From positions 2,731,235 through 2,795,234 of the forward strand of contig OZ242311.1 in NCBI GenBank assembly GCA_965207885.1: a stretch of DNA of 64,000 bases, given 5' to 3'. The position numbers were made by a program, and so were the translations under genes. Below, in pieces: positions 1 through 64,000 of this stretch. The notes under the pieces were generated by a model. That model made no database searches. It had not been told where the DNA came from and worked only from the letters and a program-made list of their open reading frames with translations. Positions within the stretch are counted from its first letter, which is position 1. Every line of letters begins with the position of its first letter. The DNA comes from Candidatus Latescibacterota bacterium (lineage in GTDB: Bacteria; Latescibacterota; UBA2968).

Positions 1-105
1 CTGGAGGCGTTTCAGGTTCGGCAGGTCGCAGATGCCGTTCAGGGCCGCTTCCAGCCACTTCGCCCCCATCTGATCGATGATGTTGGGTTTGTTTTGTGAC
101 TGCAT
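1..105 (-). CDS. 5' end of a gene running off the left edge (MQSQNKPNIIDQMGAKWLEAALNGICDLPNLKRLQ...), loosely sulfatase-like N-terminus
   Basis: ATG at 105 has GGGGAG about 6 nt upstream. The KPNII..DQ..16 aa..PNLKRL spacing resembles sulfatase N-termini, but the strand before DQ is about 4 residues short. It is too short for the ORF track. Confidence 0.35.
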   Translation of the reverse strand, partial: MQSQNKPNIIDQMGAKWLEAALNGICDLPNLKRLQ

Positions 106-167
106 AATGACTCCCCTGATGCGCTCTTTGAGCTTTTTAGTCGATAATCTTTGTTTCTACAGTCATT

Positions 168-1514
168 TTATTTTTCGAAAATTGTCCCGGGCCACGGGTA
201 AGCGTTGGATCCAGCCTCATCCTCGATGGGGCCTTCCGGCAGTGTGGCTTGCCAATCCATGACCTGCTCTGACATCTGCTTGACCAGGGTCTCTTCAAAT
301 TTGGCGTGATTGACGAGTTCCATTGGATCTGCAGGAATGTTGTAAAGTTCGACACGACTTCTGTCCGGGTTGAGAAGCAGCTTCCAGTCACCCTCGCGGA
401 TTGAAAGGATCGGGCTTTTGTGAAGGCAATGGCCGTGAACCCGAAATCGCCACTCCCACATCAACGGCGTCGTGCGATCTACCGAGTTACCTCGAAAGGC
501 GGCTGTCATATTCTCGCCCTGCAGACCAATGTTGTCGGGAATGTCCACGCCAGCGATGGAACAAAAAGTAGGTAACAGGTCTATGGCACATAAGGGCGTC
601 GTGTTGTCAACTTTGCCTTTTGGTCCGCCACTGCCTGGCCACCGAAGAATGAAAGGGGTTCGCACACCGCCTTCGTAGAGGCTTCTTTTACGACCTCGAA
701 AGGGACCAGAAGAACCGACGCCACTGTGTGACGCATTTCGGACGTGGATATCCTCAGGGCCGTTATCAGCTGAGAAGATGACAATCGTGTTGTCGGAAAG
801 GCCCAGTTGATCCAGCCGATCCATGAGCCGTCCAATGTGGTAATCTGCGTTGGTAACGACAGAATAGTAGATGCGTAGTGCACCTTTGTGTTTGTCTTCC
901 AGGCCCTGAGCGGTAAGATTCATATAGGGTTCCATCTGCTCCTCTGTAGGATCCAGAGTGGCGTGGGTGTCAAGCAACCACGCTTGAACAAAGAAAGGCT
1001 CATCTTGATGTCTTTCGATGAAAGATATGGTTTCATCTATAATTACCTCTGTAGATTGAGATCTGCCTTCGGGAATCTCAATGGGGGGTCCGACCGCATT
1101 GAATGTTTTGGATTCGTCAATTCCATAAGCCGTGGTATTAGGTGCTTCTTCGCCACTTCCCAGGTGCCACTTGCCAAAGTGGCCAACAGCATATCCACTT
1201 TGTTGCAGGAGATCCGTGATGGTCGTTGCATCGGGATCCAACCAATCTGGCATGCCGCGTAGGGCGTTCTGCTCGTGACGGGCAAAATGGCCATGTATGC
1301 CCCAGTGGGCAGGAAATCGACCCGTCATGACCGCTGCCCGGCTGGGTGAGCACACACCCGAGCAAACATAGAATTGTGAGAAGAGAATGCCCTGCGAAGC
1401 GAGCCGATCCAGATTTGGCGTTTTTACAAACTGGTGGCCGTAGCAACTCAAGTCACCCCACCCCCAATCGTCGGCGAAGACAAATACGATATTGGGTCTT
1501 TTCGATTCAGCCAT
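168..1514 (-). CDS. Cys-type sulfatase (arylsulfatase family), no signal peptide
   Basis: PNIVFVFADDWGWGD metal-site strand and the CSPSRAAVMTGR formylglycine (C-x-P-x-R) motif. AAGGAG lies 8 nt upstream of the ATG. Confidence 0.9.
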   Translation of the reverse strand: MAESKRPNIVFVFADDWGWGDLSCYGHQFVKTPNLDRLASQGILFSQFYVCSGVCSPSRAAVMTGRFPAHWGIHGHFARHEQNALRGMPDWLDPDATTITDLLQQSGYAVGHFGKWHLGSGEEAPNTTAYGIDESKTFNAVGPPIEIPEGRSQSTEVIIDETISFIERHQDEPFFVQAWLLDTHATLDPTEEQMEPYMNLTAQGLEDKHKGALRIYYSVVTNADYHIGRLMDRLDQLGLSDNTIVIFSADNGPEDIHVRNASHSGVGSSGPFRGRKRSLYEGGVRTPFILRWPGSGGPKGKVDNTTPLCAIDLLPTFCSIAGVDIPDNIGLQGENMTAAFRGNSVDRTTPLMWEWRFRVHGHCLHKSPILSIREGDWKLLLNPDRSRVELYNIPADPMELVNHAKFEETLVKQMSEQVMDWQATLPEGPIEDEAGSNAYPWPGTIFEK

Positions 1515-1554
1515 TGCGGTTCTCCTTAATAAAGTAGGCGGTAAGCCTTTGCCC

Positions 1555-2895
1555 CTACGATGCCAGGGCTTTCAGGTAGGTGGCGCCTTGCGTGTCGGCG
1601 TGTGCCTGGACCCAATCAGATAGTCGGTTTCGGTGATCCGTCAGGATCTGAATGAATTCAGGATCATTGGCGAGGTTCTTTGTTTCAGTGGGATCCGAAA
1701 CCATATCGACAAGCATTTCTTCCGACGTGCCATCGTAGTGGAAGATGGAGTACTTGTACCTGGCAGACCTTACCATTCTACCGCCAACAGTTTCGGCAAC
1801 GACGAATTCCCGCCAATCGGGTTGCTCGCCCAGAGCAAGGGGTTTCAAGCTTCTACCGGGTAGTGAATCTGGAATTTCTCCTTTGGCAAAGTCGCATAAC
1901 GTCGGAAGCAGATCGATCCCATTATTGACCAAAGCATCGATCTGACCTGGAGAAACTCTTCCAGGCCAACTGATCGTGAGCGGTACGTGTGACGACGCTT
2001 CGTAGAACGACCGCTTCATTGTCAATCCGTGTTCCCCATCATGATCGCCATGGTCACTTGTAAATATGACAACCGTACTCTCCCGCAGACCGGTGTCATC
2101 GAGCGCATCCAGTATCACACCCAACTGTTGGTCCAGGTCCTCCATATAAAAACGGTAAGCCGCACGGTAGGTCCGCCACTCGTGTTCGGTCCAGTGGATT
2201 GCACGCTGACCGAATCTTCGGTTGAGGCCGATTTCGATTGTCTCCTCGTCTCCCAGTGTCCCATCACGGAATCTCTGCATCCACTTTGGCTCATCCTGAG
2301 GGGGTGCGTGATTATCCGGCAAGGGAGGCAAGTTGTCTCCTGGATCCGAAGGATGTGTCGGCTTCCCATCCTCATCCAGGACTTTACATATATCGTGTGG
2401 ATTAATGAACGATGCCCAGAGGAAGAACGGGCGATCGGAATCTCTGTTTTTGAGAAAATTAGCAGATCTCTCCGCAAGCTCATCCCTCTGATCGGTTGTG
2501 AGCGACTCAAATCCGAATTCCTCTGCCTTTTCTTTTGTGAAAACCTGGGTGCCCTCTACGTGCAGCTTACCGCCGGCGTACGTATCATATCCACAATTTC
2601 GGAGGAGTGTCCCCATCAATGGCGTATCAATATGGTCCAAAATCCGCGGATGTTCCGAAGCCATCCCCTTGGAGTTATGCTCCAGGCCATCAAAAGTGTG
2701 CGGCATATGGCCTGAGACCAGGGCGTACCTGAATGGGACACAAACTGGATTGGAAACGTAGGTGAGCTCGAATCTCTTACCACCTGCAGCCAGTTTATCC
2801 AAATTGGGCGTACTGACATAAGGGTCACCGGAATAGCTCGCCATTCTGTGATGTTGTTGGTCCGTTGTTATGAGAATGATATGCGGTCGTTCCAT
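1555..2895 (-). CDS. Cys-type sulfatase, no signal peptide
   Basis: HIILITTDQQ and PVCVPFRYALVSG motifs. The ORF-track start at 2958 overlaps the upstream gene. The ATG at 2895 (MERPHII) has AAGGA 7 nt upstream. Confidence 0.85.
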   Translation of the reverse strand: MERPHIILITTDQQHHRMASYSGDPYVSTPNLDKLAAGGKRFELTYVSNPVCVPFRYALVSGHMPHTFDGLEHNSKGMASEHPRILDHIDTPLMGTLLRNCGYDTYAGGKLHVEGTQVFTKEKAEEFGFESLTTDQRDELAERSANFLKNRDSDRPFFLWASFINPHDICKVLDEDGKPTHPSDPGDNLPPLPDNHAPPQDEPKWMQRFRDGTLGDEETIEIGLNRRFGQRAIHWTEHEWRTYRAAYRFYMEDLDQQLGVILDALDDTGLRESTVVIFTSDHGDHDGEHGLTMKRSFYEASSHVPLTISWPGRVSPGQIDALVNNGIDLLPTLCDFAKGEIPDSLPGRSLKPLALGEQPDWREFVVAETVGGRMVRSARYKYSIFHYDGTSEEMLVDMVSDPTETKNLANDPEFIQILTDHRNRLSDWVQAHADTQGATYLKALAS

Positions 2896-2935
2896 ATCTG
2901 TTCCTTTCGCGTTGCGGACGAATTGTAGCAAGATG

Positions 2936-4408
2936 TCAACGAGGATCGCCAGCTTCAATTGTTCGTTCCAGCAGCCTGCTGCGCATTGCTTCTTCCCGAT
3001 CTCGATAATCCGGATTTCCTGCCAGATTCACCAGTTCGCCCGGGTCGTTCTGCAAGTCGTAAAGTTCAGAACGATCATTCACATAATGTGCGTATTTCCA
3101 CTTCTCGTTTCGAACCATGCGACCCCGAGAAAGGAAGAACGTTCCCGACTCAACCAGCGGCAATTCAGGTACGGGCTCCGTCCGACTTATGCCGGCTTTC
3201 AGCGCGTCCAGTTCTGCTTCTGGTCCTCCCTCTGGCAATGGCTGACGGCTGCCAACTTCCGCATAGGTACAGTCTCTTTCTGGAGCCATACCCGACATCA
3301 TATCTGTCACACTTCTACCCTGAACACCCGACGGGATCGAGATTCCGCTACTCTGGAGTAATGTGGGCATCAAGTCGATTTGCTCAATTTGCAGTGCGTT
3401 TGTTGCACCATCCCGTGCATGTTCCAAACCCCTTACGATCAATGGGACCTGGACAATGCAGTCGTAGAATGCAGCAGTTTTCCTAATGAGTCCGTGTTCG
3501 CCCAGGTACTCACCGTGGTCACCTGTGGCAACAATGATGGTGTCGTCCCAACGACCAAGCGCTTTTAGTCCATCAAAGAATTTGCCCAGGCAGTCATCCA
3601 GGTGCCTGAGCATGCCGTAGTAATACGCCATTGTCTGGCGCAGTTGCTCGTCATCCATGAGATGCAGCCACCCGCCGTGATAATAGACTTGCTGAACGAA
3701 TGGTTTTGAGTCCAATTCACCCTCAGGTCTATGTGGGAGAGGCATGTCCTCTGGCCTGTACATCGTGGCAAAAGGTTCGGGAGCTCGATAGGGCGGATGA
3801 ACATCGGAAAAGCTCAACCACACAAACGAGGGCTCGACACCCTTCCGTTCGAGATAATCGAGGGCATGATTCACGTTGGCTCTTGCTGGAGATTCAGCAG
3901 GATCGAAAGGGTAGGTTCCGCCATACCAGATTGGGTTTGGGTGATCTCCCCAACGGAAACGTCTTGTTTGTGATTCGAACACGGATGGGTCGATGGGTAT
4001 TGCAGGCCCAGGAAATGGCTTCCCATAGGCTTCTCGCTGCTTTTGCCGAAGTGGTGACTCTTCAATACACGCTTCAAATCCTGCAGTTTCGGCATCTGGA
4101 AAACAGTGGTTTTTCCCAAATAGGCCACAGCCGACACCAGCATCTTTCAATAGCCCTGGCAGGTGAAATCCTTCCTTTTCTTGCATCAACAGCGTGTTGT
4201 CTCTGGAACCTGTAACGCTGGGATAACGACCCGTGAAAAATGCGACCCGTGATGCGACGCAGAGCGGAGAAGGTACGGTGCAGTTTTCAAACCTGATGGC
4301 TTCGCTGGCAAAGCGATCCAGATGAGGTGTCGCTCCGACGGGATTGCCATAGCATCCCAATGCGCGAGCGGCAAGATGCTCAATGGTGATTACGACAATG
4401 TTTTTCAT
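2936..4408 (-). CDS. sulfatase with variant C-x-A-x-R motif, no signal peptide
   Basis: MKNIVVITIEHL start and PLCVASRVAFFTGRYP motif. C-terminal sulfatase blocks are present (GDHGEYLGEHGL). Confidence 0.85.
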   Translation of the reverse strand: MKNIVVITIEHLAARALGCYGNPVGATPHLDRFASEAIRFENCTVPSPLCVASRVAFFTGRYPSVTGSRDNTLLMQEKEGFHLPGLLKDAGVGCGLFGKNHCFPDAETAGFEACIEESPLRQKQREAYGKPFPGPAIPIDPSVFESQTRRFRWGDHPNPIWYGGTYPFDPAESPARANVNHALDYLERKGVEPSFVWLSFSDVHPPYRAPEPFATMYRPEDMPLPHRPEGELDSKPFVQQVYYHGGWLHLMDDEQLRQTMAYYYGMLRHLDDCLGKFFDGLKALGRWDDTIIVATGDHGEYLGEHGLIRKTAAFYDCIVQVPLIVRGLEHARDGATNALQIEQIDLMPTLLQSSGISIPSGVQGRSVTDMMSGMAPERDCTYAEVGSRQPLPEGGPEAELDALKAGISRTEPVPELPLVESGTFFLSRGRMVRNEKWKYAHYVNDRSELYDLQNDPGELVNLAGNPDYRDREEAMRSRLLERTIEAGDPR

Positions 4409-4411
4409 CTC

Positions 4412-5827
4412 TTAGCTCCTATCAACTTCCTCAGACCAGGCCGCGTACAGATCCTGCAGGCGTTCCACGACTTCGGGATGCTGATCAATCAGATCTTGAC
4501 TCTCGGAGGGATCTTCCTTCAGGTTAAACAGGCAGGTATTCTGGAGAAGCTCTGTGCGTTCAACGATCCCATCGCAGGACGGCTCTTGACCTCTCCTGCC
4601 ACCTTTATGCAACAGTTTCCAATCACCAGAGCGCACGGCATAACTATCGCCCCAGCGCCAGAAGAGGTCTCGCTGGTCTGCGATTTTTGTGACATCTTTT
4701 GGGATGGGTTGACCATCCAATCCTTCGGATAACTCGATGCCTGCTGCCTGTAAACAGGTCGGAAGAATATCGAGCGTTGAGATCGTCCTGTCACAGATCG
4801 TTCCAGATGCCGACTCATTTGGACGGGCGAGGATAAATGGCACGTGAATTCCGCCCTCCCAGAGCGTAAACTTGCTCCCGGCAAGCGGCAGGTTGCAGGC
4901 ACCGGTGTTCGGTGCGCCTCCGTTGTCTGAAAACATGATCACGATGGTGTTGTCGGCAAGCGATAGCTGATCCAACGTGTCCAGAAGGCGACCGATATTG
5001 TCGTCGAGGCAATTCAGGTTCGCCAGATAGTATCTGCGAAACTCGTCGGCATTGATCTCGCCGAGGATTCTATACCTTTTGAACCAGTCCCCATACCCGC
5101 CCATGGTCTCCGGGTCGTAGTTTGGAATCTCCCTTACGCCGTGCTTGTCGAGGTATCGTTTGGGCACCTGGTGGATCAGGTGATGCACGGAGTTGTAAGA
5201 GAGTGTCACAAAGAAAGGTTCTTCCTGATGGCTCTCGAGAAAATCGATTGTCGCGTCGGTGAAGATTTCCGTCAGATACCCTTGCCCAAATTCTTTGTAA
5301 TCCCGGTTGTGCATGAGCGGCCCAACAACCGCGCTGTGCCCTTTTGGATCGGGCGTGCGGTCTTCGATGTCTTTGGTGAGGAGGAAATAGTCGTGGCCAT
5401 GTGCTGAGAATCCGAGAAACTCGTCATAGCCATGGTTCAACGGATATTCGTGAGCCTCGTGATCGTGAAAGCCCAGGCCGTAATCGTTCTTACCGAAACG
5501 CGCTGTGGTATAGCCGTTAGCCTTCATGATTTCGGTGATGTTCTTTTCTGTTTCAGGATGTCCGCAAAAAAAGGAAGATTTCGGATCCCAACGCACCTGG
5601 TGTCTCCCCGTATTCCATCCGGCGCGGGAAGGGCTGCATACAGGAGCTGTCACATAGGCCTGTGAAAAGAGAACGCCGCGCTCAGCGAGCCGGTCCATGT
5701 TTGGCGTTTGCACGTCTGGCGCATGATGACTGAATGCAGTCAGATCGCCGTAGCCCTGATCGTCTGTAACAATGATGAGAAAATTTGGTTTTGTGCCCAT
5801 AATGATCACCCGCTCCAATCCCCGCAT
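4412..5827 (-). CDS. Cys-type sulfatase, no signal peptide
   Basis: KPNFLIIVTDDQGYGD and PVCSPSRAGWNTGR motifs. The start is 2 nt after the upstream stop; an alternative ATG is at 5800. Confidence 0.9.
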   Translation of the reverse strand: MRGLERVIIMGTKPNFLIIVTDDQGYGDLTAFSHHAPDVQTPNMDRLAERGVLFSQAYVTAPVCSPSRAGWNTGRHQVRWDPKSSFFCGHPETEKNITEIMKANGYTTARFGKNDYGLGFHDHEAHEYPLNHGYDEFLGFSAHGHDYFLLTKDIEDRTPDPKGHSAVVGPLMHNRDYKEFGQGYLTEIFTDATIDFLESHQEEPFFVTLSYNSVHHLIHQVPKRYLDKHGVREIPNYDPETMGGYGDWFKRYRILGEINADEFRRYYLANLNCLDDNIGRLLDTLDQLSLADNTIVIMFSDNGGAPNTGACNLPLAGSKFTLWEGGIHVPFILARPNESASGTICDRTISTLDILPTCLQAAGIELSEGLDGQPIPKDVTKIADQRDLFWRWGDSYAVRSGDWKLLHKGGRRGQEPSCDGIVERTELLQNTCLFNLKEDPSESQDLIDQHPEVVERLQDLYAAWSEEVDRS

Positions 5828-5829
5828 TG

Positions 5830-7311
5830 TTACCTGTCAGCCCCGCCGAGAAGCTGCTCTCTGGTCATTACCTTGATTGGTGGCAGGTTATCGACCATTC
5901 CCGCGTCCGTGCGTCGAAGCTCATCAATGGTCCCTTGCCGAAGTTGGGTGAGCAACTCGTGGTGATCGGATTCCAAAGCGAGGTTTTCCAGTTCCTCGGG
6001 GTCATTCTCGAGATCGTACATCTCTTCGATCTCCCCGGGGACGAGCCAGCGGATATATTTGTACTTTCCCATGCACAGAGATACCCACCAGGGGATAGGC
6101 GGATTGCCTATTGGCTCGCCACAGCCGACATCGGTATCTTCTCCAAAATAATGACCCGTACACTCCATCAGCAGCGGGCGATCCCATTCAGCGTTGGGAT
6201 CGGAGAGCAATAGTGTCAGGTCCTCCCCGTGCATCTTCCAGGGTTGTTTCATGCCGATCAACGAGAGAAAGGTAGGCGGGATATCCTGGCCGCCGATTGG
6301 CACATCGCATACTGTGCCTGCAGGAATCCGTCCCGGCAGCCGCATGATCATCGGTGCTTTGATATTGGCATCATAGGGCGCCACCTTGAGTCGAAAGCCG
6401 TGCTGTCCCCAGGCAAATCCCTGGTCCGACGTAAAGACGACCAGGGTATCATCCAATTGCCCCATCTCCTCTATGGTGCCGATCACCCTGCCAACCCCTT
6501 CATCCAGGGCGCACACGCCCCGGTTGTATTGTTGTTCCCAATCGGTGAGGGTCCGTCCATCCCGGATGCCTACCGGTTGGCCGTGATCTCCCTCGCGCCA
6601 AACACCGTAGTCCCGCATATGTGTCGCCTTGGTCGGGCGCGGCGGATAGATGTCTTCTGGCGTGGGGACCTGGGAAACATCTGGATAGTCCTGGAGATGG
6701 CGGTCAGCCACTTTCCAGGGGCCGTGTACTGCGTCATAGCACAGCCAGAGGTGCCAGGGCTTATCCGGTTCTTCTGCCCGTCCGCGGAGAAATTCAAGTG
6801 CATACTCCGTGTAGTTATCGGTAGAATAGCCGCCAACCGGTTCCGGCTCCCTCCCGTTGATACTCATATTCTGATTGACATAATAGGGCCCGTATTTCTC
6901 GGGTTGGCTGTGGTCCCAGATGGCAGAAAAATCCCAGTACCGACCGTGACCGTGATCGGGACCTGTGTGCCATTTGCCGACGATGCCTGTGTACCAACCG
7001 TTCTCGCGGAGATTCTCGAGCCAGTACGGACACTGGTCTGGATCGCGGACATAGTTTGGGTAGCTCGAGGGCAGGTGCATGCTCATCACGCCATGCGGCA
7101 ATTTTCCGGTCAGGTACGTGGCGCGTGAAGGCGCACACCAGGCACTGGTATAGCAGTTGGAAAAACGCATCCCCTCATGGGCGAGACGATCGATGTTTGG
7201 CGTACTGATCCACGAATGCGCCTCGGGGTAGCAACTCACAGACCGAAAGCTCTGATCGTCGGTGAAGATGTATAAAATGTTGCTCGGACGGTTCAATTGA
7301 TCATCGTTCAT
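5830..7311 (-). CDS. Cys-type sulfatase, no signal peptide
   Basis: NILYIFTDDQS, WCAPSRATYLTGK and FTSDQGFAWGQHG motifs. Confidence 0.9.
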   Translation of the reverse strand: MNDDQLNRPSNILYIFTDDQSFRSVSCYPEAHSWISTPNIDRLAHEGMRFSNCYTSAWCAPSRATYLTGKLPHGVMSMHLPSSYPNYVRDPDQCPYWLENLRENGWYTGIVGKWHTGPDHGHGRYWDFSAIWDHSQPEKYGPYYVNQNMSINGREPEPVGGYSTDNYTEYALEFLRGRAEEPDKPWHLWLCYDAVHGPWKVADRHLQDYPDVSQVPTPEDIYPPRPTKATHMRDYGVWREGDHGQPVGIRDGRTLTDWEQQYNRGVCALDEGVGRVIGTIEEMGQLDDTLVVFTSDQGFAWGQHGFRLKVAPYDANIKAPMIMRLPGRIPAGTVCDVPIGGQDIPPTFLSLIGMKQPWKMHGEDLTLLLSDPNAEWDRPLLMECTGHYFGEDTDVGCGEPIGNPPIPWWVSLCMGKYKYIRWLVPGEIEEMYDLENDPEELENLALESDHHELLTQLRQGTIDELRRTDAGMVDNLPPIKVMTREQLLGGADR

Positions 7312-7327
7312 TTTGGTTCTCCGTAAT

Positions 7328-7376
7328 CTATATGGTCAGGTAACCAGACCATGGTTCGCTTCTATTTCCTCTGTTC
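7328..7376 (-). repeat. conserved about 50-nt intergenic element, copy A
   Basis: CTATATGGTCAGGTAACCAGACCATGGTTCGCTTCTATTTCCTCTGTTC differs from 12705-12754 by one indel and two substitutions. It lies between a PhyH stop and the next start codon. It contains internal inverted repeats (ATGGTC/GACCAT, AACCA/TGGTT). Confidence 0.7.
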
Positions 7377-7403
7377 TGCATCTATCCGACTCTGCGCCCC
7401 TGA

Positions 7404-8471
7404 TTAGACCTCAGAGCCTGCAACAGTGCGAACGGCCTCGCTCCAGTCATCCCAAAGCCCCGGACCTTCCGCGCGTGGTTCAGGAGGCGGGACGGCCGGC
7501 CCAAGTTCAAGTTCGTGGAGTTTTCTCACGTTGGGCGGTGGCGATGGTCGTGGCCCTTTGACATAACGGCCGTTGTATGTTCTGTCATATACAGACTTTT
7601 TGTAGGCATCATAAAGAATCATCTGTCGAATCTGCGGAGGGTTGCTGTAGTTCCGCGTTGCCGAGTGGAACATTCGTCCGTGCCACAAGACCACATCTCC
7701 CTCGTCACCAAAAAACTCAAAGGGCTCAATATTGGCGAGTGCGTCCTTGAGACCTGGGGGCTGCGGCAAAACAAATGCCGCAGCGCCGCTTTCCGGATGG
7801 GGCGAATGTAGAATTGAATAGCGAGCGAGATCTACAGAGTCCGGCTCTGCTTCGTAGAGCAAGCGATGACTGCCGGGAAAAAGGGCGATGCCACCTCCAC
7901 CCTTGGGAACCTGGTCAACGTATGCGCTCGCCACCAGATGCACCGGCTCGGGATCAATGTGTGCACCGGCACGGACGGCATCCGCCAGAGCAGGTGAGTC
8001 GCTCTTACGCTCTCTCGGCAGCACGCAATACATACCGCGCAACTCCTTGCCACCCCAGACCGGCCAACCACGCAACCGACTTCCACGCGGATCCGGATCG
8101 GCCGCAGAGGAAGTTACCTCTGGTATCACAACTTCACCTTTGCCGAGGAGTTGCTCAAACCAGGGGAATACGCGGCGTGGAAGCAAGTTGATCAGGTCCT
8201 CGTCGCCGGAGAGTTCACGCAGTCGCCAGCCGTGGTCACCGGTGCGATCATTCATGCCATCAGAGGTGCTTTGACGATCTGCCTCCGGGAGACCGTTTAG
8301 CCAGGTTTGAGGATCGTCTCGGCGCAAATGACTTGAGGTGTTTCCCGCCCACAGCCTGTCCCTCGCTGCAGCACAAAGTTTGGGGTCGAGGATCTTTCGT
8401 TTCACAAGGAATCCGTTCGTAATAAATTGTTGGATCTCTTCTGTACTCAGTGCTGCCAATGCTGTATTCAT
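7404..8471 (-). CDS. PhyH (phytanoyl-CoA dioxygenase) family Fe(II)/2OG dioxygenase
   Basis: LSTEEIQQFITNGFLVKRKIL N-terminal helix, HIDPEP (H-x-D), GGGIALFPGSHRL, and the distal His in WHGRMFHSATRN. The ATG at 8471 (MNTALAAL) has GAAGGG upstream. The ORF-track extension to 8537 covers a DNA repeat. Confidence 0.8.
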   Translation of the reverse strand: MNTALAALSTEEIQQFITNGFLVKRKILDPKLCAAARDRLWAGNTSSHLRRDDPQTWLNGLPEADRQSTSDGMNDRTGDHGWRLRELSGDEDLINLLPRRVFPWFEQLLGKGEVVIPEVTSSAADPDPRGSRLRGWPVWGGKELRGMYCVLPRERKSDSPALADAVRAGAHIDPEPVHLVASAYVDQVPKGGGGIALFPGSHRLLYEAEPDSVDLARYSILHSPHPESGAAAFVLPQPPGLKDALANIEPFEFFGDEGDVVLWHGRMFHSATRNYSNPPQIRQMILYDAYKKSVYDRTYNGRYVKGPRPSPPPNVRKLHELELGPAVPPPEPRAEGPGLWDDWSEAVRTVAGSEV

Positions 8472-8489
8472 GGAAATAACCCTTCTTTC

Positions 8490-8535
8490 TTCAATACTGA
8501 ACCATTGTACGGACTTCAATACCGAACCATTGTAC
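8490..8535 (-). promoter_or_regulatory. 21-nt direct repeat x2 (period 25) just upstream of the PhyH gene
   Basis: TTCAATACTGAACCATTGTAC at 8490-8510 and TTCAATACCGAACCATTGTAC at 8515-8535. On the minus strand each copy carries a TACAAT hexamer. Confidence 0.4.
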
Positions 8536-8639
8536 AAAAAAAAGAGTTGGATTTCAACAATTCTTAAAAGACAGGTACTTACGAAAGGCGATATATGTTA
8601 TTTGGGATTTTGCTCGAAAATCACCCTGAACAAATTCGC

Positions 8640-8669
8640 TTGCTTCATGTCCGTCCCTTTTTGTAGTAT
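8640..8669 (+). promoter_or_regulatory. candidate sigma70-like promoter for 8740 gene
   Basis: TTGCTT, 18-nt spacer, TAGTAT, about 70 nt upstream of the ATG. The match is weak. Confidence 0.25.
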
Positions 8670-8739
8670 GCATCCGGATCCTGCCCCTGGACACCAGCAG
8701 TAGTTTTGGTGATTTCAAATACATTGAGGAGGAAGAAAG

Positions 8740-10284
8740 ATGAAAGCAAGACCATTCAAAGGTGCGAAGATAGGCAGGGCTCTGACCATTGCATTGCTAT
8801 TGGCTTTGACCGCGGGCAACGTCGCGGCCCAAAGCCCCACCGAGCTGCCAGCCAAAGATTTGAGCACGATTGATTTGTCAAAATCGGAAGGTGCTAAATA
8901 CTTTCTCATAGTAAAGGCTTATGCCGATTATATGATTACCCGCGGGCGCGACCGTTACGGAAGAGAACATTCGCCCCTTTTTGCCACAACGCTTAACCGG
9001 GAAACCGGAAATGTATATCGCGAAAATCCTCCCGATGCACCCAAAGGTATCCGCAATGGCGATCGCACTTGGCGTGGTTCAAATACGTCAAAAGATAATG
9101 GTTTATACAGCATACTTTATCATTTGACAGAAATCACCGGAGATGACAAGTATGCACGGGAAGCGGATAAAGCAATCAAATGGTTTTTTGCCAACTGCCA
9201 AAGTCCTGAAACGGGATTTATGGCCTGGGGAGAACACATCGGTTGGGATTTTTTTACAGAGGCGCCTATTAAAATGGGTACTCGATCTTTGACACACGAG
9301 TACAAAATTTTCAATTATTGGGACAAGGTGTGGGAATTTAATCCGGAAGCTGCTGAAAAGTTTGCACTGGGATTATGGGAACACCAGATTTATGCGCACG
9401 AAGGACCAGAAGCGGGCGAGTTTAGCCGACATGCCAGTTATGACACGCATAGTCCTGGAAAAGGAAGAGCTTTTCCCGCACATGGCGGCAATTATATCTA
9501 TGTTTGGACAAAAGCATATCGGGAAACTGGCAAAGAAGTTTTTTTAACCGCCATTGAAACCGTATTGAATTATTATGAGCGAAATACAACCGATAAAGGT
9601 GCGATCTTATATGCATCAGATTTTCCTGAACAATATTCTTTGAAACAAAGTATGAATCTGGCATCCAATCTTTATCGCGCAAAGGATTTTATGCCCGCAG
9701 ACCTTGCAAATAGGATGAAGAAATTGTCAGAAGGAACAGATTCTTTGTATTTAAGTTTTGATCACGATCCGTCAAAAGGCGGAAAAGGATTTCTTGAATC
9801 TGCCAATCTTATGACCCTTGTACCGGGGAATTTTCGAAGGTCAAGTACTGGAACGGATGCCTGGACTGAAATGTGGTCGGCTGGTTATGGGGTGGGATCG
9901 GGAAGTACCGAGCAGGCAAACAAATGTTATGCGCGGTATAAACTAACAGGTATTGAAGGCTATAGAATCCTTTTTATGAAAGCGGTGAATGCCTATTACA
10001 ACGAAGATCCTCCGCCGTCAGCAGTACTTTATCCCAGCAATTATTCCAGCATATTTAATATGATGATGAATGCGTATGAATTAACAGGGGCAGAACGTTT
10101 TTTAAGCAAAGCAAAAACGTATATGGACTTATCGGTAGAAACTTTTCTGAGTGATCAATCACCTCTACCAAAAGCATCAAACCAAAGTGAACATTATGAA
10201 GCCATAACAGGTGGCCCAGAATTAATGGAAAATGTGCTGCGTTTATGGATCGTAATGAATCCTCAGGATCGTGCTGGAGAATAG
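8740..10284 (+). CDS. secreted protein of unknown function, mostly helical (possible glycan-active enzyme)
   Basis: GGAGG Shine-Dalgarno site. Signal peptide MKARPFKGAKIGRALTIALLLALTAGNVAAQ. AT-rich coding sequence. I recognise no family motif with confidence. Confidence 0.7.
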   Translation: MKARPFKGAKIGRALTIALLLALTAGNVAAQSPTELPAKDLSTIDLSKSEGAKYFLIVKAYADYMITRGRDRYGREHSPLFATTLNRETGNVYRENPPDAPKGIRNGDRTWRGSNTSKDNGLYSILYHLTEITGDDKYAREADKAIKWFFANCQSPETGFMAWGEHIGWDFFTEAPIKMGTRSLTHEYKIFNYWDKVWEFNPEAAEKFALGLWEHQIYAHEGPEAGEFSRHASYDTHSPGKGRAFPAHGGNYIYVWTKAYRETGKEVFLTAIETVLNYYERNTTDKGAILYASDFPEQYSLKQSMNLASNLYRAKDFMPADLANRMKKLSEGTDSLYLSFDHDPSKGGKGFLESANLMTLVPGNFRRSSTGTDAWTEMWSAGYGVGSGSTEQANKCYARYKLTGIEGYRILFMKAVNAYYNEDPPPSAVLYPSNYSSIFNMMMNAYELTGAERFLSKAKTYMDLSVETFLSDQSPLPKASNQSEHYEAITGGPELMENVLRLWIVMNPQDRAGE

Positions 10285-10453
10285 AGCTATAATCAGAAAT
10301 CCCAAAAACACGTTTGTCTTTGGCATAGACACAGTCTTTCTCCGCCACAGCAAGCTGTCGGTGGCGAGCAACAGTATGTTTGGGGTGCTCACACGCTATC
10401 TCCTGATTGCGATATGAAAATCCTATGCCAAATTGGGTCGCAAATCCATCAGC

Positions 10454-11923
10454 TCAGCGTTTCACCTGGGTATAGGGGCTTGAAATATACTGCTTGTAGC
10501 CGTTAACCTCTCGTCCATGATTGCTGAAGAAATCGATCTGAGAAAACCCATCCTTTAACGGTATGGCTGCCGTCCATACGCCAGTCTTTGCATCATATTC
10601 CATCTCCATCCATTGGTCTGCAGGGATTTGCTCGTGCAAGAAGGGGGCGGAACCTGCCGGAGCGCGGTCGTAGATCCACCATATACGTCCGTTTATCGGC
10701 TGAGGTCCTTCATTAAAACGCACGCTGACACTTAGTTTGTCCTTGGAGATTTTATAATTTGACTTCGGAGGCTGTAGCAAGGGCTCGCCACCAAAGAAGT
10801 GATGCCAGAGGAAGGCGTTGCGATTCTGTTCGTCCTTTGCCGTAGCGACATGCGGCGTTTGTGAGTGCCCGCCACTGGGTTCGTAATAGACAGGCAACTG
10901 GGGATGGTTTTGCGCGCCCCAAGGAACGTCAAATGCAACATAGTCATGTGTTCCCGGCTGGAAAAGAATATCGACGCCTCGCTCTTTTAGCCGATCCCAA
11001 TTCTCTGTCACACACAATCTGCTAAGAATGCAATCTGCCAGGTGGTGTATTTCGTCCCAGGATCTTCCCGCTTTCAACGCAAGTTCATGCAGACTCCTCT
11101 TTGATCCCACCATAACGCCTTGATACCATTTGGCGCGTTTTTGATCCAGGTCGATATCGCCGGCCTTTACAGCCTCAAAGAATGCTTTGTTTGCCGCTCG
11201 CACGTTATCCATCTCTTCCTTGTCAAATCTTCGAGTCGGCGAATAGTAAGCAAAGGCTCTATCGGAACATGTCGCGGTAAAACGCTCGTCATTAATCAAG
11301 GCGGTAGCAGGCGATATGCCGTTCTTGGAGCTGCCTGAGCCAGCCACTTTGCCTTTTTCAAAATGATCGGTTTCCGCATACGCGGCGGTTACAGCCCGCA
11401 TTAAAGTCATCGACCAAATCCAGACCGTCGTGTAACGCGGATTCAGGTCTTTCAGAAACAATTGCCCCATTTTTTGTTCCAGGCCTTGTTTGCCCGGAAT
11501 CTGCCTCAGCGCCTTGACGTGCGTCTTAACGATGCCAACGCCACCTGCCAGCAGTTTTGCTTGAAAGGCGGTTGGGCGCGAGTCCTTCATCAGCGTCTCA
11601 TATGGATTTGCTCCGGTAACACTAAAGCCCTTCGCCTTGCCTTCGAGCGGCACAATCAGGCGCACTGGAATCCGATAATCTTGTCCAGGCCACCATTCGG
11701 CGACGTTGATTTCGATTAGCTTCTGTCGCGTCGAGCCTGTCACCTCATCTACATGCCAGTCCTTCAACGTCTTTATATCCAGCGTGCTTTCGTCAAGAAT
11801 CTCTTCGGTATTGAACATGTCGCAATTCATACCAGAATCCTTCTCGGAATCGGCAGCAAACGCTACGGAAATCGTAAAAGTCGCGAGAATAACCAGCGAT
11901 GCCATTATTCTAATTCTATCCAT
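10454..11923 (-). CDS. secreted protein, possibly PhoPQ-activated pathogenicity-related (PqaA-like) alpha/beta fold
   Basis: AAGGAG Shine-Dalgarno site. Signal peptide MDRIRIMASLVILATFTISVAFA. The GSGSSKNG..A..NDERF segment recalls the G-x-SKRG block of that family. The functional call is weak. Confidence 0.65.
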   Translation of the reverse strand: MDRIRIMASLVILATFTISVAFAADSEKDSGMNCDMFNTEEILDESTLDIKTLKDWHVDEVTGSTRQKLIEINVAEWWPGQDYRIPVRLIVPLEGKAKGFSVTGANPYETLMKDSRPTAFQAKLLAGGVGIVKTHVKALRQIPGKQGLEQKMGQLFLKDLNPRYTTVWIWSMTLMRAVTAAYAETDHFEKGKVAGSGSSKNGISPATALINDERFTATCSDRAFAYYSPTRRFDKEEMDNVRAANKAFFEAVKAGDIDLDQKRAKWYQGVMVGSKRSLHELALKAGRSWDEIHHLADCILSRLCVTENWDRLKERGVDILFQPGTHDYVAFDVPWGAQNHPQLPVYYEPSGGHSQTPHVATAKDEQNRNAFLWHHFFGGEPLLQPPKSNYKISKDKLSVSVRFNEGPQPINGRIWWIYDRAPAGSAPFLHEQIPADQWMEMEYDAKTGVWTAAIPLKDGFSQIDFFSNHGREVNGYKQYISSPYTQVKR

Positions 11924-11942
11924 TGCCTTCTCCTTGCTGTCT

Positions 11943-12689
11943 CTATGCCGTTTCCACTACGTTAGGACGGCGGACGGATGGGGGCGTGAGAACGCGTTTT
12001 TGTTGCTCGGTCAGGTCTTCGTAGTCTTCGTGATTGTAGTATATTGATGCGTAGGAAGCGTGGCCGGGGGTGAATTTGTAGAGTAGGGTTCTGCGTTCGT
12101 TTTCAGCAGTCCAGGGCAAGGTTCCGTGCATCGTCGCTTCTGTGAAGATGAGGGCGTCGCCTGTTTCTGCACTTGGATTGGCGAGGTAGTGAGGGATGCG
12201 CTTAAAGGAGCGAACATCTTCAGGGACGTTGAGGGCAAAATTGGATTTGTGTGAACCGGGTACGCAGCAGAATCCGCCAGAACCTGGGGGGGCGGGTGCA
12301 AGGAAGTAGACGACTACGGTCAAGCCATTGCGCATGACGCCGTCGCGATATTTGTAATAGTGCGTACCCGCACGATGGTCCCCACCATGGAGGCCACCTT
12401 TGCGCCCACCTTGACGCATAAAGATGCCGTAGTCGTGGTCGGCACGAAATTGGGGGCCGAGGAGTTCGCTGAGGTAAGGAATCATGTTGGGGTGGTCAAA
12501 CAGATTTTGGAAGGGTTTGCCCCAGAGCGAGACTCTGCGGGGAATCTTGAGTCCGTTATTCACTTCCTCTTGGTCGGCCATTTTTTGATCGGCAATTGCA
12601 TTGAGTTCGTCTACTTCGGCTTGAGAGAGTACATTTTTGACAACGATGTATCCTTGCAGGTCAAATATGAATTTTTCTTCAAGTGTCAC
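11943..12689 (-). CDS. PhyH family Fe(II)/2OG dioxygenase (short MT.EE..FDL subfamily)
   Basis: GTG start with GGGAG upstream. MTLEEKFIFDLQGYIVVKNVLSQAEVDEL, GGFCCVPGSHKSNF and GDALIFTEATMHGTLPW motifs. Confidence 0.85.
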   Translation of the reverse strand: MTLEEKFIFDLQGYIVVKNVLSQAEVDELNAIADQKMADQEEVNNGLKIPRRVSLWGKPFQNLFDHPNMIPYLSELLGPQFRADHDYGIFMRQGGRKGGLHGGDHRAGTHYYKYRDGVMRNGLTVVVYFLAPAPPGSGGFCCVPGSHKSNFALNVPEDVRSFKRIPHYLANPSAETGDALIFTEATMHGTLPWTAENERRTLLYKFTPGHASYASIYYNHEDYEDLTEQQKRVLTPPSVRRPNVVETA

Positions 12690-12704
12690 GGAGAATCTCC
12701 CTTT

Positions 12705-12754
12705 CTATATGGTCAGGTAAACCAGACCCTGGTTCGCTTCTATTTTCTCTGTTC
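12705..12754 (-). repeat. conserved about 50-nt intergenic element, copy B
   Basis: Near-identical to 7328-7376. It sits about 15 nt upstream of the GTG of the PhyH gene at 12689. Confidence 0.7.
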
Positions 12755-12769
12755 CGGCCCCTATCTTTT

Positions 12770-12805
12770 TTAGACAACCGGCCTGATTTCAGGCGCGCGC
12801 GTTCC
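12770..12805 (-). pseudogene. orphan 3'-end remnant of a PhyH gene (..GTRAPEIRPVV*)
   Basis: The 36 nt closely resemble the 3' end of the PhyH gene at 17805-17840 (..ENGAPEIRPVV*). No upstream coding body or start is present. Confidence 0.35.
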
Positions 12806-12877
12806 ACTTGTTCCTGCGTTAATATTTGCTCCATTACATCTCCAGAAAATCAGTATTAATAAAAACACAGAGGGATT

Positions 12878-14305
12878 CTAAACACTCGGCAAAGGCACGG
12901 TATCTCCTGTTTCATGTTGCCACAATCGAATTTTCGCCGCCATATCGCGAATGCGATCGCGATGTTCAGGAACATCAAACAGATTGTTTTCTTCATAAGG
13001 ATCTGTATTAAGGTCGAACAACTCACACTGATCACCAGCACACAAATTCAACTTCCAGCGATCACCCGTCACCACAGATCGCCAGGGCAATGTCGCCATC
13101 AAGTTAATGCTTGGATTTCCTAAATTGCGATCGCCAATCCCATTCCACTCCATAAATGCAACGTGATCCTTCAAATCGCGCTCACCGGTGAGTGCACCAG
13201 CCAAACTCTCCCCTTCACACTGATCTGAAACTTCAACGCCCGCCAGATCCAAAAGTGTCGGCACCAAATCCGCATGCCCAAACACACCATCGATTCGTTT
13301 CTGTTCCTTATTCAACCACGGCACACTGAGCAAAAATGGCACTCGCGCAGACTCTTCGTAAAACGTCCGCTTTTCCATCATCGCATGATCGCCCACCATT
13401 TCCCCATGATCACTCGTGTAAGCAATAATCGTATTCTCCAGTTGCCCTGTCTCTTCCAATGCCTGAATGATCCGCCCCACAGCATCATCCACAATCTTCA
13501 TATTTCCGAAGTATTGCGATCTCACTTTCCGCCATCCCAATTCCGTACTTAAATCTTCACCTGCCTCCTTCTTCGTTGCATAATGCTCTGCTCGCACCCG
13601 ATTAAATCGCGAATGCCCTTCAGGCTGTTTCAAAAACGTCGGGCCAACCGGCAATTCCTCAGGATCATACAAACCGTCATACGGCCCTGTATATGGAGGG
13701 TGCGGTTCAAACGTACTGCACACCAGCAACCAGGGCTGATCGACATTTTCTCGAATAAACCGATCCGCTTCCTGCGCGACAAACGCCCCGACCTGTTGTT
13801 CCGCTGGCAAACGCGCGCGATCTCCTGCAGAAAATTGTTTCAAGTCCGGTGCCAAATGCGAGGGTGGTTCAACGCCCTGCGCCACCAACCACTCATAGTG
13901 GGAACTCATCGGCGCATCTTGAATCGTATTCAAATGCCGCAAATTATCCTGAATACTGATCCACTCATCAAACCCATGTTGGCGAACGGTATCGTTGCCC
14001 AAATGCCATTTGCCCATATATGCCTTGCGATATGTATCTGGCATCATTTCCGCAATCGACTTTGTATCTTCCCGTAGATGAATCCCATTCGCCACACATC
14101 CGTGCGAATGAGGGTACAACCCAGACATCAGCGTACCCCGCGATGGCGTACACACAGCCTGACCAACATACGCATTCTCAAAAACAAAAGACCGCTCCGA
14201 AAGCGCATTCAAATGCGGCGATTGAATCCAATCATTGCCGTAACACGACATGGTATCTGTGCGTTGCTGATCTGTGAACACAAAAAGAATGTTCGGTTGA
14301 TTCAT
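12878..14305 (-). CDS. Cys-type sulfatase, no signal peptide
   Basis: MNQPNILFVFTDQQRTD, AVCTPSRGTLMSGLYP and YTSDHGEMVGDH motifs. GAGGG Shine-Dalgarno site. Confidence 0.9.
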   Translation of the reverse strand: MNQPNILFVFTDQQRTDTMSCYGNDWIQSPHLNALSERSFVFENAYVGQAVCTPSRGTLMSGLYPHSHGCVANGIHLREDTKSIAEMMPDTYRKAYMGKWHLGNDTVRQHGFDEWISIQDNLRHLNTIQDAPMSSHYEWLVAQGVEPPSHLAPDLKQFSAGDRARLPAEQQVGAFVAQEADRFIRENVDQPWLLVCSTFEPHPPYTGPYDGLYDPEELPVGPTFLKQPEGHSRFNRVRAEHYATKKEAGEDLSTELGWRKVRSQYFGNMKIVDDAVGRIIQALEETGQLENTIIAYTSDHGEMVGDHAMMEKRTFYEESARVPFLLSVPWLNKEQKRIDGVFGHADLVPTLLDLAGVEVSDQCEGESLAGALTGERDLKDHVAFMEWNGIGDRNLGNPSINLMATLPWRSVVTGDRWKLNLCAGDQCELFDLNTDPYEENNLFDVPEHRDRIRDMAAKIRLWQHETGDTVPLPSV

Positions 14306-14400
14306 ATCTATCCCTCAAATTTGTCGTTCGCGGTATTCCCTACTTGTTAAACCAAAGAAGCTGCAATCCGTTTTCGCTCACAGTACTTTTTAATTTTTGT

Positions 14401-15750
14401 TCACACTTGTTTTCTGCGAAATGCGTGGGGATTTACCATTTCATATCCCCATCGATCCAACAATTCCTGCCCGTTCTCAAACGCGTCGTTCTGTTCCTTC
14501 AACAGATCTGAAAGCAAACCTTCCAGATGCGTTTGAACAGATTCTACCTCAGGCCGACCACAAAGGTTCTCCAACTGATAAGGATCTGCCTCATTGTCAT
14601 ACAACAACCAGGGCCCCTCCAGGTCACGCACATAAGTATAACGGCTGGTGCGAACGCCCCGATATTCCCTGCCACCATTTTTATAAGAATAATTGGCAAA
14701 CGGCACGTAGCATCCAAAAAGTGAAGCCTCCAAAGGCGCATCGGCTTCACCGAGCATGTGTTTGGCAAAACTCACCCCTTCGACGCCTTCCGGTACAGGC
14801 GCGCCCACCAGATCCAACAACGTCGGCATCATATCTGGTATGCCAAAAGGGGTGTCGATTTGGCGACCAATCCCATTTGGCAATCGCAACAGAAAGGGCA
14901 CAAGAATAGATTCATCCCAGGGCCGTATTTTCCGATCATGGCCTTGCGACCCATTCATTTCACCGTGATCAGAGGTAAACACAAGAATTGTACCCTCTGT
15001 CATCCCGAGGCGTTCAAGTGCTTCTTCAACACGCCCAACACAGTGATCAAGTGCCGTAATATGCGCATAATAACCCCACATATCATTCCGGGCAATCGCC
15101 TCACACTCAGCAGGCACATTGTCTCTCAATACGATTTCATCTTCATTGTAGAGCGCTCTGTATTCTTCCGGCACTTTGTGGAAAGGGTTATGAGGCGGGC
15201 CATATGAAACAAAAAGGAAAAAGGGATCGTCTTCACTCTGCCTGCCCTCCAGATACTCAATCGCACAATCGGTCTGTGCAAACGCATCGTATCCTTCCCA
15301 CTTTTTCATAATGCCCGAGTCATCATAATAGGGCGAATCGTAATAATTGTGCGAGCATTCGTGCGCGCGCCAAAAGTCAAAGCCCAACCGTCGCTCAGGT
15401 GGGATGAAATTTTGCTCGTGGGTATCTCCGTCCAAATGCCACTTGCCAATGTATGCGGTGTCATAACCGTGTGACTTTAGAACCTCAGCGAATGTGGTCG
15501 TATCGGGCTCAAGCCGAATCTGGTTTAAAAAGATCCCATGCGTCAGTGGATATTGCCCGGTCAAAAGACAGGCACGAGCCGGACAACAAACCGGGCACGT
15601 TGACACAGTCGTATCCAACCGAATACTCTTTTGAGCCAGGGCATCGAGATTGGGTGTCTTAACATTTGGATCTCCCGTATACCCTGTTGCCTGTGCGCGC
15701 CACTGATCGGTCAAAATGAATACAATATTGGGCTTCTCTTTGTTGGCCAC
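14401..15750 (-). CDS. Cys-type sulfatase, no signal peptide
   Basis: The GTG at 15750 has GGGAGG 5 nt upstream (VANKEKPNIVFILTDQW). PVCCPARACLLTGQYP motif. The ORF-track start at 15858 is probably an artefact. Confidence 0.85.
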   Translation of the reverse strand: MANKEKPNIVFILTDQWRAQATGYTGDPNVKTPNLDALAQKSIRLDTTVSTCPVCCPARACLLTGQYPLTHGIFLNQIRLEPDTTTFAEVLKSHGYDTAYIGKWHLDGDTHEQNFIPPERRLGFDFWRAHECSHNYYDSPYYDDSGIMKKWEGYDAFAQTDCAIEYLEGRQSEDDPFFLFVSYGPPHNPFHKVPEEYRALYNEDEIVLRDNVPAECEAIARNDMWGYYAHITALDHCVGRVEEALERLGMTEGTILVFTSDHGEMNGSQGHDRKIRPWDESILVPFLLRLPNGIGRQIDTPFGIPDMMPTLLDLVGAPVPEGVEGVSFAKHMLGEADAPLEASLFGCYVPFANYSYKNGGREYRGVRTSRYTYVRDLEGPWLLYDNEADPYQLENLCGRPEVESVQTHLEGLLSDLLKEQNDAFENGQELLDRWGYEMVNPHAFRRKQV

Positions 15751-15820
15751 AAAAACCTCCCTACTTAATTGCACAACAATCAGAATGCAATCACGATACG
15801 AAAAAGTTGTCCATACCTCA

Positions 15821-15848
15821 TGATAATCAAACAAATATTGATAATCAA
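15821..15848. promoter_or_regulatory. two Fur-box-like TGATAATCAA sites in a divergent sulfatase/PhyH promoter region
   Basis: TGATAATCAA occurs at 15821-15830 and 15839-15848. Each matches the central TGATAATCA of the classical Fur consensus GATAATGATAATCATTATC. The second copy forms the palindrome TTGAT-A-ATCAA. Confidence 0.3.
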
Positions 15849-15956
15849 TATAGCCCACAAAAACAAAAAATGAAGAGTATTTGCCGTAGTTCAGAAATTA
15901 ACTTATTATGGGACATGGCAGAAAAGGCTTGTAAACCATCGAATGAGGAATACTCT

Positions 15957-16724
15957 ATGGCTCTAAACGAAGATCAACTCACCTTTTACCGACAAAATGG
16001 CTACTTGCTGGCCTCCGGCCTGATTTCTGATCAGATCGCGGCTCAAGCCGAAGCGGCGATGTGGAAGCTGATGGACATGGACGCGGGGGATGCGTCCACC
16101 TGGTCGATGGTGCCGGAGACCGCCGATACGTATAACAAAGGCAGCGGTGCGGTGATCTTTAACGGGGTGCAGGATCCCGATTTGATGGCCTGCGCCACAG
16201 ACGACTACCTCAACGCTGTAGCGCAGCTGCTGGGCGAACCGATTGATTCGTTGCACTCACCCGAAGCGATCTTTGCACTAAATTTGTTGGGGCGTCCGGG
16301 GCAATGGACCATGCCACGGCACCCGCACATCGACGGCCTCAACCCGAAGCATGTGCCCAAGACCTTTCCCGGGCCCTATCGCATCACCAGCCTCCTCTAT
16401 CTAAGCGATATCGAACCGCAGGGCGGAGGGACCTGTGTTTGGCCTGGTTCGCCCAGCAAGATACGCGCCCTGGCTGAATCCGATCCGGTCAAGTACAAGC
16501 ACCTGAAAGATCTGAACAAGGACATCCCCTCGTTAGATCTGGAACCCGGTATCGAACTGACACCGAAGCGCGGTGATATCCTTTTTTTTCAACACTTGTT
16601 CGGCCACAATGGGTCGGTCAATACTGCGGCTAAACCACGTTTTATGATGCGCTTTTTTTGTTCGTGCGAAAAATGCTACACGACCTGGCCCAAGGCGGAT
16701 CATTGGGGTTTTTGGACGCCATAG
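15957..16724 (+). CDS. PhyH family Fe(II)/2OG dioxygenase
   Basis: The ATG at 15957 (MALNEDQLTFYRQNGYLL) has GAGGAA upstream. HPHIDG, GGGTCVWPGSPSK and GDILFFQHLFGHNGS motifs. Confidence 0.8.
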   Translation: MALNEDQLTFYRQNGYLLASGLISDQIAAQAEAAMWKLMDMDAGDASTWSMVPETADTYNKGSGAVIFNGVQDPDLMACATDDYLNAVAQLLGEPIDSLHSPEAIFALNLLGRPGQWTMPRHPHIDGLNPKHVPKTFPGPYRITSLLYLSDIEPQGGGTCVWPGSPSKIRALAESDPVKYKHLKDLNKDIPSLDLEPGIELTPKRGDILFFQHLFGHNGSVNTAAKPRFMMRFFCSCEKCYTTWPKADHWGFWTP

Positions 16725-16738
16725 GCCTCATCCCATAA

Positions 16739-16975
16739 TACCGCCCTCCTGACTTCGAGTATTCGCCCTGTACCCAACCGCTTCGCGGTTCAGGCGGGCG
16801 AATACCGATAATCGCCACCGGTGTCGTCGGGGTGACCCTCGAAAACGCGAAGGAACGTCAGGAGCAAGGGTTCAAAATGGTTGCATTAGGTTCAGAGGCA
16901 GGCCTGCTCATTCGCTGCGTGCGAGAAAGCATGGAATCTCTCGGACGTGATGTGAAACCACACCTGTGGTTATAG
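16739..16975 (+). pseudogene. C-terminal fragment of an HpcH/HpaI-family aldolase
   Basis: An open frame without a start codon reads ..IIATGVVGVTLENAKERQEQGFKMVALGSEAGLLIRCVRESMESLGRDVKPHLWL*. The G-F-x-x-V-A-L-G-x-(D/E)-x-x-L-L block is typical of the C-terminus of this aldolase family. The N-terminal about 200 aa are absent. Confidence 0.4.
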
Positions 16976-17040
16976 ATTTTGAGCGATTAAAATAAAGGGG
17001 AAAGAGAAATTCAGTCATACAAGTCGACATTTCGGCATTG

Positions 17041-17075
17041 CAAAAAAAGAGGCTATCCAATAGGGATAGCCTCTT
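17041..17075 (-). terminator. rho-independent terminator (usable in both directions)
   Basis: Perfect 11-bp stem AGAGGCTATCC/GGATAGCCTCT with a 5-nt loop. On the minus strand it is followed by T7, downstream of the gene at 17106. Confidence 0.6.
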
Positions 17076-17105
17076 TGTCTATATTCGTTGTATAAAATAG
17101 TCACG

Positions 17106-17567
17106 TCAAGATGACACGTCTCTATTTCCTCCCAATTCGTCTACATCGGCGAGATCTTTGGGGCGAGCGGAGGCGCGTTTGTTTTTAATAAGATCTGCCA
17201 GAGAAATATAGAACACGGGTGTTTCTCCATAAATTCCAGAGATGCGATTCTGCCAGACCTCTTCAAACGTAAGGCCACTGATGCTGTTCATCATTTCGAT
17301 TCTTACAGGCGCAATCCCCATTCTAACAATGTTGCCAGAATCGGCAAACTCTGTGGCTTGCGCTTCAGTTGTAGCCAAACCGAATCGGTCAAGTGCATGG
17401 CGAATGTGATTGATATTTTCTCGGGTATTTCGAAAAAAGAGATCCAGATCATCGGTTGCTCGGGCATAGCCATGGAATGCAACAGCATATCCACCGACAA
17501 TCACAAATTCAACTGTCTCCGCGTTTAACAATTGTAAGAACTCTTCGAAGTCGTTGTGGATATTCAC
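17106..17567 (-). CDS. minimal nucleotidyltransferase-fold protein (TA-like/DUF-type NTase)
   Basis: DFEEFLQLLNAETVEFVIVGGYAVAFHGYARATDDLDLFF carries the G-G...D-x-D signature of the NTase fold. GTG start. Confidence 0.6.
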   Translation of the reverse strand: MNIHNDFEEFLQLLNAETVEFVIVGGYAVAFHGYARATDDLDLFFRNTRENINHIRHALDRFGLATTEAQATEFADSGNIVRMGIAPVRIEMMNSISGLTFEEVWQNRISGIYGETPVFYISLADLIKNKRASARPKDLADVDELGGNRDVSS

Positions 17568-17700
17568 GGTGGGTTACCTTACACATCTCCTGGCGTAAAT
17601 CCTCAAGGAGCGAAACGCGTTCGTCCCCTGTAAGATGTCGGGTATGGTCGCAGGCTTTTTCATTGGGATCAAATTTTGAAATTGTCAGAACACGTTTCAT
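17509..17700 (-). CDS. small partner protein of the NTase gene
   Basis: 63 aa. The ..LTGDERVSLLEDLRQ...YPQRLRRVLTIVKR pattern is typical of small proteins found upstream of such NTases. It overlaps the NTase start by 59 nt in another frame. Confidence 0.5.
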   Translation of the reverse strand: MKRVLTISKFDPNEKACDHTRHLTGDERVSLLEDLRQEMCKVTHREYPQRLRRVLTIVKRGDS

Positions 17701-17804
17701 AGGACAAACCTCAAAGGAATAACTTCACCAACACAAATGAATATAGCCCATCAGCATAAGCGCGTCAACGAATCACAGAAATATCAAAAAGATTTGATTC
17801 CTTC

Positions 17805-18659
17805 TTAAACAACCGGTCTGATCTCTGGCGCGCCATTCTCTTCACACCACGGCGTAAGTGGGCTATCTCCACCGCCAGCTTTGTACCCCTCTATCTTTGG
17901 ATATCTTTCACCCACCAAATACCGACCCAATTCATCCAGTTTATCCATAAAGGCAGGCTCTTGACTCCGATAGTCCAGCGGCATCACCCAACGATAGCCA
18001 TAACCAATCATGATCGCCTTTCGCATGTTACCCGATGTGTTTATACCTGCTGCATGCCCGGTTCGATTTTCAAAGAACAGGCAATCACCCGCCTTTAAAG
18101 AAGCCTCAACATAACCTTTTGGTCCAGGCTCTCCTTCAGGGACTTCAATGGGGTTGCTGTGGCGATTGGAGCCAGGCGCAACCAGCGTCACACCCGAGTT
18201 TGGTTCGGTCAGATCATTGAGATAAAACGCGCACTTTAACAAAACACGGGGCACATGATTTCCCAATACTTTTGTCGCTGCACCATAATCGCGATGCCAT
18301 CCGACCCGCCGAACTTTCTTCGAGGGATCGGAAGAGCCTCTATAAGCAAGTTGTGATACCATCAGTTGGATATGTGCACCCAAAAGCTGTACCGCAACCG
18401 ACAGCGATTTGGCGTGGGTTAGCAGGGGAATAAAAGCATCATCTTTCACAATACAATTCTTAAAGCCCAGTCGTCCCGTGCGCATGTGTTGGTCGTCACT
18501 CGCAATCAACCGATCAGCAGCCTCAACGACCCGGTCAATCATGTCCTGATCGAGCACGTCGCGCACAATGAGATAGCCTTGCTCATCAAACTGCCTGATT
18601 TCTTGCGCTGAAAGCGCATACCAGTCCAGATCAATTGACGATTCTGTCATCTGAGCCAT
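17805..18659 (-). CDS. PhyH family Fe(II)/2OG dioxygenase
   Basis: The ATG at 18659 (MAQMTESS) has AAGGAG 8 nt upstream. IRQFDEQGYLIVRDVL, GWHRDYG, GVTLVAPGSNRH and GDCLFFENRTGHAAG motifs. Confidence 0.85.
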   Translation of the reverse strand: MAQMTESSIDLDWYALSAQEIRQFDEQGYLIVRDVLDQDMIDRVVEAADRLIASDDQHMRTGRLGFKNCIVKDDAFIPLLTHAKSLSVAVQLLGAHIQLMVSQLAYRGSSDPSKKVRRVGWHRDYGAATKVLGNHVPRVLLKCAFYLNDLTEPNSGVTLVAPGSNRHSNPIEVPEGEPGPKGYVEASLKAGDCLFFENRTGHAAGINTSGNMRKAIMIGYGYRWVMPLDYRSQEPAFMDKLDELGRYLVGERYPKIEGYKAGGGDSPLTPWCEENGAPEIRPVV

Positions 18660-18690
18660 TGTTTGCTCTCCTTTCATTTTGGCGCGGTGG

Positions 18691-20304
18691 TCATTCTCCC
18701 GTAACATTCGGGATGAGTGCCGACAAGCCCAGGTTTGTTAGCCGCTCGATTTCCTCCTGGAGTTCGTCGCCCTCCAGCGGACCCGCGTAGGGGGCCTGCT
18801 CGAAGCGACATGGAGACTCCACCAGGCGTGGGTCGTCGTTCTCCCGCAGAAGACCCATAAGTTCGTTCGCCAGGTCTTTGCGGATCTGCTCGTAGTCCGG
18901 GTTCGTGGCGACATTGTTCATGTAGTGGGGATCGACCCGAAGGTCGTAGAGTTCCTCTCGAGGACGCTTGCCGAAGCCGATTTCAAAGAGGGGCTGTACA
19001 TCTTCGTCGGCGCGGTGGTGAATCATCCAGGCCTTGGTTGGCCCCCCATCCATGTCGGAATACGCCGGGCGCGAACTGGCCAGGAGACTGTCCCAGGACG
19101 GCGCATCCGCATTGGGGTCGTCGAGCCCTCGCGGGTCCCCCACGGGCCAACGGTCGGGCTCAAAGTTGTGGATGTAGAGAAAGTCCCGGGTGCGGATCGC
19201 ACGCATCGGATAAGGCATGCCATCTCTCGCCATGACATTGTGGCGCTCCCGCCCCGTAACGACGGCCGTGCGCTCTGCTTCTACCTGTCCACTCCTGTTG
19301 CTTTCGAGCACAGGTAGAAGGCTGCGAGCCGTCATGCTGTCTGGGATGTCAACGCCCGCGGCGTCGAGGAAAGTGGGCGCCAGATCCATCAGGTTGACGA
19401 AGTCATCGACGACGCGGGCGGAAGGGATGCGTTCCGGCCACCGAGCGGCCAGCGCTACCTCGCAACCGATGTTGTAAAGGTTGCACTTGGCGCGCGGGAA
19501 GCCCGGAATGCCGTGGTCCCCACTGACGACGATGAGTGTATTGTCCAGCTCGCCGATGGCCTCGAGGCGCTCGATCAGGACACCCAGACCAGCATCTACC
19601 GCCAGACACTCACCCAGATAGTCGTTCACGTCTTCACGGATGTCGTGGACGTCGGGGAGGAAGGCCGGAAGGCGACCTTCTAGGTCGTCGGGCTCCAGCC
19701 CCCATAGCGCCTTGCCGGAACCGCGCTCCCAGGTTCGGTGGGTGTTGGTCGGACCCCACCAGTAGCAGAAGGGCTTTCCCTTGGGCCTCGCCTCCAGAAA
19801 GGCGTCGAAGTTCTGCCGCGTCTCTTCGAGGAGCATCTCTTTGGCCCCGTCGATTCCGAGTTCAGATGCCCGTTCGGTCGCGACGTGGGAGAAGCGGTTG
19901 TACAGCCTGCCTGCCTGCTCGTACCGCGTGCGCTCTGCGCCGTAGGGGGCGTTCATGGTCCTTCCCGGAGACCAGACCTTGTACGTGTACCCGATGTGGT
20001 AGCCATTTTCCTCGAGAATGAGGGGATAGGTCGGAATGGTCTCGTCCCACACAGCGCCCTGCAGGATGGCGCCGAGGCCCGTCTGCCAGAAGTACTGCCC
20101 CGAGAGGATGGAACTCCGGCAGGGCGTGCAACTGGGCGCCGGAACAAAGGCGTTTCGGAAGAGCACACCTTCCTTGGCAATCCGGTCGAAGTTTGGGGTG
20201 TCGAGGAGTGCGTTAATCGCGTTTTCGCCCTCGACGGGACGGTATGCGCTGGCATAACGTCCCCAGTCGTCCGCAAAGGCAAAGAGTATGTTGGGGGGCA
20301 TCAA
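18691..20304 (-). CDS. Cys-type sulfatase, no signal peptide, GC-rich
   Basis: MMPPNILFAFADDWG, PSCTPCRSSILSGQY and VSGDHGIPG motifs. Many long shadow ORFs in other frames indicate high G+C. Confidence 0.9.
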   Translation of the reverse strand: MMPPNILFAFADDWGRYASAYRPVEGENAINALLDTPNFDRIAKEGVLFRNAFVPAPSCTPCRSSILSGQYFWQTGLGAILQGAVWDETIPTYPLILEENGYHIGYTYKVWSPGRTMNAPYGAERTRYEQAGRLYNRFSHVATERASELGIDGAKEMLLEETRQNFDAFLEARPKGKPFCYWWGPTNTHRTWERGSGKALWGLEPDDLEGRLPAFLPDVHDIREDVNDYLGECLAVDAGLGVLIERLEAIGELDNTLIVVSGDHGIPGFPRAKCNLYNIGCEVALAARWPERIPSARVVDDFVNLMDLAPTFLDAAGVDIPDSMTARSLLPVLESNRSGQVEAERTAVVTGRERHNVMARDGMPYPMRAIRTRDFLYIHNFEPDRWPVGDPRGLDDPNADAPSWDSLLASSRPAYSDMDGGPTKAWMIHHRADEDVQPLFEIGFGKRPREELYDLRVDPHYMNNVATNPDYEQIRKDLANELMGLLRENDDPRLVESPCRFEQAPYAGPLEGDELQEEIERLTNLGLSALIPNVTGE

Positions 20305-20322
20305 TTATCCATTCAACAATTT

Positions 20323-22314
20323 TTAAAAGTTAGCGGACAGTTCGATTCTCTTCATCACCCGCTCCAATACCCACACCCTGACGATGCCGTCCCGCTGCCC
20401 ACCAAGCCCGCTTGTGTAATTGTTCTTTTCGAGTTGCGCATTGTGTTCCGGTCCGAACATCTCCTGTTTATTTATGGCCTGCTCCAGGGCGGGAATAAGC
20501 GGTTTCATGGGCTGGAGTTCTTCGCGGCTGCGGTATGACAGATAGGCACCGGCTCGTAGCCGCGCCCAGAGGATATCGCTCGACAGCGCGTGCTCAAAAG
20601 CAGGCAGGGCAAGGGCGCCTTCGCCTGCCCGCACCAGATAGTCCCCAGCGGCCAGGCTGACGCTGATTGAGGGATCGTCAAGGAGGGGGGACAGGCGCTC
20701 GATCATCGCGCGTTCCACACCGAGTGAGCAAAGGCCGGTAACAGCCCAGAAACGCACGGCGCTGTCGGGATCACCAAGTCGTTTTGCGAGTTCTTCCTTT
20801 GCTTCGTCACCCAGGCGCGCCAGGTCTGCTGTTTCCAGAATACGCTCGTAATTATCACAGTGCGCCCCGACGGCATGACTCACACCATTGAACTGCTCAG
20901 CTCGCGCAGCAATCTCCGGTTCATCGATCAAGCCCAAATCACGCGTCTCAATCATCCAGCCAAACAGCTTCTGCCGCAACTCATCCTTCACATTGCTGTA
21001 AGCAGGATCATCTGCCAGGTTATTTATCTCTTCGGGATCGTTCTCGATGTCATACAATTCTTCAGCCGGTTTGTGATCCTGCCAGATCTGGAACTGCTGG
21101 TAATGCTCAGGTAGTCCGTCCTGTTTGATCATGACCGGCGGGCCGAGCATCAGAAATACGCCGTCGGGGTCGTGGACCTTTTGTTTGCCCGGTAGGCAAG
21201 AGGTCTCCCAGAAGGCGCGTTCCGGAGTTCCTTCCTCCGGGACCTTCGCAAAGAATCCGCCGTCTGGATAGAACGAAGCGTATGGCTGGTGGGGGAGGAA
21301 GTTGCGGAAGTAACGGTATTTTTTTGTGCGGATTGTGCGGATTACTTCTGGGTTGTTGTCCAGCCGATCCCTGGCACTGCAGACGAATTCTCTCGGTTCA
21401 TCTCTGTTGGGACCGCACAAATTTCGGCTCTGGATGTGTTCGGGTACAGGAACGCCTGATAGCTGCAGGGTCGTCGCACACAGGTCCATGTGCAAGACGG
21501 GTTCATCAACCGCGGCGCCGGGTTCTGCCGGAGCCAGGTGCCGGTACTTCTCCGGGAATCGCATGATCAGCGGGATATTCAGTCCGTCGTCGTAGGCGTG
21601 GATTTTCCCCCGGGGATAACCCGTGCCATGGTCTCCCCAATAGACCACAATAGTGTCTTCACTGTGCCCCTGCACTTCAAGCTCGTCCAAGATCTCTCCG
21701 ACCTGTTTATCGACATTTGTAAGGGCGTCGTAGAAGAGCGCCATCCGTTCCCTGAACAGGGGCGTGTCGGGAACAAAGCTCGGAACCGGCACATCATTCG
21801 GGTCGTGCAACTCGTCGTCGCTCAAGAGCGAGGAACGCGCTTTCCGCGCATCCTCGGGCGTCAGTTTGAATACACTGGCGTGGGAACTGCCCAGTCTGTA
21901 ATACATGAAGAACGGCTTGTCTTCAGGGCGATTCTCCCAGAAATCTTCAGCGTTGTAATACTGTTCACGCTCCTCTTTGGAGACGTATAGATTGATGTCA
22001 TTATCCGGCTGCGTACAGGCGTAACCGGCGTCCGTCAACATTGTGTTTAACAACTCAACTCCTGCGGGGCGGATGATCGCGCTGCGGTGATGATGTGTGC
22101 CCAGCGTGGTCGGATGCATGCCGGTATAGATGCCCGTGCGCGACGGTGAGCAGATTGGGCCAGCGGTGAACGCGTTGGTGTAGCGCACACCTTCTGCCGA
22201 TAGGCGGTCAATATTTGGGGTATGTGCGTATTGATCTCCGTAGCAACCGTAGTTCCAGGCACTGGAATCGTGGTTACTGATCCAGAGGAAATTGGGTCTG
22301 TCTTGTTTTGTCAT
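20323..22314 (-). CDS. Cys-type sulfatase fused to a C-terminal HEAT-repeat domain
   Basis: RPNFLWISNHDS and PICSPSRTGIYTG motifs. The C-terminal about 190 aa carry HEAT-like repeats (LGDPDSAVRFWAVTGL, LLDDPSISVSLAAGDYL). Confidence 0.85.
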   Translation of the reverse strand: MTKQDRPNFLWISNHDSSAWNYGCYGDQYAHTPNIDRLSAEGVRYTNAFTAGPICSPSRTGIYTGMHPTTLGTHHHRSAIIRPAGVELLNTMLTDAGYACTQPDNDINLYVSKEEREQYYNAEDFWENRPEDKPFFMYYRLGSSHASVFKLTPEDARKARSSLLSDDELHDPNDVPVPSFVPDTPLFRERMALFYDALTNVDKQVGEILDELEVQGHSEDTIVVYWGDHGTGYPRGKIHAYDDGLNIPLIMRFPEKYRHLAPAEPGAAVDEPVLHMDLCATTLQLSGVPVPEHIQSRNLCGPNRDEPREFVCSARDRLDNNPEVIRTIRTKKYRYFRNFLPHQPYASFYPDGGFFAKVPEEGTPERAFWETSCLPGKQKVHDPDGVFLMLGPPVMIKQDGLPEHYQQFQIWQDHKPAEELYDIENDPEEINNLADDPAYSNVKDELRQKLFGWMIETRDLGLIDEPEIAARAEQFNGVSHAVGAHCDNYERILETADLARLGDEAKEELAKRLGDPDSAVRFWAVTGLCSLGVERAMIERLSPLLDDPSISVSLAAGDYLVRAGEGALALPAFEHALSSDILWARLRAGAYLSYRSREELQPMKPLIPALEQAINKQEMFGPEHNAQLEKNNYTSGLGGQRDGIVRVWVLERVMKRIELSANF

Positions 22315-22408
22315 CTATCTGGTTCTCCCAAAAAAAGATTTTGTGATGATTGGATATCAATATGCATCAGACGATAAAAATGCGAACTGCCAATCGCGTT
22401 GTAACCCC

Positions 22409-23791
22409 TCACCATTTCTGGTCTATAATCAGAAACCCTTTCGCTTTACACAGTTCACTGTCTTTCCACCCGTAAAAGAGGAGCATGCCATCTCTTACAT
22501 TTCCTTTTGGATCTTTGATCGGTTGAATATTGTTAAATTTCCAACCGGCATATTCCGGGGCACGTGGCGTCAAATCTCTCACTCTTTGCCAGGTAAATCC
22601 ACTATCGGTGGAGATCCACTCTTCAATATCTCCTCCACCTTTGGAGTCCATGTTGCCACGTTTTTCTTTTATAAATTTGTGATCACCTACCATCAGATAA
22701 GCATGCAGCGTGCCACTTTCATCCTGCCTGAGATAGCAACTGTTCCAATCATCAGTGGCAGGGGAGATAACCGTCTGTATCCATTTATGGTTAATATACC
22801 TCACATAATAGTAATTGCACCTGTCGGGCACGTCTTCCGATAGCACATGCAAAAAGGCCGGATTGTCATTTTTATCTATGACAATATCAGGTGGAACGCC
22901 TGCGCCTCTCCAACCGGTATCCCAAATTTTGCATTTGTCATTTGCAGTGCCAATATCAATGGGCGTTCTGACTGTCTCGCCATCAAAATTCGCGACCTCA
23001 TGCGTTTGAAGGTTGATTTTTACATAATAGAGATTGTATTTAAGCCCGAGATTCTTTTTGGTTCCATAACGAGGATTGTAAAACTTTTCTGGGATATCCT
23101 TCTTATTGTCATCATAAGAATAAAATACGGCGTGCAAAAACTTTCCATCTTTACTCGGAAAGCAAGTGTGATAAGAAGACCACTCATTCAAGTCCATCGG
23201 ATCATCTACTGTTGCTGTTTCTTCCCCCATGTTTAAATCTGTGACATCATTTTCAGGCCCTGACCAGGTCTTACCTTCATCGTCTGAAATTAAATATGAC
23301 CACGAACTTCTGTGCTCTCCTGTTCGAAAATAAACCACTTGTCTATTATTGTATATGTGATAAACCGTAGGATAAGAAAGCGAGTTTCTTATTTCAGGGG
23401 CTGGAGACCAGTCTTCTACACCGTTTCCAATATCCGCTACCTTTTTGGATATTAAATGTGTTCCTGGCGTTTTGTGACAACCTGACAAAATATGTAAAAA
23501 GTCATCATTATCAGCCCAGATTATGGGGCAATAATGCTGGTCGTTTGAGCCTTTGGTCCCCAGCTGTAGGGGAGAAGAAAAGGACTTTGTCTCGGGGTTA
23601 AAAGAGATAACAAAAGGATATGTCTTTTCCCTGGTCTCAGCATCCATTGGTGCCCCGCCATTATAAACGATATATACTTGATTGTTGATATAGATGGCTT
23701 GAGGGCGCTGCCTTCTGTCATAGATCATTTTTAATTGTCCCCCACTTCCAAAGGGAACAACAGAAAAAACCGTTTGTTTCTCAGTGTCCAC
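22409..23791 (-). CDS. BNR/Asp-box beta-propeller protein (BNR_4-like)
   Basis: Asp-boxes ISDDEGKTWSGP and STDSGFTWQRV. The GTG at 23791 has GGAGG 7 nt upstream. The track start at 23836 is a TTG without a Shine-Dalgarno site. Confidence 0.7.
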   Translation of the reverse strand: MDTEKQTVFSVVPFGSGGQLKMIYDRRQRPQAIYINNQVYIVYNGGAPMDAETREKTYPFVISFNPETKSFSSPLQLGTKGSNDQHYCPIIWADNDDFLHILSGCHKTPGTHLISKKVADIGNGVEDWSPAPEIRNSLSYPTVYHIYNNRQVVYFRTGEHRSSWSYLISDDEGKTWSGPENDVTDLNMGEETATVDDPMDLNEWSSYHTCFPSKDGKFLHAVFYSYDDNKKDIPEKFYNPRYGTKKNLGLKYNLYYVKINLQTHEVANFDGETVRTPIDIGTANDKCKIWDTGWRGAGVPPDIVIDKNDNPAFLHVLSEDVPDRCNYYYVRYINHKWIQTVISPATDDWNSCYLRQDESGTLHAYLMVGDHKFIKEKRGNMDSKGGGDIEEWISTDSGFTWQRVRDLTPRAPEYAGWKFNNIQPIKDPKGNVRDGMLLFYGWKDSELCKAKGFLIIDQKW

Positions 23792-23855
23792 AGCCTGACC
23801 TCCAAATGCAATCGGTGAAATAAGAAGGACTCTCAATTTTCAGGAGTGCCACCAT

Positions 23856-26525
23856 CTACTTCCTGGTTGGGGGGGCTTCAGGATCTACTGTAGCGCCTGT
23901 TACAAATAATAAGGCATCTTTGGAAAGCTTTTTGCCGCCCACGTACATACCCCATCGAAAGGTACTGCGACCACTGGGTCTTTCCCAGTCGTGGCGTCCT
24001 ACAAACTCCCCATTGATGTAGCATTCAGATGTATGGCCGTTGTCGCGAATGCGGACATCAAAAGACTTGCCTTCCATGTTCTTTAATACTGTCTTAGAAG
24101 TTGCTCTGCGCGGCTGGAATACGACGTCACCATCAGCGGTCATAACCAACATTATAGACCAGTCTTCACCGCTGTTTTTCACCTGAAAGATGCCACACCC
24201 CTGCGCTTTCACAATCGTGTAGGTGCCAATCCATTCATGCCAGGTACCGCGGTTCCACCTCTTTTTGCTAAACGCCTCAATCCGGGCCGCATTGGCACGT
24301 GCATTGCGCACATTGTGCTCGCCATCAAAAAGGCGAAACACCTGTGTGTTTCCGTCCTCTTGATACCATCGCGACCATTTGTGAAAATCGCGTCGAGGAA
24401 TCAAACTGTTGCCCGGTGTGTGAATATTGATTCCACTTTCTATGGGGCGTAATGCATGGGGTCCCTTTTCTACCACCTTGTTATTGACGTCAATTATTGA
24501 ACCTGTTATTCCCGTAGAGGAGTTCGTACCGATCGGAATCTGGTTCTCTTCGAGAATGGACGACCAGGAAGGATCACTACCCTGCCTGGTGTAAAGGACC
24601 TGATCGGGGTCGTCTGTTGTAAAATCCAGGATCTTCTTTCGCGTCCCTTTGCTGATGGTGACAACCCCGCTGTTCCACTCAGCATTGAGAAAGGGGCTTT
24701 CAAAGACTTTCTTTGGCGCGTAGTCGATTGGCTTGCCATTGATTGAGGGTACGGCTTTGGCGCTGGTATCAAAGGTCAACTGATCACCATAGATGGTTTT
24801 GTAGCGCAGCACCGTCCCATCTATCTGAACTTCACAGGCTTTTACCTTTTTTTTGAAAGCGTCGAAACTCGTGACATCGCTCCTGGCCATGACTTCAATG
24901 ATCACCGGTGCGTATTCATCATTGGGGATCATGGTCGCGTTTTCGGGAACAAAGCGATCCGTTTCAAACTCGCCATCCATCCACTTGAAACCGCCTGTAG
25001 CCACGCGGATCGCCGCATAAGCACCTTTGGCCTCCACATAGACCACGCCATCCTCTTCCACTGGCGCGCTCAACCCGCTCTTCGACATCCAGATGATCAT
25101 CTCGGCACCGTCCTTATGGTGCTTGAGCTTCTGGGTAATCAAGCTGCCTTTGCTCTGCACGGACCACTGTGCATTCATGGCCACCCGGTTGTCTTTGGGG
25201 CGAACGATGGGAACAATACGCGCATCGTGTTCGCCGGCAAAGATCACGCCTTGCCAGCGGTTTTGCGCACTGATCGCAGCCCAATCCTTCAGAGGCCTCG
25301 CTTCCGTCATCGGCGTTCCCATGATGAAGGCAGGATCACAGTAGCTGTAGCGCAGAATACCCCCTCCATCGGTTCGCATCCTGGTCGGCACTTGTGTATC
25401 AGCAGTCTTCAAAGGGCGACCCGTTTTTCCCAGACCCTGGGGACGCTGCCGCACCTCGTAGCGTCCTCGTCCTGCCACGTCGATTGCGATATCGGCTACC
25501 ACGGCTGGTGGACGGTAGTCGCTGAGAGCCGCGTTCACATCATGACCATAAACAGCAGGCTGCTTGCCGATGCCAAAGTAGAACCAGGCCAGCGGCGCAT
25601 TGCCATGATCCCGATTTTGCTTAAGCCCTTTCCAGAAATAGATGCGCGACCGCCCACCACCTTGAACGCCGTCAATCTGTTCCTGCGCCCAATAGGCAAA
25701 ATAAAGATCGAGCAACAGCCCGGCTGACCGTCTCACCTGCGGGTCACCAAAGTCGTAGAAATTGTAGAACCCCTTGATCAATGTGCTGTTATAGTCGTCG
25801 CACATCATCTCGATGCACAGGCTTTTGCGCGCACGTTCACGACAGTAAACCACAAAATACGCATTCCAGGCCCGATAGTGTTCTGCCGCCGTAGCGCCGT
25901 CATCATACTTGAGATTCTTGTATTCGGGCCGATCTTTCGCGATTTTGGCAAATTGCCAGCAGACTGTAAAACTCATGGCATGATGATTCTCTGACAGGTA
26001 GATGTGCCAGGTCTTAGATTTTTCGTATTCCGCCTTATCGAGCCTGGAAACCTTCCTGACGTATTCCCATATCGGCTTGAGAGCGAGGGCTTCGGTCTTT
26101 TTGGTGATGCGATTACTACCGTTGGTGCCGTACATCTCAATCAGCCGCATGACGATCTCCGCATGCCAGTGAAAGCTGTCACGGTCATTGATGTCCAGGG
26201 GGTTGTCGAGATAATGCTGGGCATTTTCGGCAAGTGCGGCATTGGCTTCTTCCAGCATCTCGTTCAGATAGAGGCAGCGTGCGGCAAACCCCACCATGGA
26301 ATAGGAATAGGCCCGCACATAATTTCCTCGCCCTGGATCGAGTGGCTTCTGTTTTTTTGCCCGCACCAACGGCTTGCCAGATTCAGCGCGAAACATCGCA
26401 TCCACTCGTTGTTCAAAGCCAGCTACGACCGCTTCGGGGGTAAAATTCTTCTTCACTGATTCCGCTCCTTGTGTCTGCCCAGTTATAAGTATAACGACCA
26501 GCATTATACGGTTGATGATTCGCAT
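23856..26525 (-). CDS. secreted two-module protein: heparinase-II/III-like toroid region plus C-terminal jelly-roll (PL7/ConA-like); candidate polysaccharide lyase
   Basis: The ATG at 26525 has GGGAG upstream. Signal peptide MRIINRIMLVVILITGQTQGA. The SENHHAMS and LLDLYFAYWAQEQIDGVQGGGRSR blocks are shared with the 28233 gene. The C-terminal 230 aa show an R..E / Q / Y motif order (ARIEAF, IFQVKN, FRWGMYVG). Confidence 0.7.
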   Translation of the reverse strand: MRIINRIMLVVILITGQTQGAESVKKNFTPEAVVAGFEQRVDAMFRAESGKPLVRAKKQKPLDPGRGNYVRAYSYSMVGFAARCLYLNEMLEEANAALAENAQHYLDNPLDINDRDSFHWHAEIVMRLIEMYGTNGSNRITKKTEALALKPIWEYVRKVSRLDKAEYEKSKTWHIYLSENHHAMSFTVCWQFAKIAKDRPEYKNLKYDDGATAAEHYRAWNAYFVVYCRERARKSLCIEMMCDDYNSTLIKGFYNFYDFGDPQVRRSAGLLLDLYFAYWAQEQIDGVQGGGRSRIYFWKGLKQNRDHGNAPLAWFYFGIGKQPAVYGHDVNAALSDYRPPAVVADIAIDVAGRGRYEVRQRPQGLGKTGRPLKTADTQVPTRMRTDGGGILRYSYCDPAFIMGTPMTEARPLKDWAAISAQNRWQGVIFAGEHDARIVPIVRPKDNRVAMNAQWSVQSKGSLITQKLKHHKDGAEMIIWMSKSGLSAPVEEDGVVYVEAKGAYAAIRVATGGFKWMDGEFETDRFVPENATMIPNDEYAPVIIEVMARSDVTSFDAFKKKVKACEVQIDGTVLRYKTIYGDQLTFDTSAKAVPSINGKPIDYAPKKVFESPFLNAEWNSGVVTISKGTRKKILDFTTDDPDQVLYTRQGSDPSWSSILEENQIPIGTNSSTGITGSIIDVNNKVVEKGPHALRPIESGINIHTPGNSLIPRRDFHKWSRWYQEDGNTQVFRLFDGEHNVRNARANAARIEAFSKKRWNRGTWHEWIGTYTIVKAQGCGIFQVKNSGEDWSIMLVMTADGDVVFQPRRATSKTVLKNMEGKSFDVRIRDNGHTSECYINGEFVGRHDWERPSGRSTFRWGMYVGGKKLSKDALLFVTGATVDPEAPPTRK

Positions 26526-26567
26526 TGTGACTACTCCCAACGCTAAAGCAGTAGGGCTTCTTGGCGG

Positions 26568-27692
26568 TCAATCCGCCTGACGTTGTAGCCCCAACGTCAA
26601 TATGTTTATCGCAGCATTGTGGTCTCTGTCCGTCTTATAGCCACACGCCTTGCAATGATGCACACGCTGAGAAAGTGGTTTTTTCTCTCTATGTCCACAT
26701 GCTGAGCAATCTTGTGACGTGTGCTTAGGATCAACGGCTTTGAATCCAATACCAGCTTCTTCCGCTTTGTATTCGAGACAGTGCCGAAACAGTGACCACG
26801 CTACGTCTGCTATTGATTTAGCCAATCGTCTGTTCTTTTGCATCTCTTTAACGTCCAATTTCTCGACGGCTATGAATCCGTGACGATTGACCATTTTTCT
26901 TGATTCTTGATGAGCAAAGTTATGTCGTTTATTACGGATGCGCTCATGCACTTTGGCAATGACTTTACGACGCTTTTCTCTTGTGGGGTCGGTCTTGGGT
27001 CTTTTTTTCACCGCGTCCCATTTGCGCTGTGCTCTGGCAAGAGACTTTTCCTCTTTGCGAAAGAATCTCTGATTCTCTATTTTCTGTCCGTCACTGGTCA
27101 CAGCAAAGGAATTGAGACCCACGTCAATGCCAACAGCAGGGCCTGTGTCTGCTCTTTCAGGCGTATCGCCAATATCACAAGAGATAGAGACAGACCACTT
27201 GCCTGTTGCTGTGCGCGTGATTGTGCAGGATTTAGGCACATCTTCAAGCGGTCTATGTTGGACAATGCGAATACAACCTATTTTGCTCAATCGCAAGCCC
27301 TTGTCGTCTAATCGACATCCATTGGCAAACTGAGGATACGTGATAGAATCATAGCGATGCTCATTCTTGTATCTGGGAAATCCAGCTTTCTCGCCTGTCT
27401 TTGACTTCTGTTTGAGACGCCGAAAGAATCCTTTGAATGCCCAATCTACTCTCTGGCACACTTGCTGGAGGACTTGAGAGTGCACAAGAGAAAAAGGCTT
27501 GTATTGATTTTTAAGCATGGGCAAAGTCTTATTTTGCTCATATCGGGACAAACTTTGTTTGTTGTTCTTCCATGCTTGTATTCTGGCACAGAGGAGTTGA
27601 TTGTATAAAATGCGACATTCGTCTATTTGTGCCAGCAAGACTTTCTCTTGCTTGTTGGTGGGTCGCAATCTATATTTGAATGACTTAACCAT
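26568..27692 (-). CDS. tnpB: TnpB (IS605 OrfB) RNA-guided endonuclease
   Basis: MVKSFKYRLRPTNKQ start. RuvC D (GIDVGLNSFA), E (IAVEKLDVKEM), zinc finger CSACGH..CKACGY, and RuvC D (TDRDHNAAINI) are all intact. Confidence 0.9.
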   Translation of the reverse strand: MVKSFKYRLRPTNKQEKVLLAQIDECRILYNQLLCARIQAWKNNKQSLSRYEQNKTLPMLKNQYKPFSLVHSQVLQQVCQRVDWAFKGFFRRLKQKSKTGEKAGFPRYKNEHRYDSITYPQFANGCRLDDKGLRLSKIGCIRIVQHRPLEDVPKSCTITRTATGKWSVSISCDIGDTPERADTGPAVGIDVGLNSFAVTSDGQKIENQRFFRKEEKSLARAQRKWDAVKKRPKTDPTREKRRKVIAKVHERIRNKRHNFAHQESRKMVNRHGFIAVEKLDVKEMQKNRRLAKSIADVAWSLFRHCLEYKAEEAGIGFKAVDPKHTSQDCSACGHREKKPLSQRVHHCKACGYKTDRDHNAAINILTLGLQRQAD

Positions 27693-27698
27693 AATAAA

Positions 27699-27727
27699 AA
27701 TATATATTTATGTGTTGTTTGTGTCAA
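27699..27727 (-). promoter_or_regulatory. near-consensus sigma70 promoter directly abutting the tnpB ATG
   Basis: Minus strand: TTGACA (27727-27722), 17-nt spacer, TATATT (27704-27699). Only 6 nt follow before the ATG at 27692, which implies a leaderless or near-leaderless mRNA. Confidence 0.45.
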
Positions 27728-27761
27728 GTTAGATATAGAGCAATCTTGTTGATGCACCGCC

Positions 27762-27782
27762 CACAATCCCTTGAGGATTGTG
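27762..27782. repeat. IS left-end subterminal hairpin
   Basis: Perfect 8-bp stem CACAATCC/GGATTGTG with a 5-nt loop, bracketed by GGCGG...GGCGG on the minus strand. Confidence 0.5.
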
Positions 27783-27806
27783 CCGCCATGCTAAAACACC
27801 ACACCA

Positions 27807-27866
27807 TAAAATCGTAAGCCCTTCGCCATGCGCCCCAAGCCTGAAGGACTTGGGTTTTACGGGCTT
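27807..27866 (-). terminator. nested hairpin plus T-tract downstream of rhaM
   Basis: Minus strand: AAGCCC..CCCAAG-n9-CTTGGG..GGGCTT followed by ACGATTTTAT. The inner hairpin is also followed by TTTT on the plus strand. The element may overlap the IS end. Confidence 0.35.
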
Positions 27867-27883
27867 TGCAGATAAACACTCTG

Positions 27884-28198
27884 CTAATCCTGGTGAAAAA
27901 CTTCCCTCAGCGGTATGCAGATCGGCGAGTTGTCGGGGTTGGTGTCCATGATATCGGCCATGTAGGCCCACCATTGCTTGACGATTGCGGTCTCCGGCAA
28001 CTCATCTGCAGTATTGTCGTCGGCCAGCTTCTGCACGGCGAAGAGTGTCAGCGTCTGTTCATCGAGAAAAATTGAATAGTCCGAGACGCCAGCTTTGCTC
28101 AATTCTTCAGCCAACTCCGGCCAAATTTCGTCGTGGCGCTTTTTGTACTCGGCTTCATAACCGGGCTTTAGCTGCATCTTGAAAGCATTGCGGTGCAT
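27884..28198 (-). CDS. rhaM: L-rhamnose mutarotase
   Basis: The 104-aa protein MHRNAFKMQLKPGYEAEYKKRHDEIWPELAEEL...QWWAYMADIMDTNPDNSPICIPLREVFHQD is collinear with E. coli RhaM/YiiL. AGGAG lies 9 nt upstream of the ATG at 28198. The 192-aa track ORF is an upstream extension. Confidence 0.9.
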   Translation of the reverse strand: MHRNAFKMQLKPGYEAEYKKRHDEIWPELAEELSKAGVSDYSIFLDEQTLTLFAVQKLADDNTADELPETAIVKQWWAYMADIMDTNPDNSPICIPLREVFHQD

Positions 28199-28232
28199 GA
28201 TATTTTGCTCCTGACTTCGAGGATGAAGGGTG

Positions 28233-30332
28233 TTAGTATTCGTCCCTTGAATTGTTGTTAAAGTCGAGGTTGAGTTTGTAATCGCCTTTGCAAATTTCAA
28301 TCTGGCCGCTATCATAATTGGATTGGATATAAGGGCTGTCGAAAACTTTTGGGTGCTCATAATCGACATACTTTCCACCAACTGTAGGCACATCGCTTGT
28401 ATTGGCCGCATTAAATACCATTTCTGCCATTTCAGGCGCGGCACTCTTGTAAACAACAACAATGCCTGTTTCTCTTGTTACCACGGTTCTATAGAGTGTG
28501 AGTTCGCCCTGCAAAATCATACGCTTAAAATTTTCCAATGTTGGGTGATCTGCCTTGCGACCTGCTTCTATCAGAACGGGACTGTATCTGTTGGTCAGTT
28601 GCAAAATCGTCTGATCGTTATTGAATCTATAGCTGTCGTTTCTAAGAACCACGTTGCCCCGGTATCTATCGGTCCCTTTTGCCCAGGCTTTGGCATCGGC
28701 CTCTGCTTCCAAAAGAATAACCCGTATTGCCACATAGACATTTCTCTTCTCTGCAAATATCCATCCATCTGTTTCATCAATACGATCCCATCCGTTGCCT
28801 AAGAATAACCCGAATTCCCGATCATACCGATTGTCATTGGCTGGATACCAGTCTGGATTGGATTGTGCCCAACGTCTTCTTTGTTGGGTGATCAGCACTT
28901 GCTTCTGCTGGACGCTGTGATACACCAATTCCATATCGTAGATATTTTCACCTTCGCGTTCTCCTTCTGGCGTATCCAGTGCAATGGTTGCCAGACGGGT
29001 GTTGGGATCTTTGGTCACCAGACCTTGCCAGCGCCCGGCGGTTGATAGGTGGTTGTAAAGCGCATAAGGGTGATCCATCTGAGTACCCAGCACATAATCT
29101 GGCGTTACCCATGTGTATTTGACAAACCGCGATGGCGTATCTCCCATCACGGTGCGCTCCGTGCCCAATGGACGAGGGCTGGTAGGTTCTTCTTCTCCAA
29201 TGCCCCGAGAGAGATATGCAAATGACCCGAGCCCTTTTCGATCCAGAGCCAATTCCCATACGATTCTTGGCCAGGCATAGTCGCTTAAGAGTTGTTGCGG
29301 ATAGTTGAACGAAGTTTTGCCCTCACCACCCAGATAGAAAATGGCAAGATCCGACATAGAATCGTATCCACCAGCAGTCTTGTGGTGGCGCGTTTTGGGA
29401 CCACCTCGTAAACCTGCAATTTGTAGCTGTGCCCAATCGGCCCACATCAGATCTAAAAACATGCCAATTTTCTTTTTAAGTCCCTCATCACCACAGAAAT
29501 TGTAGAGCATAAGAATATAACTGATGGTGTACTTCATATAGGTAGGCGAACCATTTTCAAGAAAGAACCCCCGCTTTGCACGCTCAGTGAAATAGTCATT
29601 GAGATAGGGCAACCAGGCATCGTAATGATCGGCTGCGTTATAAGATTTTCCGTCCGCCCAATTTGCGCGCCCACCACCGTGTCGATCATTGCTGCCCTGC
29701 CCACAATAGCTCGACTCGCCGTATCCGATGCCATCTCCATAACCGAGGTCGGGATAAATGCGGTCAATATACTCGGGTTCATTGGCAAAAATACGCGCAC
29801 TTAAAAGATTACAGGCTTTTGTATTCAGGTCGTGATTCTCACTACCCGCGATCCACCAGGTGCTCTTTTTTGCGACAGAAATATCATTCTTGTACCTGGT
29901 TCGCGCCCATAGTAAAGCCAGCAAAATTCGCTCTGTTTCAGGCGTGAGTCGATTTGGCATCTGTGTACTTTTAGACCCAAACCAATTGTAGAATGTAATC
30001 AGCCTTGGATTGCGCCACAGGCTGTAGAGACTCTGCCCGGGTTGTATGCCTTTCTCCTCACATTCTGCGAGGTTTGCCAGTTCGGTTTGAAAATCTATTG
30101 TCAATTCTTTGTTGACTTCGTTTAGATTTTGGTTGAGCCACATCTGATCAAACATCTGACGGTCTTTGCCCGAAAAATCTGATTTTGCGCCTGCTTGAAA
30201 GGCTTGTTGAATGCGTTGGGGGCGCGTTTCCAATTCTTCTGCCATCAATTCGGTGATACGCTTGTCGATGGGTGAATCACCAAATTCCAGAAGGGATCGA
30301 AACCAACTATTTTTAGCATCTGCTTCGGGCAT
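28233..30332 (-). CDS. cytoplasmic heparinase-II/III-like toroid protein, paralog of the N-terminal 650 aa of the 23856 gene
   Basis: The blocks WWIAGSENHDLNTKA and FLDLMWADWAQLQIAGLRGGPKTR align with SENHHAMS and LLDLYFAYWAQEQIDGVQGGGRSR in the other gene. No signal peptide. GGAGGTG Shine-Dalgarno site. Confidence 0.7.
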   Translation of the reverse strand: MPEADAKNSWFRSLLEFGDSPIDKRITELMAEELETRPQRIQQAFQAGAKSDFSGKDRQMFDQMWLNQNLNEVNKELTIDFQTELANLAECEEKGIQPGQSLYSLWRNPRLITFYNWFGSKSTQMPNRLTPETERILLALLWARTRYKNDISVAKKSTWWIAGSENHDLNTKACNLLSARIFANEPEYIDRIYPDLGYGDGIGYGESSYCGQGSNDRHGGGRANWADGKSYNAADHYDAWLPYLNDYFTERAKRGFFLENGSPTYMKYTISYILMLYNFCGDEGLKKKIGMFLDLMWADWAQLQIAGLRGGPKTRHHKTAGGYDSMSDLAIFYLGGEGKTSFNYPQQLLSDYAWPRIVWELALDRKGLGSFAYLSRGIGEEEPTSPRPLGTERTVMGDTPSRFVKYTWVTPDYVLGTQMDHPYALYNHLSTAGRWQGLVTKDPNTRLATIALDTPEGEREGENIYDMELVYHSVQQKQVLITQQRRRWAQSNPDWYPANDNRYDREFGLFLGNGWDRIDETDGWIFAEKRNVYVAIRVILLEAEADAKAWAKGTDRYRGNVVLRNDSYRFNNDQTILQLTNRYSPVLIEAGRKADHPTLENFKRMILQGELTLYRTVVTRETGIVVVYKSAAPEMAEMVFNAANTSDVPTVGGKYVDYEHPKVFDSPYIQSNYDSGQIEICKGDYKLNLDFNNNSRDEY

Positions 30333-30381
30333 ATTATTGCTTCACCTCCAATGGAGCCACAAGAAGGTATCTCATTTGCGC

Positions 30382-32616
30382 TCACGCTGAGCAGTCCCTG
30401 GCGTCTTTTGTACCGGTATCAAATGCCCATCCATCCCACATGTTGTCAGCGGTCGCTGGCACATCCTCTCGAAAGTTTCGGGTATCGACCCACCACTGAC
30501 GGTTTGGCGCTGGTCCATGCGACAGGTTAAAATATGGCGTCATACCATCTCGTTGATACTCACAAGGAACGACGAGACGCACGACAGGGCGATCGCGGTC
30601 AGCAGAGCGATTGACACCTCCCCCGTGAACAAGGCGAGGATGCCAGAAAACAACGTCCCCTGCTTTGCCGGAAAACTCCACTGGTGCAATCTCTCTCAGC
30701 ACATTGTCACGGGCTTTGCTATATGGCTCTGCGAGGTCGGGGTCAAGGGGACCGTAAACAGTAGTGTGATACAGGTGACTCATGTAATGTGACCCCGGCC
30801 AGATTGTAAAGCCACCACAGTGCGGAGGCACTGTATCTACAAAAACCATTGCAGATAATTGAGCCGCTGTATGGTCTCCATGGGGGGCTAAACGACTTTC
30901 TGAATTTGGTGGTTTTGGAAATATACAATAGACCCCTCGCACCCGGTTTGAACGTTTAACTGGGTCGCCGATAAACAATGAAACCAACTGCCGCATACGT
31001 GGGTGGTTGGCGATCTTATCGACAAAAAAAGGCTCTGTACCAATTTTACGCGAGCGCATCTTCCAGGTGCCGCGCGCAAATTGCCCTGCCTTTTCGGCAT
31101 CCGCCTCTGTCCACTGCCCGTGTGGCGCATCGAACCACGTTTGCACATCGTCGCGTTTGACAATCTCACGCGGCACATTTTCCCAAACATAATCCACGAT
31201 CCGGTCAAACGTCTCCTTCTCTTGCAGAAATCCGCGTTTCACAAGAAAACCATTCTCTTTGAAAAACGCGACTTCGGCTTCACTGAGGGTTGGGTCTCCG
31301 TTCAAAAATTCTGGATCGGGCAAGAGGGCGGGGTCTCCGTTCGCAAATTCTGGATCGACCAATACCTGGGGATCACGGATGACGACGTCTTCGGAAATTC
31401 TGAGCGCGTGTAAACCGCTTCCTTCAAATGGCGGCACCAAAAGATTGTAGATTTGTTGCGCTTTCTCTTTCTGATTCATGCATGCCAATTCGGCTTTCAC
31501 AGGCTCAAAATCCATATTTAAATAAAGGTAAGCGGCGAGCCTCATACATCTAAATGCAGGCTCCCCAGAAAAGGGTTGAATCTGTGGAAGCGTCCACTCG
31601 CGATCGCCCATCCAGTAGGGATAAAGCCAATCAAAGGCGCGTCGCATGGATCGCCCATCGGTAGATTCAAAATTGGCGAGATCAATACCCCACTGTCGGC
31701 CAATCTCAGCGAGTTCTAAAAGAAGCTCTAAATTCATACTCGCGTATCCAAGTGCCTTTGTGCGTGCGAGTTCCAGAGGCTGTTGACCATCTGGCTCAAT
31801 CTGAGCAGCAATCCTTCTTTCTCCCACCCCTTTTAATATCATTCGCGCAAGATCTGATTGCCCCACAAAAAGCGCGAATGTCACAACCTGAATATCATAA
31901 GAACTCGAATGGTTATTGCCATGACGCGCTTCGTCAACCCCATAAGGATGCTTCAACATCCATTCGAGAAACGCGTGAAACCAGGCCTGCAAATCTTCCA
32001 TATCTTTTTGGGACCAGTTCTTAGAGTCGCGCAAAAAACTGACCGCAGGGAGCATCTCGCGTGCAAATGCAGCCGTCTCAATAAGCCCGATACCTCGCCC
32101 TTCGCATATCCCGGGTATGGCCTGCCCAAACAAAAGGTTTGGGTTCATCCTGGTTTCGGGATTCATAAACCATGTTCGCAACAACAATGCAGCCTGAGCA
32201 GCGTAGTCTTCTCGATGTGTAAAACCATACGCTAACCCCAGCGTTTTCACCGTTGAAATGAATTTTGCCAACAAAGGGCGGTCCGTTTTTTCAACCTCGG
32301 GATTGACCTCGCCATCTCGTCGGATATAAGGCAAACCGTCAGGCTTATCGGGGTCTGGCCACCAGTAAGGTCCAACACTCATGTAATCGTGTTTGTCACC
32401 ACTGGCAGGCAAGATCGGTTTGTTCACAATGGTCAGCGGTTCCTGCTTCAAAGCGGCATCCGCTTTCACAAGCAGGGCTTTAAGGGCTTGCCCACACGGG
32501 TTATCTTCCCGTTTGCTCAACGAGCGCGCCCGCTTGATATAATCGGGATCTACTGTAAATATAGGTTCAGCAGGTGAAAACGCCTTGAGCAGATCAGCTT
32601 CTTTGTCCGGATACAT
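30382..32616 (-). CDS. fusion protein: PL5-like alginate-lyase-superfamily domain (aa 1-400) plus PhyH Fe(II)/2OG dioxygenase domain (aa 445-744)
   Basis: N-terminal motifs: ASGDKHDYMSVGPYWWPDPDKPDGLPYIRRDGEVNPE and GNNHSSSYD. Linker: DPEFANGDPALLPDPEFLNGDP. C-terminal motifs: EVAFFKENGFLVKRGFL, HGDH, GGFTIWPGSHYMSH and GDVVFWHPRLVHGGGVN. It is a single uninterrupted ORF with an AGGAG Shine-Dalgarno site. Confidence 0.85.
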   Translation of the reverse strand: MYPDKEADLLKAFSPAEPIFTVDPDYIKRARSLSKREDNPCGQALKALLVKADAALKQEPLTIVNKPILPASGDKHDYMSVGPYWWPDPDKPDGLPYIRRDGEVNPEVEKTDRPLLAKFISTVKTLGLAYGFTHREDYAAQAALLLRTWFMNPETRMNPNLLFGQAIPGICEGRGIGLIETAAFAREMLPAVSFLRDSKNWSQKDMEDLQAWFHAFLEWMLKHPYGVDEARHGNNHSSSYDIQVVTFALFVGQSDLARMILKGVGERRIAAQIEPDGQQPLELARTKALGYASMNLELLLELAEIGRQWGIDLANFESTDGRSMRRAFDWLYPYWMGDREWTLPQIQPFSGEPAFRCMRLAAYLYLNMDFEPVKAELACMNQKEKAQQIYNLLVPPFEGSGLHALRISEDVVIRDPQVLVDPEFANGDPALLPDPEFLNGDPTLSEAEVAFFKENGFLVKRGFLQEKETFDRIVDYVWENVPREIVKRDDVQTWFDAPHGQWTEADAEKAGQFARGTWKMRSRKIGTEPFFVDKIANHPRMRQLVSLFIGDPVKRSNRVRGVYCIFPKPPNSESRLAPHGDHTAAQLSAMVFVDTVPPHCGGFTIWPGSHYMSHLYHTTVYGPLDPDLAEPYSKARDNVLREIAPVEFSGKAGDVVFWHPRLVHGGGVNRSADRDRPVVRLVVPCEYQRDGMTPYFNLSHGPAPNRQWWVDTRNFREDVPATADNMWDGWAFDTGTKDARDCSA
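31292..31355 (-). repeat. 39-nt tandem duplication encoding the inter-domain linker
   Basis: GGGTCTCCGTTCAAAAATTCTGGATC at 31292-31317 and GGGTCTCCGTTCGCAAATTCTGGATC at 31331-31356, with a 39-nt period. They encode DPEF(L/A)NGDP twice. Confidence 0.65.
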
Positions 32617-32640
32617 GTGAATACTCCTGTTTTAAGTTGG

Positions 32641-34572
32641 TTATTGTAAATCGATTTCCAGTTGCAAATAATCGTACATAACGCCAAAGTGAGGGTAGTT
32701 CTGTCGTTGCCCGCGGTGTTGTTTCCGTGGGAGGAGGTCGAGCGTCAACACATTCTCTCCTGTGCGCAACAGCGACGCATCAAACGCGATAAAGTGCTCG
32801 CTGAAGCGCCCGTAGATGCCACTGCGGGGAAGCGCACTGTCGTTCTCCAAACCGGTAATCTTATCCAGAGGTTTGCCATTGAGGCCGATAGCGATTCCCC
32901 CATCGCGATTTACCGACGCCAGAGCGATTGTGAGGGTCGCGCGCCCGGACATTGGCTCATCGCATTGAAATCGAATCTTCCAGGTAGGTAGTCGCCAGTT
33001 GCCTTCTCCAGTCCGGTCAGCAGGCTGTATGCGGGGTTGCCATCCGCCTTTTTCTTCCCAAATTGCCATATGTGCATAATTCCAGTCGCTTCGCTCTTTG
33101 CTCTTTCCGACCGCGAAATCGACATCCTCGGGAAAATCCTTCTGGTAATTGAACCATAGCCCCCAGTGGCGATGGTCATCTCCGCGTCGAAATTCAGCAG
33201 CAGTTCGGTCTGGTTTTCCGACACGCCAGAGCAACTTGCCGAAAGAACGGGGTGACCACTGCAGACTGCCGAGTTTGACTTCGCCGGTTGCGTCGATCGT
33301 GACGTCATCTTTTCTAAACTCACCAATCATGTCAGGGGCAAATGCATAAAGCGTATATCTTCCTTTTCGGACAGCCGGTATTGCATAGGAACCATCAGCC
33401 GCCATCCTGGCGCGGTAGATGTAGTTCTCTGCGCCTTGCTGCTGCCAGTCCAGCCCTCGATATTCCTGGGGCTGCGCCAGTACGACCCATCCATTGCTGT
33501 GGTGTGTTAGACCCGTATCTTTGAATCTTCCCGTAACCACAGCCCTGTCGATCGGGTACTCCGGATGTTCCAGCCAGCTGTAGGGCCAGCGCTTTCGATG
33601 TTTTTCACCCTCGCGCTTTGCATCATACCACAAATGCCGGGCATCTTCACCTTTGTTCATATAAACAAATACCGGCCCGAAGACCTTCTCCCATTTACCG
33701 CTGACGTAATCCCCTCTGCTGCCGTAGTGGTGAGAATACAGCAGCTTCAGGATGATCGGCCCCCGATCAGTCGCGTGGCTGGTATTGTGTTGTTTTGTCG
33801 GACCGCCGCAGAGGTATTCATTGCTCGGCGTGACCATCCACACGCCCTGCTTTCCATTGTGCAAACCGTGTACAAGAGCCTCCTGAGTTGGAGATGACCA
33901 GTTATACTTTGTATCCACTTCTCCCGATTGGAGCGCATGTGTGGCATCCATCACCATGCCCTTTGCGCTGGATATTGCCTTGCTATCCGGAATCACACCA
34001 GAGAGCTTGTCATTGACCCTGATATTCACCATCGAATCGTTTAGGCGCATCCCAAAACGAAGCTGTGTCAGCACGGCGTCGCCCGTATCCCCGGGTTTGC
34101 TAGCTACAACATAATAATAGAACCCCGAATCACCCGCTCTCAGGACATAATGGAGCTCCATCTTGAACGGGAAACCTGCGGGTTGTTTGGGGGTGAATGA
34201 AATATCGACCATTTCCGGGTTATTGACGTGGATGTTGAACTCAGGGCTTTGGTCGCGCAAAAACTTTGCCTTCACGTTCGACTCTTTGCCCGCCATATAG
34301 TTTGTTTCCGAATCATCGACATAACTGGCCAGGATGGTGAAATATCCGAACTGTTTGGGAGATAGGAGAGAGTCCCCCTGATATTCCAACGAGATAATCC
34401 GCCCCGTAGATTTTTGGATCGCCATCGAGACGGAACTATTTTTAAGGATGATTCTATTGCCAGATTCAACAAGCATTGAAACCTCTGCGAAAACCGGCGT
34501 GCTGATCATACACTGGATGGATACGAGCAGAATGCACGCCGCGCATCTGCCAAATCCAATTTTTTTGAACAT
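32641..34572 (-). CDS. secreted rhamnogalacturonan lyase, PL4 family
   Basis: Signal peptide MFKKIGFGRCAACILLVSIQCMISTPVFA from the ATG at 34572. Hallmark blocks: LWRVGKPDRTAAEFRRGDD..WGLWFNY, DWNYAHM, LTIALASV and PRSGIYGRF..LLRTGENVLTLDL. Confidence 0.8.
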   Translation of the reverse strand: MFKKIGFGRCAACILLVSIQCMISTPVFAEVSMLVESGNRIILKNSSVSMAIQKSTGRIISLEYQGDSLLSPKQFGYFTILASYVDDSETNYMAGKESNVKAKFLRDQSPEFNIHVNNPEMVDISFTPKQPAGFPFKMELHYVLRAGDSGFYYYVVASKPGDTGDAVLTQLRFGMRLNDSMVNIRVNDKLSGVIPDSKAISSAKGMVMDATHALQSGEVDTKYNWSSPTQEALVHGLHNGKQGVWMVTPSNEYLCGGPTKQHNTSHATDRGPIILKLLYSHHYGSRGDYVSGKWEKVFGPVFVYMNKGEDARHLWYDAKREGEKHRKRWPYSWLEHPEYPIDRAVVTGRFKDTGLTHHSNGWVVLAQPQEYRGLDWQQQGAENYIYRARMAADGSYAIPAVRKGRYTLYAFAPDMIGEFRKDDVTIDATGEVKLGSLQWSPRSFGKLLWRVGKPDRTAAEFRRGDDHRHWGLWFNYQKDFPEDVDFAVGKSKERSDWNYAHMAIWEEKGGWQPRIQPADRTGEGNWRLPTWKIRFQCDEPMSGRATLTIALASVNRDGGIAIGLNGKPLDKITGLENDSALPRSGIYGRFSEHFIAFDASLLRTGENVLTLDLLPRKQHRGQRQNYPHFGVMYDYLQLEIDLQ

Positions 34573-34610
34573 TTTGTGTTTTGCTATGAGGCGTTGCACG
34601 ATGAAATGTC

Positions 34611-34640
34611 TTGATTGAGGTTCATTTTTGTATGTACTAT
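34611..34640 (+). promoter_or_regulatory. candidate promoter for the plus-strand sulfatase
   Basis: TTGATT, 18-nt spacer, TACTAT, about 50 nt upstream of the ATG at 34693. The match is weak. Confidence 0.25.
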
Positions 34641-34692
34641 ACGCAGTAGTTTCTACACTTACACTCAACTCGAAACAATGGGAAGAATATAT

Positions 34693-36102
34693 ATGGCACA
34701 AGTACGACCACACATACTCATTCTCACGGCGGACCAGCTACGGGCGGATTCTATGGGCTGCGCCGGTCATCCGCGGGTCAAAACGCCGGTCATCGACTCG
34801 CTTGCCAACGACGGCATGCGGTTCAGCAATTGCCACACCGTGTCGCCGGTCTGCCAGCCGTCGCGCGTGTCGTTCATCACTGGCACCTATCCTCACAACC
34901 ACGGCATCTGGTACAACCGCGGCGAACTGCCGATCAACTACCCGACGCTGTTCTCCCAATTGCGGGACGCTGGCTACCACACGGCAACCGTCGGCAAGTC
35001 GCACCTCTGGAGCCACAGAAAGGTGTCTCATTTGCGCGAAGGCGAGCCGTATATGCAAGCGCTCGGCTTTGACGTCATCGACGAACTCGGAGGACCGCGG
35101 GGGAGTCTCAACTCGGACTCGTACTTCACCGACTACCTGCGCGAGAAGGATCTGTTCGAGCTCTTCGTCAGCGATACACGCGAACGGGTTCGCGACCCAA
35201 AGCTCGTCAAACCAGCGGTGTTTGAGGAGGACGACCACATGGACGGGTACGTGGGCAGGCGTTCGGTCGAGTTCGTCGATTCTGCGCCCGGGGACCGTCC
35301 GACCTGTCTGTCCGTCAATTTCCCCGGGCCACATGACCCGTGGGATGCGCCGGGGAAGTACGCCACCATGTACGATCCGGCCGATTCGCCGCCCGCCATC
35401 GGCGTGCCGCCGCGACCCGCCACGCTCCCCGACGAAGTCGCCCAGAAGGAGGACTTCAAGACGGAGCCGGGTCTGACCGCTGAAATCGCCGCCGCGATCC
35501 GGGCAAATTACGATGGCAAGATCACATTCGTCGATCACTGGTGCGGTGAGATCCTTGCGGCGTATGAACGGCGCGGCTGGCTCGATGATCTCTGTGTCGT
35601 GTTCTGGTCCGATCACGGCGAAATGACCGGCGATCACGGCAGGGTGTTCAAACGCACCTTTCACGAATCTGCATTGCGGGTCCCCCTGATCCTGCGCTGG
35701 CCCGGGCGGATACCGTCGGGTACTGTCTGCGACGCACTGGTGGAAACTATCGATGTCGGCCCTGCCTTGCTGGAAGCCCTGGGGCTCGACCAGTTGCAGA
35801 TGTCCCTTGGGCAGTCGCTGGGGCATTTGTTCGCGGAGCCGACCGCGCACCACCGCACCGAGGTATTGTCAGAGATTTTCTACGGTGGTTCGCGCAATAC
35901 GATGGTGAAAACCGACCGCTACAAATACGCCATGGATCAGCACGGCAGGGGGTACATGCTGTACGATATGCAGCAGGACCCGGATGAGCAGCAAAATCTG
36001 ATCGGCGATCCCGAGCATCGGGATACGGAGAACGAGATGCGGGACACGCTGCTTCGCCGCCTCGCTGCCAGCGCGTTTGTCATGGACAGCGTGAACCTTT
36101 GA
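34693..36102 (+). CDS. Cys-type sulfatase, no signal peptide, GC-rich
   Basis: MAQVRPHILILTADQLRAD, PVCQPSRVSFITGTYP and WSDHGEMTGDHG motifs. Shadow ORFs of 282 and 371 aa in other frames indicate high G+C. Confidence 0.9.
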   Translation: MAQVRPHILILTADQLRADSMGCAGHPRVKTPVIDSLANDGMRFSNCHTVSPVCQPSRVSFITGTYPHNHGIWYNRGELPINYPTLFSQLRDAGYHTATVGKSHLWSHRKVSHLREGEPYMQALGFDVIDELGGPRGSLNSDSYFTDYLREKDLFELFVSDTRERVRDPKLVKPAVFEEDDHMDGYVGRRSVEFVDSAPGDRPTCLSVNFPGPHDPWDAPGKYATMYDPADSPPAIGVPPRPATLPDEVAQKEDFKTEPGLTAEIAAAIRANYDGKITFVDHWCGEILAAYERRGWLDDLCVVFWSDHGEMTGDHGRVFKRTFHESALRVPLILRWPGRIPSGTVCDALVETIDVGPALLEALGLDQLQMSLGQSLGHLFAEPTAHHRTEVLSEIFYGGSRNTMVKTDRYKYAMDQHGRGYMLYDMQQDPDEQQNLIGDPEHRDTENEMRDTLLRRLAASAFVMDSVNL

Positions 36103-36126
36103 AAACAGCCTCCGAGACCGGCACGT

Positions 36127-37053
36127 CTAATCAGCAACGATTCTCTGATCAGAAGCACGCGTTTCGCTATTTTCATCCCCAAAAGCCGCGTTGTCTTCGT
36201 CGTAATATCTGTTGTATCGTATGTTATTCCCCCCGCTTACCCACACGGCGCGAAACAGCGTTTGCCGTTTTGGCGGCATTGTAGCAATCACTTCTTTGGG
36301 TACGCTGCGACCTCCCCATCTGCTGTTTACGGCATTGTAGAGGTGAAATAAGCTCAACCGCTGGCGATTCTCGTTTGTCCACCGAGTACCGGTATGACAT
36401 AGTGCTTCTGTGAAGATCATCGCAGAACCTGCAGGACATGTATATGTATCCCAAATTTCGCTCTCGCGGTTGCTCAATGAATCAGGTCGGCTAAATGCCG
36501 CCTTGTGGCTACCGGAAGCCAGCAGGGTGCCCCCGTCACCCGGCCCGATCTCATTCAATTCCCAAACCACGCGTGTCAATCCTGAATGCACCTTGCCTGG
36601 AAGCATCTGGTAGATGTGTGAATTTCCAATGAGATTGAAATAGCCGCTGCCCCCGTGAGGCTTGAATCGATCGTATCCCACCTCGCGATAGTCAGTGCGT
36701 GTGCGCTCAAATGTAAACCCATAACAGTCCTCGGTTGCCAACTGCTGACTTGCAACAATCTCATTCAAAATCCCGACAATCACGGGATGATCCAGCAGTG
36801 CTTGAGAAGGTCCTCCCACCGGATTCCGTTCTTCTGGCGGAAGCGACTCAGGCTCCTTAACGAGCTTCATCTGATGTTCGTGAATCTCTGCCAACTGATC
36901 GCCTTCAACCAATCCCGGCAGGCAAATCCAGCCCTTCATATCAAACAGGTACTTGTGCTCTTCGGTCATGGGAATGACCGGGAGCCCATCGGCATTGGTT
37001 GTCGGTAACATTTTGCCCACATCAGGCTCCAGGTTTGGACGTCCTCGATTCAT
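36127..37053 (-). CDS. PhyH family Fe(II)/2OG dioxygenase
   Basis: AAGGAG lies 8 nt upstream of the ATG at 37053. MTEEHKYLFDMKGWICLPG, GGTLLASGSHKAAF and GSAMIFTEALCHTGTRW motifs. Confidence 0.85.
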   Translation of the reverse strand: MNRGRPNLEPDVGKMLPTTNADGLPVIPMTEEHKYLFDMKGWICLPGLVEGDQLAEIHEHQMKLVKEPESLPPEERNPVGGPSQALLDHPVIVGILNEIVASQQLATEDCYGFTFERTRTDYREVGYDRFKPHGGSGYFNLIGNSHIYQMLPGKVHSGLTRVVWELNEIGPGDGGTLLASGSHKAAFSRPDSLSNRESEIWDTYTCPAGSAMIFTEALCHTGTRWTNENRQRLSLFHLYNAVNSRWGGRSVPKEVIATMPPKRQTLFRAVWVSGGNNIRYNRYYDEDNAAFGDENSETRASDQRIVAD

Positions 37054-37081
37054 AGCTAACTCCTTTCTGTTATTATGGGAA

Positions 37082-37909
37082 TTATTTCCCTTTTGACGTA
37101 TCTAACCAGCTGAGGCACACCCGTTGTCGAGTGGCGATTTCCTTTTTGTGGGTGTAGTGCGCCGTTTCGAGCAATTCGAGTGTTTCGGGCGCCAGCCGCT
37201 CTTTGACCGCCTCAGGAATGGGACGGCCGGGCTGGCGGTGGTGTGGGCGGTAGCGCAACGTTAACACCCGGCGTTGGCGATCGACGGGTTTCCAGGGCAG
37301 GACCCCGTGGGTCAGGCATTCGGGTATAATGACCACATCCCCAGCTGAGGGCGTGATATTGATGACTCCCAACGGGACTTCTCCTTCGATGCGACCCTGG
37401 GAAAATAGCTGCGGTGGCCGGTCAAACTGGCTTTTGTGCGAACCCGGAAGCACGAGGAGCCCGCCATCACCTGGATGTACATCGTCCAAGTAGGGAAACA
37501 CCACAAAGTCGTCGCAATAGATACGGCCCTGGTGTATCTCGTAACGGGCGCTCTCAAAGCCGTAGTCGTCGCGGGCGCAGTGCAGCGGACTCGCCTCGGT
37601 GTGTCCGTCGGGGTCGTCGACCATGAGGGTACCGCTGGCGAGCATAGGTTTGCCGTTTGTCAGCTCCAGCACGATGGGCCAGACTGCGGGCAGAAAGACC
37701 AGCTTTTCCAGCGCCCGGTCAAAGGCGAAGCCGTGAGCAAAGCCCTTGAGATTTTCTGATTGTCCGAAATGCGGCGGCAGGTCTTCCGGTGCGCTGTCGA
37801 TGTAGCGCCTGGCAGCCTCCGAAGCCGCATCCAGTTCCTCCGGAGTCAGGACGTTCTTCAGGTGCAGAAAACCGCATAGATCAAAAAGATAGCGTTGTTC
37901 TTCGGTCAT
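37082..37909 (-). CDS. PhyH family Fe(II)/2OG dioxygenase
   Basis: MTEEQRYLFDLCGFLHLKNVLTPEELD, GGLLVLPGSHKSQF and GDVVIIPECLTHGVLPW motifs. Confidence 0.85.
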   Translation of the reverse strand: MTEEQRYLFDLCGFLHLKNVLTPEELDAASEAARRYIDSAPEDLPPHFGQSENLKGFAHGFAFDRALEKLVFLPAVWPIVLELTNGKPMLASGTLMVDDPDGHTEASPLHCARDDYGFESARYEIHQGRIYCDDFVVFPYLDDVHPGDGGLLVLPGSHKSQFDRPPQLFSQGRIEGEVPLGVINITPSAGDVVIIPECLTHGVLPWKPVDRQRRVLTLRYRPHHRQPGRPIPEAVKERLAPETLELLETAHYTHKKEIATRQRVCLSWLDTSKGK

Positions 37910-38190
37910 TATCGTCAGCCTTGCCTTTCGTCAAAACAGTGAATTTGGACCCCTTAGAATCAAAGAAGCTATTTTCCGTTGTTGTTATAGTCCCACCGCG
38001 AACACTCACGCACCATCGGCAGTGGGCGAGATGTAAAATCATCTTTGAACAGTTTCTAAACTCTGTTAAGTTTTTTGTTATGATCTTGCCCAGTTTCCAA
38101 CCCTATTGAGGCTTAAGTCTATGAAACCCATGGCGCGTTTGTCGTTTTGCATACCTGCAGATCAGCGAGTAGATTTCCAGGAGGCCTTCC

Positions 38191-39237
38191 ATGGCTGATC
38201 CCGAAATCCTGGTGCTGGGCGGTCCCGAGCGCGATCTCTATCTGGCCCCGGCCGATCTGGAGCGCCTGGATAGCTTTGCGAATTGGACATGGCTCCCCTG
38301 TGAAGCGGGTCAGATCCAGCCCGGTCACCAGACCGAATTGTCGCGACGGCTGGCGTCCGTCCAGGCCCTGGTCGTCTATTCGGGGGCGCCCCATATCGGT
38401 CCCGAACTCATGGAACAAGCCCCCGAGCTACGCCTCATCGGCGAATTGAACGGCGATCGTTTCGCCGAGCGCATCGACGTGGAGGCGGCCTGGCAACGGG
38501 ATATCCGCGTTGTTGACACCACCAATGGCTCGTCCTACCCTGTCTCTGAGTGGGCCCTGGGCCTTATTCTCGTATCGTTGCGCAACGCCGGTTATTATCT
38601 GCGCCGCTACATGGAGGGAAATTGCCGCAAAACCCGCGACAACCCCAGCTTCCTGCGCGGCGAACTCACCGGCAAGACCGTGGGACTGATCGGCTGCGGC
38701 CATGCGGGCCGTCGCCTAATAGAATTGCTGCGTCCTTTCCGGGTCGCCATTCAGGTTTACGACCCCTACCTGCCTGGAACCATGGCCGAAGCCCTGGGCT
38801 TTCTCCTGACCTCACTCGAACAGGTCCTGTCGAGCTCCGATGCGATTGTCTGTCTGGCCCCGCAGACCCCCGGGACCCAGGGCATGATCGGTCGGGCAGA
38901 ACTGGATCTGATCCCCTCGGGGGCTGTACTGGTCAACGTCTCCCGCGGTCCCATCATCGATTCGGTCGCCCTGGTCGAACGCCTCAAGCGCGGCGATATT
39001 ATCGCTGGCCTCGATGTTTTCGACCCCGACCCTATCCCCGACGGCCACGAAATAACCGGGCTGGACAATGTATTCCTTACGCCCCATATCGCTGGCGTCA
39101 CCCGGGCCGCCTACTGGCGCTTTTTCGAGCTGATGGTGGACGAACTAGACCGCTTTTTCCACGGCTTTGAGCCCTATTTCGAATTGACCCAGCGCACCCT
39201 GGACGACCGCAGCGGCCGTCGCCCCGCCACTCATTAA
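38191..39237 (+). CDS. D-isomer-specific 2-hydroxyacid dehydrogenase family, NAD-binding
   Basis: AGGAGG Shine-Dalgarno site. GKTVGLIGCGHAGRRL Rossmann motif, LVNVSRGPIID, and DVFDPDP...TPHIAGVT. Confidence 0.85.
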   Translation: MADPEILVLGGPERDLYLAPADLERLDSFANWTWLPCEAGQIQPGHQTELSRRLASVQALVVYSGAPHIGPELMEQAPELRLIGELNGDRFAERIDVEAAWQRDIRVVDTTNGSSYPVSEWALGLILVSLRNAGYYLRRYMEGNCRKTRDNPSFLRGELTGKTVGLIGCGHAGRRLIELLRPFRVAIQVYDPYLPGTMAEALGFLLTSLEQVLSSSDAIVCLAPQTPGTQGMIGRAELDLIPSGAVLVNVSRGPIIDSVALVERLKRGDIIAGLDVFDPDPIPDGHEITGLDNVFLTPHIAGVTRAAYWRFFELMVDELDRFFHGFEPYFELTQRTLDDRSGRRPATH

Positions 39238-39298
39238 AAAGAGGTCGGTTTAGTGATTACTCCCACCCTAAAGGACAAATATTTATGGTCTTCATTTT

Positions 39299-40282
39299 TT
39301 AAGTCTCTTTGGGTGAAAGCAGAAAATGGTCAAACCACGCGACCATCTGCTCGAAGTACTCAACGAGAAAGCGATGATTGCCGTCGGGTTGATAGACTTT
39401 AAAACGATTATCGTGTCCTATTGCTGCATAGGCTTTTTTTACAACGGGTATAAGAGCATCGACGCCTTGACGCGGCATGTCTTCGTCCCGGGTGGGCGAG
39501 ATCATCATAAAGGGGCGCGGAGGCATGCAGGTGGCTACGACGCGCGGATGATCAAAGTGACACAGGAAGTTGGGGATGTAGTAATAGGCACTGTGTCGTT
39601 CGTTGTCGCTATGGTGAATGACGCTGGCCAGGCTGCCAAGGCCACCACAGACAGTTACGCCTGCCGCGATCCAGGGTGCGCACGCCATTGAATACCAGGT
39701 TGCGTTGCCGCCAAGCGACATGCCTGTCAGGCCAATGCGGCTTTTGTCAACGCCATTTATCGCGCAAAGAATTCGAGCGGCTCTGAGTGTTTCTTCGACG
39801 AGAATGCCCATCTGGCTTCGTCCATACGGAGTCAGGAGCTTGTTCTCGGTTGCCCATTCTTCAATGCTGCGGCGTCTTCCTTCTGTGCCTTTGATCGAGA
39901 TGGCCAGTGTCGTGAACCCTCTTCGCGCGAGTTCACGTCCCCAGCCAATCAATGGACCATCGGGAGATTGATGGAATTGTGGATGAGCGACCCGTTCGGC
40001 AGAGCCGGATGTGCCAGAAATGCATACGATTCCCGGTCGCAATTTTCCCGTATGTCCAGGCGGTTCCAGGAGGATGGCCGGAACGGTTTCGTGCAGTGAG
40101 TTCTGATAGCTCAGATGGGTGACGCGAATGTCTTCGGTTTCTCGCGTTTCTGAGGTTGTGAAATCTACGTTGTCTGGAATTGTAGCCAGTCCCAGAAGCT
40201 CTATGAGCTTTGCACGGATATCTGAGTCGGCAAGGTCAGATGTGGATGCTGGCTGGATGTCAGGTGGTATGATAGGAAACAT
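39299..40282 (-). CDS. alpha/beta hydrolase (dienelactone-hydrolase/esterase-like), cytoplasmic
   Basis: Nucleophile elbow GLTGMSLGGN and a C-terminal His block DGNHRF. It shares overall architecture with the gene at 49956. Confidence 0.7.
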   Translation of the reverse strand: MFPIIPPDIQPASTSDLADSDIRAKLIELLGLATIPDNVDFTTSETRETEDIRVTHLSYQNSLHETVPAILLEPPGHTGKLRPGIVCISGTSGSAERVAHPQFHQSPDGPLIGWGRELARRGFTTLAISIKGTEGRRRSIEEWATENKLLTPYGRSQMGILVEETLRAARILCAINGVDKSRIGLTGMSLGGNATWYSMACAPWIAAGVTVCGGLGSLASVIHHSDNERHSAYYYIPNFLCHFDHPRVVATCMPPRPFMMISPTRDEDMPRQGVDALIPVVKKAYAAIGHDNRFKVYQPDGNHRFLVEYFEQMVAWFDHFLLSPKET

Positions 40283-40302
40283 ATCGAGAAACCTTTATCA
40301 TC

Positions 40303-41763
40303 TCACGGTTTTTGCACGACAAATTCCGGCCGTGGAATCATGCGTTCTGGATTCCGTTCGTAACCTCGTTTCCACAACTCCTCCACAAGCCTTCCACTTT
40401 TAGCCAGTTCTTGGCGAAGTGCCTGCTGGTCTGCCTTTGCCCTCTGATCAATCGCTTCCGGGCAGCACACCTGGTATAGTATTCGCCGAAGCCGAGCCAG
40501 TTTCTGAGACGCATCGGGACGCTCCGCAAGATCTTGCATCTCCAAAGGATCCTCTGCAAGGTCAAACAACATCGGTCTTTCCCCAACGCACGCTACATAT
40601 TTATCTGAACCCGATCTAAGAGCAAATGCGCTTCCCGGAAGGCCCGGCCCATGGAATTCACTGATAGCGAATTCGGGAAGCGCCGCACCCGGCTCGCCCC
40701 TCAAGGATCCCAGCAAGGATGTCCCCCGCATGTGTGTTGGCGAAGGCAACTCCAGGGCTTCCGAGAATGTCTGGAAAAGATCGAGATGTGAAACAGGTGC
40801 AGGCTCGGACCCTCCTGACTCTATGCCGGGTCCAGCCACGATCATGGGTACGCGAATTGAATCCTCATACATCGATCCCATTCCGGAATTGCGATGTGCC
40901 CCCATGCTGCCACCGTGATCCGAAGCATAGGCGACCAGGGTCGAATCCCAGAGATTCTCGGTGTCTATGGCTTTGAGCACGCGCCCCACGTTGCGATCTG
41001 CCATCTCACAGATGCCGTGGTAGCCTACCAGACCACGGCGCAACTCTTCGGATGTGCAAAGATCGCTGCACGTGTAACGAACAAAATCCCTGTGGAAGGG
41101 GTGCAGTCGAGAAACGGGTTCCGAATAGCGCTCGTCCAGGTCTTCGGTTCGCACCAGCGGATCGTAGTAATCCCATAGCTCCTGCGGCGGATTCCATCCG
41201 GGATGGGGCTGTTTGATATTCACTATCAGGACCCAGGGGCGATCTTGTGGGCGTTCATTCATCAGCCACTGTACCGCTTCTTCCACGACCTGCGCGTCGT
41301 GCTGGTGTTCCCCACGCCTACTTGCAGGACCCGCTTCCCGCAATCGATGCAGGTGATGGTATCGGGGTTGCACGCGGCCCTCTTCGAACAGCGTGTGTAC
41401 GTCCAGACTCTCCCGTGCCTTGGCCAGGCGCATATCTTCCACTCCAGCATCACTGCCCGGTTTGTAATCGAGCTTGCCAATGGTCGTAAGCACGACACCA
41501 TTTTCTGCAAAGTAATGCCCCCAGCCTCTGGGCACTCCTGAATAGGGAAACGCATTGTCCCAGGTGGAGATTTCGTGAACATACCGTCCCGCCATCATCG
41601 CTCCCCGAGAAGGCGCGCACAGAGGACTTGGACAATAGGCACTGTCGAATCTCTTTCCTCGTCTGGCGAGCGCATCGATGTGAGGCGTACGGGTAATGGA
41701 ACTACCGTAACAACCGGAAAACTCCGGGTTGTGTCGATCGGTCATGATATAAACGACATTCAT
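40303..41763 (-). CDS. Cys-type sulfatase, no signal peptide
   Basis: The ATG at 41763 (MNVVYIMTDRHN) has GAGGTG 7 nt upstream. PLCAPSRGAMMAGRY and ASDHGGSMGAH motifs. The track start at 41967 overlaps the upstream gene. Confidence 0.85.
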   Translation of the reverse strand: MNVVYIMTDRHNPEFSGCYGSSITRTPHIDALARRGKRFDSAYCPSPLCAPSRGAMMAGRYVHEISTWDNAFPYSGVPRGWGHYFAENGVVLTTIGKLDYKPGSDAGVEDMRLAKARESLDVHTLFEEGRVQPRYHHLHRLREAGPASRRGEHQHDAQVVEEAVQWLMNERPQDRPWVLIVNIKQPHPGWNPPQELWDYYDPLVRTEDLDERYSEPVSRLHPFHRDFVRYTCSDLCTSEELRRGLVGYHGICEMADRNVGRVLKAIDTENLWDSTLVAYASDHGGSMGAHRNSGMGSMYEDSIRVPMIVAGPGIESGGSEPAPVSHLDLFQTFSEALELPSPTHMRGTSLLGSLRGEPGAALPEFAISEFHGPGLPGSAFALRSGSDKYVACVGERPMLFDLAEDPLEMQDLAERPDASQKLARLRRILYQVCCPEAIDQRAKADQQALRQELAKSGRLVEELWKRGYERNPERMIPRPEFVVQKP

Positions 41764-41800
41764 AGCAGTCACCTCGGTGCGCGTTGTCAATGTCGGCATC

Positions 41801-42619
41801 TTAAGCCGTTGGAACATATCCCAGCTGGTCGTTATGTGCCACAGCTTCGGGGAAGGTCTCGTGAAGGTGGTCGAGAACCATCTCAATCTTACACCTGCAC
41901 AAAGAGCTGGGATAGGGCATCTCGCCGGTACGCCGGAAAAATGCCCCGTTCTTTTCGTGAAAATCACCCCGCCGGTCCATGAACTGCCCCCAGTGTCCCA
42001 TCGTGTATCGCATCTCTGTTCTTCTCTCAGCGCTCTGAATCCAGGCCTCGGGAAACAGCATTTGAAACCGCGGTGCCGAATTCATCCAGCTGCCGCATCG
42101 AACCACTTTTACTTCCGGCCGATGTACTTTCGAATCTCTGAGCAGCCTGATTAGCGATGCCGCAAACTGTATGTGCATATCGCTGAGGGGAGATTTTGGC
42201 TGGTAAACATTGGCAATATGAAGGCTCAACGAGTCCTCGTGCTTGTAGTCATGATTCCAACATTCGTGTGAACGATCGCCAGGTCTGGGCTGTTCGTTAC
42301 CCAACGTGCGAATGCGCGCTTCCATAAGTGGCCAGAGGATCGCAAGTCCCCTGATCTCCACGGATTCACTATCATTACCATACTTGTCGAAGATTTCTCC
42401 CAATTTCCCTACAATGACGTTCCATTCGGGATCTTCGTCTCCCGCTGCCGGATGGTGGTTGCCGTTGTAGAGTGAGGTATTCCGGTACAGATTGACTCGC
42501 ACGTTGACGGTATCTTCCAGATCGCCGAGATTTTCCTGCAGCCGTTTGTTCGCGTACCAAAGGCTCAACCGGGTGAATTCCCGAGCATAATGCACGCGAA
42601 TCGGATCCAGATCGGACAT
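41801..42619 (-). CDS. hypothetical protein (possibly GNAT-C-like/acyltransferase-associated fold)
   Basis: The ATG at 42619 (MSDLDPIRVHY) has GGGGG upstream. The ..VVRCGSWMNSAPRFQMLFPEAW.. segment recalls C-terminal domains of some acyltransferase-like proteins. The call is weak. Confidence 0.55.
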   Translation of the reverse strand: MSDLDPIRVHYAREFTRLSLWYANKRLQENLGDLEDTVNVRVNLYRNTSLYNGNHHPAAGDEDPEWNVIVGKLGEIFDKYGNDSESVEIRGLAILWPLMEARIRTLGNEQPRPGDRSHECWNHDYKHEDSLSLHIANVYQPKSPLSDMHIQFAASLIRLLRDSKVHRPEVKVVRCGSWMNSAPRFQMLFPEAWIQSAERRTEMRYTMGHWGQFMDRRGDFHEKNGAFFRRTGEMPYPSSLCRCKIEMVLDHLHETFPEAVAHNDQLGYVPTA

Positions 42620-42647
42620 TGATTCTACCCCCGTTGTTCGTATTGCG

Positions 42648-44834
42648 TTAATCTTTTCCTCTGCCGGATTTTGCACCAAAATCCTGCCAGCCCCAATCCA
42701 GATGGATTCGGGGTATGGAAAACTCGTAATACCAGCGAATACTCACGGGTTCGTGTTGAGGTTCCAGGTATGCATAAAAAAGAGCAGATCGGCCCGTCAC
42801 TTCATCCAGCATCCCTGCAGGCGTGAGTTCCGACAACAGGTTCGGATCCTCTTCCACTTCCAGGTAACGCAGCAAATCATTTGTGTGGTTTTCGGCGCCG
42901 CTGGAATTCACCTGAACGGGTGTCTCATGTTCATTCCACCACGGCAAGTCCGATGCTGGTTGAGATTCTCCGTCTGCCGCCTTTGCCCAGATCGGTGTAC
43001 TCCAGGCAAACTCTCCATCGTTCTGGCGAAGCCGTATGTAGTAGGCATTCTCTTTGAGCGGATGCTCATCCACGTAAGTCAGATCTACGTCCAGCGTGTT
43101 CGGACGCCAGGTCTTCAAGCGTCGATCATTCCGGATGAGATCTACGCGCTGCACTGTTGAGCATGCGTGAGCTACCACGCGAATTCTGGCTGGGCCTGAA
43201 AGCTGTATCTCGCTACCAGCGGGATTGTCCTCTACCGAAACCATCAGAATGATTCGAGCCCCGGTCGTTGCAAAGGTTCGTTTTTCAGCGACAGCTTGCC
43301 AGATGGCCTTTCGTTCACAGTGAGTGGCCCACACACCTGCCAGAGGACCCGATCCAAATCCGGTGTCACGGATGTTGAGCACCTTGTTGAACCGACCCCG
43401 GAAGCAATGGGGAGCCATTGGGGCGCCCAGTGTGGGCAGATGGATATCTCCCGATCCGATAACGGCCGGTCGATAGCCGTACCTCAGTGCCTTCTGCAAG
43501 AGCCACTCGAAAGCGCCGTGACCGCTGGCCACTTCCAGCAGTGGTTCGACATTTGGCCGATATTTGTCCCAATTTGGCGGTCCCCCTCCAACGTGGGATT
43601 CAAGAAGAACATCCTCCCGATCTCCGTAGGTTTCCAGCAGGGTTTCCATCGACGAAAAGGTCGGCAGGTACCCATCTTCCATCTCCCGGAACACGACGTT
43701 TCGGTCCCCTCCGGAGCGCGTGTGAACTTCCGATGCCAGGAAGGGCACATATATTCCGGGCTCATCGTGATTGGTATATGCCTGTTGAAAGGCTTCCCAC
43801 AGTTCAGGTTCGTCAGCCTGATCTGGTGGCGACATGGGGCCCGGAGCCGCAAAATCCAGCCGTCCCACTTCGCGGGCTTGCCTGTGTCGGGCATCCGGAT
43901 CCAACTTGAAGCTGGGCTCGTCCATCAGCGCCATGGACGTATCGCCCCAGGCGTGGGAGTGAAAGTCTCCCCAGAGCAGCCGGAAGTCCGGAGAATTCTG
44001 GCAGAATATCGGATTGCTTATGGCTCGAAGGTCTCCATCCCTCGCTTCAAAGCGATAAACGCCAGGGTGGTCAATCTGCACGTCCTCCAACCTCAGGACG
44101 CCGTTATGTACTGGCTCAAACACGGCTCGATCCGGCAGGCCCGATACATTGTCGGGGGCAGTTAACTGGACGACGCCCCGATATTGTTCACACACATTTC
44201 GATGGATATCGAAAGCGACCAGATTGAGGTGAAAAGATTCGTCCTGTTCGACAATGGATGGTCCCAGGATTCGCAGCATATCTGCGGATGCTTCTGAAGT
44301 AATGCGAATCCGGATCTCCCCACCCGCGATGCTGACAAATTCACCACCGCCATTGCGATCTACCGCTGCCTCCAGTCGCGCCATTGTAGTCGAGTCATAA
44401 ACTTCAGCACCTGGACCACCCCCGCAGCGATCACCGATTCGCAATCTGACCCAATCTCCTTTTCGAAGGATCCCTTTCGATACTCGGATTCTCGCAACTT
44501 CGGGTTCGTGACCGTGGTCGGAATTGACAGTCAGGTCCAGCCCGGCGTCAGAATTTGACTCCATTGTCACATAGTCGCGTCCCAGTGGGTTATTCAACTG
44601 AGGGACGTGGCCCATGAGGAATCCGCGGCGGAAGAAGCAGAATCCACCACCATCCTGCACATCCGCTGCAGCAGTAAATGTGATCTCCCATGTGCCGACT
44701 TTCCCGGCAGACAAATTGAATGTGGATCCCGATGCAACAGAACCATCTGCACCCCGAAACAGGACCTCAAATCCGTCGGGTTCATCCCCGGGAATCGAGG
44801 CATGGATCCACTCTATGCGAGCGTTTTTTGACAT
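42648..44834 (-). CDS. large PHP/DUF3604-like metallohydrolase, paralog B (728 aa)
   Basis: LLWGDFHSHAWGD (D-x-H-x-H), EVHTRSGGD, VASGHGAFEW, VIGSGDIH and CERKAIWQAVAEKRTFATTGARIIL motifs. It also has an N-terminal region of about 290 aa and a C-terminal extension of about 110 aa of unknown type. Confidence 0.7.
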   Translation of the reverse strand: MSKNARIEWIHASIPGDEPDGFEVLFRGADGSVASGSTFNLSAGKVGTWEITFTAAADVQDGGGFCFFRRGFLMGHVPQLNNPLGRDYVTMESNSDAGLDLTVNSDHGHEPEVARIRVSKGILRKGDWVRLRIGDRCGGGPGAEVYDSTTMARLEAAVDRNGGGEFVSIAGGEIRIRITSEASADMLRILGPSIVEQDESFHLNLVAFDIHRNVCEQYRGVVQLTAPDNVSGLPDRAVFEPVHNGVLRLEDVQIDHPGVYRFEARDGDLRAISNPIFCQNSPDFRLLWGDFHSHAWGDTSMALMDEPSFKLDPDARHRQAREVGRLDFAAPGPMSPPDQADEPELWEAFQQAYTNHDEPGIYVPFLASEVHTRSGGDRNVVFREMEDGYLPTFSSMETLLETYGDREDVLLESHVGGGPPNWDKYRPNVEPLLEVASGHGAFEWLLQKALRYGYRPAVIGSGDIHLPTLGAPMAPHCFRGRFNKVLNIRDTGFGSGPLAGVWATHCERKAIWQAVAEKRTFATTGARIILMVSVEDNPAGSEIQLSGPARIRVVAHACSTVQRVDLIRNDRRLKTWRPNTLDVDLTYVDEHPLKENAYYIRLRQNDGEFAWSTPIWAKAADGESQPASDLPWWNEHETPVQVNSSGAENHTNDLLRYLEVEEDPNLLSELTPAGMLDEVTGRSALFYAYLEPQHEPVSIRWYYEFSIPRIHLDWGWQDFGAKSGRGKD

Positions 44835-46114
44835 ACGGTATCATCCGTTAATTCAGAAAGCCGCGAACGGTTGTCATATACCTTCTGAAATGCCTCTGCC
44901 GTTTGTTCGACCCAGATCGGATCGGGATCTACAGGGGTAGATAGCCAGAAGCACGTGCTATGTATCCTTTCGCTGATCGGCAGGCTGCCCGGTCGATACG
45001 ATTTTCTCGCGTTATCTGGAAGATATCCCCAGGGACCCCCAAGGCCCTCGAATGAGAAATCGTTGAACAGTGACTCCAGATGCATTACACCATACCCGTA
45101 AGGCGTTATCTCCGGCTTTGTCCGCACTCCTTCGGCTACCAGCGCTTCCAGAACCTTCGACACGGGTACTCCATAGGCTTCGGGATCGACCAGACCCGCA
45201 TACAACAAGAGACCGCCGCGGGTAGCCTTTGGATAGGCCTTCTGAGTCTCAACCCCCTCTACATTCTCGAGAAGCTCGTCCATTTGTGCAAACCACTTTC
45301 GGCGCTTTTCGTTGAGCTCTGAAAGGCGTTCGAGCCGCCCCCGAGCCATCGCGATACCAAAAGGATTCGCTCTGTATTTGACGCCCAGGCCCATGTTGTG
45401 CAATCCCTTAAACCGATCGGTTTTCCACGATCCCCCGCAACGACCGTACTGTCCCAATGCCATCATCTGATCATAGAGATCATCGTCATCTGTCACCACC
45501 ACCCCGGCCTCCAATCCCGTAACTGGCTTGCTGCCCTGCAGGCTGAAGCATCCAATGTGGCCAATGCTGCCCACTGGCTTGCCATCCCACAGAGCGCCGT
45601 GTGCGTGAGAGGCGTCTTCAATCAGCTTGATATCGGTTCCGGCGATCAGGTCCAGCAGTCCATCCATATCCGCCGGATTCCCATAGACGTGTGTGACGAC
45701 AATCGCGCATGTCCTGTCTGTGATTCGTTGCTTTACATCTTCCGGATCCGCACAGAAGGTGTTCGGATCTACTTCGCAGAATACTGGTGTTGCGCCGCAG
45801 TGGAGGATGGGTGAAATCGTGGCATGCCAGGTGACCGATGGCACGATCACTTCTTTGCCAACACCGGCACCTGCAGCAAAAATGGCCGAGTGCAAAGCTG
45901 CGGTTCCGTTGCACGTACAGATCGCGTGCTGGGTCTTTACCAGTTTGCTGAAACCAGATTCGAAGAGCTCGAGATGTCGCCGGGCTGTGTTCGGATCGTC
46001 CAGTACCTCGTTCACGTACGACTTTTCGAGCGGGCCGATATTTTCCCACCCATCTCCTACCGGAGCCGTAACGGCCTTTGGGCCCCCTTCAATTGCCAGA
46101 AGTGATTGTGCCAT
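44813..46114 (-). CDS. DegT/DnrJ/EryC1/StrS-family PLP-dependent aminotransferase/dehydratase
   Basis: CNGTAALHSAIFAAG, IVPSVTWHAT, IEDASHAHGA and FSLQGSKPVT (PLP lysine) motifs. The 3' end overlaps the start of paralog B by 22 nt. Confidence 0.85.
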   Translation of the reverse strand: MAQSLLAIEGGPKAVTAPVGDGWENIGPLEKSYVNEVLDDPNTARRHLELFESGFSKLVKTQHAICTCNGTAALHSAIFAAGAGVGKEVIVPSVTWHATISPILHCGATPVFCEVDPNTFCADPEDVKQRITDRTCAIVVTHVYGNPADMDGLLDLIAGTDIKLIEDASHAHGALWDGKPVGSIGHIGCFSLQGSKPVTGLEAGVVVTDDDDLYDQMMALGQYGRCGGSWKTDRFKGLHNMGLGVKYRANPFGIAMARGRLERLSELNEKRRKWFAQMDELLENVEGVETQKAYPKATRGGLLLYAGLVDPEAYGVPVSKVLEALVAEGVRTKPEITPYGYGVMHLESLFNDFSFEGLGGPWGYLPDNARKSYRPGSLPISERIHSTCFWLSTPVDPDPIWVEQTAEAFQKVYDNRSRLSELTDDTVCQKTLA

Positions 46115-46172
46115 GGTATTCTCCTAAAGTAATCTTTACCCTGGTTGAGATTTTTGGAATCAAAAAAGGTTC

Positions 46173-47552
46173 TTATCCGTCCAGCCCTCTATTCCATTTG
46201 TATAAAAGCCATTTGCTCAGCGCCTGCCCATCTCCAATTTGCCACGCCCAATCTTCGAGTTTCCCGAACAGCGTCCGCAGCACTTCTTCCAGCCCGGGTT
46301 CGCGGAGCCTGTTGTTTATTTCGTCTGGATCAGTGGGACGATGATAGAGTTCCGGAGGTCGCTCTGAGTTGACGATCAGTTTCCATTCATTTGTTACAAT
46401 ACACCTTTCAAACATCGTAGGGTCACTTTCCGGAGGACAGTAGAGACCATCCTGACGATATGGATGGTTCTGAATATAAACAGAGTCACGCCATGGACCT
46501 TTGCCAGAAAGCAGGAGTTCTCTCGCGCTGCGACCGTGCAGGCCATCGGGAATGTCTAGCCCGCAGAGATCCAGGATGGTGGGCACCAGGTCTGCGTGAC
46601 TGACGAGTTCGCTTCGGACTCCAGGTTTGATCTTTCCGATCCAGTAGAAGATCAGAGGAATTCTGCTCGCCGTGTCGTAGCAATTCCGTTTTGGCTGAGG
46701 ATTCCATCGGTAGACAAAATCATGCCCGTGATCCGATGTATATACAATCAAGGTGTTTTGCTCGAGGCCCAAAGTATTCAGGACATCCACCATCCGGCCA
46801 ACGTTTTCATCAATTCTGTTAACCATTGCATAGTACGTGGGGTACTGGACCTTTCCCTGAAATCGCTCGCAGTTTTTCGGGGGAGCGGTCCACGGTGTGT
46901 GCGGAGGCCGGAAAGATACGATCAAGCAGAATGGATTCTGGTGGTGTTCGCGAATAAACTGGATTCCGCGGTCGAACTCGAAGTCAACACGGTACTCGCC
47001 TGGTTCTTCACGACCAAAATCGGGAATTGCAGACTCGTGATTGTCGGGCACGGTCCATTTCTTCATGGGCTCTCCAACCCATTGTGATTCACTCCCGTCA
47101 TGACCTTGCCAGACATCAAAGTAGTCCGGAGGAGGCTGGATCGGTCTTCCCGATACAGGTCGATCGAAAGGCTCAGGCGTCGGACCCAGATGCCATTTAC
47201 CGACGTAGCCGGTGGTGTAACCCATATCGTGCAGGAGCCTCGGAAAAGATGTTGTGTGGTCGGTCAAAGTCACATCGTTGTCCCAGACCTCAGTCTTGTG
47301 GGGAAATAGTCCCGTCAGGATTGAAGATCGGGCCGCGGAACAGAGAGGCTGGGTCACAAAAGCCGATTCAAAACAGGCACCTTCACTTGCCAGTCGGTCG
47401 ATATGAGGAGAAATTGCATTCCGATTGCCGTAACATCCCAATGAATCAAACCTCTGTTGATCAGGAAGGATCAGGATGATGTTGGGAGGTCTCCCTTCTG
47501 TCTCACCTATATTTTTATCTCTGGTCCAATCGTCCGATTGCCGCTGATCCAT
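46173..47552 (-). CDS. sulfatase with variant C-x-A-x-R motif, no signal peptide
   Basis: PPNIILILPDQQRFD, PLCSAARSSILTGLFP and YTSDHGHDF motifs. AGGAGA Shine-Dalgarno site. Confidence 0.85.
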   Translation of the reverse strand: MDQRQSDDWTRDKNIGETEGRPPNIILILPDQQRFDSLGCYGNRNAISPHIDRLASEGACFESAFVTQPLCSAARSSILTGLFPHKTEVWDNDVTLTDHTTSFPRLLHDMGYTTGYVGKWHLGPTPEPFDRPVSGRPIQPPPDYFDVWQGHDGSESQWVGEPMKKWTVPDNHESAIPDFGREEPGEYRVDFEFDRGIQFIREHHQNPFCLIVSFRPPHTPWTAPPKNCERFQGKVQYPTYYAMVNRIDENVGRMVDVLNTLGLEQNTLIVYTSDHGHDFVYRWNPQPKRNCYDTASRIPLIFYWIGKIKPGVRSELVSHADLVPTILDLCGLDIPDGLHGRSARELLLSGKGPWRDSVYIQNHPYRQDGLYCPPESDPTMFERCIVTNEWKLIVNSERPPELYHRPTDPDEINNRLREPGLEEVLRTLFGKLEDWAWQIGDGQALSKWLLYKWNRGLDG

Positions 47553-47627
47553 CTCCTATCTCCTATTTTCCAATGCCAGAATTCGACCCGAGAGCCAGTC
47601 GGTCTGTTTTATACGCAGAGACTCAAG

Positions 47628-49866
47628 TCAGAGATGCCCGCCAGACTCCAGGATACGCTCTTCCACTCTGGGAGGGGTCGGTCGGAGTCCAAAATCTCTC
47701 CACCCCCAGTCCACATGGATTTTGGGCATGTCGAATTCAAAATACCAGCGAATACTGATGGGATCTCGATCGATACCAAAATATCCGAGGAAAAGCGCAC
47801 ATTTTCCGGTGACTTCCTCGATTACGTCGAAAGGGGTCAGATCGTGAAACTCTTCAATCTCTTCTTCCACCTCCAGGTAACGGTGCAGATCGGCTTCGTA
47901 AGACTCCGCCTGGTTGGGCCTGAGGCTCGTGAGATCAAGAGGCTCGTGCGCGTTCCACCTGGGCAGGTCATATTGCTCAGATCCATCCGGACAGAAGGTC
48001 CAGATTGGCGTGGACCATGCGTATTCACCGTCGATTTGGCGGAGACGAACGTAATAGGCTCCCTCTCGCAGCGGTATCTCGTCGGTGTGGGTCAGATCTA
48101 TATCGAGTGCATCGGGATGCCATGAGTGGAGACAACGGTCATTCCGAATCAAGTCTATTCGCTGCACGGGAGCACAGGCGTGCGCGCAAATAGTGATCTC
48201 AGCAGGCGCCGAGATTTTGGCCTCGCTGCCCGCAGTGTGTCCGTTGACATCTACGGTCAGGATGATGCGCGCCCCAGTGGTGGCGAAGGTGCGCCGATCC
48301 CGAATTGCCTTCCAGATTTCGTTACGCTCGCAGCGCGCTGCCCAAACGGCGGCGATCGGTCCGTTCCCATACCCGGTGTCTCGGAAGTTCAAACCAACAT
48401 TGTGCCACCTCCCGAAGTAGTCTTTGGCGGCGATTGGAGCGCCCATCGTAGTAAGGTGGGTGTCCCCCGATCCAATAACGGCTGGGCGAAAGCCACAGCG
48501 CAGGGCCCACTGGAGCACCCATTCAAAGCAGCCATGCCCGCTGGCGACCTCAAGAAGCGGCTCGTGACTGGGACGATAATCGTACCATTGGGGGGGACCA
48601 CCCCCGATGTGGGCTTCAAGGATCACATCCTCTCGATCTCCAAACTCGGCCATCACTTCGTCCATGGTGCAGAAGGTGGGGGGATAGGTTTCAGTCCATT
48701 CACGGTAGATCACGTTCCGATCCCCTCCAGGTCTCGGGTGAACCTCTGAAGCGAGAAAAGGAACGTAAGTCCCCGGCTCATCGTTGTTCCGATAGGCTTG
48801 CTGATAGGCACGCCACAGCTCTGGTCGATCCTCCTGGATTGGCGGAACGGCCGGTCCCGGCGCTCCAAAGTCCAGCCGGCCGACTCTCCGCAACTGTTCG
48901 TGTCTCCGCTCAGGATGAATCTTGAAGGTGGGATCGTCCAGTAGCGACATGCTAATGTCGCCCCATCCGTGACAATGGAGATCTCCCCAGAGGAGACGGC
49001 GGTCGTGCTGTTCCTTGCAGAGGATGGGATTGCTCACTGCCCTTAGACCGTGGCGTTTGTCTTCCGCGATCAGACGGATAAGGCCGGGTTCTGATATGCG
49101 AATGTCTTCCAGAATCACGAGCCCGCTGTCACTGGAGCCCAACGAGATGGATTTGGGCAAACCCTCAACCGCTGAAATCGGACCAGAGAAGGTCACTCGA
49201 CCCTCAAATTGTTCGCAGATATTGTGGTTTGCATCGAAGGCCATCAGATGCAGTGCAAAGGCCTCATCGGGCGTAACGATCGACGGGCCCAGAAGCCGAA
49301 GCAGCGCCGGCACAGGATTGGATGTGATGTGAATCCTGCAAGGATTGCAGGCCAGTTCCCGATAGACGCCATCCCCTGTCCGATCCACGGCGCTGGTAAT
49401 CCGCCCCAGAGTCGTTCCATCATAAACGGCGCTCCCCGCGCCTCCATAGCTCGAATCGCCAATCTGAATGGTGAAGGAATCACCGGTTTTCATCTCACCC
49501 TCATCGACCAGCACCTGGGCGAATCCCGGACGGTGGGACTGCTTTTCTGAATTGACGATCAGGCGTAAGGTCGCATCACATTGGGTTTTTAGAGTGACGA
49601 AATCACGTCCCTCTGGGTTGTAGTCCTGAATTCGATGCGAGAACAGAAACGAGTGCCGCTGAAAAAGAAAACCGCCGCCGGCAGTTATGGTTTCTGATGC
49701 GGTGGCAGTAATCTTCCACATCCCCAACTTGCCTGCGGGCAATTCCAGATCGTGCCCACAGCTACGTGAGCCGTCACTTCCGTGAAATTCGACCTCGAGC
49801 ATCGGGCTCGTTACCCGGCACAGGTTGGACTGTGATGCTGACGCGCTGCACTCGTGATTTCGGCAT
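47628..49866 (-). CDS. large PHP/DUF3604-like metallohydrolase, paralog A, with a frameshift near codon 23
   Basis: The body (track ORF 47628..49898) aligns with paralog B throughout (LLWGDLHCHGWGD, VIGSGDTH, CERNEIWKAIRDRRTFATTGARIIL). The homologous N-terminus MPKSRVQRVSITVQPVPGNEPD is encoded from the ATG at 49866 (GAGGAG 5 nt upstream) in a different frame. The first in-frame ATG of the body is at 49802. Confidence 0.7.
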
Positions 49867-49955
49867 AGGTTCTCCTCAACAGCCGTTCGACGAATCACGG
49901 TGCCAGAACAAGTTCATGTTCAAGATTCGGTGGATGGGATTCATTTGCAATGTGA

Positions 49956-50984
49956 TCAGAGACCACCGTTCCTCCATTTGTCCAGAACATCACTGGCGAC
50001 TTTCATGTTGAACTGATGTCCGCCATCAAATTGATCGACAAATAACTGATCCGAAGCGCCGGCTGCCCCATATGCCTTCCGCACTCTGACCAGGGCTCTC
50101 TCCGCCCATTCGTGTGGCGCCAGTCGATCCTCCAACCCCCATTCAATCACCATAGGGCGGGGGGCGATGAGAGAGAAGATCTCCGGCGTATCCCCATACT
50201 GGAGAAGTCCCGGGATGAGTTGTGCGCCGCACTTCTTCAAAGCCTGATAACGTTCCTGGTACATGCTCAGACAGCCCGAGGGTACGGCAATCTTGACCCG
50301 TGAATCAAAAGCAGAGATCATCATGGCCATTCGACCTCCGAGCGAAATCCCTGCACAGCCAAGCATCTCACTGTCGATATAATCAAGGGACTGAAGCACA
50401 TCGAGTGCCGCCTGTAGATCGCACAGATGTAGTGCCACAACGGTTGTGCCCATCAGCGTTGCACAAAGGTAGTTGCGCATGCAATAGTCAACCCGGGGAT
50501 TTGGATAATTGGACCGTCGTTCGCCAAACCCGCGTAGATCGGGCATCAGGGTGACGTAGCCCTGCTGTGCGAATTTCTGGCCGAAGTTGTATCCCTTCGT
50601 TACAATTTCTTCTTTCCGCTCGGGTGAATTGTCGATCCCCGCCACACCATCTTTCCCAAACTGGCTGTGCCCGTGCAGGCAAAGGAGACCCGGAGTCCGA
50701 TTCTGTAACTCCTTGGGAACGAGCAAATAAGCCGGTACGAACACGTCCAGCTCCGTCTGGTAGCGAATGCGATAGCGTACGTGGTCCCCACAATCCGTTT
50801 CAGTCAGGAATTCCAGAGAAAGATCCGATCGTTCCGGGCGAAGGCCCAACAGTTCCACTACTGTTGATCGAAATCGATCCTGCCACCTCTCCAGTTCATC
50901 GACCGTTGAGCCGTCGAATAGCATTGAAGGCTCAAACTGATCCAGCAGTTGCGAAAGGTCATCTTCGAAGATGATGGGTCTCAT
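49956..50984 (-). CDS. alpha/beta hydrolase (dienelactone-hydrolase/esterase-like), cytoplasmic
   Basis: LLCLHGHSQFG, the nucleophile elbow GCAGISLGGR, and the C-terminal block FDGGHQF. Confidence 0.7.
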   Translation of the reverse strand: MRPIIFEDDLSQLLDQFEPSMLFDGSTVDELERWQDRFRSTVVELLGLRPERSDLSLEFLTETDCGDHVRYRIRYQTELDVFVPAYLLVPKELQNRTPGLLCLHGHSQFGKDGVAGIDNSPERKEEIVTKGYNFGQKFAQQGYVTLMPDLRGFGERRSNYPNPRVDYCMRNYLCATLMGTTVVALHLCDLQAALDVLQSLDYIDSEMLGCAGISLGGRMAMMISAFDSRVKIAVPSGCLSMYQERYQALKKCGAQLIPGLLQYGDTPEIFSLIAPRPMVIEWGLEDRLAPHEWAERALVRVRKAYGAAGASDQLFVDQFDGGHQFNMKVASDVLDKWRNGGL

Positions 50985-51073
50985 TGTCCAGTCTCGGTAG
51001 TATAAAATTTAATTCAGAAAAGCACAAGCGAATCCAAATCTCTTTGGGATTCCCGGGATTCTTTGGTTGCGGG

Positions 51074-52108
51074 CTATTCAAACCAATGAGGGGATTGCGG
51101 GCGCTTCGTGCGAATCGAATCCAGTGCTGCCTCACAGATAGAAACTATGCGCGCACCCCATCGAGCCGGGATCGGATTACTGATTTTGCCATCGAGCAGA
51201 TTCAGATAATCGACCACAGAGCGCCCCCAGCCGTGTCCACCAATTACTTCATGAGCAGATGATTCTTCGATTGGAACTGGCTCATGGCCACGGCGGAAGA
51301 GTTGGCCTTTCCACAACGTGCCTTCGGTGCCATATACGGCTAAAAAACCACCGCCCATTCCCTCGCCCATGCCATGTCCGGAGCAGCCGCTTGTCACAAA
51401 GACTTTGCCTGTGACGCCATTTTCAAATTGAAGGATCACAATATAACAGTCATCATCTGGAAATACCGGGATGCTGAGCTTATTGCTATAGGCATAGACC
51501 TCCGTAACCGGAGATTCAACCGTCCACAAAATCAGATCAAGTGGGTGGCAGCCGCCGCCCAGCAGGATATTCTGGGGATTTTGCCGATCAATGCGCCAGG
51601 GTGTGTGACTTTTACCCTCAGGTGAATAATGGCTCCACATGTCATGGATGTAATCGCCCTGGACAAAGAAAACATCGCCAATCTCACCGGATTGGGCCAT
51701 CAGTGCCATTTCGTGCCAGGGATGCAGGTAGCGCATGGTTTGGTCGGTCATGACATGCCGGCCACTCTCTGCCTCCGCGTCGAGGATGCGTTGGGCATCT
51801 GCCACTGTGGTAGCAAGCGGTTTTTCCACCAGGACGTGGCAGCCCTGCTCCAATGCCATGACAGTCTGATCGGCGTGCAAGTGATCCGGTCCTGCCACGA
51901 CTACAACATCGGGCTGCATTTCTCGCAGGAGTGGAGCGTACTCGTGGCCAGTCAAGGCATCCGGATATTGCTCATGCATCATGTCCAACTGTGCCTGCTG
52001 TGGATCGACGAGCCCCACAATTTCTCCACGTCCATCGGCGGCGGCTACCTGAGCCACATTACGGCCAGCGCTTCCACAGCCGCTAATCAAGAGTTTGTAA
52101 CGCTTCAT
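51074..52108 (-). CDS. Gfo/Idh/MocA-family NAD(P)-dependent oxidoreductase
   Basis: The ATG at 52108 starts MKRYKLLISGCGSAGRN (Rossmann fold). DVVVVAGPDHLHADQTVMALEQGCHVLVEKPLA motif. Confidence 0.85.
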   Translation of the reverse strand: MKRYKLLISGCGSAGRNVAQVAAADGRGEIVGLVDPQQAQLDMMHEQYPDALTGHEYAPLLREMQPDVVVVAGPDHLHADQTVMALEQGCHVLVEKPLATTVADAQRILDAEAESGRHVMTDQTMRYLHPWHEMALMAQSGEIGDVFFVQGDYIHDMWSHYSPEGKSHTPWRIDRQNPQNILLGGGCHPLDLILWTVESPVTEVYAYSNKLSIPVFPDDDCYIVILQFENGVTGKVFVTSGCSGHGMGEGMGGGFLAVYGTEGTLWKGQLFRRGHEPVPIEESSAHEVIGGHGWGRSVVDYLNLLDGKISNPIPARWGARIVSICEAALDSIRTKRPQSPHWFE

Positions 52109-52146
52109 GGCAAATATCTCAATTTTTTCTGAAATTCGAACGTTCA

Positions 52147-52932
52147 CTATCTTCTTTTTGCACTAATTTCAGCGATGGTATCACCAGTTATCTTGACGGT
52201 GTGGGTATCTACTCGCTCAACGACTTCACGGGTAGCTCTGGCCTCGGCACTATCAGCGGACTGATATTCGGTCGCGAATATATACGGAGATGGGATTGTA
52301 TAAGGTGGGATTTCCCCGATCCTCCCCATGGCCTTGCGAGCGCCTTCTCGGAGCAGATCCCGAGCTTTAGTGGGAGAGAGGGTGAGTGCAGCCGTGCGGC
52401 TGAGCCCCTCTTTCACGACAACGCTTTCGATGTCGGGAACATAACGTCGAGCCTCATCTACAGCAGCCCGATCCCCGCTGATGAAAACCGTGGGTACGCC
52501 AACCTCACCGGCATGGGCTATGTTGAAACCAATTTCGCCGATCAGTTCATCGTTCAACCAGCAGTTGGCAATGCTTCGGGAACTCCAGCTGTGACACAGC
52601 ACACCATCAGGGGTGTTCTCCATCGCGTGATGGCCATACAAAAATTGCACCTCAAATGTCAATCCCATCTCCCACGCAGAGCCTCTGGGGCGACCGTATA
52701 TCACCCGGGCTTCGCGGTGGATATGTTCGATATTGATTCCACCACTGCCGTGTCCGTCCAGCACGATAGGGTCAGTGGCGCCTCCTTCCAGAGCACCGTC
52801 TATGAGGGCGTTGATCTCCAGAGTGGCCAGATATTTTGCCTGTTCGTTGTCGCGCCCTCCGTCGTAAGTCTGAGTTTTGAAATCTACGACGCCAGCAGTG
52901 CCTTCCAAATCGCACAAGATAAGAATTCTCAT
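52147..52932 (-). CDS. M55-family D-aminopeptidase (DppA-like)
   Basis: MRILILCDLEGTAGV, VLDGHGSG, FLYGHHAM and FISGDRAAVDEARRYVP are collinear with Bacillus DppA. Confidence 0.75.
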   Translation of the reverse strand: MRILILCDLEGTAGVVDFKTQTYDGGRDNEQAKYLATLEINALIDGALEGGATDPIVLDGHGSGGINIEHIHREARVIYGRPRGSAWEMGLTFEVQFLYGHHAMENTPDGVLCHSWSSRSIANCWLNDELIGEIGFNIAHAGEVGVPTVFISGDRAAVDEARRYVPDIESVVVKEGLSRTAALTLSPTKARDLLREGARKAMGRIGEIPPYTIPSPYIFATEYQSADSAEARATREVVERVDTHTVKITGDTIAEISAKRR

Positions 52933-53134
52933 GGAAAGTCTCCTGATGAAATTGACGATGTTTTACGTTGCCAAAATACATGATTGTGGGGCGCTCCTGC
53001 AAGCAGAGATGCGCCCGCCTCTCTTCCGAAAGATGCTTCGCCCAATTGCGTTTGACTTCGGCATGGTCACTTTCTATCTTGCCCCTGAAAGATATTTTGC
53101 TATTTGGGCTGATTTTTTTTGGAGGATTGGACGG

Positions 53135-54400
53135 ATGGCGGCTAAACCAGAGTTTCGCAAGCCAGCACCGGAAGGGGTGGTGGAGCAGACCGGCATTGGT
53201 ACCGGTACAGGCAATGGGATGGTGGTCTTAGACGACGGCTCCCTGATGATGGTTGTGGGGAGTCGTTTTCATATCTCGACAGATGGCGGACAGACCTGGG
53301 GCGAGTCGCGGCCGCTGAACTGCGAGGCGATGGGAAGTTCGTCCAACCTGTCGTGTATAAAGCTACAGTCGGGCAAGCTGGCACTGGCGCACCGGGGCAA
53401 GGAGGAGGCGGGGTGGGGGACGGAGATATTCAACTGGAATCCCTTTTATTTTTCATTGTCTGAAGACGAGGGCCAGACCTGGACGGGTGCGTGGCCGATG
53501 AATCTGCTGGGCGGGCCTTACCACGATGTGATGATTCAGCTGTCGAGCGGGCGGTTGCTGATGCCCAGCCGGATCTGTCACAGCAACAGACGGCACCCTG
53601 GTTTGGAATACGAGCGGGTGAGCAGTTACGGGATCTGGAAGGGGCTGCGGTTGCAGGTGAGCGGACATTATCACTATCCTGAGGTAGATATCGCCGCGGT
53701 GAGTTATTCGGACGACGAGGGAAAGACGTGGCAGCAGTGCCAGGGGCAGTTGATGGGCTGGTTCGACGCGGAGGGCATTCCCAACGGGCGCGGAGGAATC
53801 ACGGCGGTGGATGAACCGAGTGTGGCGGAATGCGCGGATGGGCGAGTGATGCTGCTGGCGCGATCTACGGTGGGGCGGCTGGTGCAGAGTATCAGCGAAG
53901 ACGGCGGAGAGACCTGGACGCCGATTTTGCCGAGCGATCTGGCGAGTTCGTACTCGCCGCCGAGGCTGCGGCAGATTCCGAGCACGGGCGACTTGCTGTG
54001 TGTGTGGAACCAGGTGTCGCGGGATGAGATCAAACGGGGCTATCGGCGGGGGAGACTGTCGGTGGCGATTTCCAGGGATAGTGGCGCGAGCTGGGAGCGG
54101 TTCAAGACAATCGAGGTGAGCGAGGGGATGGAGGACGTGGAGCGGGTGGTGCCGCAGGAGCCGATTACGCCGGTGATCGGGCTACCCGAAGTGGGTACGT
54201 TGCCGGAGGGTTTCGCTACCTTCGACTATCCCAATGTGTGGTTTGCGGGTGATGAGGTGTACCTGACATACCACCGGAGCTGGGTGGAAGTGGATGAGGA
54301 TGCCGGTGAAGCGGTGACACTGGGGGAACGGAAAGGGAAGACGAGAAAGCCACGCGAGATGGTGTTGCGCATTTATCCACTGGCGGAGTTTTACCGCTGA
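53135..54400 (+). CDS. cytoplasmic BNR/Asp-box sialidase-like (GH33-like) propeller
   Basis: The ATG at 53135 has GGAGG 9 nt upstream. FRKP (FRIP-like) motif near the N-terminus. Five Asp-boxes: STDGGQTW, SEDEGQTW, SDDEGKTW, SEDGGETW and SRDSGASW. GC-rich. Confidence 0.7.
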   Translation: MAAKPEFRKPAPEGVVEQTGIGTGTGNGMVVLDDGSLMMVVGSRFHISTDGGQTWGESRPLNCEAMGSSSNLSCIKLQSGKLALAHRGKEEAGWGTEIFNWNPFYFSLSEDEGQTWTGAWPMNLLGGPYHDVMIQLSSGRLLMPSRICHSNRRHPGLEYERVSSYGIWKGLRLQVSGHYHYPEVDIAAVSYSDDEGKTWQQCQGQLMGWFDAEGIPNGRGGITAVDEPSVAECADGRVMLLARSTVGRLVQSISEDGGETWTPILPSDLASSYSPPRLRQIPSTGDLLCVWNQVSRDEIKRGYRRGRLSVAISRDSGASWERFKTIEVSEGMEDVERVVPQEPITPVIGLPEVGTLPEGFATFDYPNVWFAGDEVYLTYHRSWVEVDEDAGEAVTLGERKGKTRKPREMVLRIYPLAEFYR

Positions 54401-54408
54401 AATGTCGT

Positions 54409-55647
54409 TTATTCTATTTCTGTATAGTCGGAGGTGAGGGTTAGATCACCCGACTTTATGTTAATAAAGCAGGCGGTTGTTCCTTCTGGCTGCGTGGCGG
54501 TTACTACCCAATGCTCGGCCCTCTTCCTCAGCTTTGCAGGTGATTCGATCCACTTCCTTTTGCCGGTGATTCCGGTATCAGTCGTTGATATCAGAAAGGC
54601 CTCATCCAAGGGCCTTGATGATCCAAAAATCACTGTGAACTGTCCGCTCTCAGTCCCGGACGAAATTTGCTCGGCCCAGGGTTTGCCCTCTTTGACAACG
54701 CTGTCTGCGAAGGCATAGCTATCCGGAGGTTTCATACCGGCTTGGTGTCCGTGTTTCATGCCGGGGATCAGACATACCATGTAGGGCCCGGATACAGTGC
54801 GATAGCAGGAGGCCTGCTTGTCCAATGGAAAGTGCTGGTCTCCCGGCCAGGAGAGCCAGAGAGTTGGAATTTCCACATTCTTTAAGCGCAGCACAGGATC
54901 CCAGACCTCTTTGTAAAGGTCATTATTTCCAAGCGCCCTGCCGTATTGATTGACCGCCTGGGATAGGTTCCCGCATCCGTACGTGGGAATGGCAAAAGCA
55001 AAGCGGTCGTCGATACCGATAACCGTGCTTGCAATAATGCCTCCCCAGGAGATACCCATCAGGCCGACGCTCGTACTATCTACCTGCGACAGGGAACGAA
55101 GTAGTGAGTTCGCCAGGATTGCATCGGCAACGGCGTGATACATCCACTGTTCTTCAATCGGTTTGTCGGAGTCACCGTAAATACCTGTGCGAACTGGTCC
55201 CGACCAGGGATGTTTTTTCCACCTGTTGCGCCTGGTGTCGCCGGGTTTCCCTGGCTCCCGTTCATCTATCTGTCCTTCTACTGCGATACTGATTGCCGCG
55301 TATCCGCGGGCATTCCACTTTTCAACCCACTCCTTAAAGGCGGTTCCGCCACCGCCATGGATTAACACGATTCCCGGGACCTTGTGGCTCGACGATGCCT
55401 CCTCAGGGATACCGAGCCATGCATAGACGCGGGTTGGTTTTCCCTCGTACATAAGTGCATCAAAGTAGATCGTTTTCAACTCACCAGCACCAATACTGAC
55501 GATTTGCTCATTTTCATTGCGGACAACCGGCGCATTTGTCAGTTCTGCCAGTGCGCGTATTCTCGATTCCTCAGTGCGGTAATCAGCTTGCACGCTCAAA
55601 GTCCTCAGCATTGCTGCGAAAATAACTGTCCATTTAATTATTCTCAT
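54409..55647 (-). CDS. secreted alpha/beta hydrolase (carbohydrate-esterase-like)
   Basis: Signal peptide MRIIKWTVIFAAMLRTLSVQA. GIVLIHGGGGTA motif, nucleophile elbow GLMGISWGG, and GMKHGH. Confidence 0.7.
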   Translation of the reverse strand: MRIIKWTVIFAAMLRTLSVQADYRTEESRIRALAELTNAPVVRNENEQIVSIGAGELKTIYFDALMYEGKPTRVYAWLGIPEEASSSHKVPGIVLIHGGGGTAFKEWVEKWNARGYAAISIAVEGQIDEREPGKPGDTRRNRWKKHPWSGPVRTGIYGDSDKPIEEQWMYHAVADAILANSLLRSLSQVDSTSVGLMGISWGGIIASTVIGIDDRFAFAIPTYGCGNLSQAVNQYGRALGNNDLYKEVWDPVLRLKNVEIPTLWLSWPGDQHFPLDKQASCYRTVSGPYMVCLIPGMKHGHQAGMKPPDSYAFADSVVKEGKPWAEQISSGTESGQFTVIFGSSRPLDEAFLISTTDTGITGKRKWIESPAKLRKRAEHWVVTATQPEGTTACFINIKSGDLTLTSDYTEIE

Positions 55648-55687
55648 CGTATTGTATTTCTCAGGTTCTCCAAAAGTCTTGATCGCC

Positions 55688-57148
55688 CTATCTATTGAAG
55701 GGCTTCCGCCTCATCGAAGAATAGACGCCTTCCAGAGTCCCGGCCTTTTTATGCCATACCAGTGCCTGCTCATTGGCGTCTTTGACATACTTGAGTGCCT
55801 CGGTAATAGGCTCTCCCATAGGATCGAAATACCCGGTCTGGGACTTACCCGTAGCGTCATGCGTTCCGGTCCAGGTTTCGATATACCCACATGTCTGCCA
55901 GCCCAGCATAAAGGGCAGGTTCATGATTCCCTTTAAATATACGGCGTACTGTTTGCCTTTATCCTCGATTGTGGGGACTTCCACCCCCTTCACCCTATCC
56001 ATTTGGGGGCGCAGGAATCCATAGGCGTGGTCGCCGTTGATGATGGGCTTTCCCGTCTTTTCATAAATTCTCCGCAGTTTTTGTTCGTGAGCCGGCGTAT
56101 AGAAATCGTAATCCTGGATCAGCACCACATCTACGTAATTTTTCACAATATCCCACACCCAATCGGGTTGGGGCCTCGCATTTTGTATTTTATCGCCAAA
56201 AATCAAATGATTGGGGTCGTGTTTCCTGATGGCATCGTGGTGAGCCTTGAGATAAGCGTCAACGATTTTTGCATTCATAAGTGCCTGATCGGTAAATCCC
56301 CTTTTGGGATCCCTGGGCATCCCATACTCGCTTATTTCGAAAAAATCCTCCCACGTATTGACATTTAATCCGTACATTTTCCCAGCCTCAGCAGCGGAAG
56401 AATACTGACCCTGTAACACTCCAATCCAAACTCTCTTCCCTGGTGTCTTGCCAGGGCGAGACAAGATGTCCATGATCCAGGGATGGTGCTCAAAGCTTCT
56501 AATCGGCTTTCCCAAATTGTAAATTGTGTAAGCGGGTAGATCCTCGTAACTGTATCCTAACAAGTACTTTGAGTCCCTGTGCTTTGAAGTGTAGGCTTTG
56601 ACAAAATGGTCGAGTTTTTGTTTCCATGCAGGATCAAACACGTCGGGGAAGCGTTTGTCGGCTGACCACTGTTTGACCCGTTTGGGGTGAACATGGCTCA
56701 TTCGCAGTTTGCCAAAATAATACAACTTCAATTCGTTGCAATAATCTGTGGGCATTACGTGCGGATGATGAAAGGATAGGGTATTGAAACCGTAATCTTT
56801 ATGATCCTTAGCTATAATCTCCAGCCAGGTCCTGGCTCCTTCGGACTTAAAATCGACTCTTTTCCCCTTCATAATCCCGCCGCCGATTTTTTCGATCCAG
56901 TGTTCTTTGTTGTAACTGGCAAATCTGTGCAGGGGTCCCACGTGATTCATTCCAAGAGGAATAAAGGGTTCGCCATCACCGTTAACCATGGTCCAGATTT
57001 CGCCTACCTCTTCCAGGTGGACAAAATCTTTGTTCCCAATGATTCTAACTGCGTCTTCCTTGTCGATCTGAGCAAACGAATGACTAAATACGGCTGTACA
57101 AAACAAGACGAGCGTTGTTGCTCTGAATAGAGCTTGTGAAAGCATCAT
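55688..57148 (-). CDS. secreted protein, probable TIM-barrel glycoside hydrolase (family not recognised)
   Basis: Signal peptide MMLSQALFRATTLVLFCTAVFSHSFAQ. The size and alternating strand/helix-like pattern suggest a TIM barrel. I can name no catalytic motif with confidence. Confidence 0.55.
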   Translation of the reverse strand: MMLSQALFRATTLVLFCTAVFSHSFAQIDKEDAVRIIGNKDFVHLEEVGEIWTMVNGDGEPFIPLGMNHVGPLHRFASYNKEHWIEKIGGGIMKGKRVDFKSEGARTWLEIIAKDHKDYGFNTLSFHHPHVMPTDYCNELKLYYFGKLRMSHVHPKRVKQWSADKRFPDVFDPAWKQKLDHFVKAYTSKHRDSKYLLGYSYEDLPAYTIYNLGKPIRSFEHHPWIMDILSRPGKTPGKRVWIGVLQGQYSSAAEAGKMYGLNVNTWEDFFEISEYGMPRDPKRGFTDQALMNAKIVDAYLKAHHDAIRKHDPNHLIFGDKIQNARPQPDWVWDIVKNYVDVVLIQDYDFYTPAHEQKLRRIYEKTGKPIINGDHAYGFLRPQMDRVKGVEVPTIEDKGKQYAVYLKGIMNLPFMLGWQTCGYIETWTGTHDATGKSQTGYFDPMGEPITEALKYVKDANEQALVWHKKAGTLEGVYSSMRRKPFNR

Positions 57149-57177
57149 AACGGTTTCCTCTTTCTCTTAAACCTGAA

Positions 57178-58215
57178 TTAGTCGAGTTTTCCCTGATAGC
57201 AGGCATCGTCCCACAGGGTCGCACGGAAGCGTGGCTCATTACCCTTTATCACCGCAACCGCATCTTTGCACGCATCGGTGAAACAACGTCGGTGGCAGAA
57301 ATCCGTGCCCCCTGCGATGTGGGGGGTTGCCAGCACGTTGGGATGCCGACGAAACCAGGCATCTGGTGGGGGAGGTTCCGGTGCGAACACGTCAATCGCC
57401 GCAGCAATCTCTCCAGCCTCAATGCGTTCCCACAGCGGATCTTGCTCAACCACTGCCATGCGCGTGACAAGGACAAACAGAGCACCCCGTGGCAAGGCGT
57501 TGATGACTTCTCTGCTGATAATCTGCTGGGTTGTTGGCGTCGGAGGTAGGCCGACGACAAAGATTTCGCTGGACGCAGCCAGTTCCACAAGTGACGGGGC
57601 ACGCTCGACACCGTGTGCTGCAAGTGTGGCATCTGCGACATAGGGGTCGTAGGTTCTCGTGGCGCACCTGAATGGGGCAATCAGTTCGGCGTAACGCTGA
57701 TTGATGCTGCCGAATCCGGCGAGTCCTACACGCCTACCTGTCAGGTCCCCATAGACAAAGCCTGGTTTTTTCCACATGTGAGATTTCCATTTGCCCTGGC
57801 GTGCGAGGTAGAGTGATTCGGGAATATCGCGGATGAGATTGAGTGTCATGGCGAGCGCAAACTCGGCAACCGATGGCGTCATGCTGCGCGACGTATCAAT
57901 AAGCGGGATGTCGCGGTCTGCCAACTCCTGCAGGTCAACCCAACCATCGAAGCGATTGTCAAACGTCCCGGCTAAGACCTTCATCCGCTCGGCAGATTGC
58001 CAGTCTTGAGGGGTGGTTGCAGGACGGTGCCAGGGACCTATCACAATGCCATCCGCAACGGGAACACGCTCGAGGAATCGCGTGAATGCTTCTTTGTCCT
58101 GTTGATCAATCTGGCGGATGATTTCGACTTCACCCTGCGTCTCAAGGAATGCACAACCTTCCTCGGTGCATTGCCGCTGTCGATGGGAATCCGTTTCGAA
58201 CACAAGAATGTGCAT
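57178..58215 (-). CDS. D-isomer-specific 2-hydroxyacid dehydrogenase family
   Basis: GRRVGLAGFGSINQRY and DVFAPEPPP...ATPHIAGGT motifs. It is a paralog of the gene at 38191. Confidence 0.8.
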   Translation of the reverse strand: MHILVFETDSHRQRQCTEEGCAFLETQGEVEIIRQIDQQDKEAFTRFLERVPVADGIVIGPWHRPATTPQDWQSAERMKVLAGTFDNRFDGWVDLQELADRDIPLIDTSRSMTPSVAEFALAMTLNLIRDIPESLYLARQGKWKSHMWKKPGFVYGDLTGRRVGLAGFGSINQRYAELIAPFRCATRTYDPYVADATLAAHGVERAPSLVELAASSEIFVVGLPPTPTTQQIISREVINALPRGALFVLVTRMAVVEQDPLWERIEAGEIAAAIDVFAPEPPPPDAWFRRHPNVLATPHIAGGTDFCHRRCFTDACKDAVAVIKGNEPRFRATLWDDACYQGKLD

Positions 58216-58294
58216 GGGCTTTCCTCCAAATACTTTTGCTACTATCAGTTTTGTGGAAAATGAGCAACGGTCTCGCCGCTTTCATCAAGAAATT

Positions 58295-58450
58295 CTAATC
58301 TGGCCGTGCCTTCTGGTTCAACAGAAAGTCTGATTCGGATCTTTGAATCTTCATTACAGTCGTGCGCTGTACTTCGAGGAGTTCTCCTACCGTTTGATAC
58401 AGACAATCTATATGCTGCCACACACGATCCAATGTTTCACTCGATGTCAT
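58295..58450 (-). CDS. possible small ORF (51 aa, MTSSETLDRVWQHIDCLYQTVGELLEVQR...)
   Basis: AAGGAG lies 9 nt upstream of the ATG at 58450. It is below the ORF-track cutoff and I recognise no homology. Confidence 0.3.
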   Translation of the reverse strand: MTSSETLDRVWQHIDCLYQTVGELLEVQRTTVMKIQRSESDFLLNQKARPD

Positions 58451-58543
58451 GGAATGCTCTCCTTTCAAATTGTTTCACAAGATAGTCGGCAGATAAGGCA
58501 CACAAGTCCTTCTTCACTCATTTCAGACTCTTCAGATCTCTCC

Positions 58544-59098
58544 CTACGAGGCTATGGCAAGGCGTTTCGATCTGATTCCTGCCTTGATCGCTTCGTAGGC
58601 CAGGGGTGAGAGAAAGGGCTTTCCTCGCTCAACTTTGGCCTCGAATGTGTCAAGTTCCTCAACCGTGAAATGGGATCTCGGCATGAATTCCAGATAATTG
58701 GCAACCTCCATTTCGATGAGGTCGCGAAGATCCGCTTGCGTGATGGGTGTGTGCTCTTCGTGAACACGGTTCCACACAGTTGCCCCCTCCTTTCCTATCC
58801 CTTCGAAAAACCCACTGCGGATCGAAACGCTGAAGAGAAAAGCCAATCGCTCGGCCTTCTCGCCAATCACTTCGCGGATGCGTTGCCGATCTTCAAGGGA
58901 CGCTGACTCTGTCTTGTAGGATTGCGTGCCGTAGATGCTATGAAACAAACCTCCAAGACACACGGCCTGGTCGTTGCCCCAGGCCTGGAGAAAGTCGTGT
59001 GTTCCCCGAAGATGGTCTAATAGATCCCCGCCGCTGTGAGGGTTTTCGTCAGTGTTCAGGTCGAGTAAAAGTTCCAGGTGATTCTGTTCGATCATCAT
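58544..59098 (-). CDS. hypothetical protein, HD-like helical fold (DUF-type)
   Basis: GGAGG Shine-Dalgarno site. The H..GG.L..HL..T...L....(C)LGGLFHSIYGT pattern resembles HD-related DUF proteins. Confidence 0.55.
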   Translation of the reverse strand: MMIEQNHLELLLDLNTDENPHSGGDLLDHLRGTHDFLQAWGNDQAVCLGGLFHSIYGTQSYKTESASLEDRQRIREVIGEKAERLAFLFSVSIRSGFFEGIGKEGATVWNRVHEEHTPITQADLRDLIEMEVANYLEFMPRSHFTVEELDTFEAKVERGKPFLSPLAYEAIKAGIRSKRLAIAS

Positions 59099-59110
59099 GG
59101 CCTCCTTCGC

Positions 59111-59129
59111 AATCTACATATCGATCTCA
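59111..59129. repeat. 19-nt exact direct repeat, copy 1 (AATCTACATATCGATCTCA)
   Basis: An identical 19-mer recurs at 61315-61333. Confidence 0.8.
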
Positions 59130-59144
59130 GCTTGCGTATTTAAT

Positions 59145-59186
59145 ATAAAAAATAAAGGAGACTACGAGTTCTTCCGTAGCCTCCAC
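59145..59186 (-). terminator. rho-independent terminator after the EF-hand/hydrolase gene
   Basis: Minus strand: GGAGGCTACG-n8-CGTAGTCTCC (one G-U pair) followed by TTTATTTTTTAT. Confidence 0.55.
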
Positions 59187-59207
59187 TGATGATCTTGCCA
59201 ATGCGTT

Positions 59208-60350
59208 TCACTTTTTTAAATAGAACTTTTGATCCATTGAAACGGGCTTTGTTTTCAAGAGGGGGACGGCAAAGCTGTGAATATCCTCTATCATAGCTAC
59301 AACAAATGCTTCATCCACTCGTCTGCCCCAGTAGAAGCCGTGGTCTTTTCCCGGATAAATTTTCACTTCGATCGTCTTTCCACCATCCCTAATCGCAGGA
59401 ATAATATAATCCATATTGAAGTGTTTTAAAGGATGGACATCTCCGTGAAGGACGAGTAGGGGAGTTTGAAAACGGCTTACTTTGTCTTGAACTTTGGCAA
59501 TAATATCTGGTGTTCAAAACTTCGCAGGGTCGTTGATTGGCTCATATCGAACCGCCTGGTCGGCTGCGGGTTTTGTCAACATCTCAGCAAAAATAATCGA
59601 AGCAGGTTCTCCAGCAACTGCCGCGCTTACAGAGGTTCGACTGATCAGTTCCAGCGTCATACTGCCACCTCCACTGCCCCCCATTACGACAATACTTTCG
59701 GAATCCACCTGATCGAGCTTTCGCACAGCTTCTACAATGGCCAGAAAATCCAGAATTGGCCCTTCAGCCTGTGGATTGTCGGTATAATCCCGACGCGTAG
59801 CCTGAACTGTAACATAGCCCAGTGCTAAAAATCGGGTTTGAATGGGGCCTCCTGTCAGATTTTCCTGTCGTCTTTCCTGGCTCTGGTATCCGAGACCACC
59901 GTGCATAAAGACAATTGCAGGAAATGGTCCATCGCCTGGTGGTACGCGATAAGATGCTTCCGCAATTGCTCCATCGCCAGAAGGTGTGCGTAGTTCGTGA
60001 ACGGGTGAAATAGATAATGGTATTGACACCGGTTTTACGCCCTCAGCCAATGGAGAATTTTCATTGTCACCAGTCATCATGCGCTGTTCTTCTTCAGTAT
60101 ATTCCCTTTCAGGAGGTGTTGGGTTCAAGCCAAACTCCTCTCGAGAAATAAAACCGTCTTTGTTCGAATCCCGTCTATCGAAATTCGCCGCATTACCACT
60201 AAACTCTTCTCTGGAAATCCGACCATCCTTATTTGTATCACGCTGCGCAAAGTTCCTCTCACGTCGTTGTTCCCTGCTTTCATTGGCATCCTGAGCCAGG
60301 ACAGGCACAATAAAAAGAAGCACTAACAAAACACTCCGTACGAGGGTCAT
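59208..60350 (-). pseudogene. secreted EF-hand + alpha/beta-hydrolase gene interrupted by one in-frame TGA (59514-59516)
   Basis: Signal peptide MTLVRSVLLVLLFIVPVLA. Two EF-hand loops (DTNKDGRISREEF, DSNKDGFISREEF). Nucleophile elbow VMGGSGGG. After the TGA, the same frame continues TPDIIAKVQDKVSRFQTPLLVLHGDVH...GKDHGFYW, which carries the catalytic His block. Confidence 0.7.
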
Positions 60351-60570
60351 TTTTTTCCTATGGCGTCCAATGTGCAATTCGAAAAATAAGAGACTTGTAG
60401 AATATATTACGGTGGCTCTTATATGTCAAAGCCTACCAATATACGCTCGAAGCAGGGTATGGTCGTGATAGATATATGATGTGGAATGCCTTCAATCGCT
60501 AATCAGACTGAAGTCAGGTCAAGAGCAAAGTGACCATCTTGACGGAGGCGCCAGGCGATGGTCATCTGGG

Positions 60571-60622
60571 CGAGGGTCTGGCCGCGGGCGTATATAGACG
60601 TGCAAACGCACCCTCGTTTTTT
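60571..60622 (+). terminator. orphan terminator-like hairpin on the plus strand
   Basis: CGAGGGT..32 nt..ACCCTCG followed by TTTTTT. There is no convincing plus-strand ORF upstream. Confidence 0.3.
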
Positions 60623-60634
60623 ATATTTCTTCGC

Positions 60635-60919
60635 TCACAGTCGATCTGCTTGGAGCGGCTCCAGTTCAATATTTAAGTCAAGCGCATGGCACACTTTCAA
60701 AAAGGTCGTCATATTACAATTGATCCCATTCTCCACCTTCGATAACTGCTGCTGAGTGATCGTCGCGCGTCTGGCAACTTCCTTTTGGGAAAGGCCCATC
60801 TGTTCGCGTAGGTGATAGATCTTCAGCGATAGCTCTGCCAGTTGCTTCTCCTCCTTGTAAATTCGCCGGAAACGCTCGTCTTTTAGCTTTTCCTTAAGAT
60901 GGTTCCTAAAACTCCTCAT
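60635..60919 (-). CDS. XRE-family HTH antitoxin (HigA-like)
   Basis: LREQMGLSQKEVARRATITQQQLSKVENG helix-turn-helix. It overlaps the upstream toxin remnant by 14 nt. Confidence 0.8.
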   Translation of the reverse strand: MRSFRNHLKEKLKDERFRRIYKEEKQLAELSLKIYHLREQMGLSQKEVARRATITQQQLSKVENGINCNMTTFLKVCHALDLNIELEPLQADRL

Positions 60920-61127
60920 TGAATTCCTCCTTTAATTTCTGTTCGTCATAGCGAGCCAGAAAATCAGTTCGATACTTTTTGGATAAATCAATTTCAGATT
61001 GAGGCACACGCCCTGTTCGCTTCACAAACCCATGGGTCAAGACAATAAAATCTCTGAAGCAAAAGAAATAGAGAATCCTTACTTGATCTCCAGATAGTCT
61101 CACTCTCAGTTCATGTATCCCATCTTC
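60906..61127 (-). pseudogene. 5'-truncated RelE/HigB (Gp49-type) toxin
   Basis: ..IHELRVRLSGDQVRILYFFCFRDFIVLTHGFVKRTGRVPQSEI matches the C-terminal two-thirds of this toxin family. A TGA bounds the frame 8 codons upstream of the GTG. About 40-55 N-terminal residues are missing. Confidence 0.6.
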
Positions 61128-61141
61128 TCATATAAAATAAT

Positions 61142-61157
61142 ACATCATAAATGATGT
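61142..61157. promoter_or_regulatory. perfect 7-2-7 palindrome ACATCAT-AA-ATGATGT upstream of the TA remnant (operator-like)
   Basis: The palindrome is read directly from the sequence. On the minus strand it lies next to the AT-rich stretch TATTATTTTATAT. Confidence 0.35.
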
Positions 61158-61314
61158 GAATTCAAGCCTAAAAATTGAGCAACACATTTTGTTTTTCCAG
61201 ATAGATGTCGTTTCCAGGACAATGCGTTGAACCCCCAATTCTTTAGCCTCTTGACCGAGATTTGCTGTGCATCCATTATTTTCAGTTTACCTCAGCCGGT
61301 AAAGTCCTTCCTGG

Positions 61315-61333
61315 AATCTACATATCGATCTCA
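61315..61333. repeat. 19-nt exact direct repeat, copy 2
   Basis: Identical to 59111-59129. Here, on the minus strand, it encodes the end of a decayed ORF (..VEIDM*). Confidence 0.8.
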
Positions 61334-61639
61334 ACGATGGACCACATGACCAGTTCATCTACGCTGATCTTTATTGCCTCCTCCGTGGCACCATATTCAA
61401 GTTTCTTCGGTTCTCTGCCGGGGGCGTGAAAGGTTATCTTGTACGGACCTGGACCACACAGCAAATCGTTCCTTGCCGTGAGTTCAATATTCTCTTGCGC
61501 TGATCACATCTGAACGTTCAAGAACCGGCCCTGACAAGCCAATAACGAATGCTAATACAACTGTCGAAAACGAAAAAGACTATCCACTGCTCTGCCCCTG
61601 CAGGATGTCTGCCGCCAAAAAGGAGCGTAGCGACTGAAG

Positions 61640-61674
61640 CACGGACACATGGTTAAGCGTCCGTGTTGTTTTTT
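61640..61674 (+). terminator. orphan rho-independent terminator on the plus strand
   Basis: CACGGAC-n12-GTCCGTG followed by TTGTTTTTT. Confidence 0.35.
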
Positions 61675-61962
61675 GTCATCTTATTTTTGGGTGGGAAATA
61701 AGTGTTGCAGAGAATCCTTGGCAGATAGCGTATCATCAAATGGTTCGATTTTATTATTCTCAACAATAACTGATGAACGATCTATTGGAGCAACGTCAAT
61801 TTCAACAACTAATATCTTTGGATCGTTGGTGTAAAAAACATTGTTCACAACAGTGTTATCCCTCCCTGTTGGAGCAGGGATATTTTTCTGATCAAGATAG
61901 TCCACCCTTACTGGATCGTCCGTTTTTTTATTTAAAATCTGAATATATCGAGTCAGGTGGAG

Positions 61963-62814
61963 TTACCCCGTTTTAGTGGATAGTGTAGAACTTTCAACCC
62001 CGTCACCTTTTGCCATCAGTTTTTCATAGGTGATGGGCGATTGGTACCTGATCGCAGAGTGTCTGCGGTGTGGGTTATACCACCCTTCAATATACTCGAA
62101 GATAGACAGTTTGGCCTGATTATGATTGGGGAAGCTATGCCGGTCTATCAACTCGCATTCAAGGGTAGCAAAGAAGCTTTCACACAAGGCATTGTCAAAG
62201 CAATCGCCAACCGATCCGACAGAGGGTTTGACCCCCATTCTTGCACAGCGTTGACCAAAGGCATAAGAGGTATATTGAGCGCCTTGATCTGAATGATGGA
62301 TGACCCCATCTGGTCGTCGGTTCCAAAGTGCCATATCCAAGGCATCTAAGACCAGTTGGGTCTTCAGATGCGAGGCCATTGCCCAACCAACTACGCGTCT
62401 GGAGAAGGCGTCGAGAACAACAGAGAGATACAAAAAGCCAGACCAGGTTTTTATGTAGGTAATATCAGCGACCCACAGCTTGTTGGGCTTATCAACCCTA
62501 AAGTCTCGCTTAACCAGATCAGGGGCTTTCTCGTCTGTGATAGACCGGTATGTAGTCAGGATACCTTTTCTTCGGCTCACACCACATATATTGGCTTGTC
62601 GCATCAGTCTTGCGACCCGTTTCTTGCTGATGTGGACACCTACTTCGCGCAGATCCTGAAAGATACGCGGTGCGCCATAGGTTCCATTAGAACGCTGATG
62701 AAAGGTGCTTATTTGTTCTGTTAACTTTTCATCGTCCTTTGCCCGTTTAGATAAAGGTCTATTACACCAGGCATAATACCCACTGGTGGAGACACCCAGC
62801 ACGCGGCATAGCAT
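61963..62814 (-). CDS. IS3 transposase OrfB (DDE/rve domain), made as an OrfAB fusion
   Basis: LWVADITYI (D), HHSDQGAQYTS (D) and CESFFATLECE (E) catalytic blocks. The frame stays open upstream to the slippery site (..IFRYIKAHQAIHPITMLCRVLGVS). Confidence 0.9.
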   Translation of the reverse strand: MLCRVLGVSTSGYYAWCNRPLSKRAKDDEKLTEQISTFHQRSNGTYGAPRIFQDLREVGVHISKKRVARLMRQANICGVSRRKGILTTYRSITDEKAPDLVKRDFRVDKPNKLWVADITYIKTWSGFLYLSVVLDAFSRRVVGWAMASHLKTQLVLDALDMALWNRRPDGVIHHSDQGAQYTSYAFGQRCARMGVKPSVGSVGDCFDNALCESFFATLECELIDRHSFPNHNQAKLSIFEYIEGWYNPHRRHSAIRYQSPITYEKLMAKGDGVESSTLSTKTG

Positions 62815-62843
62815 GGTGATCGGATGGATGGCCTGATGCGCCT

Positions 62844-63155
62844 TTATGTATCTGAAGATTTTGGGGGTATCGCATCGGTCTCCGCTGCGAACCAGGCCGC
62901 GGCTTTTGCAAGGATCTCACGCTCTTGACGCAAGCGTTTATTTTCTTTGCGAAGCCGCTGAAGTTCTTCTCGCTCACGACTGGTCAACCCATCGTCCCGA
63001 CGGCCTTCATCGCGGTCTGCTTGACGCACCCAGGCACTGATCGTCTGAGCGGTCGGCTCAAACTCTTTGGCCAAATCGCTGGCACTACGGCCTGATCTGA
63101 CCAGCGCGACCATTTGCTGGCGAAATGCTGATGGATATGATCTTTTTCTTCCCAT
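62844..63155 (-). CDS. IS3 transposase OrfA (HTH + leucine zipper)
   Basis: MGRKRSYPSAFRQQMVALVRSGRSASDLAKEFEPTAQTISAWV and ELQRLRKENKRLRQEREILAKAAAWF. Confidence 0.9.
   Translation of the reverse strand: MGRKRSYPSAFRQQMVALVRSGRSASDLAKEFEPTAQTISAWVRQADRDEGRRDDGLTSREREELQRLRKENKRLRQEREILAKAAAWFAAETDAIPPKSSDT
62859..62865 (-). promoter_or_regulatory. programmed -1 ribosomal frameshift heptamer C CCA AAA
   Basis: The X-XXY-YYZ motif sits in the orfA zero frame (ata ccC CCA AAA tct). The -1 frame continues directly into OrfB. Confidence 0.6.
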
Positions 63156-63236
63156 TGCGGACTCCTTTCTCTGAAAGAGATAAGTTGTCCACTAAAACGG
63201 GTCAAGTCCACTTGTCCCCTTTTTCAAACTGAGACA

Positions 63237-63464
63237 CTACCGAAGGAATAAAAAAACGACTTGTAGCTCTTGCTGTTTCTCTATCTCTTCATCTGAAAGG
63301 GTTAATAAAGATTCAAGCACAACAGGTGATGGAATCATAATTTGTTCGCCCTTTTCAGAAATATCTTTCAGGAAGACTCGTGTGCGATTGATCATCGCTT
63401 CTTGTCCCTCAGACGCAAATGCTTGAATCCCCCAAAGCACGGTCTGTGTATCGAGACAGATCAC
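63237..63464 (-). pseudogene. N-terminal half of a PIN-domain (VapC-like) toxin
   Basis: MICLDTQTVLW carries the first acidic residue and PSPVVLE the second. The ORF stops after 75 aa, just past a T7 run and 27 nt from the IS3 end. The distal acidic residues of a PIN domain are absent. Confidence 0.55.
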
Positions 63465-63853
63465 AATTCGTTCTCTCTATACCTCATTCCTTCCATAAAT
63501 CGCTCAACATCTATGCCTTTCCATTTTTCTCCTACCATCTCACCGAGTTCTTTGAATGCTTGCAATGGTGTTCCACTTTGGATATTCACTACAGACGTCG
63601 CTCTAAAATTGACAATAAACCAGGTATCTCGTTCCCACGTTGCTTCACCTGTCATTGCAACATTGTCATACAAGTTTCTCGCAAGTCTTCTCGCCATCTC
63701 CTCGGTCACTTCCACATGCAAAAGTCTCGATCTGTTTGGCAATCTAACATCGACTTTGGGTTCGACCCCACCCACCCTGATACATCTTCCGAAAATTGTA
63801 GAAGTACCTTTAACATAAGGAGATACAGGATTAGAGAACCGAGATTTATCCAT
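63461..63853 (-). CDS. hypothetical protein upstream of and translationally coupled to the PIN remnant (putative antitoxin)
   Basis: ATGA start/stop overlap with the PIN ORF. The ATG at 63853 has GAGGAA upstream. I recognise no fold. Confidence 0.5.
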   Translation of the reverse strand: MDKSRFSNPVSPYVKGTSTIFGRCIRVGGVEPKVDVRLPNRSRLLHVEVTEEMARRLARNLYDNVAMTGEATWERDTWFIVNFRATSVVNIQSGTPLQAFKELGEMVGEKWKGIDVERFMEGMRYRENEL

Positions 63854-63892
63854 TGTAAGATTCCTCAAAAAATAATGTCATACCTCTACAAT

Positions 63893-63921
63893 ACTATACA
63901 AATGTTTGCATCGCCTGTCAA
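63893..63921 (-). promoter_or_regulatory. near-consensus sigma70 promoter of the putative antitoxin/PIN operon
   Basis: Minus strand: TTGACA (63921-63916), 17-nt spacer, TATAGT (63898-63893), about 40 nt upstream of the ATG. Confidence 0.5.
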
Positions 63922-64000
63922 AGGTTTGCCGGGAATTTCCATTGATATCGCTCATCGCTCATAAATATCGGGCGACCAGTCAACGACATCGAGTTCCTGC

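Follow-up and report, generated by a model that had tools for sequence, protein, structure and literature searches.

Twelve sulfatases and seven divergent PhyH-type oxygenases share a gene island in a Latescibacterota bacterium associated with sponges

The known substrates of PF05721 (PhyH) enzymes include phytanoyl-CoA, ectoine, 2-aminoethylphosphonate (PhnY) and nucleosides, and oligosaccharides are the substrates of HygX, EvdO1 and AviO1. To our knowledge, the known oxidative sulfatases and sulfonatases all belong to the TauD family. AtsK, a TauD-family enzyme, is placed in SulfAtlas S2 (PMC5066984), and SqoD converts sulfoquinovose to 6-dehydroglucose, which is then reduced (PMC12951627). 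The chemistry of HygX is centred on C1'' and uses an H-x-G/A...E-x3-H iron motif (PMC13374393); PF05721 enzymes, one of them from Poribacteria, are experimentally established 2OG-dependent O-demethylases of 2'-O-methyl-ribose (PMC12709175). No Pfam domain is more abundant in Poribacteria than PhyH, at >1.9% of genes, an expansion that is still without a mechanism (PMC3909097); the PhyH expansion named in the preliminary description of this DNA is real. PAUC34f and Poribacteria are also reported to be relatively enriched in sulfatases (PMC7081726).

The window (the whole stretch of 64,000 nucleotides) comes from a sponge-associated Latescibacterota MAG. The locus is syntenic with, and 96-99% identical to, both a complete 5.75-Mb Latescibacterota chromosome and an independent sponge-metagenome scaffold, which rules out an assembly artefact. 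It forms one sugar-degradation gene island, in which 7 PhyH-type oxygenases, very unlike one another, and 12 distinct sulfatases are set among PL4, PL38-like, rhamnose-mutarotase, CE15-like and dehydrogenase genes (Table 1). The unusual feature is their joint density in a single locus, the sulfatases making up ~21% and the PhyH 12-16% of the genes. Pfam searches recovered no classical Glyco_hydro family in 58 kb, despite the 12 sulfatases, and neither an FGE (PF03781) or anSME gene nor a protein matching the TauD family within the window. No transporter, regulator or formaldehyde-detoxification gene is evident in the window, and an enolase-superfamily gene is absent from it.

Table 1. Features of the island, with positions in the window
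Feature	Position	Strand	Remarks
Sulf1	168-1514	-	cytoplasmic Cys-type S1 sulfatase; first of five consecutive
Sulf2	1555-2895	-	cytoplasmic Cys-type S1 sulfatase; upper ORF coordinate 2895/2958
Sulf3	2936-4408	-	cytoplasmic Cys-type S1 sulfatase
Sulf4	4412-5827	-	cytoplasmic Cys-type S1 sulfatase
Sulf5	5830-7311	-	cytoplasmic Cys-type S1 sulfatase; last of five consecutive
PhyH1	7404-8537	-	canonical HxD...H oxygenase; PF05721 5e-7
Pectate_lyase_2/C5-epimerase-like protein	8740-10284	+	secreted; PF06917 1e-19; signal-peptide-like N-terminus
Orphan ORF	10454-11923		secreted
PhyH2	11943-12689	-	HygX-type oxygenase, LHGG ... FTEATMH; PF05721 6e-12
Sulf6	12878-14305	-	cytoplasmic S1 sulfatase; PF00884 6e-55; CTPSR motif
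Sulf7	14401-15750	-	cytoplasmic S1 sulfatase; PF00884 4e-56; CCPAR motif; upper ORF coordinate 15750/15858
PhyH3	15957-16724 (ORF 15807-16724)	+	canonical HxD oxygenase; PF05721 1e-5
PhyH4	17805-18659 (ORF to 18707)	-	canonical W-H-R-D ... H ... R oxygenase; PF05721 9e-16
Sulf8	18691-20304	-	PF00884 1e-28
Sulf9	20323-22314	-	PF00884 3e-39; C-terminal HEAT region, HEAT_2 3e-6
BNR_4 propeller	22409-23836	-	
894-aa orphan	23856-26540	-	secreted
Rhamnose mutarotase	27884-28198	-	
699-aa orphan	28233-30332	-	
Fusion protein (PhyH5)	30382-32616	-	PF05426 Alginate_lyase 1e-85 and PF05721 1e-16; no signal peptide
PL4 rhamnogalacturonan-lyase-like protein	32641-34572	-	secreted; PF14683 2e-29, PF14686, RhgB_N
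Sulf10	34693-36102	+	PF00884 1e-48; CQPSR motif; convergent with PhyH6
PhyH6	36127-37053	-	HygX-type; PF05721 sub-threshold, E=0.055
PhyH7	37082-37909	-	HygX-type; PF05721 2e-9
2-hydroxyacid dehydrogenase	38191-39237	+	
CE15-like esterases	39299-40282 and 49956-50984		
Sulf11	40303-41763		sulfatase; upper ORF coordinate 41763/41967
DUF3604/CehA-like proteins	42648-44834 and 47628-49898		
DegT aminotransferase	44813-46114		
Sulf12	46173-47552		sulfatase
GFO/IDH/MocA	51074-52147		
2-hydroxyacid dehydrogenase	57178-58215	-	
M55 peptidase, BNR_2, AXE1	within 38191-58215		accessory region

All twelve sulfatase genes of the preliminary description were confirmed, the gene ends that it gave being the upper ORF coordinates. 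Each matches PF00884 (E 1e-28 to 3e-56; 6e-38 to 3e-54 in Sulf1-Sulf5) and carries a Cys-type C-x-[PA]-x-R formylglycine motif. In Sulf1-Sulf5 the sulfatase domain begins at residue 2-25, and there is therefore no signal peptide; the twelve as a whole lack signal peptides and form a cytoplasmic set.

The seven PhyH genes also stood, six passing the Pfam gathering score and PhyH6 through paralogy and motif: it is a genuine paralog, with BLAST E values of 2e-21 to PhyH2 and 6e-18 to PhyH7 and the same metal motif. These PhyH-fold proteins look competent as Fe(II)/2OG oxygenases and come from at least four old subfamilies. Motif alignment places the rare HygX-type H-x-G/A...E-x3-H iron motif in PhyH2, PhyH7 and PhyH6 (LHCA...IPECLTH and PHGG...FTEALCH in the latter two). 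HygX is the best PDB sequence match of PhyH2 (5.6e-13 with a profile), and HygX chains are all of the top 15 Foldseek matches of its model (pLDDT 88.9; TM 0.67-0.76). Across the PhyH2 orthogroup E184 and H188 are invariant, together with many Arg, Lys and His beyond the needs of 2OG binding. Among 40 orthologues of PhyH4, H138, D140, H218 and R229 show little or no variation; the BLAST match of PhyH4 to the experimentally active 2'-O-methyl-nucleoside demethylase of Poribacteria (24% identity, E 1.6e-13) beats the best PDB match of that protein, the databases searched being very different in size. SnoK is the best PDB match of PhyH3 (E 0.01), and PhyH1 falls in one subfamily with the PhyH domain of the fusion (27% identity, E 1e-20), for which a PDB sequence search gave no significant match. 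The paralogs fall within none of the characterised clades of small-molecule hydroxylases, which supports the preliminary description; their best PDB identities are ~20-25%, and at that distance from every characterised relative the reaction type is not transferable with confidence.

The fusion protein joins a PL38-like uronan (alginate/glucuronan-type) lyase (~32-390) to a canonical HxD PhyH domain (~452-675). Its lyase domain matches 3nfv (3e-90) and BoPL38 (4e-64) and retains equivalents of all the BoPL38 catalytic residues (Y91, E236, N242, H243, R292 and Y298); in the PhyH domain H180-x-D182 and H265 are invariant, and the architecture is kept in ~37 protein clusters at 67-98% identity. 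Secreted lyases and esterases (PL4, Pel-like, AXE1), with the signal peptide of the PL4-like protein coming after an internal Met, adjoin a large cytoplasmic set comprising the twelve sulfatases, the PL38-like lyase, the rhamnose mutarotase and the dehydrogenases. This catabolic island would target sulfated glycans, one or several, that contain rhamnose and uronate. A TnpB element interrupts the stretch 22409-30332.

The two families had been described as alternating and co-amplified. The former is overstated: among 41 genes there are 5 sulfatase-PhyH adjacencies against 4.1 expected from gene-order shuffling (P=0.39), and interleaving inside the window is no greater than chance. The latter is misleading, since the PhyH share only 18-31% pairwise identity (BLAST) and the sulfatases at most 30%; these are old, different subfamilies assembled together and not recent duplicates. 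The close spacing is real: PhyH4 lies ~31 nt downstream of Sulf8, PhyH6 follows PhyH7 after 28 nt and PhyH1 is 92 nt upstream of Sulf5, short same-strand gaps that suggest co-transcription of PhyH with sulfatases. So is the divergent arrangement of PhyH3 and Sulf7, with its 206-nt region at 15750/15957. Sulf6 precedes PhyH2, and 19 nt separate PhyH2 from the secreted orphan ORF downstream. The locus is mosaic, contains IS elements and differs in arrangement from one species to the next; in sister species PhyH4 is located behind a different sulfatase.

A conserved PhyH-sulfatase linkage in other genomes, which the preliminary description requires, is largely missing from the neighbourhoods of orthologues. 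Sulfatases neighbour PhyH4 orthologues in just five Latescibacterota species, all closely related, and at none of ~60 Poribacteria loci, which constitute one syntenic region and thus roughly one independent observation. Around three fusion orthologues, 0, 0 and 1 sulfatase lie within 10 kb, and PhyH2 orthologues have one nearby in 9 of 80 loci, each time of another subfamily. In 5 of these 80 metagenome loci a same-strand sulfatase, of a different subfamily in each, directly adjoins the PhyH2 orthologue (upstream in 4, downstream in 1), a sign that some genuine functional connection to sulfated substrates may exist. No PhyH-sulfatase fusion was found among ~390 listed homologues, nor among longer matches checked for domains. 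Other neighbours that recur are sugar enzymes: enolases of the galactonate/mannonate-dehydratase family at 11 PhyH2 loci, a more divergent enolase at 46 Poribacteria loci, Zn-ADH at 40 loci and GFO/IDH/MocA at 10. A TonB receptor with BNR_2 and an ABC transporter of sugar type were also met. Poribacteria locus L005 has PhyH, sulfatase, FGE and GFO together. The tie between the two families is weak, being loose and mostly lineage-specific, and the dedicated two-enzyme desulfation system proposed earlier is therefore unsupported.

We tentatively favour, with somewhat less than even confidence, the view that the PhyH are sugar-directed oxygenases recruited alongside hydrolytic sulfatases. Desulfation would be hydrolytic, by the sulfatases, and the PhyH would meet imported oligosaccharides or released sugars in the cytoplasm. 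There they might hydroxylate a C-H adjacent to an O-substituent, removing groups that block hydrolases and lyases, most likely O-methyl or other O-alkyl groups, with oxidation of a substituted ring carbon also conceivable; the aldehyde or keto products would pass to neighbouring NAD(P) dehydrogenases. Sulfatases and PhyH would have been recruited together for a substrate that carries sulfate as well as other decorations, without forming an obligatory two-enzyme unit. Of the earlier claim that the PhyH act on sulfated sugars, the carbohydrate part is supported by the fusion, the HygX motif and fold, the proven ribose 2'-O-demethylase of Poribacteria and the sugar-enzyme neighbours; the coupling to sulfatases is weak. 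That the two families, the most expanded ones in sponge symbionts, merely met by chance and rearrangement, with stand-alone PhyH acting on lipids, amines, phosphonates or modified nucleosides, is unlikely. The breadth of PF05721 substrates, the abundance of PhyH in Poribacteria, the random-like gene order, the mosaic locus and the loss of linkage outside a narrow clade would all fit; however, 7 PhyH in 58 kb is several-fold above the Poribacteria genome-wide frequency, the co-location survives rearrangements in five species, at least one subfamily is connected with uronate glycans through the fusion, and the short gaps suggest co-transcription.

The preliminary description had instead taken the PhyH for oxidative sulfatases of esters that S1 sulfatases cannot handle, hydroxylating the sulfate-bearing carbon so that sulfate leaves and a keto-sugar is reduced by GFO or 2-hydroxyacid dehydrogenases. 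AtsK and Rv3406 offer chemical precedent (PMC5066984), and SqoD fits. The close packing with sulfatases, seen here and in four sister species, the non-orthologous sulfatases adjoining PhyH2 orthologues, the combination at L005 and the extra invariant Arg, Lys and His, as might be expected with an anionic substrate, point the same way. Against this stand the TauD affiliation of the known enzymes, the unlinked PhyH4 and fusion orthologues, the lack of a PhyH-sulfatase fusion among the ~390 homologues listed, the twelve diverse sulfatases that already cover desulfation, and the chemistry of the nearest characterised relatives; we regard it as quite improbable. Very doubtful, too, is oxidative glycoside cleavage, in which HygX-type paralogs would abstract the anomeric (or C4) hydrogen, as HygX does, with OH rebound instead of cyclisation giving an aldonolactone or keto-sugar. 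It would make them a cytoplasmic 2OG-driven counterpart of LPMO or 3-keto-glycoside chemistry that substitutes for the missing glycoside hydrolases, and it draws on the HygX-type motif and fold, the C1'' chemistry of HygX and the aldonate-dehydratase-family enolases and GFO dehydrogenases beside orthologues; yet it is purely inferential, glycoside-cleaving 2OG oxygenases are without known precedent in catabolism, the missing hydrolases may be hidden among several large orphan ORFs and BNR propellers, and the enolases are found outside the window. A role in sulfatase maturation, with PhyH hydroxylating the C-beta of the active-site cysteine to yield formylglycine in place of FGE, would suit twelve Cys-type cytoplasmic sulfatases in a window without FGE or anSME, but is hardly credible: one conserved motif needs no seven highly divergent paralogs, in most lineages sulfatases do not accompany the PhyH orthologues, FGE and PhyH coexist at L005, and the rest of the 5.7-Mb genome could hold an FGE.

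Set against the known systems, the proposed oxidative desulfation follows the same logic as SqoD acting on sulfoquinovose, and by analogy would be chemically possible as one option among several; nothing in the sequences marks sulfate-ester carbons as the oxidation site. The analogy to AtsK drawn earlier does not carry over, AtsK being of the TauD family whereas the seven oxygenases of the window are PhyH-fold proteins. HygX, an oligosaccharide oxygenase, shares its iron motif with PhyH2, PhyH6 and PhyH7 and heads both the sequence and the fold search of PhyH2. Among the nearest characterised relatives of the seven PhyH the chemistry is O-demethylation or oxidative cyclisation and not the cleavage of esters, and all of them oxidise sugars next to oxygen.

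ORF listing and Pfam scans confirmed every gene of the island (1-58215) that the preliminary description had named. All 12 sulfatases were recovered in place (PF00884, E-values 1e-28 to 3e-56), and all 12 combine this domain with the C/S-x-P/A-x-R maturation motif of S1 formylglycine sulfatases, in each case in the Cys-type form C-x-[PA]-x-R. Six of the seven PhyH domains score above the 22-bit cut-off for PF05721, and the remaining one, PhyH6 (14.2 bits, E 0.055), belongs with them by clear paralogy (BLAST E-values of 2e-21 to PhyH2 and 6e-18 to PhyH7). Sulfatases make up about 21% and PhyH proteins about 12-16% of the genes in the window; Poribacteria, the record holders, reach about 2% PhyH genome-wide (PMC3909097). 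It is this joint density, not the gene order, that is the unusual feature of the locus. The other island genes, from PL4 to the orphan ORFs in the table below, are carbohydrate-related.

Coordinates and character of the features discussed (positions in the window)
Feature	Position	Strand	Length	Character
PhyH1	7404-8537
PhyH2	11943-12689			HygX-type motif
PhyH3	15957-16724
PhyH4	17805-18659
PhyH5 (fusion)	30382-32616	-		PL38-like lyase + PhyH
PhyH6	36127-37053			HygX-type motif
PhyH7	37082-37909			HygX-type motif
Sulf6	12878-14305			sulfatase
Sulf7	14401-15750			sulfatase
Sulf8	18691-20304			sulfatase
Sulf9	20323-22314			sulfatase
Sulf11	40303-41763			sulfatase
Sulf12	46173-47552			sulfatase
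PL4	island			rhamnogalacturonan-lyase-like, secreted
Pel-like protein	island			Pectate_lyase_2/C5-epimerase-like
BNR propellers, rhamnose mutarotase	island
Esterases	island			two CE15-like, one AXE1
GFO/IDH/MocA, two 2-hydroxyacid dehydrogenases, DegT aminotransferase	island
DUF3604/CehA-like	42648-44834	-	728 aa	metallohydrolase, paralogous to next
DUF3604/CehA-like	47628-49898	-	756 aa	metallohydrolase
Orphan ORF	10454-11923		489 aa
Orphan ORF	23856-26540		894 aa
Orphan ORF	28233-30332		699 aa
Orphan ORF	41801-42679		292 aa
Orphan ORF	55688-57148		486 aa
Insertion	16745-17754		1.0 kb	separates PhyH3 from PhyH4
ORF in insertion	17106-17567	-		DUF6036/DUF2204 nucleotidyltransferase, AbiEii/MNT-like
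TnpB element	26527-27871		1.35 kb	between 894-aa orphan and rhaM
TnpB ORF	26568-27692	-		HTH_OrfB, OrfB_IS605, Cas12f1-like TNB
IS3-type transposase	61963-62814			rve, HTH_21
Small upstream ORF	62844-63155

The interleaving of the two families had been taken for a sign of alternation and co-amplification. Five PhyH-sulfatase adjacencies occur among the 41 genes, against 4.1 expected from shuffling the gene order of the window (P=0.39), so that alternation carries no signal; likewise, identities of 18-31% among the PhyH paralogs and no more than 30% among the sulfatases led to the rejection of recent duplication in either family. The short spacings did hold (Sulf8-PhyH4 about 31 nt, PhyH7-PhyH6 28 nt, PhyH1-Sulf5 92 nt), and PhyH2 lies 19 nt from the next ORF; such same-strand gaps suggest probable co-transcription.

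The iron site and the 2OG-binding Arg appear to be intact in the PhyH paralogs as judged from their alignments, and none of these proteins falls in a characterised clade. PhyH1, 3, 4 and 5 carry HxD...H...R, which is invariant in the PhyH4 orthogroup (as W-H-R-D...H...R) and in that of the fusion (H180-x-D182 and H265). PhyH2, 6 and 7 form one subfamily, in which H-x-G/A replaces HxD and a relocated E-x3-H is conserved (LHGG/FTEATMH, PHGG/FTEALCH and LHCA/IPECLTH, respectively). This H-X-G...E-X3-H variant facial triad is that of the oxygenase HygX (PMC13374393), with which the LHGG and E-x3-H segments of PhyH2 align; a halogenase reading of H-x-G/A was rejected because the HygX-type relocated carboxylate is conserved. 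HygX is the best PDB sequence match of the PhyH2 profile (E 5.6e-13) and, for a predicted PhyH2 structure (pLDDT 88.9), takes all of Foldseek ranks 1-15 (TM 0.67-0.76), with EvdO1 present in both lists; for PhyH2, HygX is the closest solved structure. The PhyH2 orthogroup comprises 1241 clusters (50% identity) at E<=1e-10. Its longer homologues (P0496, P0375, P0433, P0465, P0469, P0443, P0488, P0480) are mostly tandem PhyH-PhyH proteins, with one GT2 glycosyltransferase fusion and one eukaryotic-looking ion-transport/EF-hand fusion; no sulfatase fusion that might serve as a Rosetta stone turned up among the homologues listed for the PhyH proteins or in the domain check of these longer ones.

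PhyH4 has weak PDB matches to TlxI, DhiD, EctD, AviO1 and SnoN, and gives a full-length alignment (24% identity over 264 aa, E 1.6e-13) with an active Poribacteria PF05721 enzyme that demethylates 2'-O-methyl-cytidine experimentally (PMC12709175); the other window paralogs match this demethylase at E>=0.08. The only notable PDB match of PhyH3 is SnoK (E 0.01), and PhyH1 and the PhyH domain of the fusion, which constitute a further subfamily, have no significant PDB match. What can be said of the function of these proteins derives from characterised relatives at about 20-25% identity.

In the fusion, which carries no signal peptide, a PL38-like lyase domain precedes a canonical PhyH domain. This N-terminal domain (PF05426, 1e-85) shares about 55% identity with B. 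ovatus 3nfv and matches BoPL38 with an E-value of 4e-64; with residue roles taken from the BoPL38 preprint (10.1101/2024.12.11.627697), the catalytic set Y91, E236, N242, H243, R292 and Y298 is kept, H297 alone being replaced (by Gly, as in 3nfv), and PYWWPD, E...NNH and R-x5-Y are conserved in the alignment with 3nfv and 9fi1. A degenerate lyase domain serving merely as a binding module was rejected on account of these residues. About 37 protein clusters share the architecture, the most distant at 67% identity; the model of its PhyH domain (pLDDT 52) was too poor for a fold search. No other single observation argues as strongly as the fusion that one PhyH subfamily or more may work on uronate-containing glycans, an argument that does not depend on the sulfatases.

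Linkage in other genomes bears on the earlier claim of a dedicated two-enzyme system, and was checked for three paralogs: PhyH4, the lyase-PhyH fusion and PhyH2. For PhyH4, one genome per GTDB species was scanned with 40 aligned orthologues (A1), giving 79 loci with ±10 kb flanks, and sulfatases were sought with an HMM built from the window's own genes, which recovers 12/12 in the window. The loci of five close Latescibacterota (82-98% identity) contain 3-6 sulfatases each and that of a Caldilineaceae one; none was detected with this HMM within ±10 kb in about 60 Poribacteria loci, or in those of Moanabacter, Anaerolineae and Trueperaceae. In Poribacteria, PhyH4 is accompanied by a PhyH7-like paralog in convergent orientation (52 loci), by a member of the enolase superfamily (46) and by a Zn-alcohol dehydrogenase (40), these loci being one syntenic region and so roughly one independent observation. 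This sulfatase-free module (around 10000-15500 of each of the loci L020-L079) is kept in 40-52 species; its PhyH7-like paralog is HygX-type, and PhyH4 and PhyH7 lie 19 kb apart in the window. PhyH4 stands behind a Sulf6 orthologue, not Sulf8, in four Latescibacterota species. Of three fusion orthologues (83, 71 and 68% identity), the first has one sulfatase within 10 kb and the other two have none. For the PhyH2 orthogroup, 80 metagenome loci (651 kb) hold 10 sulfatases in 9 loci; a sulfatase lies directly beside the PhyH2 orthologue on the same strand in 5/80, many of the contigs being short and three of these five leaving hardly any room for a non-adjacent position. The adjoining sulfatases are of different subfamilies (Sulf7-, 8-, 9- and 11-like), and in no case is it the window partner Sulf6. 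Linkage is therefore not conserved in distant genomes, and these tests lend no support to a two-enzyme desulfation system: the association is locus-level, recurrent and facultative, strong only in one narrow clade, and not a fixed enzyme pair.

The surroundings of PhyH orthologues elsewhere point towards sugars as well. PhyH2 orthologues have galactonate/mannonate-dehydratase-family enolases (E 1e-85) and GFO proteins of the inositol/glycoside-dehydrogenase kind beside them, and a sugar-type ABC transporter is found in a Theonella-symbiont Chloroflexi context. One sponge-metagenome contig carries a TonB receptor, a second PhyH, a BNR_2 protein and a sulfatase, and a Poribacteria locus (L005) has PhyH, sulfatase, FGE, GFO and aldo-keto reductase together.

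The sulfatase domain begins at most about 25 residues from the start codon in 11 or 12 of the 12 window sulfatases, which leaves no room for a signal peptide and places them in the cytoplasm. Signal peptides are absent from all 12 and from the fusion, and present in PL4, the Pel-like protein, AXE1 and the ORFs at 10454-11923, 23856-26540 and 55688-57148. The layout is unusual for a glycan-utilisation locus: there is no transporter (TonB-dependent receptor, SusD, ABC) or regulator among the window ORFs of >=150 aa, and hence no SusC/SusD pair with an adjoining regulator as in Bacteroidota-type polysaccharide utilisation loci, and no FGE or anSME in the 64-kb window, none of these being visible in the 58 kb of the island. 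FGE does occur in the Poribacteria locus mentioned above; formylglycine maturation by PhyH was judged unlikely. PDB neighbours were uninformative on Sulf6 specificity, the best matches being promiscuous PMH-like or GlcNAc-6-sulfatase enzymes. Each of the two DUF3604/CehA-McbA-type genes is placed downstream of a sulfatase, with Sulf12 preceding 42648-44834 and DegT between them. The five orphan ORFs have no Pfam match, the four largest none in NCBIfam, and a PDB search with the 894- and 699-aa proteins returned nothing meaningful; they are kept and syntenic in sister species, which makes them candidates for glycan-active enzymes.

Over the locus, a complete 5.75-Mb Candidatus Latescibacterota chromosome (L013) is syntenic at 96-99% identity, and a scaffold of the 'ENGE20-1' metagenome series (L008) matches as well, so the assembly is real. 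Named homologues come from MAGs of Poribacteria, Caldilineaceae/Chloroflexota, Latescibacterota and 'Gemmatimonadetes', which places the source organism in a guild of uncultured sponge-typical symbionts. The TnpB element is missing from four otherwise 94-98% identical loci (L008, L013, L016, L017), indicating a recent insertion; TnpB is its sole protein, TnpA is not present in it, and the Rfam scan of the window gave zero matches, hence no annotated RNA in the element. At the insertion between PhyH3 and PhyH4, the gap in L008 and L013 is only about 6-77 nt. The IS3-type transposase region (61963-63155) marks the right edge of the island, with GC down to 45%. Comparison of L014-L017 with 5.8-33 kb of the window shows a mosaic island across Latescibacterota species: gene blocks are reshuffled and block identity spans 86% to 99% within a single locus, which suggests recombination or module exchange. 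Ankyrin-repeat/sigma-70 fusion proteins, a reverse transcriptase and many transposases lie beside PhyH genes in related genomes (L001-L003, L010), all of them features typical of sponge symbionts.

As to chemistry, the S1 sulfatases would desulfate by hydrolysis, and the PhyH enzymes may oxidise a C-H adjoining oxygen on imported sugars. Ranked foremost among the outcomes is the oxidative removal of O-methyl or O-alkyl decorations, with family precedent in the FJS/PHYHD1 demethylases and a functional parallel in porphyran loci, where a P450 acts as the demethylase. The oxidative desulfation of the preliminary description would come next, for which AtsK and, with keto-reduction on a sugar, SqoD are precedents. 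A HygX-like anomeric oxidation, leading to glycoside cleavage and aldonolactones, would rank third; it would be in keeping with enolase and GFO genes beside the orthologues and with an island devoid of classical GH families. For the stand-alone PhyH paralogs, chance co-location of two hyper-expanded families is a serious rival to any such role: adjacency at the level of shuffled gene order and the sulfatase-free Poribacteria loci agree with it, and the joint density, the operon-like gaps and the lyase-PhyH fusion argue for a connection. A wider and rather unlikely proposal is that the sponge-symbiont PhyH radiation is a new class of cytoplasmic carbohydrate-active Fe(II)/2OG oxygenases. They would oxidise O-substituted sugar carbons of imported oligosaccharides and so remove what is beyond the reach of hydrolases, be it sulfate esters, methyl ethers or glycosidic bonds; the signature members would be the lyase-oxygenase fusion and the HygX-type proteins with H-x-G/A...E-x3-H. 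By class, the proteins would be sugar-modifying Fe/2OG oxygenases recruited to catabolism.

PhyH proteins are also abundant in dominant sponge symbionts other than Poribacteria. In Poribacteria no protein family is more abundant; the expansion was described in 2014 (PMC3909097), and hardly any of its members has an assigned function. The locus offers handles on the role of PhyH in the lyase-oxygenase fusion, the HygX-type subfamily of >1,000 clusters and the operon-like sulfatase pairs. The preliminary description mentioned PhyH and sulfatase expansions together in Poribacteria; each half is documented, the PhyH expansion (PMC3909097) and sulfatase enrichment in PAUC34f and Poribacteria (PMC7081726), and full-text searches turned up no paper tying PhyH to sulfatases or glycan catabolism. 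New here are the HygX-type subfamily, the fusion of lyase and oxygenase with its conservation and, in Latescibacterota, an island rich in sulfatases. If a carbohydrate role is confirmed, 2OG oxygenases would stand beside hydrolases, lyases, sulfatases and P450s in marine sulfated glycan turnover, changing the annotation of sponge holobiont carbon cycling and of 'missing' glycan-degradation steps; should the oxygenases turn over unrelated small molecules instead, they are bystanders in an otherwise ordinary sulfatase-rich island.

Among known systems, the orthosomycin oxygenases HygX, EvdO1, EvdO2 and AviO1 (PDB 4XC9-4XCB, 4XBZ, 4XAA) are, like PhyH2, PhyH-like Fe/2OG enzymes; HygX is the best sequence and fold match of PhyH2 and shares its metal motif with PhyH2, 6 and 7. 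Their substrates are oligosaccharides, and the C-H attacked adjoins oxygen (C-H or O-H at glycosidic carbons of antibiotics). However, identity is only about 20%, the equivalent of HygX Lys137 is not evidently conserved in the window proteins, and HygX is biosynthetic, forming orthoesters in a Streptomyces antibiotic cluster, whereas the window is a catabolic island and the orthogroup of PhyH2 is very large. The window is no antibiotic cluster: it holds sulfatases, lyases and a mutarotase, and no glycosyltransferase or aminocyclitol biosynthesis genes. The FJS/PHYHD1 2'-O-methyl-nucleoside demethylases belong to PF05721, as do the window proteins, and act on a sugar methyl ether; they are nevertheless not orthologous to PhyH4, their known substrates are free nucleosides rather than glycans, and that work reports no genomic link to sulfatases or lyases (PMC12709175).

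AtsK/Rv3406 (SulfAtlas S2) and SqoD are Fe(II)/2OG enzymes that release sulfate or sulfite after alpha-hydroxylation, and SqoD does so on a sugar with keto-sugar reduction following, the very logic proposed in the preliminary description (PMC12951627, PMC5066984). They are of the TauD family (PF02668) as opposed to PF05721, and S2 enzymes are known to act on alkyl sulfates only. As family kinship the AtsK analogy fails: no window ORF matches TauD at E<=1e-3 (<=0.1 for re-scanned ORFs), the PDB searches returned no AtsK, TauD or Rv3406, and membership was rejected on both counts. The Poribacteria PhyH expansion (Kamke et al. 2014, PMC3909097) concerns the same family in the same ecological guild, with clear orthologues of PhyH4, PhyH2 and PhyH7; that paper draws no sulfatase or glycan link and proposes a PhnY-like role for a few members, whereas here the organism is a Latescibacterota and the PhyH genes lie within a sulfatase and lyase island. 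BoPL38/BACOVA_01668, PL38-type alginate/glucuronan lyases, have their catalytic Tyr, His, Arg, Asn and Glu kept in the N-domain of the fusion, which differs in being joined to an oxygenase domain and in lacking a signal peptide. Marine porphyran loci offer a functional analogy for our best explanation: in these sulfated-glycan utilisation loci of Bacteroidota, 6-O-methyl-galactose is demethylated oxidatively by a cytochrome P450, a haem enzyme with redox partners that belongs to a superfamily other than PhyH.

Follow-up and report, generated by a model that had tools for sequence, protein, structure and literature searches.

A PL38-type lyase half and a PhyH-type dioxygenase half in one conserved, probably cytoplasmic protein of marine Latescibacterota

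Does the union of a polysaccharide lyase and a 2-oxoglutarate oxygenase in a single polypeptide reflect a joint chemistry on glycans, or did two adjacent genes simply run together? The question is raised by a gene of a marine, probably sponge-associated, Latescibacterota bacterium, which we analysed with its surroundings in a 64,000-nt stretch of DNA (the window). Few oxidative steps are known in marine glycan degradation, and new biochemistry has followed from each one discovered so far (LPMOs, P450 demethylases). We know of no polysaccharide lyase fused to a 2-oxoglutarate oxygenase, and our literature searches on PhyH proteins with sulfatases, polysaccharide utilisation and alginate lyases found no characterised enzyme or paper with such an architecture, in agreement with the initial annotation of this DNA.

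The fusion is real, conserved and selected in both halves

The initial annotation described one uninterrupted frame of 744 codons joining a lyase domain to a PhyH domain, and both the frame and the two domains are borne out; its coordinates stand, while the strand had to be corrected to minus (Table 1). In the Pfam search, aa 63-341 match PF05426 (Alginate_lyase; E 1.3e-85, 287.6 bits, cutoff 22.2) and aa 452-675 match PF05721 (PhyH; E 1.2e-16, 62.1 bits, cutoff 22), the latter over positions 1-210 of the 213 in the profile; NCBIfam models gave no match to the protein. The motifs that had been quoted for the two domains are all present in the translation, namely SGDKHDYMSVGPYWWPDP...GLPYIRRDGEVNP, GNNHSSSYD, FFKENGFLV, PHGDH, GGFTIWPGSH and WHPRLVHGGG. 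The start codon is well supported, because the N-terminus MYPD(K/E)EA is common to all homologues.

Table 1. Coordinates of the fusion gene, its parts and its immediate neighbours in the window
Feature	Residues	Position	Strand	Evidence or remark
Complete fusion ORF	744 aa	30382..32616 (including the stop codon, 30382-30384)	minus	ATG start; Pfam matches in both halves
PL38-type (alpha/alpha)-barrel uronate lyase half	aa 1-~395	31432..32616	minus	PF05426, PDB matches, Foldseek
PhyH N-terminal arm (initially read as a linker)	aa ~396-445	31282..31431	minus	shared with stand-alone PhyH proteins
Tandem 39-nt (13-aa) duplication of DPEFxNGDPxLxx		31285..31362	minus	2 copies, 85% identical (repeat search)
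PhyH-type Fe(II)/2-oxoglutarate dioxygenase core with conserved C-terminal extension	aa ~446-744	30385..31281	minus	PF05721, AF2, Foldseek
PL4-like (rhamnogalacturonan-lyase-type) gene, upstream, co-directional		32641..34713	minus	PF14683, PF14686, PF09284, PF06045
699-aa protein, downstream, co-directional, 49 nt from the fusion	699 aa	28233..30332	minus	no Pfam match, no PDB match

The intact ORF is found in 20 species-level Latescibacterota genomes, closed chromosomes among them, and its homologues make up 36 protein clusters of 67-98% identity, with two paralogous fusion lineages in one MAG. An artefact is thus extremely improbable, be it a chimeric assembly (against which the initial annotation had cautioned), an overlooked frameshift or the false joining of two genes. 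The gene is annotated as split in three relatives, but each has a different lesion at a different position: L001 a patch of substitutions, L087 one extra nucleotide within a T-run, and L088 one extra nucleotide in a contig of 2.47x coverage. Against these unrelated lesions stand the 20 independent intact assemblies, and conservation and selection run on across the junction, so we reject the chimera and frameshift readings. The dN/dS ratio is 0.08-0.12 in the lyase half and 0.09-0.135 in the PhyH core, and 0.16-0.37 in the PhyH N-terminal arm, which is more relaxed than both cores. The fusion is genuine and old, it is conserved, and each half is under selection and has intact catalytic residues. 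Across 1.84 billion representative sequences, the lyase+PhyH architecture appears to be limited to a single cluster at 50% identity. Two sets of candidates for further fusions were discarded: the extra length of long "PhyH" ORFs (435-1005 aa, from high-GC genomes) is Arg-rich upstream read-through, and the "2-stretch" matches that might have held a second lyase+PhyH architecture are all tandem lyase-lyase proteins.

The two halves and their junction

By sequence similarity, predicted fold and conserved catalytic residues, the N-terminal half belongs with PL38. In phmmer searches of the PDB it matches 3NFV with E 2.7e-90 over aa 32-390 and BoPL38 (8BDQ, described in the PDB as a PL38 alginate lyase) with E 2e-64 to 4e-64 over aa 52-354; in Foldseek its AF2 model, in which the loop of aa 65-105 is poorly modelled, aligns with 3NNB/3NFV at TM 0.83 and with BoPL38 at TM 0.75-0.78 (normalised to the target). 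The fold and the strong sequence similarity are thus shared with BoPL38 (Bacteroides ovatus CP926; PDB 8BDQ, 9FHT-9FI6) and with the uncharacterised BACOVA_01668 (PDB 3NFV/3NNB), on the latter structure of which (3NFV) a literature search turned up nothing useful. Both of these are secreted single-domain proteins of ~380-400 aa, whereas the fusion has no signal peptide and adds a 350-aa oxygenase. The label "PL5-like" in the initial annotation has to be replaced: the half shares PF05426, the (alpha/alpha)-barrel superfold and the NNH...R...Y catalytic arrangement with PL5 alginate lyases (A1-III/AlgL type), but its sequence similarity to them is marginal and the top Foldseek matches include no PL5 structure. 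The one PL5-type match in the PDB, 7WXJ, a poly(beta-D-mannuronate) lyase that we take to be PL5, is partial (aa 191-337) and reaches only E 0.0044, where PL38-type structures reach 1e-64 to 1e-90. A published network analysis separates the PL5 cluster from that of PL38, a family that includes both alginate and beta-1,4-glucuronan lyases (PMC11890756).

The putative catalytic and supporting residues of the lyase half are Y84, E229, N234/N235, H236, R285 and Y291, with Y84, E229, H236, R285 and Y291 corresponding to Y91, E236, H243, R292 and Y298 of BoPL38; these five are invariant or at least 90% conserved across 21 fusions. BoPL38 differs in having His297 where the fusion has Gly290. This replacement bears on a quite improbable alternative, in which the half would not be a lyase at all; instead, it would be a module that binds and positions uronate oligosaccharides, or a C5-epimerase, and would present the sugar to an oxygenase responsible for the sole productive chemistry. 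Such a role would be in keeping with the secondary C5-epimerase activity reported for BoPL38 (preprint 10.1101/2024.12.11.627697), with two fusions (P0037 and P0002) that have lesions in the lyase motifs beside an intact PhyH half, and with the lower similarity of the nearest stand-alone lyases (at most 51% identical to the lyase half) as compared to that of stand-alone PhyH relatives (~330 aa, up to 71-74% identical to the fused half). However, a Gly also occupies the His297 position in 3NFV, the closest structure, nearly every fusion retains the catalytic Tyr, His, Arg and Glu, and a dN/dS of ~0.1 is typical of an enzyme.

The C-terminal half, as modelled by AF2 (pLDDT 91, pTM 0.90), has the double-stranded beta-helix fold, and Foldseek matches it with probability 1.0 to KanJ, proline hydroxylase H11, SnoK, PhyH and EctD. 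Its iron triad, H579-x-D581...H664, is invariant in the 21 fusions and in 66 members of the subfamily, as is R680, which lies 16 residues after H664 and by its position is the putative 2OG-binding residue. The fold and the HxD...H triad are common to KanJ, SnoK/SnoN, proline hydroxylase H11, GriE, human PhyH and EctD, and R680 is a candidate counterpart of their 2OG-binding Arg; unlike the solved structures of the PhyH superfamily, the fused subfamily has an N-terminal arm of its own and a conserved Trp-rich C-terminal extension. Similarity at the level of orthology to phytanoyl-CoA 2-hydroxylase, EctD, KanJ or SnoK was not found (identity 16-20%, profile E 4e-8 to 3e-3), and with that identity, TM values of 0.4-0.6 and nearly tied top matches, neither orthology nor a substrate can be read from these comparisons. 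KanJ and SnoK/SnoN act on sugar moieties, and sugars are therefore within the chemical reach of the superfamily.

The two halves meet without a linker. The N-termini of stand-alone PhyH proteins project to aa ~395 of the fusion and the C-termini of stand-alone lyases to aa ~398, and the junction at aa ~395-398 is, in these alignments, seamless. The "duplicated DPEF.NGDP linker" of the initial annotation is thus right as to the duplication and mistaken as to the linker, since the motif, DP(E/D)FxNGxPTLSEAE, belongs to the arm native to the PhyH domain and is present once in that of the stand-alone homologues. In the fusion DPEF recurs at aa 421 and aa 434; TRF missed the two-copy 39-nt repeat, which a separate repeat search detected. 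The duplication is lineage-specific and polymorphic, being found only in the subgroup of 736-744 aa and absent from the 93%-identical L088. The inserted 13-aa copy has a low pLDDT, and aa 407-426 reach 90-95 in the AF2 model of the half. A full-length AF2 model has a pTM of 0.87 with an ordered junction.

The fusion also departs from its lyase relatives in its apparent location. By a crude hydropathy measure, a hydrophobic N-terminus is seen in none of 35 fusions versus 37 of 44 stand-alone lyase relatives. Judged by this missing signal peptide, the fusion is apparently cytoplasmic, unlike the secreted lyases to which it is related. Among the 12 sulfatases of the window, seven leave no room for a signal peptide.

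Genomic context of the fusion and of its stand-alone relatives

The fusion gene lies in a sulfatase-rich glycan island: the window holds the 12 sulfatases, the PL4-like lyase, esterases and BNR proteins, and its 42 genes include seven PhyH-type domains, that of the fusion among them. The six stand-alone PhyH ORFs counted earlier are all there, five recognised by Pfam and the sixth (36127-37053) through BLAST similarity to two of these; within the window, PhyH genes adjoin sulfatases no more than shuffling would lead one to expect (P = 0.21). Immediately upstream, the PL4-like gene, whose product has a signal-peptide-like N-terminus, ends 24 nt before the start of the fusion, an adjacency kept only in the closest relatives. 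The downstream gene for the 699-aa protein is found near the fusion only in relatives at least ~93% identical. PDB searches with the unannotated neighbours and with the PL4-like protein gave no match. No conserved operon surrounds the fusion beyond relatives of ~90% identity, the local gene order being highly fluid; at divergent fusion loci there are genes for PL8, a sulfate permease and UxuA-like proteins.

Both components also exist as separate proteins, as Rosetta-stone logic presupposes, with the stand-alone PL38-like lyases measuring ~410-450 aa. In Latescibacterota, the closest stand-alone PhyH relatives lie directly behind a sulfatase, and others lie between lactonase and UxuA-like genes, with AKR genes also adjoining. 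In one cassette (P0140/P0141) the PhyH gene is 3 kb upstream of a distant protein of the PF05426 superfamily. A 750-aa PF05426 neighbour in L085 was considered as a split orthologue and dismissed, as it is only 18% identical to the lyase half. A PL38-like gene within 10 kb was found at none of the 57 loci of stand-alone PhyH orthologues. The proteobacterial orthologues, 45-56% identical to the fused half, have acyl-CoA thioesterase, CoA-transferase, luciferase-like and SDR genes rather than glycan genes as neighbours (50 loci), so the ancestral substrate of the subfamily may have been a small molecule and not a glycan. The earlier proposal that the fusion ties PhyH to glycan processing consequently holds in part: the sulfatase and sugar-acid contexts speak for it, while the 57 loci devoid of a PL38-like gene and the acyl-CoA-type contexts speak against it, and the link is supported within Latescibacterota only, a scope to which we keep the claim. 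Its extension to the six stand-alone PhyH proteins of the window, for which a uronate substrate class had been suggested, is weak, as they are only 18-27% identical to the fused domain.

These contexts also give some room to the idea that the fusion is neutral or opportunistic, i.e., that adjacent cytoplasmic genes were merged by the loss of a stop codon. Both halves would still be functional but would have unrelated substrates: the oxygenase would process some small metabolite other than a glycan, as in Proteobacteria, the lyase would act on uronate oligomers, and the architecture would be devoid of mechanistic meaning. The end-to-end seamless junction is what loss of a stop codon is expected to leave, and the absence of PL38-like neighbours from all 57 stand-alone loci, the acyl-CoA-type surroundings of the proteobacterial orthologues and the fluid gene order point the same way. 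Moreover, an NJ tree intermingles stand-alone and fused PhyH sequences, which suggests that fusion may be a labile state. Nevertheless, the fusion has been retained across its full range of identity, in 20 species and in two paralogous lineages of one MAG, purifying selection acts as strongly on one half as on the other, the predicted arrangement of the halves is rigid (by the pTM of the full-length model), and the stand-alone relatives in Latescibacterota themselves occupy sulfatase and sugar-acid contexts. On balance, we regard a neutral merger as unlikely.

A proposed bifunctional enzyme and its setting

The reading that we favour, with moderate confidence, is that of a cytoplasmic bifunctional enzyme acting on imported oligosaccharides that contain uronates and are probably sulfated. 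By homology, the PL38-type half would cleave such imported oligosaccharides by beta-elimination at 4-linked uronates (glucuronan/alginate-type or GAG-like) by means of Tyr291 and His236. The PhyH half, predicted to pack rigidly against the lyase with no intervening linker, would by the chemistry of its family oxidise, and most likely hydroxylate, the substrate or the product of the lyase; candidate targets are the unsaturated/4-deoxy uronate that the lyase would release and an adjoining residue bearing a sulfate or methyl group. The uronate class of the substrate and the cytoplasmic location are inferred, as is any coupling between the lyase and oxygenase activities.

A bolder and tentative extension of this proposal, which we consider possible though rather doubtful, is that the PhyH half represents a new kind of carbohydrate-active oxygenase partnered with a polysaccharide lyase. 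For instance, it might hydroxylate the unsaturated/4-deoxy uronate released by an exo-acting PL38 half or, by oxidation, strip off a sulfate or methyl group that stands in the way of cleavage. Oxidative helpers of marine glycan breakdown include the P450 6-O-methyl-galactose demethylase of porphyran loci and the 2OG-dependent alkylsulfatase AtsK. They share with our proposal the concept of an oxygenase that removes or modifies a group blocking a glycan-cleaving enzyme; however, they belong to other families (P450 and TauD-type) and are not fused to a lyase, and the same reactions in the PhyH half would be an analogy of concept only.

The PhyH family has a wider claim to attention, as PF05721 has been reported to outnumber every other Pfam family in poribacterial sponge symbionts, with no role assigned to it (Kamke et al. 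2014, PMC3909097). As in that expansion, many divergent PF05721 genes here occupy a marine, sulfatase-rich genome; the organism differs, the fusion host being a member of Latescibacterota, and the poribacterial study (PMC3909097) reported no CAZyme fusion and proposed only phosphonate use (PhnY-like), for a few members. Being conserved, selected in both halves, seamless and situated in a sulfatase island, the fusion therefore offers a concrete single protein in which the PhyH glycan hypothesis can be tested, and with it a first testable link between the abundant PhyH oxygenases and the breakdown of sulfated sugars. If the bolder proposal is true, the large PhyH expansions of marine and sponge symbionts rich in sulfatases (Latescibacterota/PAUC34f, Poribacteria) would constitute an oxidative arm of sulfated-glycan catabolism.

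A conserved single-gene fusion

The lyase-PhyH fusion gene (table below) follows a PL4-like gene running in the same direction, with 24 nt between the stop of that gene and its own start. Its product matches the Pfam domains PF05426 (Alginate_lyase; aa 63-341, E 1.3e-85) and PF05721 (PhyH; aa 452-675, E 1.2e-16), both far over the gathering cutoffs, and no NCBIfam model. The initial annotation of a single 744-codon lyase-PhyH ORF is thus borne out, with all its quoted motifs present in the translation. A search of 5.8 billion proteins recovered 36 clusters of full-length fusions with both Pfam domains (67-98% identity) from many independent contigs; the names given to these proteins in databases are "hypothetical protein" or "alginate lyase family protein". 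When one genome per GTDB species was scanned, an intact fusion was found in 20 genomes (19 labeled Latescibacterota/Latescibacteria and one Gemmatimonadetes), 10 of whose records are titled complete chromosome (5.6-8.4 Mb).

Three relatives are annotated as split genes, with a different lesion in each. The locus L001 (GCA_009840435.1) has ~17-20 substitutions within ~60 nt that yield a TAG with no indel (L001:7370-7440, equivalent to ~31180-31250 of the window); outside this patch, which could stem from consensus error, recombination or decay, it is a 98% identical relative. A 1-nt insertion in a T-run splits the annotation at L087:4322 (gene nt 1322), and another lies at gene nt 1586 in L088:3001-5210, on a contig with 2.47x coverage according to its name. 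Such lesions point to sporadic errors or decay and away from a conserved split. Using unsaturated dS only, the lyase half has a dN/dS of 0.08-0.12 and the PhyH core one of 0.09-0.135, with looser constraint on the arm between them (0.16-0.37). The chimeric assembly or frameshift that the initial annotation had entertained is therefore rejected by the unrelated lesions and the selection on both halves, along with the intact relatives, and can be regarded as effectively excluded. The fusion is real and conserved, and both its halves are under selection.

The two halves and their junction

The nearest solved relatives of the lyase half are BACOVA_01668 of Bacteroides ovatus (3NFV/3NNB; E 2.7e-90) and, at E about 1e-64, the PL38 alginate lyase BoPL38 of the same species (8BDQ and the 9FH*/9FI* series); the full-length AF2 model aligns with 3NNB at TM 0.83 and with BoPL38 at TM 0.75-0.78. 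In BoPL38, Y298 and H243 are assigned as catalytic bases, with support from E236 and Y91 (preprint 10.1101/2024.12.11.627697). In the HMMER alignment these residues correspond to Y291, H236, E229 and Y84 of the fusion, and R292 to R285; across 21 fusions, each of the five is either invariant or conserved to at least 90%. These matches and conserved counterparts identify the lyase half, at the level of sequence and modeled fold, as PL38-type, as against the PL5-like domain first proposed, for which the sole PL5-type match has an E-value of 0.0044. The most conserved lyase motif, SGDKHDYMSVGPYWWPDP...RRDGEVNPE (aa 65-105; window 32302-32424), includes Y84 and has pLDDT <50 in the full-length AF2 model; a mobile lid loop is one possible cause, the input alignment another.

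Residues H579-x-D581...H664 and R680 of the oxygenase half do not vary across the fusions and 66 subfamily members, and the AF2 model of this half is well defined (pLDDT 91, pTM 0.90). Catalytic motifs are thus intact in both halves, and we consider it improbable that the lyase-like half is non-catalytic or an epimerase. Profile and fold searches recover SnoK (E 4e-8) and SnoN (E 3e-7), together with human PhyH, EctD, KanJ, proline hydroxylase H11 and GriE, as remote relatives of the oxygenase half (TM 0.4-0.6, identity 16-20%), from which no substrate can be inferred. The extension of a substrate class from the fusion to the six stand-alone PhyH ORFs of the window, as in the initial annotation, is unjustified by sequence: these differ greatly from one another and match the fused domain at only 18-27% identity.

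Stand-alone lyase homologs have a median projected end at query aa ~398 and stand-alone PhyH homologs a median projected start at aa ~395, and the latter also carry a single copy of the DP(D/E)FxNGxPTLSEAE motif. Hence, the duplicated DPEF.NGDP segment, previously read as a linker, is the native N-terminal arm of the PhyH half, and the two halves are joined end to end without a linker. Its two copies form a tandem 39-nt direct repeat (31285-31362; copies 85% identical); the 13-aa duplication is confined to a 736-744-aa subgroup of fusions, is polymorphic among close relatives and is absent from L088. AF2 models the duplication at low confidence and the remaining arm at high confidence. The full-length model (pLDDT 87, pTM 0.87), with its ordered junction, suggests a rigid two-domain body, and no PDB chain among the fold matches covers both halves. 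By a crude hydropathy measure of the N-terminus, a hydrophobic segment is found in 0/35 fusions, 37/44 single-domain lyase relatives and 30/36 tandem-lyase relatives; the fusion, having no signal peptide, is probably cytoplasmic, in line with a 2OG-dependent enzyme.

Distribution and gene neighborhoods

Among the best 150 matches of a profile search over 1.84 billion 50%-identity representatives, one matches the fusion end to end (1521 bits) and the runner-up (562 bits) the lyase half only. Two-stretch proteins among these 150, considered as a second lyase-PhyH architecture, are all lyase-lyase tandems; weaker, more divergent fusions are possible beyond them. Outside the window, P0040-P0075 and P0241-P0253 include many secreted proteins of 720-1800 aa with two PL38-like lyase domains in tandem or spaced by other sequence. 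The closest stand-alone relatives share 71-74% identity with the PhyH half and at most 51% with the lyase half. In a neighbor-joining tree without support values, fused PhyH sequences form two groups, one of which is interleaved with a few stand-alone sequences. The MAG JBLHJX01 codes for two paralogous fusions, which share 67% and 80% identity with the window protein and correspond to these groups. The fusion therefore predates a duplication, and fission may also have taken place. A 163-aa ORF in an Opitutales (Verrucomicrobiota) MAG chromosome (OZ252288; L067:9986-10477) matches the final ~165 residues of the Latescibacterota fusion at 85-88% identity and could be a leftover of horizontal transfer or a contaminant.

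Gene order about the fusion is shuffled even in relatives of ~95% identity, an ISL3 transposase flanks it in the locus L011, and no neighbor conserved across divergent fusion loci was found; these loci hold PL8, further PhyH, sulfate permease, AKR and UxuA-like genes. The neighbors of stand-alone PhyH orthologs (57 loci: 7 Latescibacterota-type and 50 proteobacterial) differ by taxon. Sulfatases (3/7 against 0-1/50, depending on the query) and UxuA-like dehydratases (3/7 against 0/50) occur in the Latescibacterota-type loci, as do AKR and lactonase genes, and acyl-CoA thioesterases (24/50), SDRs (18/50), luciferase-like monooxygenases (14/50) and CoA-transferase III (12/50) in the proteobacterial loci, each being 0/7 in the Latescibacterota type. 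A PL38-like gene lies within 10 kb of the stand-alone PhyH in 0/57 loci. Two of the closest stand-alone PhyH proteins (P0122 and P0141) are directly behind a co-directional 476-aa sulfatase, and a ~750-aa PF05426 protein, just 18% identical to the lyase half, lies ~3 kb downstream of P0140 and P0141. The metagenome contigs with P0140/P0141 (L083-L085) show a recurrent cassette of sulfatase, PhyH, DUF362 and sometimes an MR_MLE-type enzyme, followed by the ~750-aa protein with weak PF05426 and 'Phosphonate-bd' matches; GH28-like and GH84-like genes lie nearby.

The glycan island and predicted function

Our curated map of the window (42 genes) is that of a sulfated-glycan island. In 7 of its 12 sulfatases the domain begins at aa 2-14, too early for a signal peptide to precede it, which suggests cytoplasmic desulfation of imported oligosaccharides. 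Other genes of the island encode a PL4-like lyase and a pectate-lyase-2/C5-epimerase-like protein, proteins of the BNR_4 and BNR_2 types, several esterases (some of them CE15-like), two DUF3604 proteins, dehydrogenases and a DegT aminotransferase. One stand-alone PhyH ORF is detectable only via BLAST to two others. A sulfatase (18691-20304) and a PhyH gene (17805-18707) overlap by 17 nt; PhyH-sulfatase adjacency in the window (5/7) is not above shuffled expectation (P = 0.21). Five large co-directional ORFs with no Pfam match are candidates for unclassified glycan-active proteins. The block at 42648-52932 combines the DUF3604 paralogs, the DegT-type aminotransferase, a sulfatase and a CE15-like esterase with a GFO/IDH/MocA oxidoreductase and a protein of the M55 peptidase family, a hint that amino sugars are also processed in this island.

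Features of the window (nt)
Feature	Position	Remark
Fusion ORF	30382-32616	minus strand; 744 codons, ATG start, no interruption
Sulfatases (12)	168-22314, 34615-36102, 40303-41967, 46173-47552	
Stand-alone PhyH-like ORFs (6)	7404-8537, 11943-12689, 15807-16724(+), 17805-18707, 36127-37053, 37082-37909	
ORF, 489 aa	10454-11923	no Pfam match
ORF, 894 aa	23856-26540	no Pfam or meaningful PDB sequence match
ORF, 699 aa	28233-30332	no Pfam or meaningful PDB sequence match
ORF, 292 aa	41801-42679	no Pfam match
ORF, 486 aa	55688-57148	no Pfam match
TnpB/IS605-type gene	26568-27692	inside the island
rve-type integrase	61963-62814	near the island end

On the best-supported reading, the fusion works in the cytoplasm as a bifunctional enzyme on uronate-containing oligosaccharides, probably sulfated, that the cell has imported: its PL38-type half would cleave these by beta-elimination and its PhyH half would oxidize the substrate or product of the lyase half. 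A neutral fusion, whose halves act on unrelated substrates, seems unlikely. For the coupled enzyme, candidate oxygenase reactions are hydroxylation of the product, an unsaturated or 4-deoxy uronate, in keeping with the UxuA-like, AKR, lactonase, MR_MLE and SDR neighbors; oxidative loss of sulfate or of a methyl group, in keeping with the pairing of sulfatase and PhyH genes; or a KanJ-like amino-sugar oxidation. Both domains belong to known families and define no new category; in agreement with the initial annotation, which knew of no characterized enzyme of this architecture, the literature searched yielded no description of a fusion between a polysaccharide lyase and a 2OG oxygenase. PhyH genes are abundant, without explanation, in sulfatase-rich marine and sponge symbionts (PMC3909097; PMC7081726), and the fusion offers a testable handle on this abundance.

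Follow-up and report, generated by a model that had tools for sequence, protein, structure and literature searches.

Enzymes of the PHP type are phosphoesterases, among them the diesterases Sb-PDE and No-PDE, which are related to BVU_3505 (PDB 3E38) (PMC5460133, PMC11656708). These proteins of 340-440 aa consist of a PHP-type barrel followed by a beta-sandwich domain; 3E38 itself, whose function is unassigned, has a PHP metal-dependent phosphoesterase fold that ends in a beta-sandwich. Sb-PDE is made with a signal peptide and probably leaves the cell (PMC5460133), and the nine metal ligands of this group follow the pattern HxH, Asp, His, bridging Glu, two His and DxH (PMC11656708). Two hydrolases of carbamates (carbaryl, physostigmine), CehA and McbA, depend on essential histidines in a PHP-like domain, in CehA His313 and His315 with further essential histidines downstream, and their genes are found on mobile elements or plasmids of pesticide-degrading bacteria (PMC8292978), not beside DegT or sulfatase genes. 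The family DUF3604 (PF12228) is itself uncharacterised; in the literature searched, one paper mentions it, in passing.

An aminotransferase and a phosphatase work together in histidine biosynthesis (HisC/HisK), in which HisK is a small single-domain PHP protein, and in kanosamine synthesis (NtdC/NtdA/NtdB), which combines a dehydrogenase, a DegT aminotransferase and, with NtdB, a HAD phosphatase. For the uptake and use of sulfate esters, atsRBC/atsA/atsK-type clusters join a NitT/TauT ABC importer with a sulfatase.

The locus described here is a run of cytoplasmic enzymes within a sulfatase island of an uncultured Latescibacterota genome, and lies in a window of 64 kb, the whole stretch of DNA that was analysed. 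In the initial annotation the run started at 50984 and comprised eight minus-strand genes; all eight open reading frames are present, and their sizes and enzyme classes agree with the Pfam assignments, but an M55 peptidase gene and a Gfo/Idh/MocA oxidoreductase gene precede them. Since these two genes lie at short spacing and are syntenic in relatives, we regard the ten co-directional genes (39299-52932) as one unit, probably an operon as judged from spacing and strand alone (Table 1). The run is bordered by a divergent BNR gene on the plus strand, upstream of the M55 gene, and by a convergent 2-hydroxyacid dehydrogenase gene (38191-39237, plus strand) downstream of esterase 2. No transporter genes are encoded within the window, and there is no kinase or other phosphate-related gene in the run. 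Signal-like N-termini are absent from all ten proteins, whereas several neighbouring genes have one.

Table 1. Genes of the co-directional run, in the direction of reading.
Gene product	Position	Strand	Evidence and remarks
Peptidase_M55 (DppA-like D-aminopeptidase family)	52147..52932	-	first of run; Pfam PF04951 1.9e-66
Gfo/Idh/MocA NAD(P) oxidoreductase, sugar or cyclitol dehydrogenase type	51074..52108	-	Pfam GFO_IDH_MocA 5.2e-22 and C-terminal domains
Esterase 1, Abhydrolase_7 serine hydrolase, GISLGG nucleophile motif	49956..50984	-	Pfam PF12715 1.7e-15
PHP-like paralog A (PHP-A), long PHP-type metallohydrolase, 746-756 aa	47628..49898	-	55% identical to B
Sulfatase 1, formylglycine type, CSAAR, without signal peptide	46173..47552	-	Pfam Sulfatase 2.8e-56 and SGSH_C
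DegT/DnrJ/EryC1-family PLP aminotransferase	44813..46114	-	Pfam DegT_DnrJ_EryC1 2.6e-78; overlaps PHP-B start
PHP-like paralog B (PHP-B), long PHP-type metallohydrolase, 728 aa	42648..44834	-	model, fold match, ligand set
Conserved 272-aa protein of unknown function	41801..42619	-	homologs only
Sulfatase 2, formylglycine type, CAPSR, without signal peptide	40303..41763	-	Pfam Sulfatase 9.5e-39
Esterase 2, Abhydrolase_7 serine hydrolase, GMSLGG	39299..40282	-	last of run; Pfam PF12715 1.7e-6

Some gene starts need a comment. The raw Gfo/Idh/MocA reading frame begins at 52147, with the Met at 52108 as the likely start, and for PHP-A 49898 (GTG), 49868 or 49802 come into question. Sulfatase 2 likely starts at 41763 and not at 41967: the Pfam Sulfatase match begins at residue 70 of the raw frame, and the gene call of a homolog has 486 aa. 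With regard to the two leading genes, the M55 protein matches the NCBIfam model DppA at 7.8e-39, which is below the DppA cut-off, and its synteny is kept in five relatives; the oxidoreductase gives weak NCBIfam matches below cut-off to UDP-GlcNAc 3-dehydrogenase, inositol 2-dehydrogenase and glycoside 3-dehydrogenase.

At the centre of the run are PHP-A and PHP-B, two paralogs that diverged long ago within a large, uncharacterised family of proteins about 730 aa long. As the initial annotation had proposed, they align end to end (709 residues, 55% identity, E=0), and the motifs WGD(F/L)H(S/C)H(A/G)WGD, SGD(I/T)H and RTFATTGARIIL occur in both. The architecture comprises two N-terminal beta-sandwiches (N1 and N2, 39.5% and 46% identical between A and B), a PHP-type barrel (64%), a further beta-sandwich (65%) and a C-terminal alpha/beta domain of about 100 aa (51.5%), so that the N- and C-terminal regions are indeed common to both. 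Because the N-terminal domains differ most, the paralogs probably take different substrates or positions. A word-indexed search with PHP-B found 138 homologs and a profile search 3,591 representatives at E<=1e-30, many of which have 700-770 aa and align over their full length; homologs were seen under the names 'DUF3604 domain-containing' or hypothetical, apart from one distant match called 'CehA/McbA family metallohydrolase'. No solved structure among the PDB chains was reached by sequence or profile search, and the Pfam PHP model did not match the paralogs even at E<=10. The label 'DUF3604-like' holds for a short stretch only: both proteins exceed the gathering score (30.5 and 36.3 bits versus 20.4), with 47-88 of 591 profile positions aligned around GP(L/I)A..W....RTFATTGARI (in PHP-A aa 474-548 only, 1.7e-7), and the remaining protein lies outside any Pfam model. 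They are not ordinary members of a characterised family.

The fold could be assigned through the AlphaFold2 model of PHP-B (pLDDT 91.8, pTM 0.92), for which the PHP fold 3e38 was the best solved match (Foldseek E 4.5e-9, target TM 0.47-0.50). Like 3E38, Sb-PDE and No-PDE, PHP-B has a beta-sandwich behind the barrel and the same ligand pattern, with H292, H294, D298, H317, E369, H414, H439, D463 and H465 as candidates; these nine positions are identical in A and B and invariant or near-invariant in the subfamily of at least 50% identity. With all nine ligands present, a trinuclear metal site is predicted in place of the binuclear one originally suggested. Besides, R321, R378, R508, R518 and R527 are at least 90% conserved, distant members included. 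The likeness has limits, as the target TM to 3e38 is only about 0.5, the proteins here are longer by about 285 residues at the N-terminus (the two beta-sandwiches) and by about 100 at the C-terminus, and have no signal peptide, unlike Sb-PDE.

These data bear on the possibility that both paralogs are PHP phosphoesterases of the classical kind, whose substrate would be the phosphate of an amino-sugar or aminocyclitol that DegT makes or consumes, in the order dehydrogenase, aminotransferase, phosphatase, as in HisC/HisK (histidinol phosphate) or NtdC/NtdA/NtdB (kanosamine). A PLP aminotransferase, a PHP-type hydrolase and a Gfo/Idh/MocA dehydrogenase do stand in one run here, and the solved relatives nearest to the DegT protein include enzymes for substrates that are not nucleotide-activated, e.g. 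scyllo-inosose aminotransferases. PHP phosphatases typically have the full trinuclear ligand set, and 3e38, a presumed phosphoesterase, is the only solved homolog of Sb-PDE and No-PDE (PMC11656708). However, the resemblance to the His and Ntd pathways is one of logic only: NtdA is a more distant relative of the DegT protein (5e-22), the run holds no gene for phosphate chemistry, it lies in a catabolic island where sulfatases and esterases abound, many family members have neither DegT nor Gfo as a neighbour, and the extra terminal domains are absent from known PHP phosphatases. We consider this classical phosphoesterase reading unlikely, although it ranks first among the alternatives.

The initial annotation had also seen an internally duplicated esterase/PHP/sulfatase module in mirrored order. 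The same three protein families do occur twice each within 11.7 kb, and A and B are clear paralogs, which could suggest a recent segmental duplication in place with redundant copies. Yet the esterases are only 25% identical to each other (2e-20), as are the sulfatases (2e-23), and the genes, in the order E-P-S-D-P-U-S-E, form no direct and no mirror repeat. In a neighbour-joining tree without bootstrap, A and B fall into different sub-clades beside orthologs from other genomes. On these comparisons the esterase and sulfatase pairs appear to share family membership rather than a duplicated module, which the pairwise identities and the unbootstrapped tree contradict, and a recent duplication is very improbable. 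Moreover, PHP-A and sulfatase 1 behave as a separate cassette that is present or absent within the 32-nt spacer between esterase 1 and DegT: in two sister genomes DegT directly follows esterase 1, and the block maps exactly into this spacer. PHP-A is missing in four sister genomes, including these two, and in another genome (L014) sulfatase 1 alone is missing.

The closest partnership is that of PHP-B with the DegT aminotransferase. The stop of degT and the start of PHP-B overlap by 22 nt (44813-44834), as already noticed in the initial annotation, and the same overlap is found in all sister genomes. Orthologs of the DegT gene with 57-69% identity occur in about 30 genomes of Latescibacterota and Chloroflexota, always as the gene immediately before a PHP-like one, with start/stop overlaps of 4 or 22 nt in about 30 loci of the two phyla, and the sole close DegT relative found in metagenomes also precedes a PHP-like gene. 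DegT is therefore a dedicated partner of the PHP-like gene. Its Schiff-base lysine is present in FSLQGSKPVTG and aligns with solved chains at ...GSKPVTG; the protein passes no NCBIfam equivalog, and its closest solved chains are the 'sugar aminotransferase' 7b0m (4.4e-52), scyllo-inosose aminotransferases and perosamine synthases.

This very tight coupling would best be accounted for if the PHP-like proteins were amide or carbamate hydrolases (N-deacylases) like CehA and McbA, the only relatives that have been characterised, with the freed amine transaminated by the translationally coupled DegT. In line with this, NF038032 (CehA/McbA) is the sole NCBIfam model that matches A and B (2e-12 and 4.7e-11), and Amidohydro_2 and GNAT genes accompany the gene set in the distant locus L077. 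The essential histidines of McbA map to the PHP-like domain, and His313/His315 of CehA, compared by published residue positions, lie about 300 residues in, close to H292/H294 in distance from the N-terminus (PMC8292978). On the other hand, the scores of 43-47 bits (47 for PHP-A) stay below the cut-off of 80 and cover model positions 160-314 only, in the C-terminal half; tblastn made no link to real cehA or mcbA genes, where a locus offers an esterase alone or a sulfatase alone, there is no aminotransferase to take up an amine, and a Lewis-acid gamma metal together with many arginines better suits anionic esters. Such N-deacylation is a doubtful explanation, second among the alternatives.

Beyond the DegT-PHP pair, esterase and sulfatase adjacency recurs; the partners are not universal. 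An Abhydrolase_7 gene adjoins a PHP-like gene in about 23 loci, with orthologs of esterase 1 (58-71% identity) beside PHP-like genes in Chloroflexota, Gemmatimonadota, 'Zipacnadia' and an 8-Mb Latescibacterota genome; the best solved relatives of esterase 1 are the structural-genomics entries 3g8y and 3nuz, deposited under the titles 'SusD/RagB-associated esterase-like protein' and 'Putative acetyl xylan esterase'. A sulfatase gene stands directly upstream of a PHP-like gene in independent lineages at 29-38% identity (4-nt overlap in L077, 63 nt in L079, 49 nt in L080) and in two further loci. L077 independently unites sulfatase, PHP-like, DegT, GNAT, Abhydrolase_7 and PhyH genes. This adjacency supports the earlier view that A and B, predicted metal-dependent hydrolases unrelated to formylglycine sulfatases, belong with them in function. 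Other loci are poorer in partners: one Chloroflexota group has DegT only, another the esterase only, and four orphans occur among the distant homologs examined. As to the sulfatases themselves, sulfatase 1 has no hydrophobic N-terminal segment, and the best NCBIfam match of sulfatase 2 is choline-sulfatase (218 bits versus a cut-off of 433).

In the proteobacterial relatives, cassettes of GntR, ABC importer and hydrolase are found, with an importer binding protein of the NMT1/NitT-TauT type. The relatives in Klebsiella, Rhizobium and Agrobacterium directly follow the regulator and importer genes and thus occupy the slot of the sulfatase or desulfonating enzyme in ats-type clusters; their hydrolase is of the PHP type, not a formylglycine, Fe/2OG or metallo-beta-lactamase-type sulfatase, and is only 24-27% identical to the proteins here. 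Distant homologs are accompanied by TauE/SafE and a PSE-type exporter (Natrinema), SoxC sulfite dehydrogenase and an SsuA/PhnD-type binding protein (Methylosinus), SfnB (R. etli) or, as above, NitT/TauT-type ABC importers. Taken with the immediate sulfatase adjacency in several independent lineages and the conserved arginines, which suggest an anionic substrate, these sulfur-related neighbours raise the question of whether the PHP-like proteins form a new, formylglycine-independent class of sulfatases or sulfamidases. Cleaving O- or N-sulfate at the metal centre, they would cover positions that formylglycine sulfatases cannot, and N-desulfation would free an amine for DegT. That a metal centre can do sulfatase chemistry is known from metallo-beta-lactamase-type alkylsulfatases (SdsA1/Pisa1). 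Nevertheless, no PHP-fold sulfatase is known, and we found no literature that pairs the PHP family with a sulfatase, or on PF12228. A sulfatase next door would be expected of a complementary activity no less than of a redundant one, the sulfur neighbours were recognised post hoc from annotation words in about five of ten loci, and around the Chloroflexota loci with DegT alone there are no sulfur genes. That the family forms such a new sulfatase class is rather improbable, third among the alternatives.

The explanation we prefer, with about even chances of being correct, is that the PHP-like family consists of substituent-removing hydrolases that operate with the sulfatase, esterase and DegT partners in a cytoplasmic small-molecule route. 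We infer the catalysis, the bond that is split, the direction in which DegT runs and the substrate as follows: the PHP-like hydrolase would strip substituents from small imported, probably anionic, sugar-like substrates, the formylglycine sulfatases would take off O-sulfate and the Abhydrolase_7 esterase O-acyl groups, the dedicated DegT may turn an exposed or pre-existing amine into a ketone, and the Gfo/Idh/MocA oxidoreductase might then process this ketone. For the PHP-like step we judge most likely that metal-activated water attacks an anionic ester of the phosphate or sulfate type; a close second would be the hydrolytic release of an acyl, carbamoyl or sulfo group from nitrogen, with the amine freed for DegT. 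Glycan substrates had been suggested before, but small imported molecules are more likely than polymeric glycans, since a signal-peptide-like N-terminus is missing from all ten proteins. The classical role of DegT enzymes is biosynthetic, which counts against a catabolic route. The recurrent partnership points to an unexplored step in the breakdown of sulfated compounds.

The 272-aa protein has no Pfam or NCBIfam match and 104 homologs of 260-290 aa in MAGs labelled Poribacteria, Latescibacteria and Gemmatimonadetes. A fold search with its model (pLDDT 91) gave nothing at E<=1e-3; the top ~20 matches were GNAT acetyltransferases over the C-terminal ~140 aa (best 2zxv, E 0.096), and hhalign against a true GNAT was negative. 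Genes for this protein also adjoin PHP-like genes in three other loci (L034, L001 and L063).

The two PHP-like proteins PHP-A and PHP-B represent something new within the known PHP superfamily, with an architecture and a set of partners of their own, and not a categorically new system. As described in the initial annotation, they align from end to end (55% identity over 709 residues), and the motifs quoted for the pair are found in both. A word-indexed search retrieved 138 relatives, most of them 720-750 aa long with 96-100% query coverage, which are named 'hypothetical' or 'DUF3604 domain-containing' with the single distant exception of a 'CehA/McbA family metallohydrolase'. Among 1.84 billion representatives (50% identity clustering), a profile search gave 18,722 matches at E<=1e-3; the 3,591 that reached E<=1e-30 include many proteins of 700-770 aa matched end to end. 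Some profile matches are giant Ig-repeat proteins that cover the second N-terminal domain alone; in several of these (P0225, P0232, P0233, P0235, P0238 and others; 2,000-4,000 aa) 16-36 repeats match profile positions ~170-290, which indicates that this domain is a widespread Ig/Big-like repeat unit.

The designation 'PHP/DUF3604-like' holds in so far as both proteins reach DUF3604 (PF12228; 30.5 and 36.3 bits versus a threshold of 20.4), but only positions 326-413 or 367-413 of 591 are aligned and the rest has no Pfam model: no match was obtained at E<=10 for the N-terminal, beta-sandwich or C-terminal domain searched separately. Nor does PF02811, the Pfam PHP model, match the catalytic segment when this is searched alone with the limit relaxed to E<=10, and the placement in the PHP superfamily is therefore one by fold and motifs and not into a defined family. 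The sole NCBIfam match is NF038032 (CehA/McbA), which scores 47.2 bits for A and 42.7 bits for B, below the curated cut-off of 80 bits, with alignments confined to the C-terminal half of the model. Looking for CehA/McbA in the plasmid collection with our entry P0116 returned only DUF3604-like genes, and neither the PHP-B sequence nor the family profile matched a PDB chain. In the literature searched, we found no description of the PHP-like family, of PF12228 or of a PHP family together with a sulfatase, DUF3604 being mentioned only in unrelated work.

The AlphaFold2 model of PHP-B (pLDDT 91.8, pTM 0.92) consists of two beta-sandwiches (~1-185 and 186-282), an alpha/beta barrel (~283-545), a further beta-sandwich (~546-622) and an alpha/beta domain (~645-715). 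Its best solved match in Foldseek is 3e38 (BVU_3505; E 4.5e-9, prob 1.00, target TM 0.47-0.50), a PHP-like phosphoesterase with a C-terminal beta-sandwich, and model and match together identify the distorted (beta/alpha)7 barrel of the PHP superfamily. The remaining matches to the whole model (GH2, complement C3 and other multi-Ig proteins) fit the beta-sandwiches and were treated as uninformative. Among homologs of the PHP-family phosphodiesterases Sb-PDE and No-PDE, 3E38 is the only one with a solved structure, and nine metal ligands are listed for this group (PMC11656708). This nine-ligand pattern corresponds to H292, H294, D298, H317, E369, H414, H439, D463 and H465 of B; all nine are the same in A and are invariant or near-invariant in the core subfamily (18 sequences at >=50% identity within a 35-sequence alignment). 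The HxH motif of the first strand and the Asp before it read GD(F/L)H(S/C)H, with H292 present in 35/35 sequences and H294 in 29/35 (Gln in distant members; 18/18 in the core). A predicted bridging Glu (E369, 35/35), two putative beta-site histidines (H414, 35/35; H439, 23/35 and 18/18 in the core) and a C-terminal DxH (D463, 34/35; H465, 33/35) follow, their roles being assigned from spacing and predicted strand ends and not from coordinates. D298 and H317, the candidate gamma-site ligands, are found in 18/18 core sequences and are substituted in distant members, and five Arg are at least 90% conserved over all 35. The invariant ligands contradict a non-catalytic, structural role, and a function as sulfatase maturation factor finds no support from fold or precedent. 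Identity between A and B is 64% in the barrel and falls to 39.5% and 46% in the N-terminal domains; since divergence is greatest there, the sequences suggest that A and B differ in substrate specificity.

With regard to the bond that is cleaved, a phosphate ester would agree with the predicted trinuclear site and with the PHP precedent, as well as with the logic of pairing an aminotransferase with a PHP enzyme, for which HisC/HisK and NtdA/NtdB provide the basis. Taken singly, this target is unlikely, although it ranks first among the three chemistries that we considered.

All eight minus-strand ORFs were recovered at the positions originally assigned, and Pfam confirmed two Abhydrolase_7 esterases at the flanks, two sulfatases and one DegT_DnrJ_EryC1 protein; the 22-nt overlap of the DegT and PHP-B genes is also real. 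The supposed eight-gene operon, however, has to be extended, as genes for a Peptidase_M55 and a Gfo/Idh/MocA oxidoreductase, co-directional and closely spaced, precede esterase 1. The unit thus comprises 10 genes (M55, Gfo/Idh/MocA, esterase 1, PHP-A, sulfatase 1, DegT, PHP-B, the 272-aa protein, sulfatase 2 and esterase 2) and ends at a divergent BNR gene on one side and at a convergent 2-hydroxyacid dehydrogenase gene on the other. A promoter and terminator scan gave counts at or below shuffled expectation.

Features of the window with their positions, strands and assignments
Feature	Position	Strand	Assignment
Ten-gene run	39299-52932	-	
PHP-A	47628-49898	-	
PHP-B	42648-44834	-	
Two flanking esterases		-	Abhydrolase_7 (Pfam, 1.7e-15 and 1.7e-6)
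Two sulfatases of the run		-	Sulfatase (PF00884) + SGSH_C (2.8e-56 and 9.5e-39)
DegT, 433 aa		-	DegT_DnrJ_EryC1 (PF01041; 2.6e-78)
Block of PHP-A and sulfatase 1	46115-49955		
Sulfatase island	168-22314, 34615-36102, 40303-47552		
Sulfatase genes	168, 1555, 2936, 4412, 5830, 12878, 14401, 18691, 20323 (with HEAT repeats), 34615 (+), 40303, 46173		Sulfatase (Pfam)
PhyH-type genes	7404-8537, 11943-12689, 15807-16724 (+), 17805-18707, 37082-37909, 30382-32616		
Mobile-element genes	26568-27692, 61963-62814		
Large ORFs, 308-894 aa	23856-26540, 10454-11923, 55688-57148, 28233-30332, 36127-37053		no Pfam match
EF-hand ORF	59514-60377		EF-hand motifs + alpha/beta-hydrolase (Peptidase_S9/AXE1-like)

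An internally duplicated module in mirrored order, as initially proposed, is not what the run contains. The two esterases are only 25% identical, as are the two sulfatases, versus 55% for the PHP-like pair, and the order E-P-S-D-P-U-S-E (esterase, PHP-like, sulfatase, DegT, PHP-like, 272-aa protein, sulfatase, esterase) repeats in neither orientation, E-P-S standing against P-U-S-E. In a scan of one genome per species, nine MAGs with the label Candidatus Latescibacterota or Latescibacteria carried the PHP-B gene at 95-96% identity, and GCA_009840435.1, a MAG labelled Gemmatimonadetes, has the identical 10-gene order. Comparing sister loci by tblastn with the window proteins, we found the gene set complete in L003 (GCA_009840435.1), L012 and L029, but L011 and L013 lack PHP-A and sulfatase 1 and L014 lacks sulfatase 1 only. 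The gene-order claim is weaker than originally stated. Junction alignment showed that in L011 and L013 esterase 1 and DegT are separated by a 32-nt gap, and that the window's block of PHP-A and sulfatase 1 lies exactly within this spacer, with the flanking bases kept on both sides. This unequal paralogy, the differing order and a cassette that is present or absent between sister genomes rule against an in-place segmental duplication. In a neighbour-joining tree without bootstrap, B groups with proteins of other Latescibacterota and Gemmatimonadota that are linked to DegT or to an esterase, and A with the paralogs of a 5.36-Mb Latescibacterota genome (at least four copies). Tree placement and cassette distribution together indicate that A and B are old paralogs joined by cassette gain or loss.

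The block itself (~3.8 kb; compared with L011:8689-8720 and with L013) is a clean presence/absence difference among close genomes, either an insertion into or a deletion from the spacer, with no obvious mobile-element genes at it. In the 5.36-Mb genome (OZ244937.1, 182-290 kb; loci L024, L001/L055 and L063), at least four PHP-like paralogs lie within ~110 kb, with sulfatases and copies of the 272-aa family interspersed among them. L003 and L010-L015 are the same locus at ~97-100% protein identity under differing phylum labels ('Gemmatimonadetes bacterium' versus nine 'Latescibacterota'), which suggests that a record has been mislabelled or mis-binned.

Across 55 distinct genome loci and the other loci fetched, only three or four gene families recur beside PHP-like genes beyond single clades. 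The first is DegT: the 22-nt overlap is shared by the window's clade, and in one Chloroflexota clade the stop of a DegT ortholog (57-60%) overlaps the PHP-like start by 4 nt amid unrelated housekeeping genes. In an 8-Mb Latescibacterota genome, DegT, PHP-like, Abhydrolase_7 and a distant PHP-like gene are consecutive. Reciprocally, a metagenome scan yielded a single close DegT relative (69%), with a PHP-like gene directly after it; DegT relatives of <=46% are not followed by one. The window's DegT is of the aminotransferase rather than the dehydratase type, its Schiff-base Lys in FSLQGSKPVTG being matched in alignment by the lysine of 7b0m; its nearest solved relatives are this 'sugar aminotransferase' (4.4e-52), scyllo-inosose aminotransferases and perosamine synthases, and no specific NCBIfam equivalog passed. 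An N-linked acyl or carbamoyl group as target of the PHP-like proteins would best account for the DegT coupling. It also has a precedent in the CehA/McbA carbamate hydrolases, whose essential histidines lie in a PHP-like domain, with His313/His315 of CehA about as far from the N-terminus as the HxH pair is here (PMC8292978). We regard this target, too, as improbable by itself and place it second.

The esterase is the next recurring partner, as an esterase-1 ortholog (61-64%) lies just downstream of the PHP-like gene in a second Chloroflexota clade that has no DegT there; a 262-aa gene beside this esterase proved unrelated to the 272-aa protein. Esterase 1 is closest to the structural-genomics entries 3g8y and 3nuz, titled by their depositors 'SusD/RagB-associated esterase-like protein' and 'Putative acetyl xylan esterase'. 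Sulfatase genes stand immediately upstream of PHP-like homologs of 29-38% identity in L077 (4-nt overlap), L079 (63 nt) and L080 (49 nt). L077 also has DegT, a GNAT, Abhydrolase_7 and PhyH, and L080 has a second PHP-like paralog, after which come genes for a hexapeptide acyltransferase and a 2-hydroxyacid dehydrogenase. Of the distant homologs examined, four are orphans. Both sulfatases of the run are predicted to be formylglycine type I enzymes from their domain and the C/S-x-P/A-x-R motif in translation (CSAAR, CAPSR). Based on this neighbourhood evidence, the PHP-like proteins might act on sulfate or sulfamate, which comes third and is a doubtful assignment.

The 272-aa family adjoins PHP-like genes in several Latescibacterota loci. 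The protein has no Pfam match, and its profile met only a low-complexity match to ERCC-5 in the PDB. For its confident model (pLDDT 91; N-terminal helical part, C-terminal alpha/beta part), the top Foldseek matches are all GNATs at E 0.1-1 and TM <=0.43. We rejected a GNAT assignment, given an hhalign probability of 0.1 against a true GNAT and the missing Pfam match; reading the sequence, we saw no Q/R-x-x-G-x-G/A acetyl-CoA motif after strand 171-176.

By a simple hydropathy check, none of the 10 run proteins or of the window's other sulfatases has a signal-peptide-like N-terminus, whereas such N-termini are clear in neighbouring genes (a pectate-lyase-like gene, an AXE1 esterase and three unknown proteins). 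This argues for a cytoplasmic pathway, which should act on small imported molecules and not on polymers. No transporter is encoded within the 64-kb window. In our general model, the best supported reading, the PHP-like hydrolases, sulfatases, esterase and dedicated aminotransferase would act in the cytoplasm to remove substituents from a small substrate that is sugar-like and probably anionic, and the keto product would then be handled by the oxidoreductase. That the paralogs belong to an undescribed family of long PHP-type proteins and work within this scheme as active metal hydrolases has, in our judgement, an even chance of being correct; the estimates for the three chemistries overlap with this one and are not additive. 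A bolder and rather improbable proposal is that the PHP-like proteins form a new class of sulfatase or sulfamidase that does not depend on formylglycine, or that they unmask amines in some other way by hydrolysing N-substituted sulfated compounds. With the dedicated DegT and Abhydrolase_7 proteins they would then define a new route by which sulfated amino sugars or aminosulfonates are taken apart in the cytoplasm; it would be widespread in Latescibacterota and Chloroflexota and occur in simpler form on proteobacterial plasmids.

Distant relatives in cultured organisms were found by tblastn of plasmids (24-30% identical, 717-805 aa). Genes for a GntR regulator and a three-component ABC importer precede it in Klebsiella, Rhizobium etli and Agrobacterium vitis, and the importer's binding protein is of the NMT1/NMT1_2 type (NitT/TauT family). 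Sulfur-related neighbours are TauE/SafE and a PSE-type exporter in Natrinema, SoxC, cytochrome c and a PhnD/SsuA-type binding protein in Methylosinus, SfnB in R. etli, and a sulfatase with three Gfo/Idh/MocA genes in Halomicrobium; such neighbours are absent at the other distant-relative loci examined. The sulfur link was noticed post hoc and is suggestive, not a statistic. The compact cassette of GntR, ABC ATPase, NMT1-type binding protein, permease and a 787-aa DUF3604-like hydrolase is carried by plasmids of clinical Klebsiella, Pantoea, Rhizobium and Agrobacterium (L074; also L069 and L067), and on the Klebsiella pneumoniae IncFIB plasmid NZ_CP031790.1 (L074, 138480-144238) it is flanked by IS1 copies.

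The PHP-like family is real and widespread, and so are its conserved partnerships; it has thousands of representatives at 50% identity clustering, none with an assigned function. The repeatable partner set of sulfatase, DegT aminotransferase and Abhydrolase_7 esterase offers a usable handle on it, and the relatives in Klebsiella, Rhizobium, Agrobacterium, Methylosinus and haloarchaea are experimentally approachable. The breakdown of sulfated compounds is usually ascribed to two enzyme classes alone, formylglycine sulfatases and glycoside hydrolases; that a metal hydrolase coupled to an aminotransferase is conserved implies a further chemical step, missed by current annotation. The locus would also provide a concrete case for a catabolic DegT-family enzyme, and should the hydrolase prove to be a sulfatase or sulfamidase, it would found a new sulfatase class. 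Our literature searches found nothing joining sponge symbionts, sulfatases and DegT.

The window as a whole is a sulfatase island with at least 13 Pfam Sulfatase genes in 64 kb, none of them with a signal-peptide-like N-terminus. Genes for PhyH-type Fe/2OG dioxygenases are unusually numerous amid the sulfatases and also accompany PHP-like genes in L001 and L077; one encodes a 744-aa fusion of Alginate_lyase (1.3e-85) and PhyH (1.2e-16). Of the two mobile-element genes, one is of the IS605 OrfB/TnpB type (Cas12f1-like TNB, OrfB_IS605 and HTH domains) and the other an rve-type integrase or transposase. Three of the Pfam-less ORFs (894, 489 and 486 aa) have clear signal-peptide-like N-termini, and the 486-aa one is conserved beside the operon in L003 and L004, at the edge of which the EF-hand ORF is likewise found.
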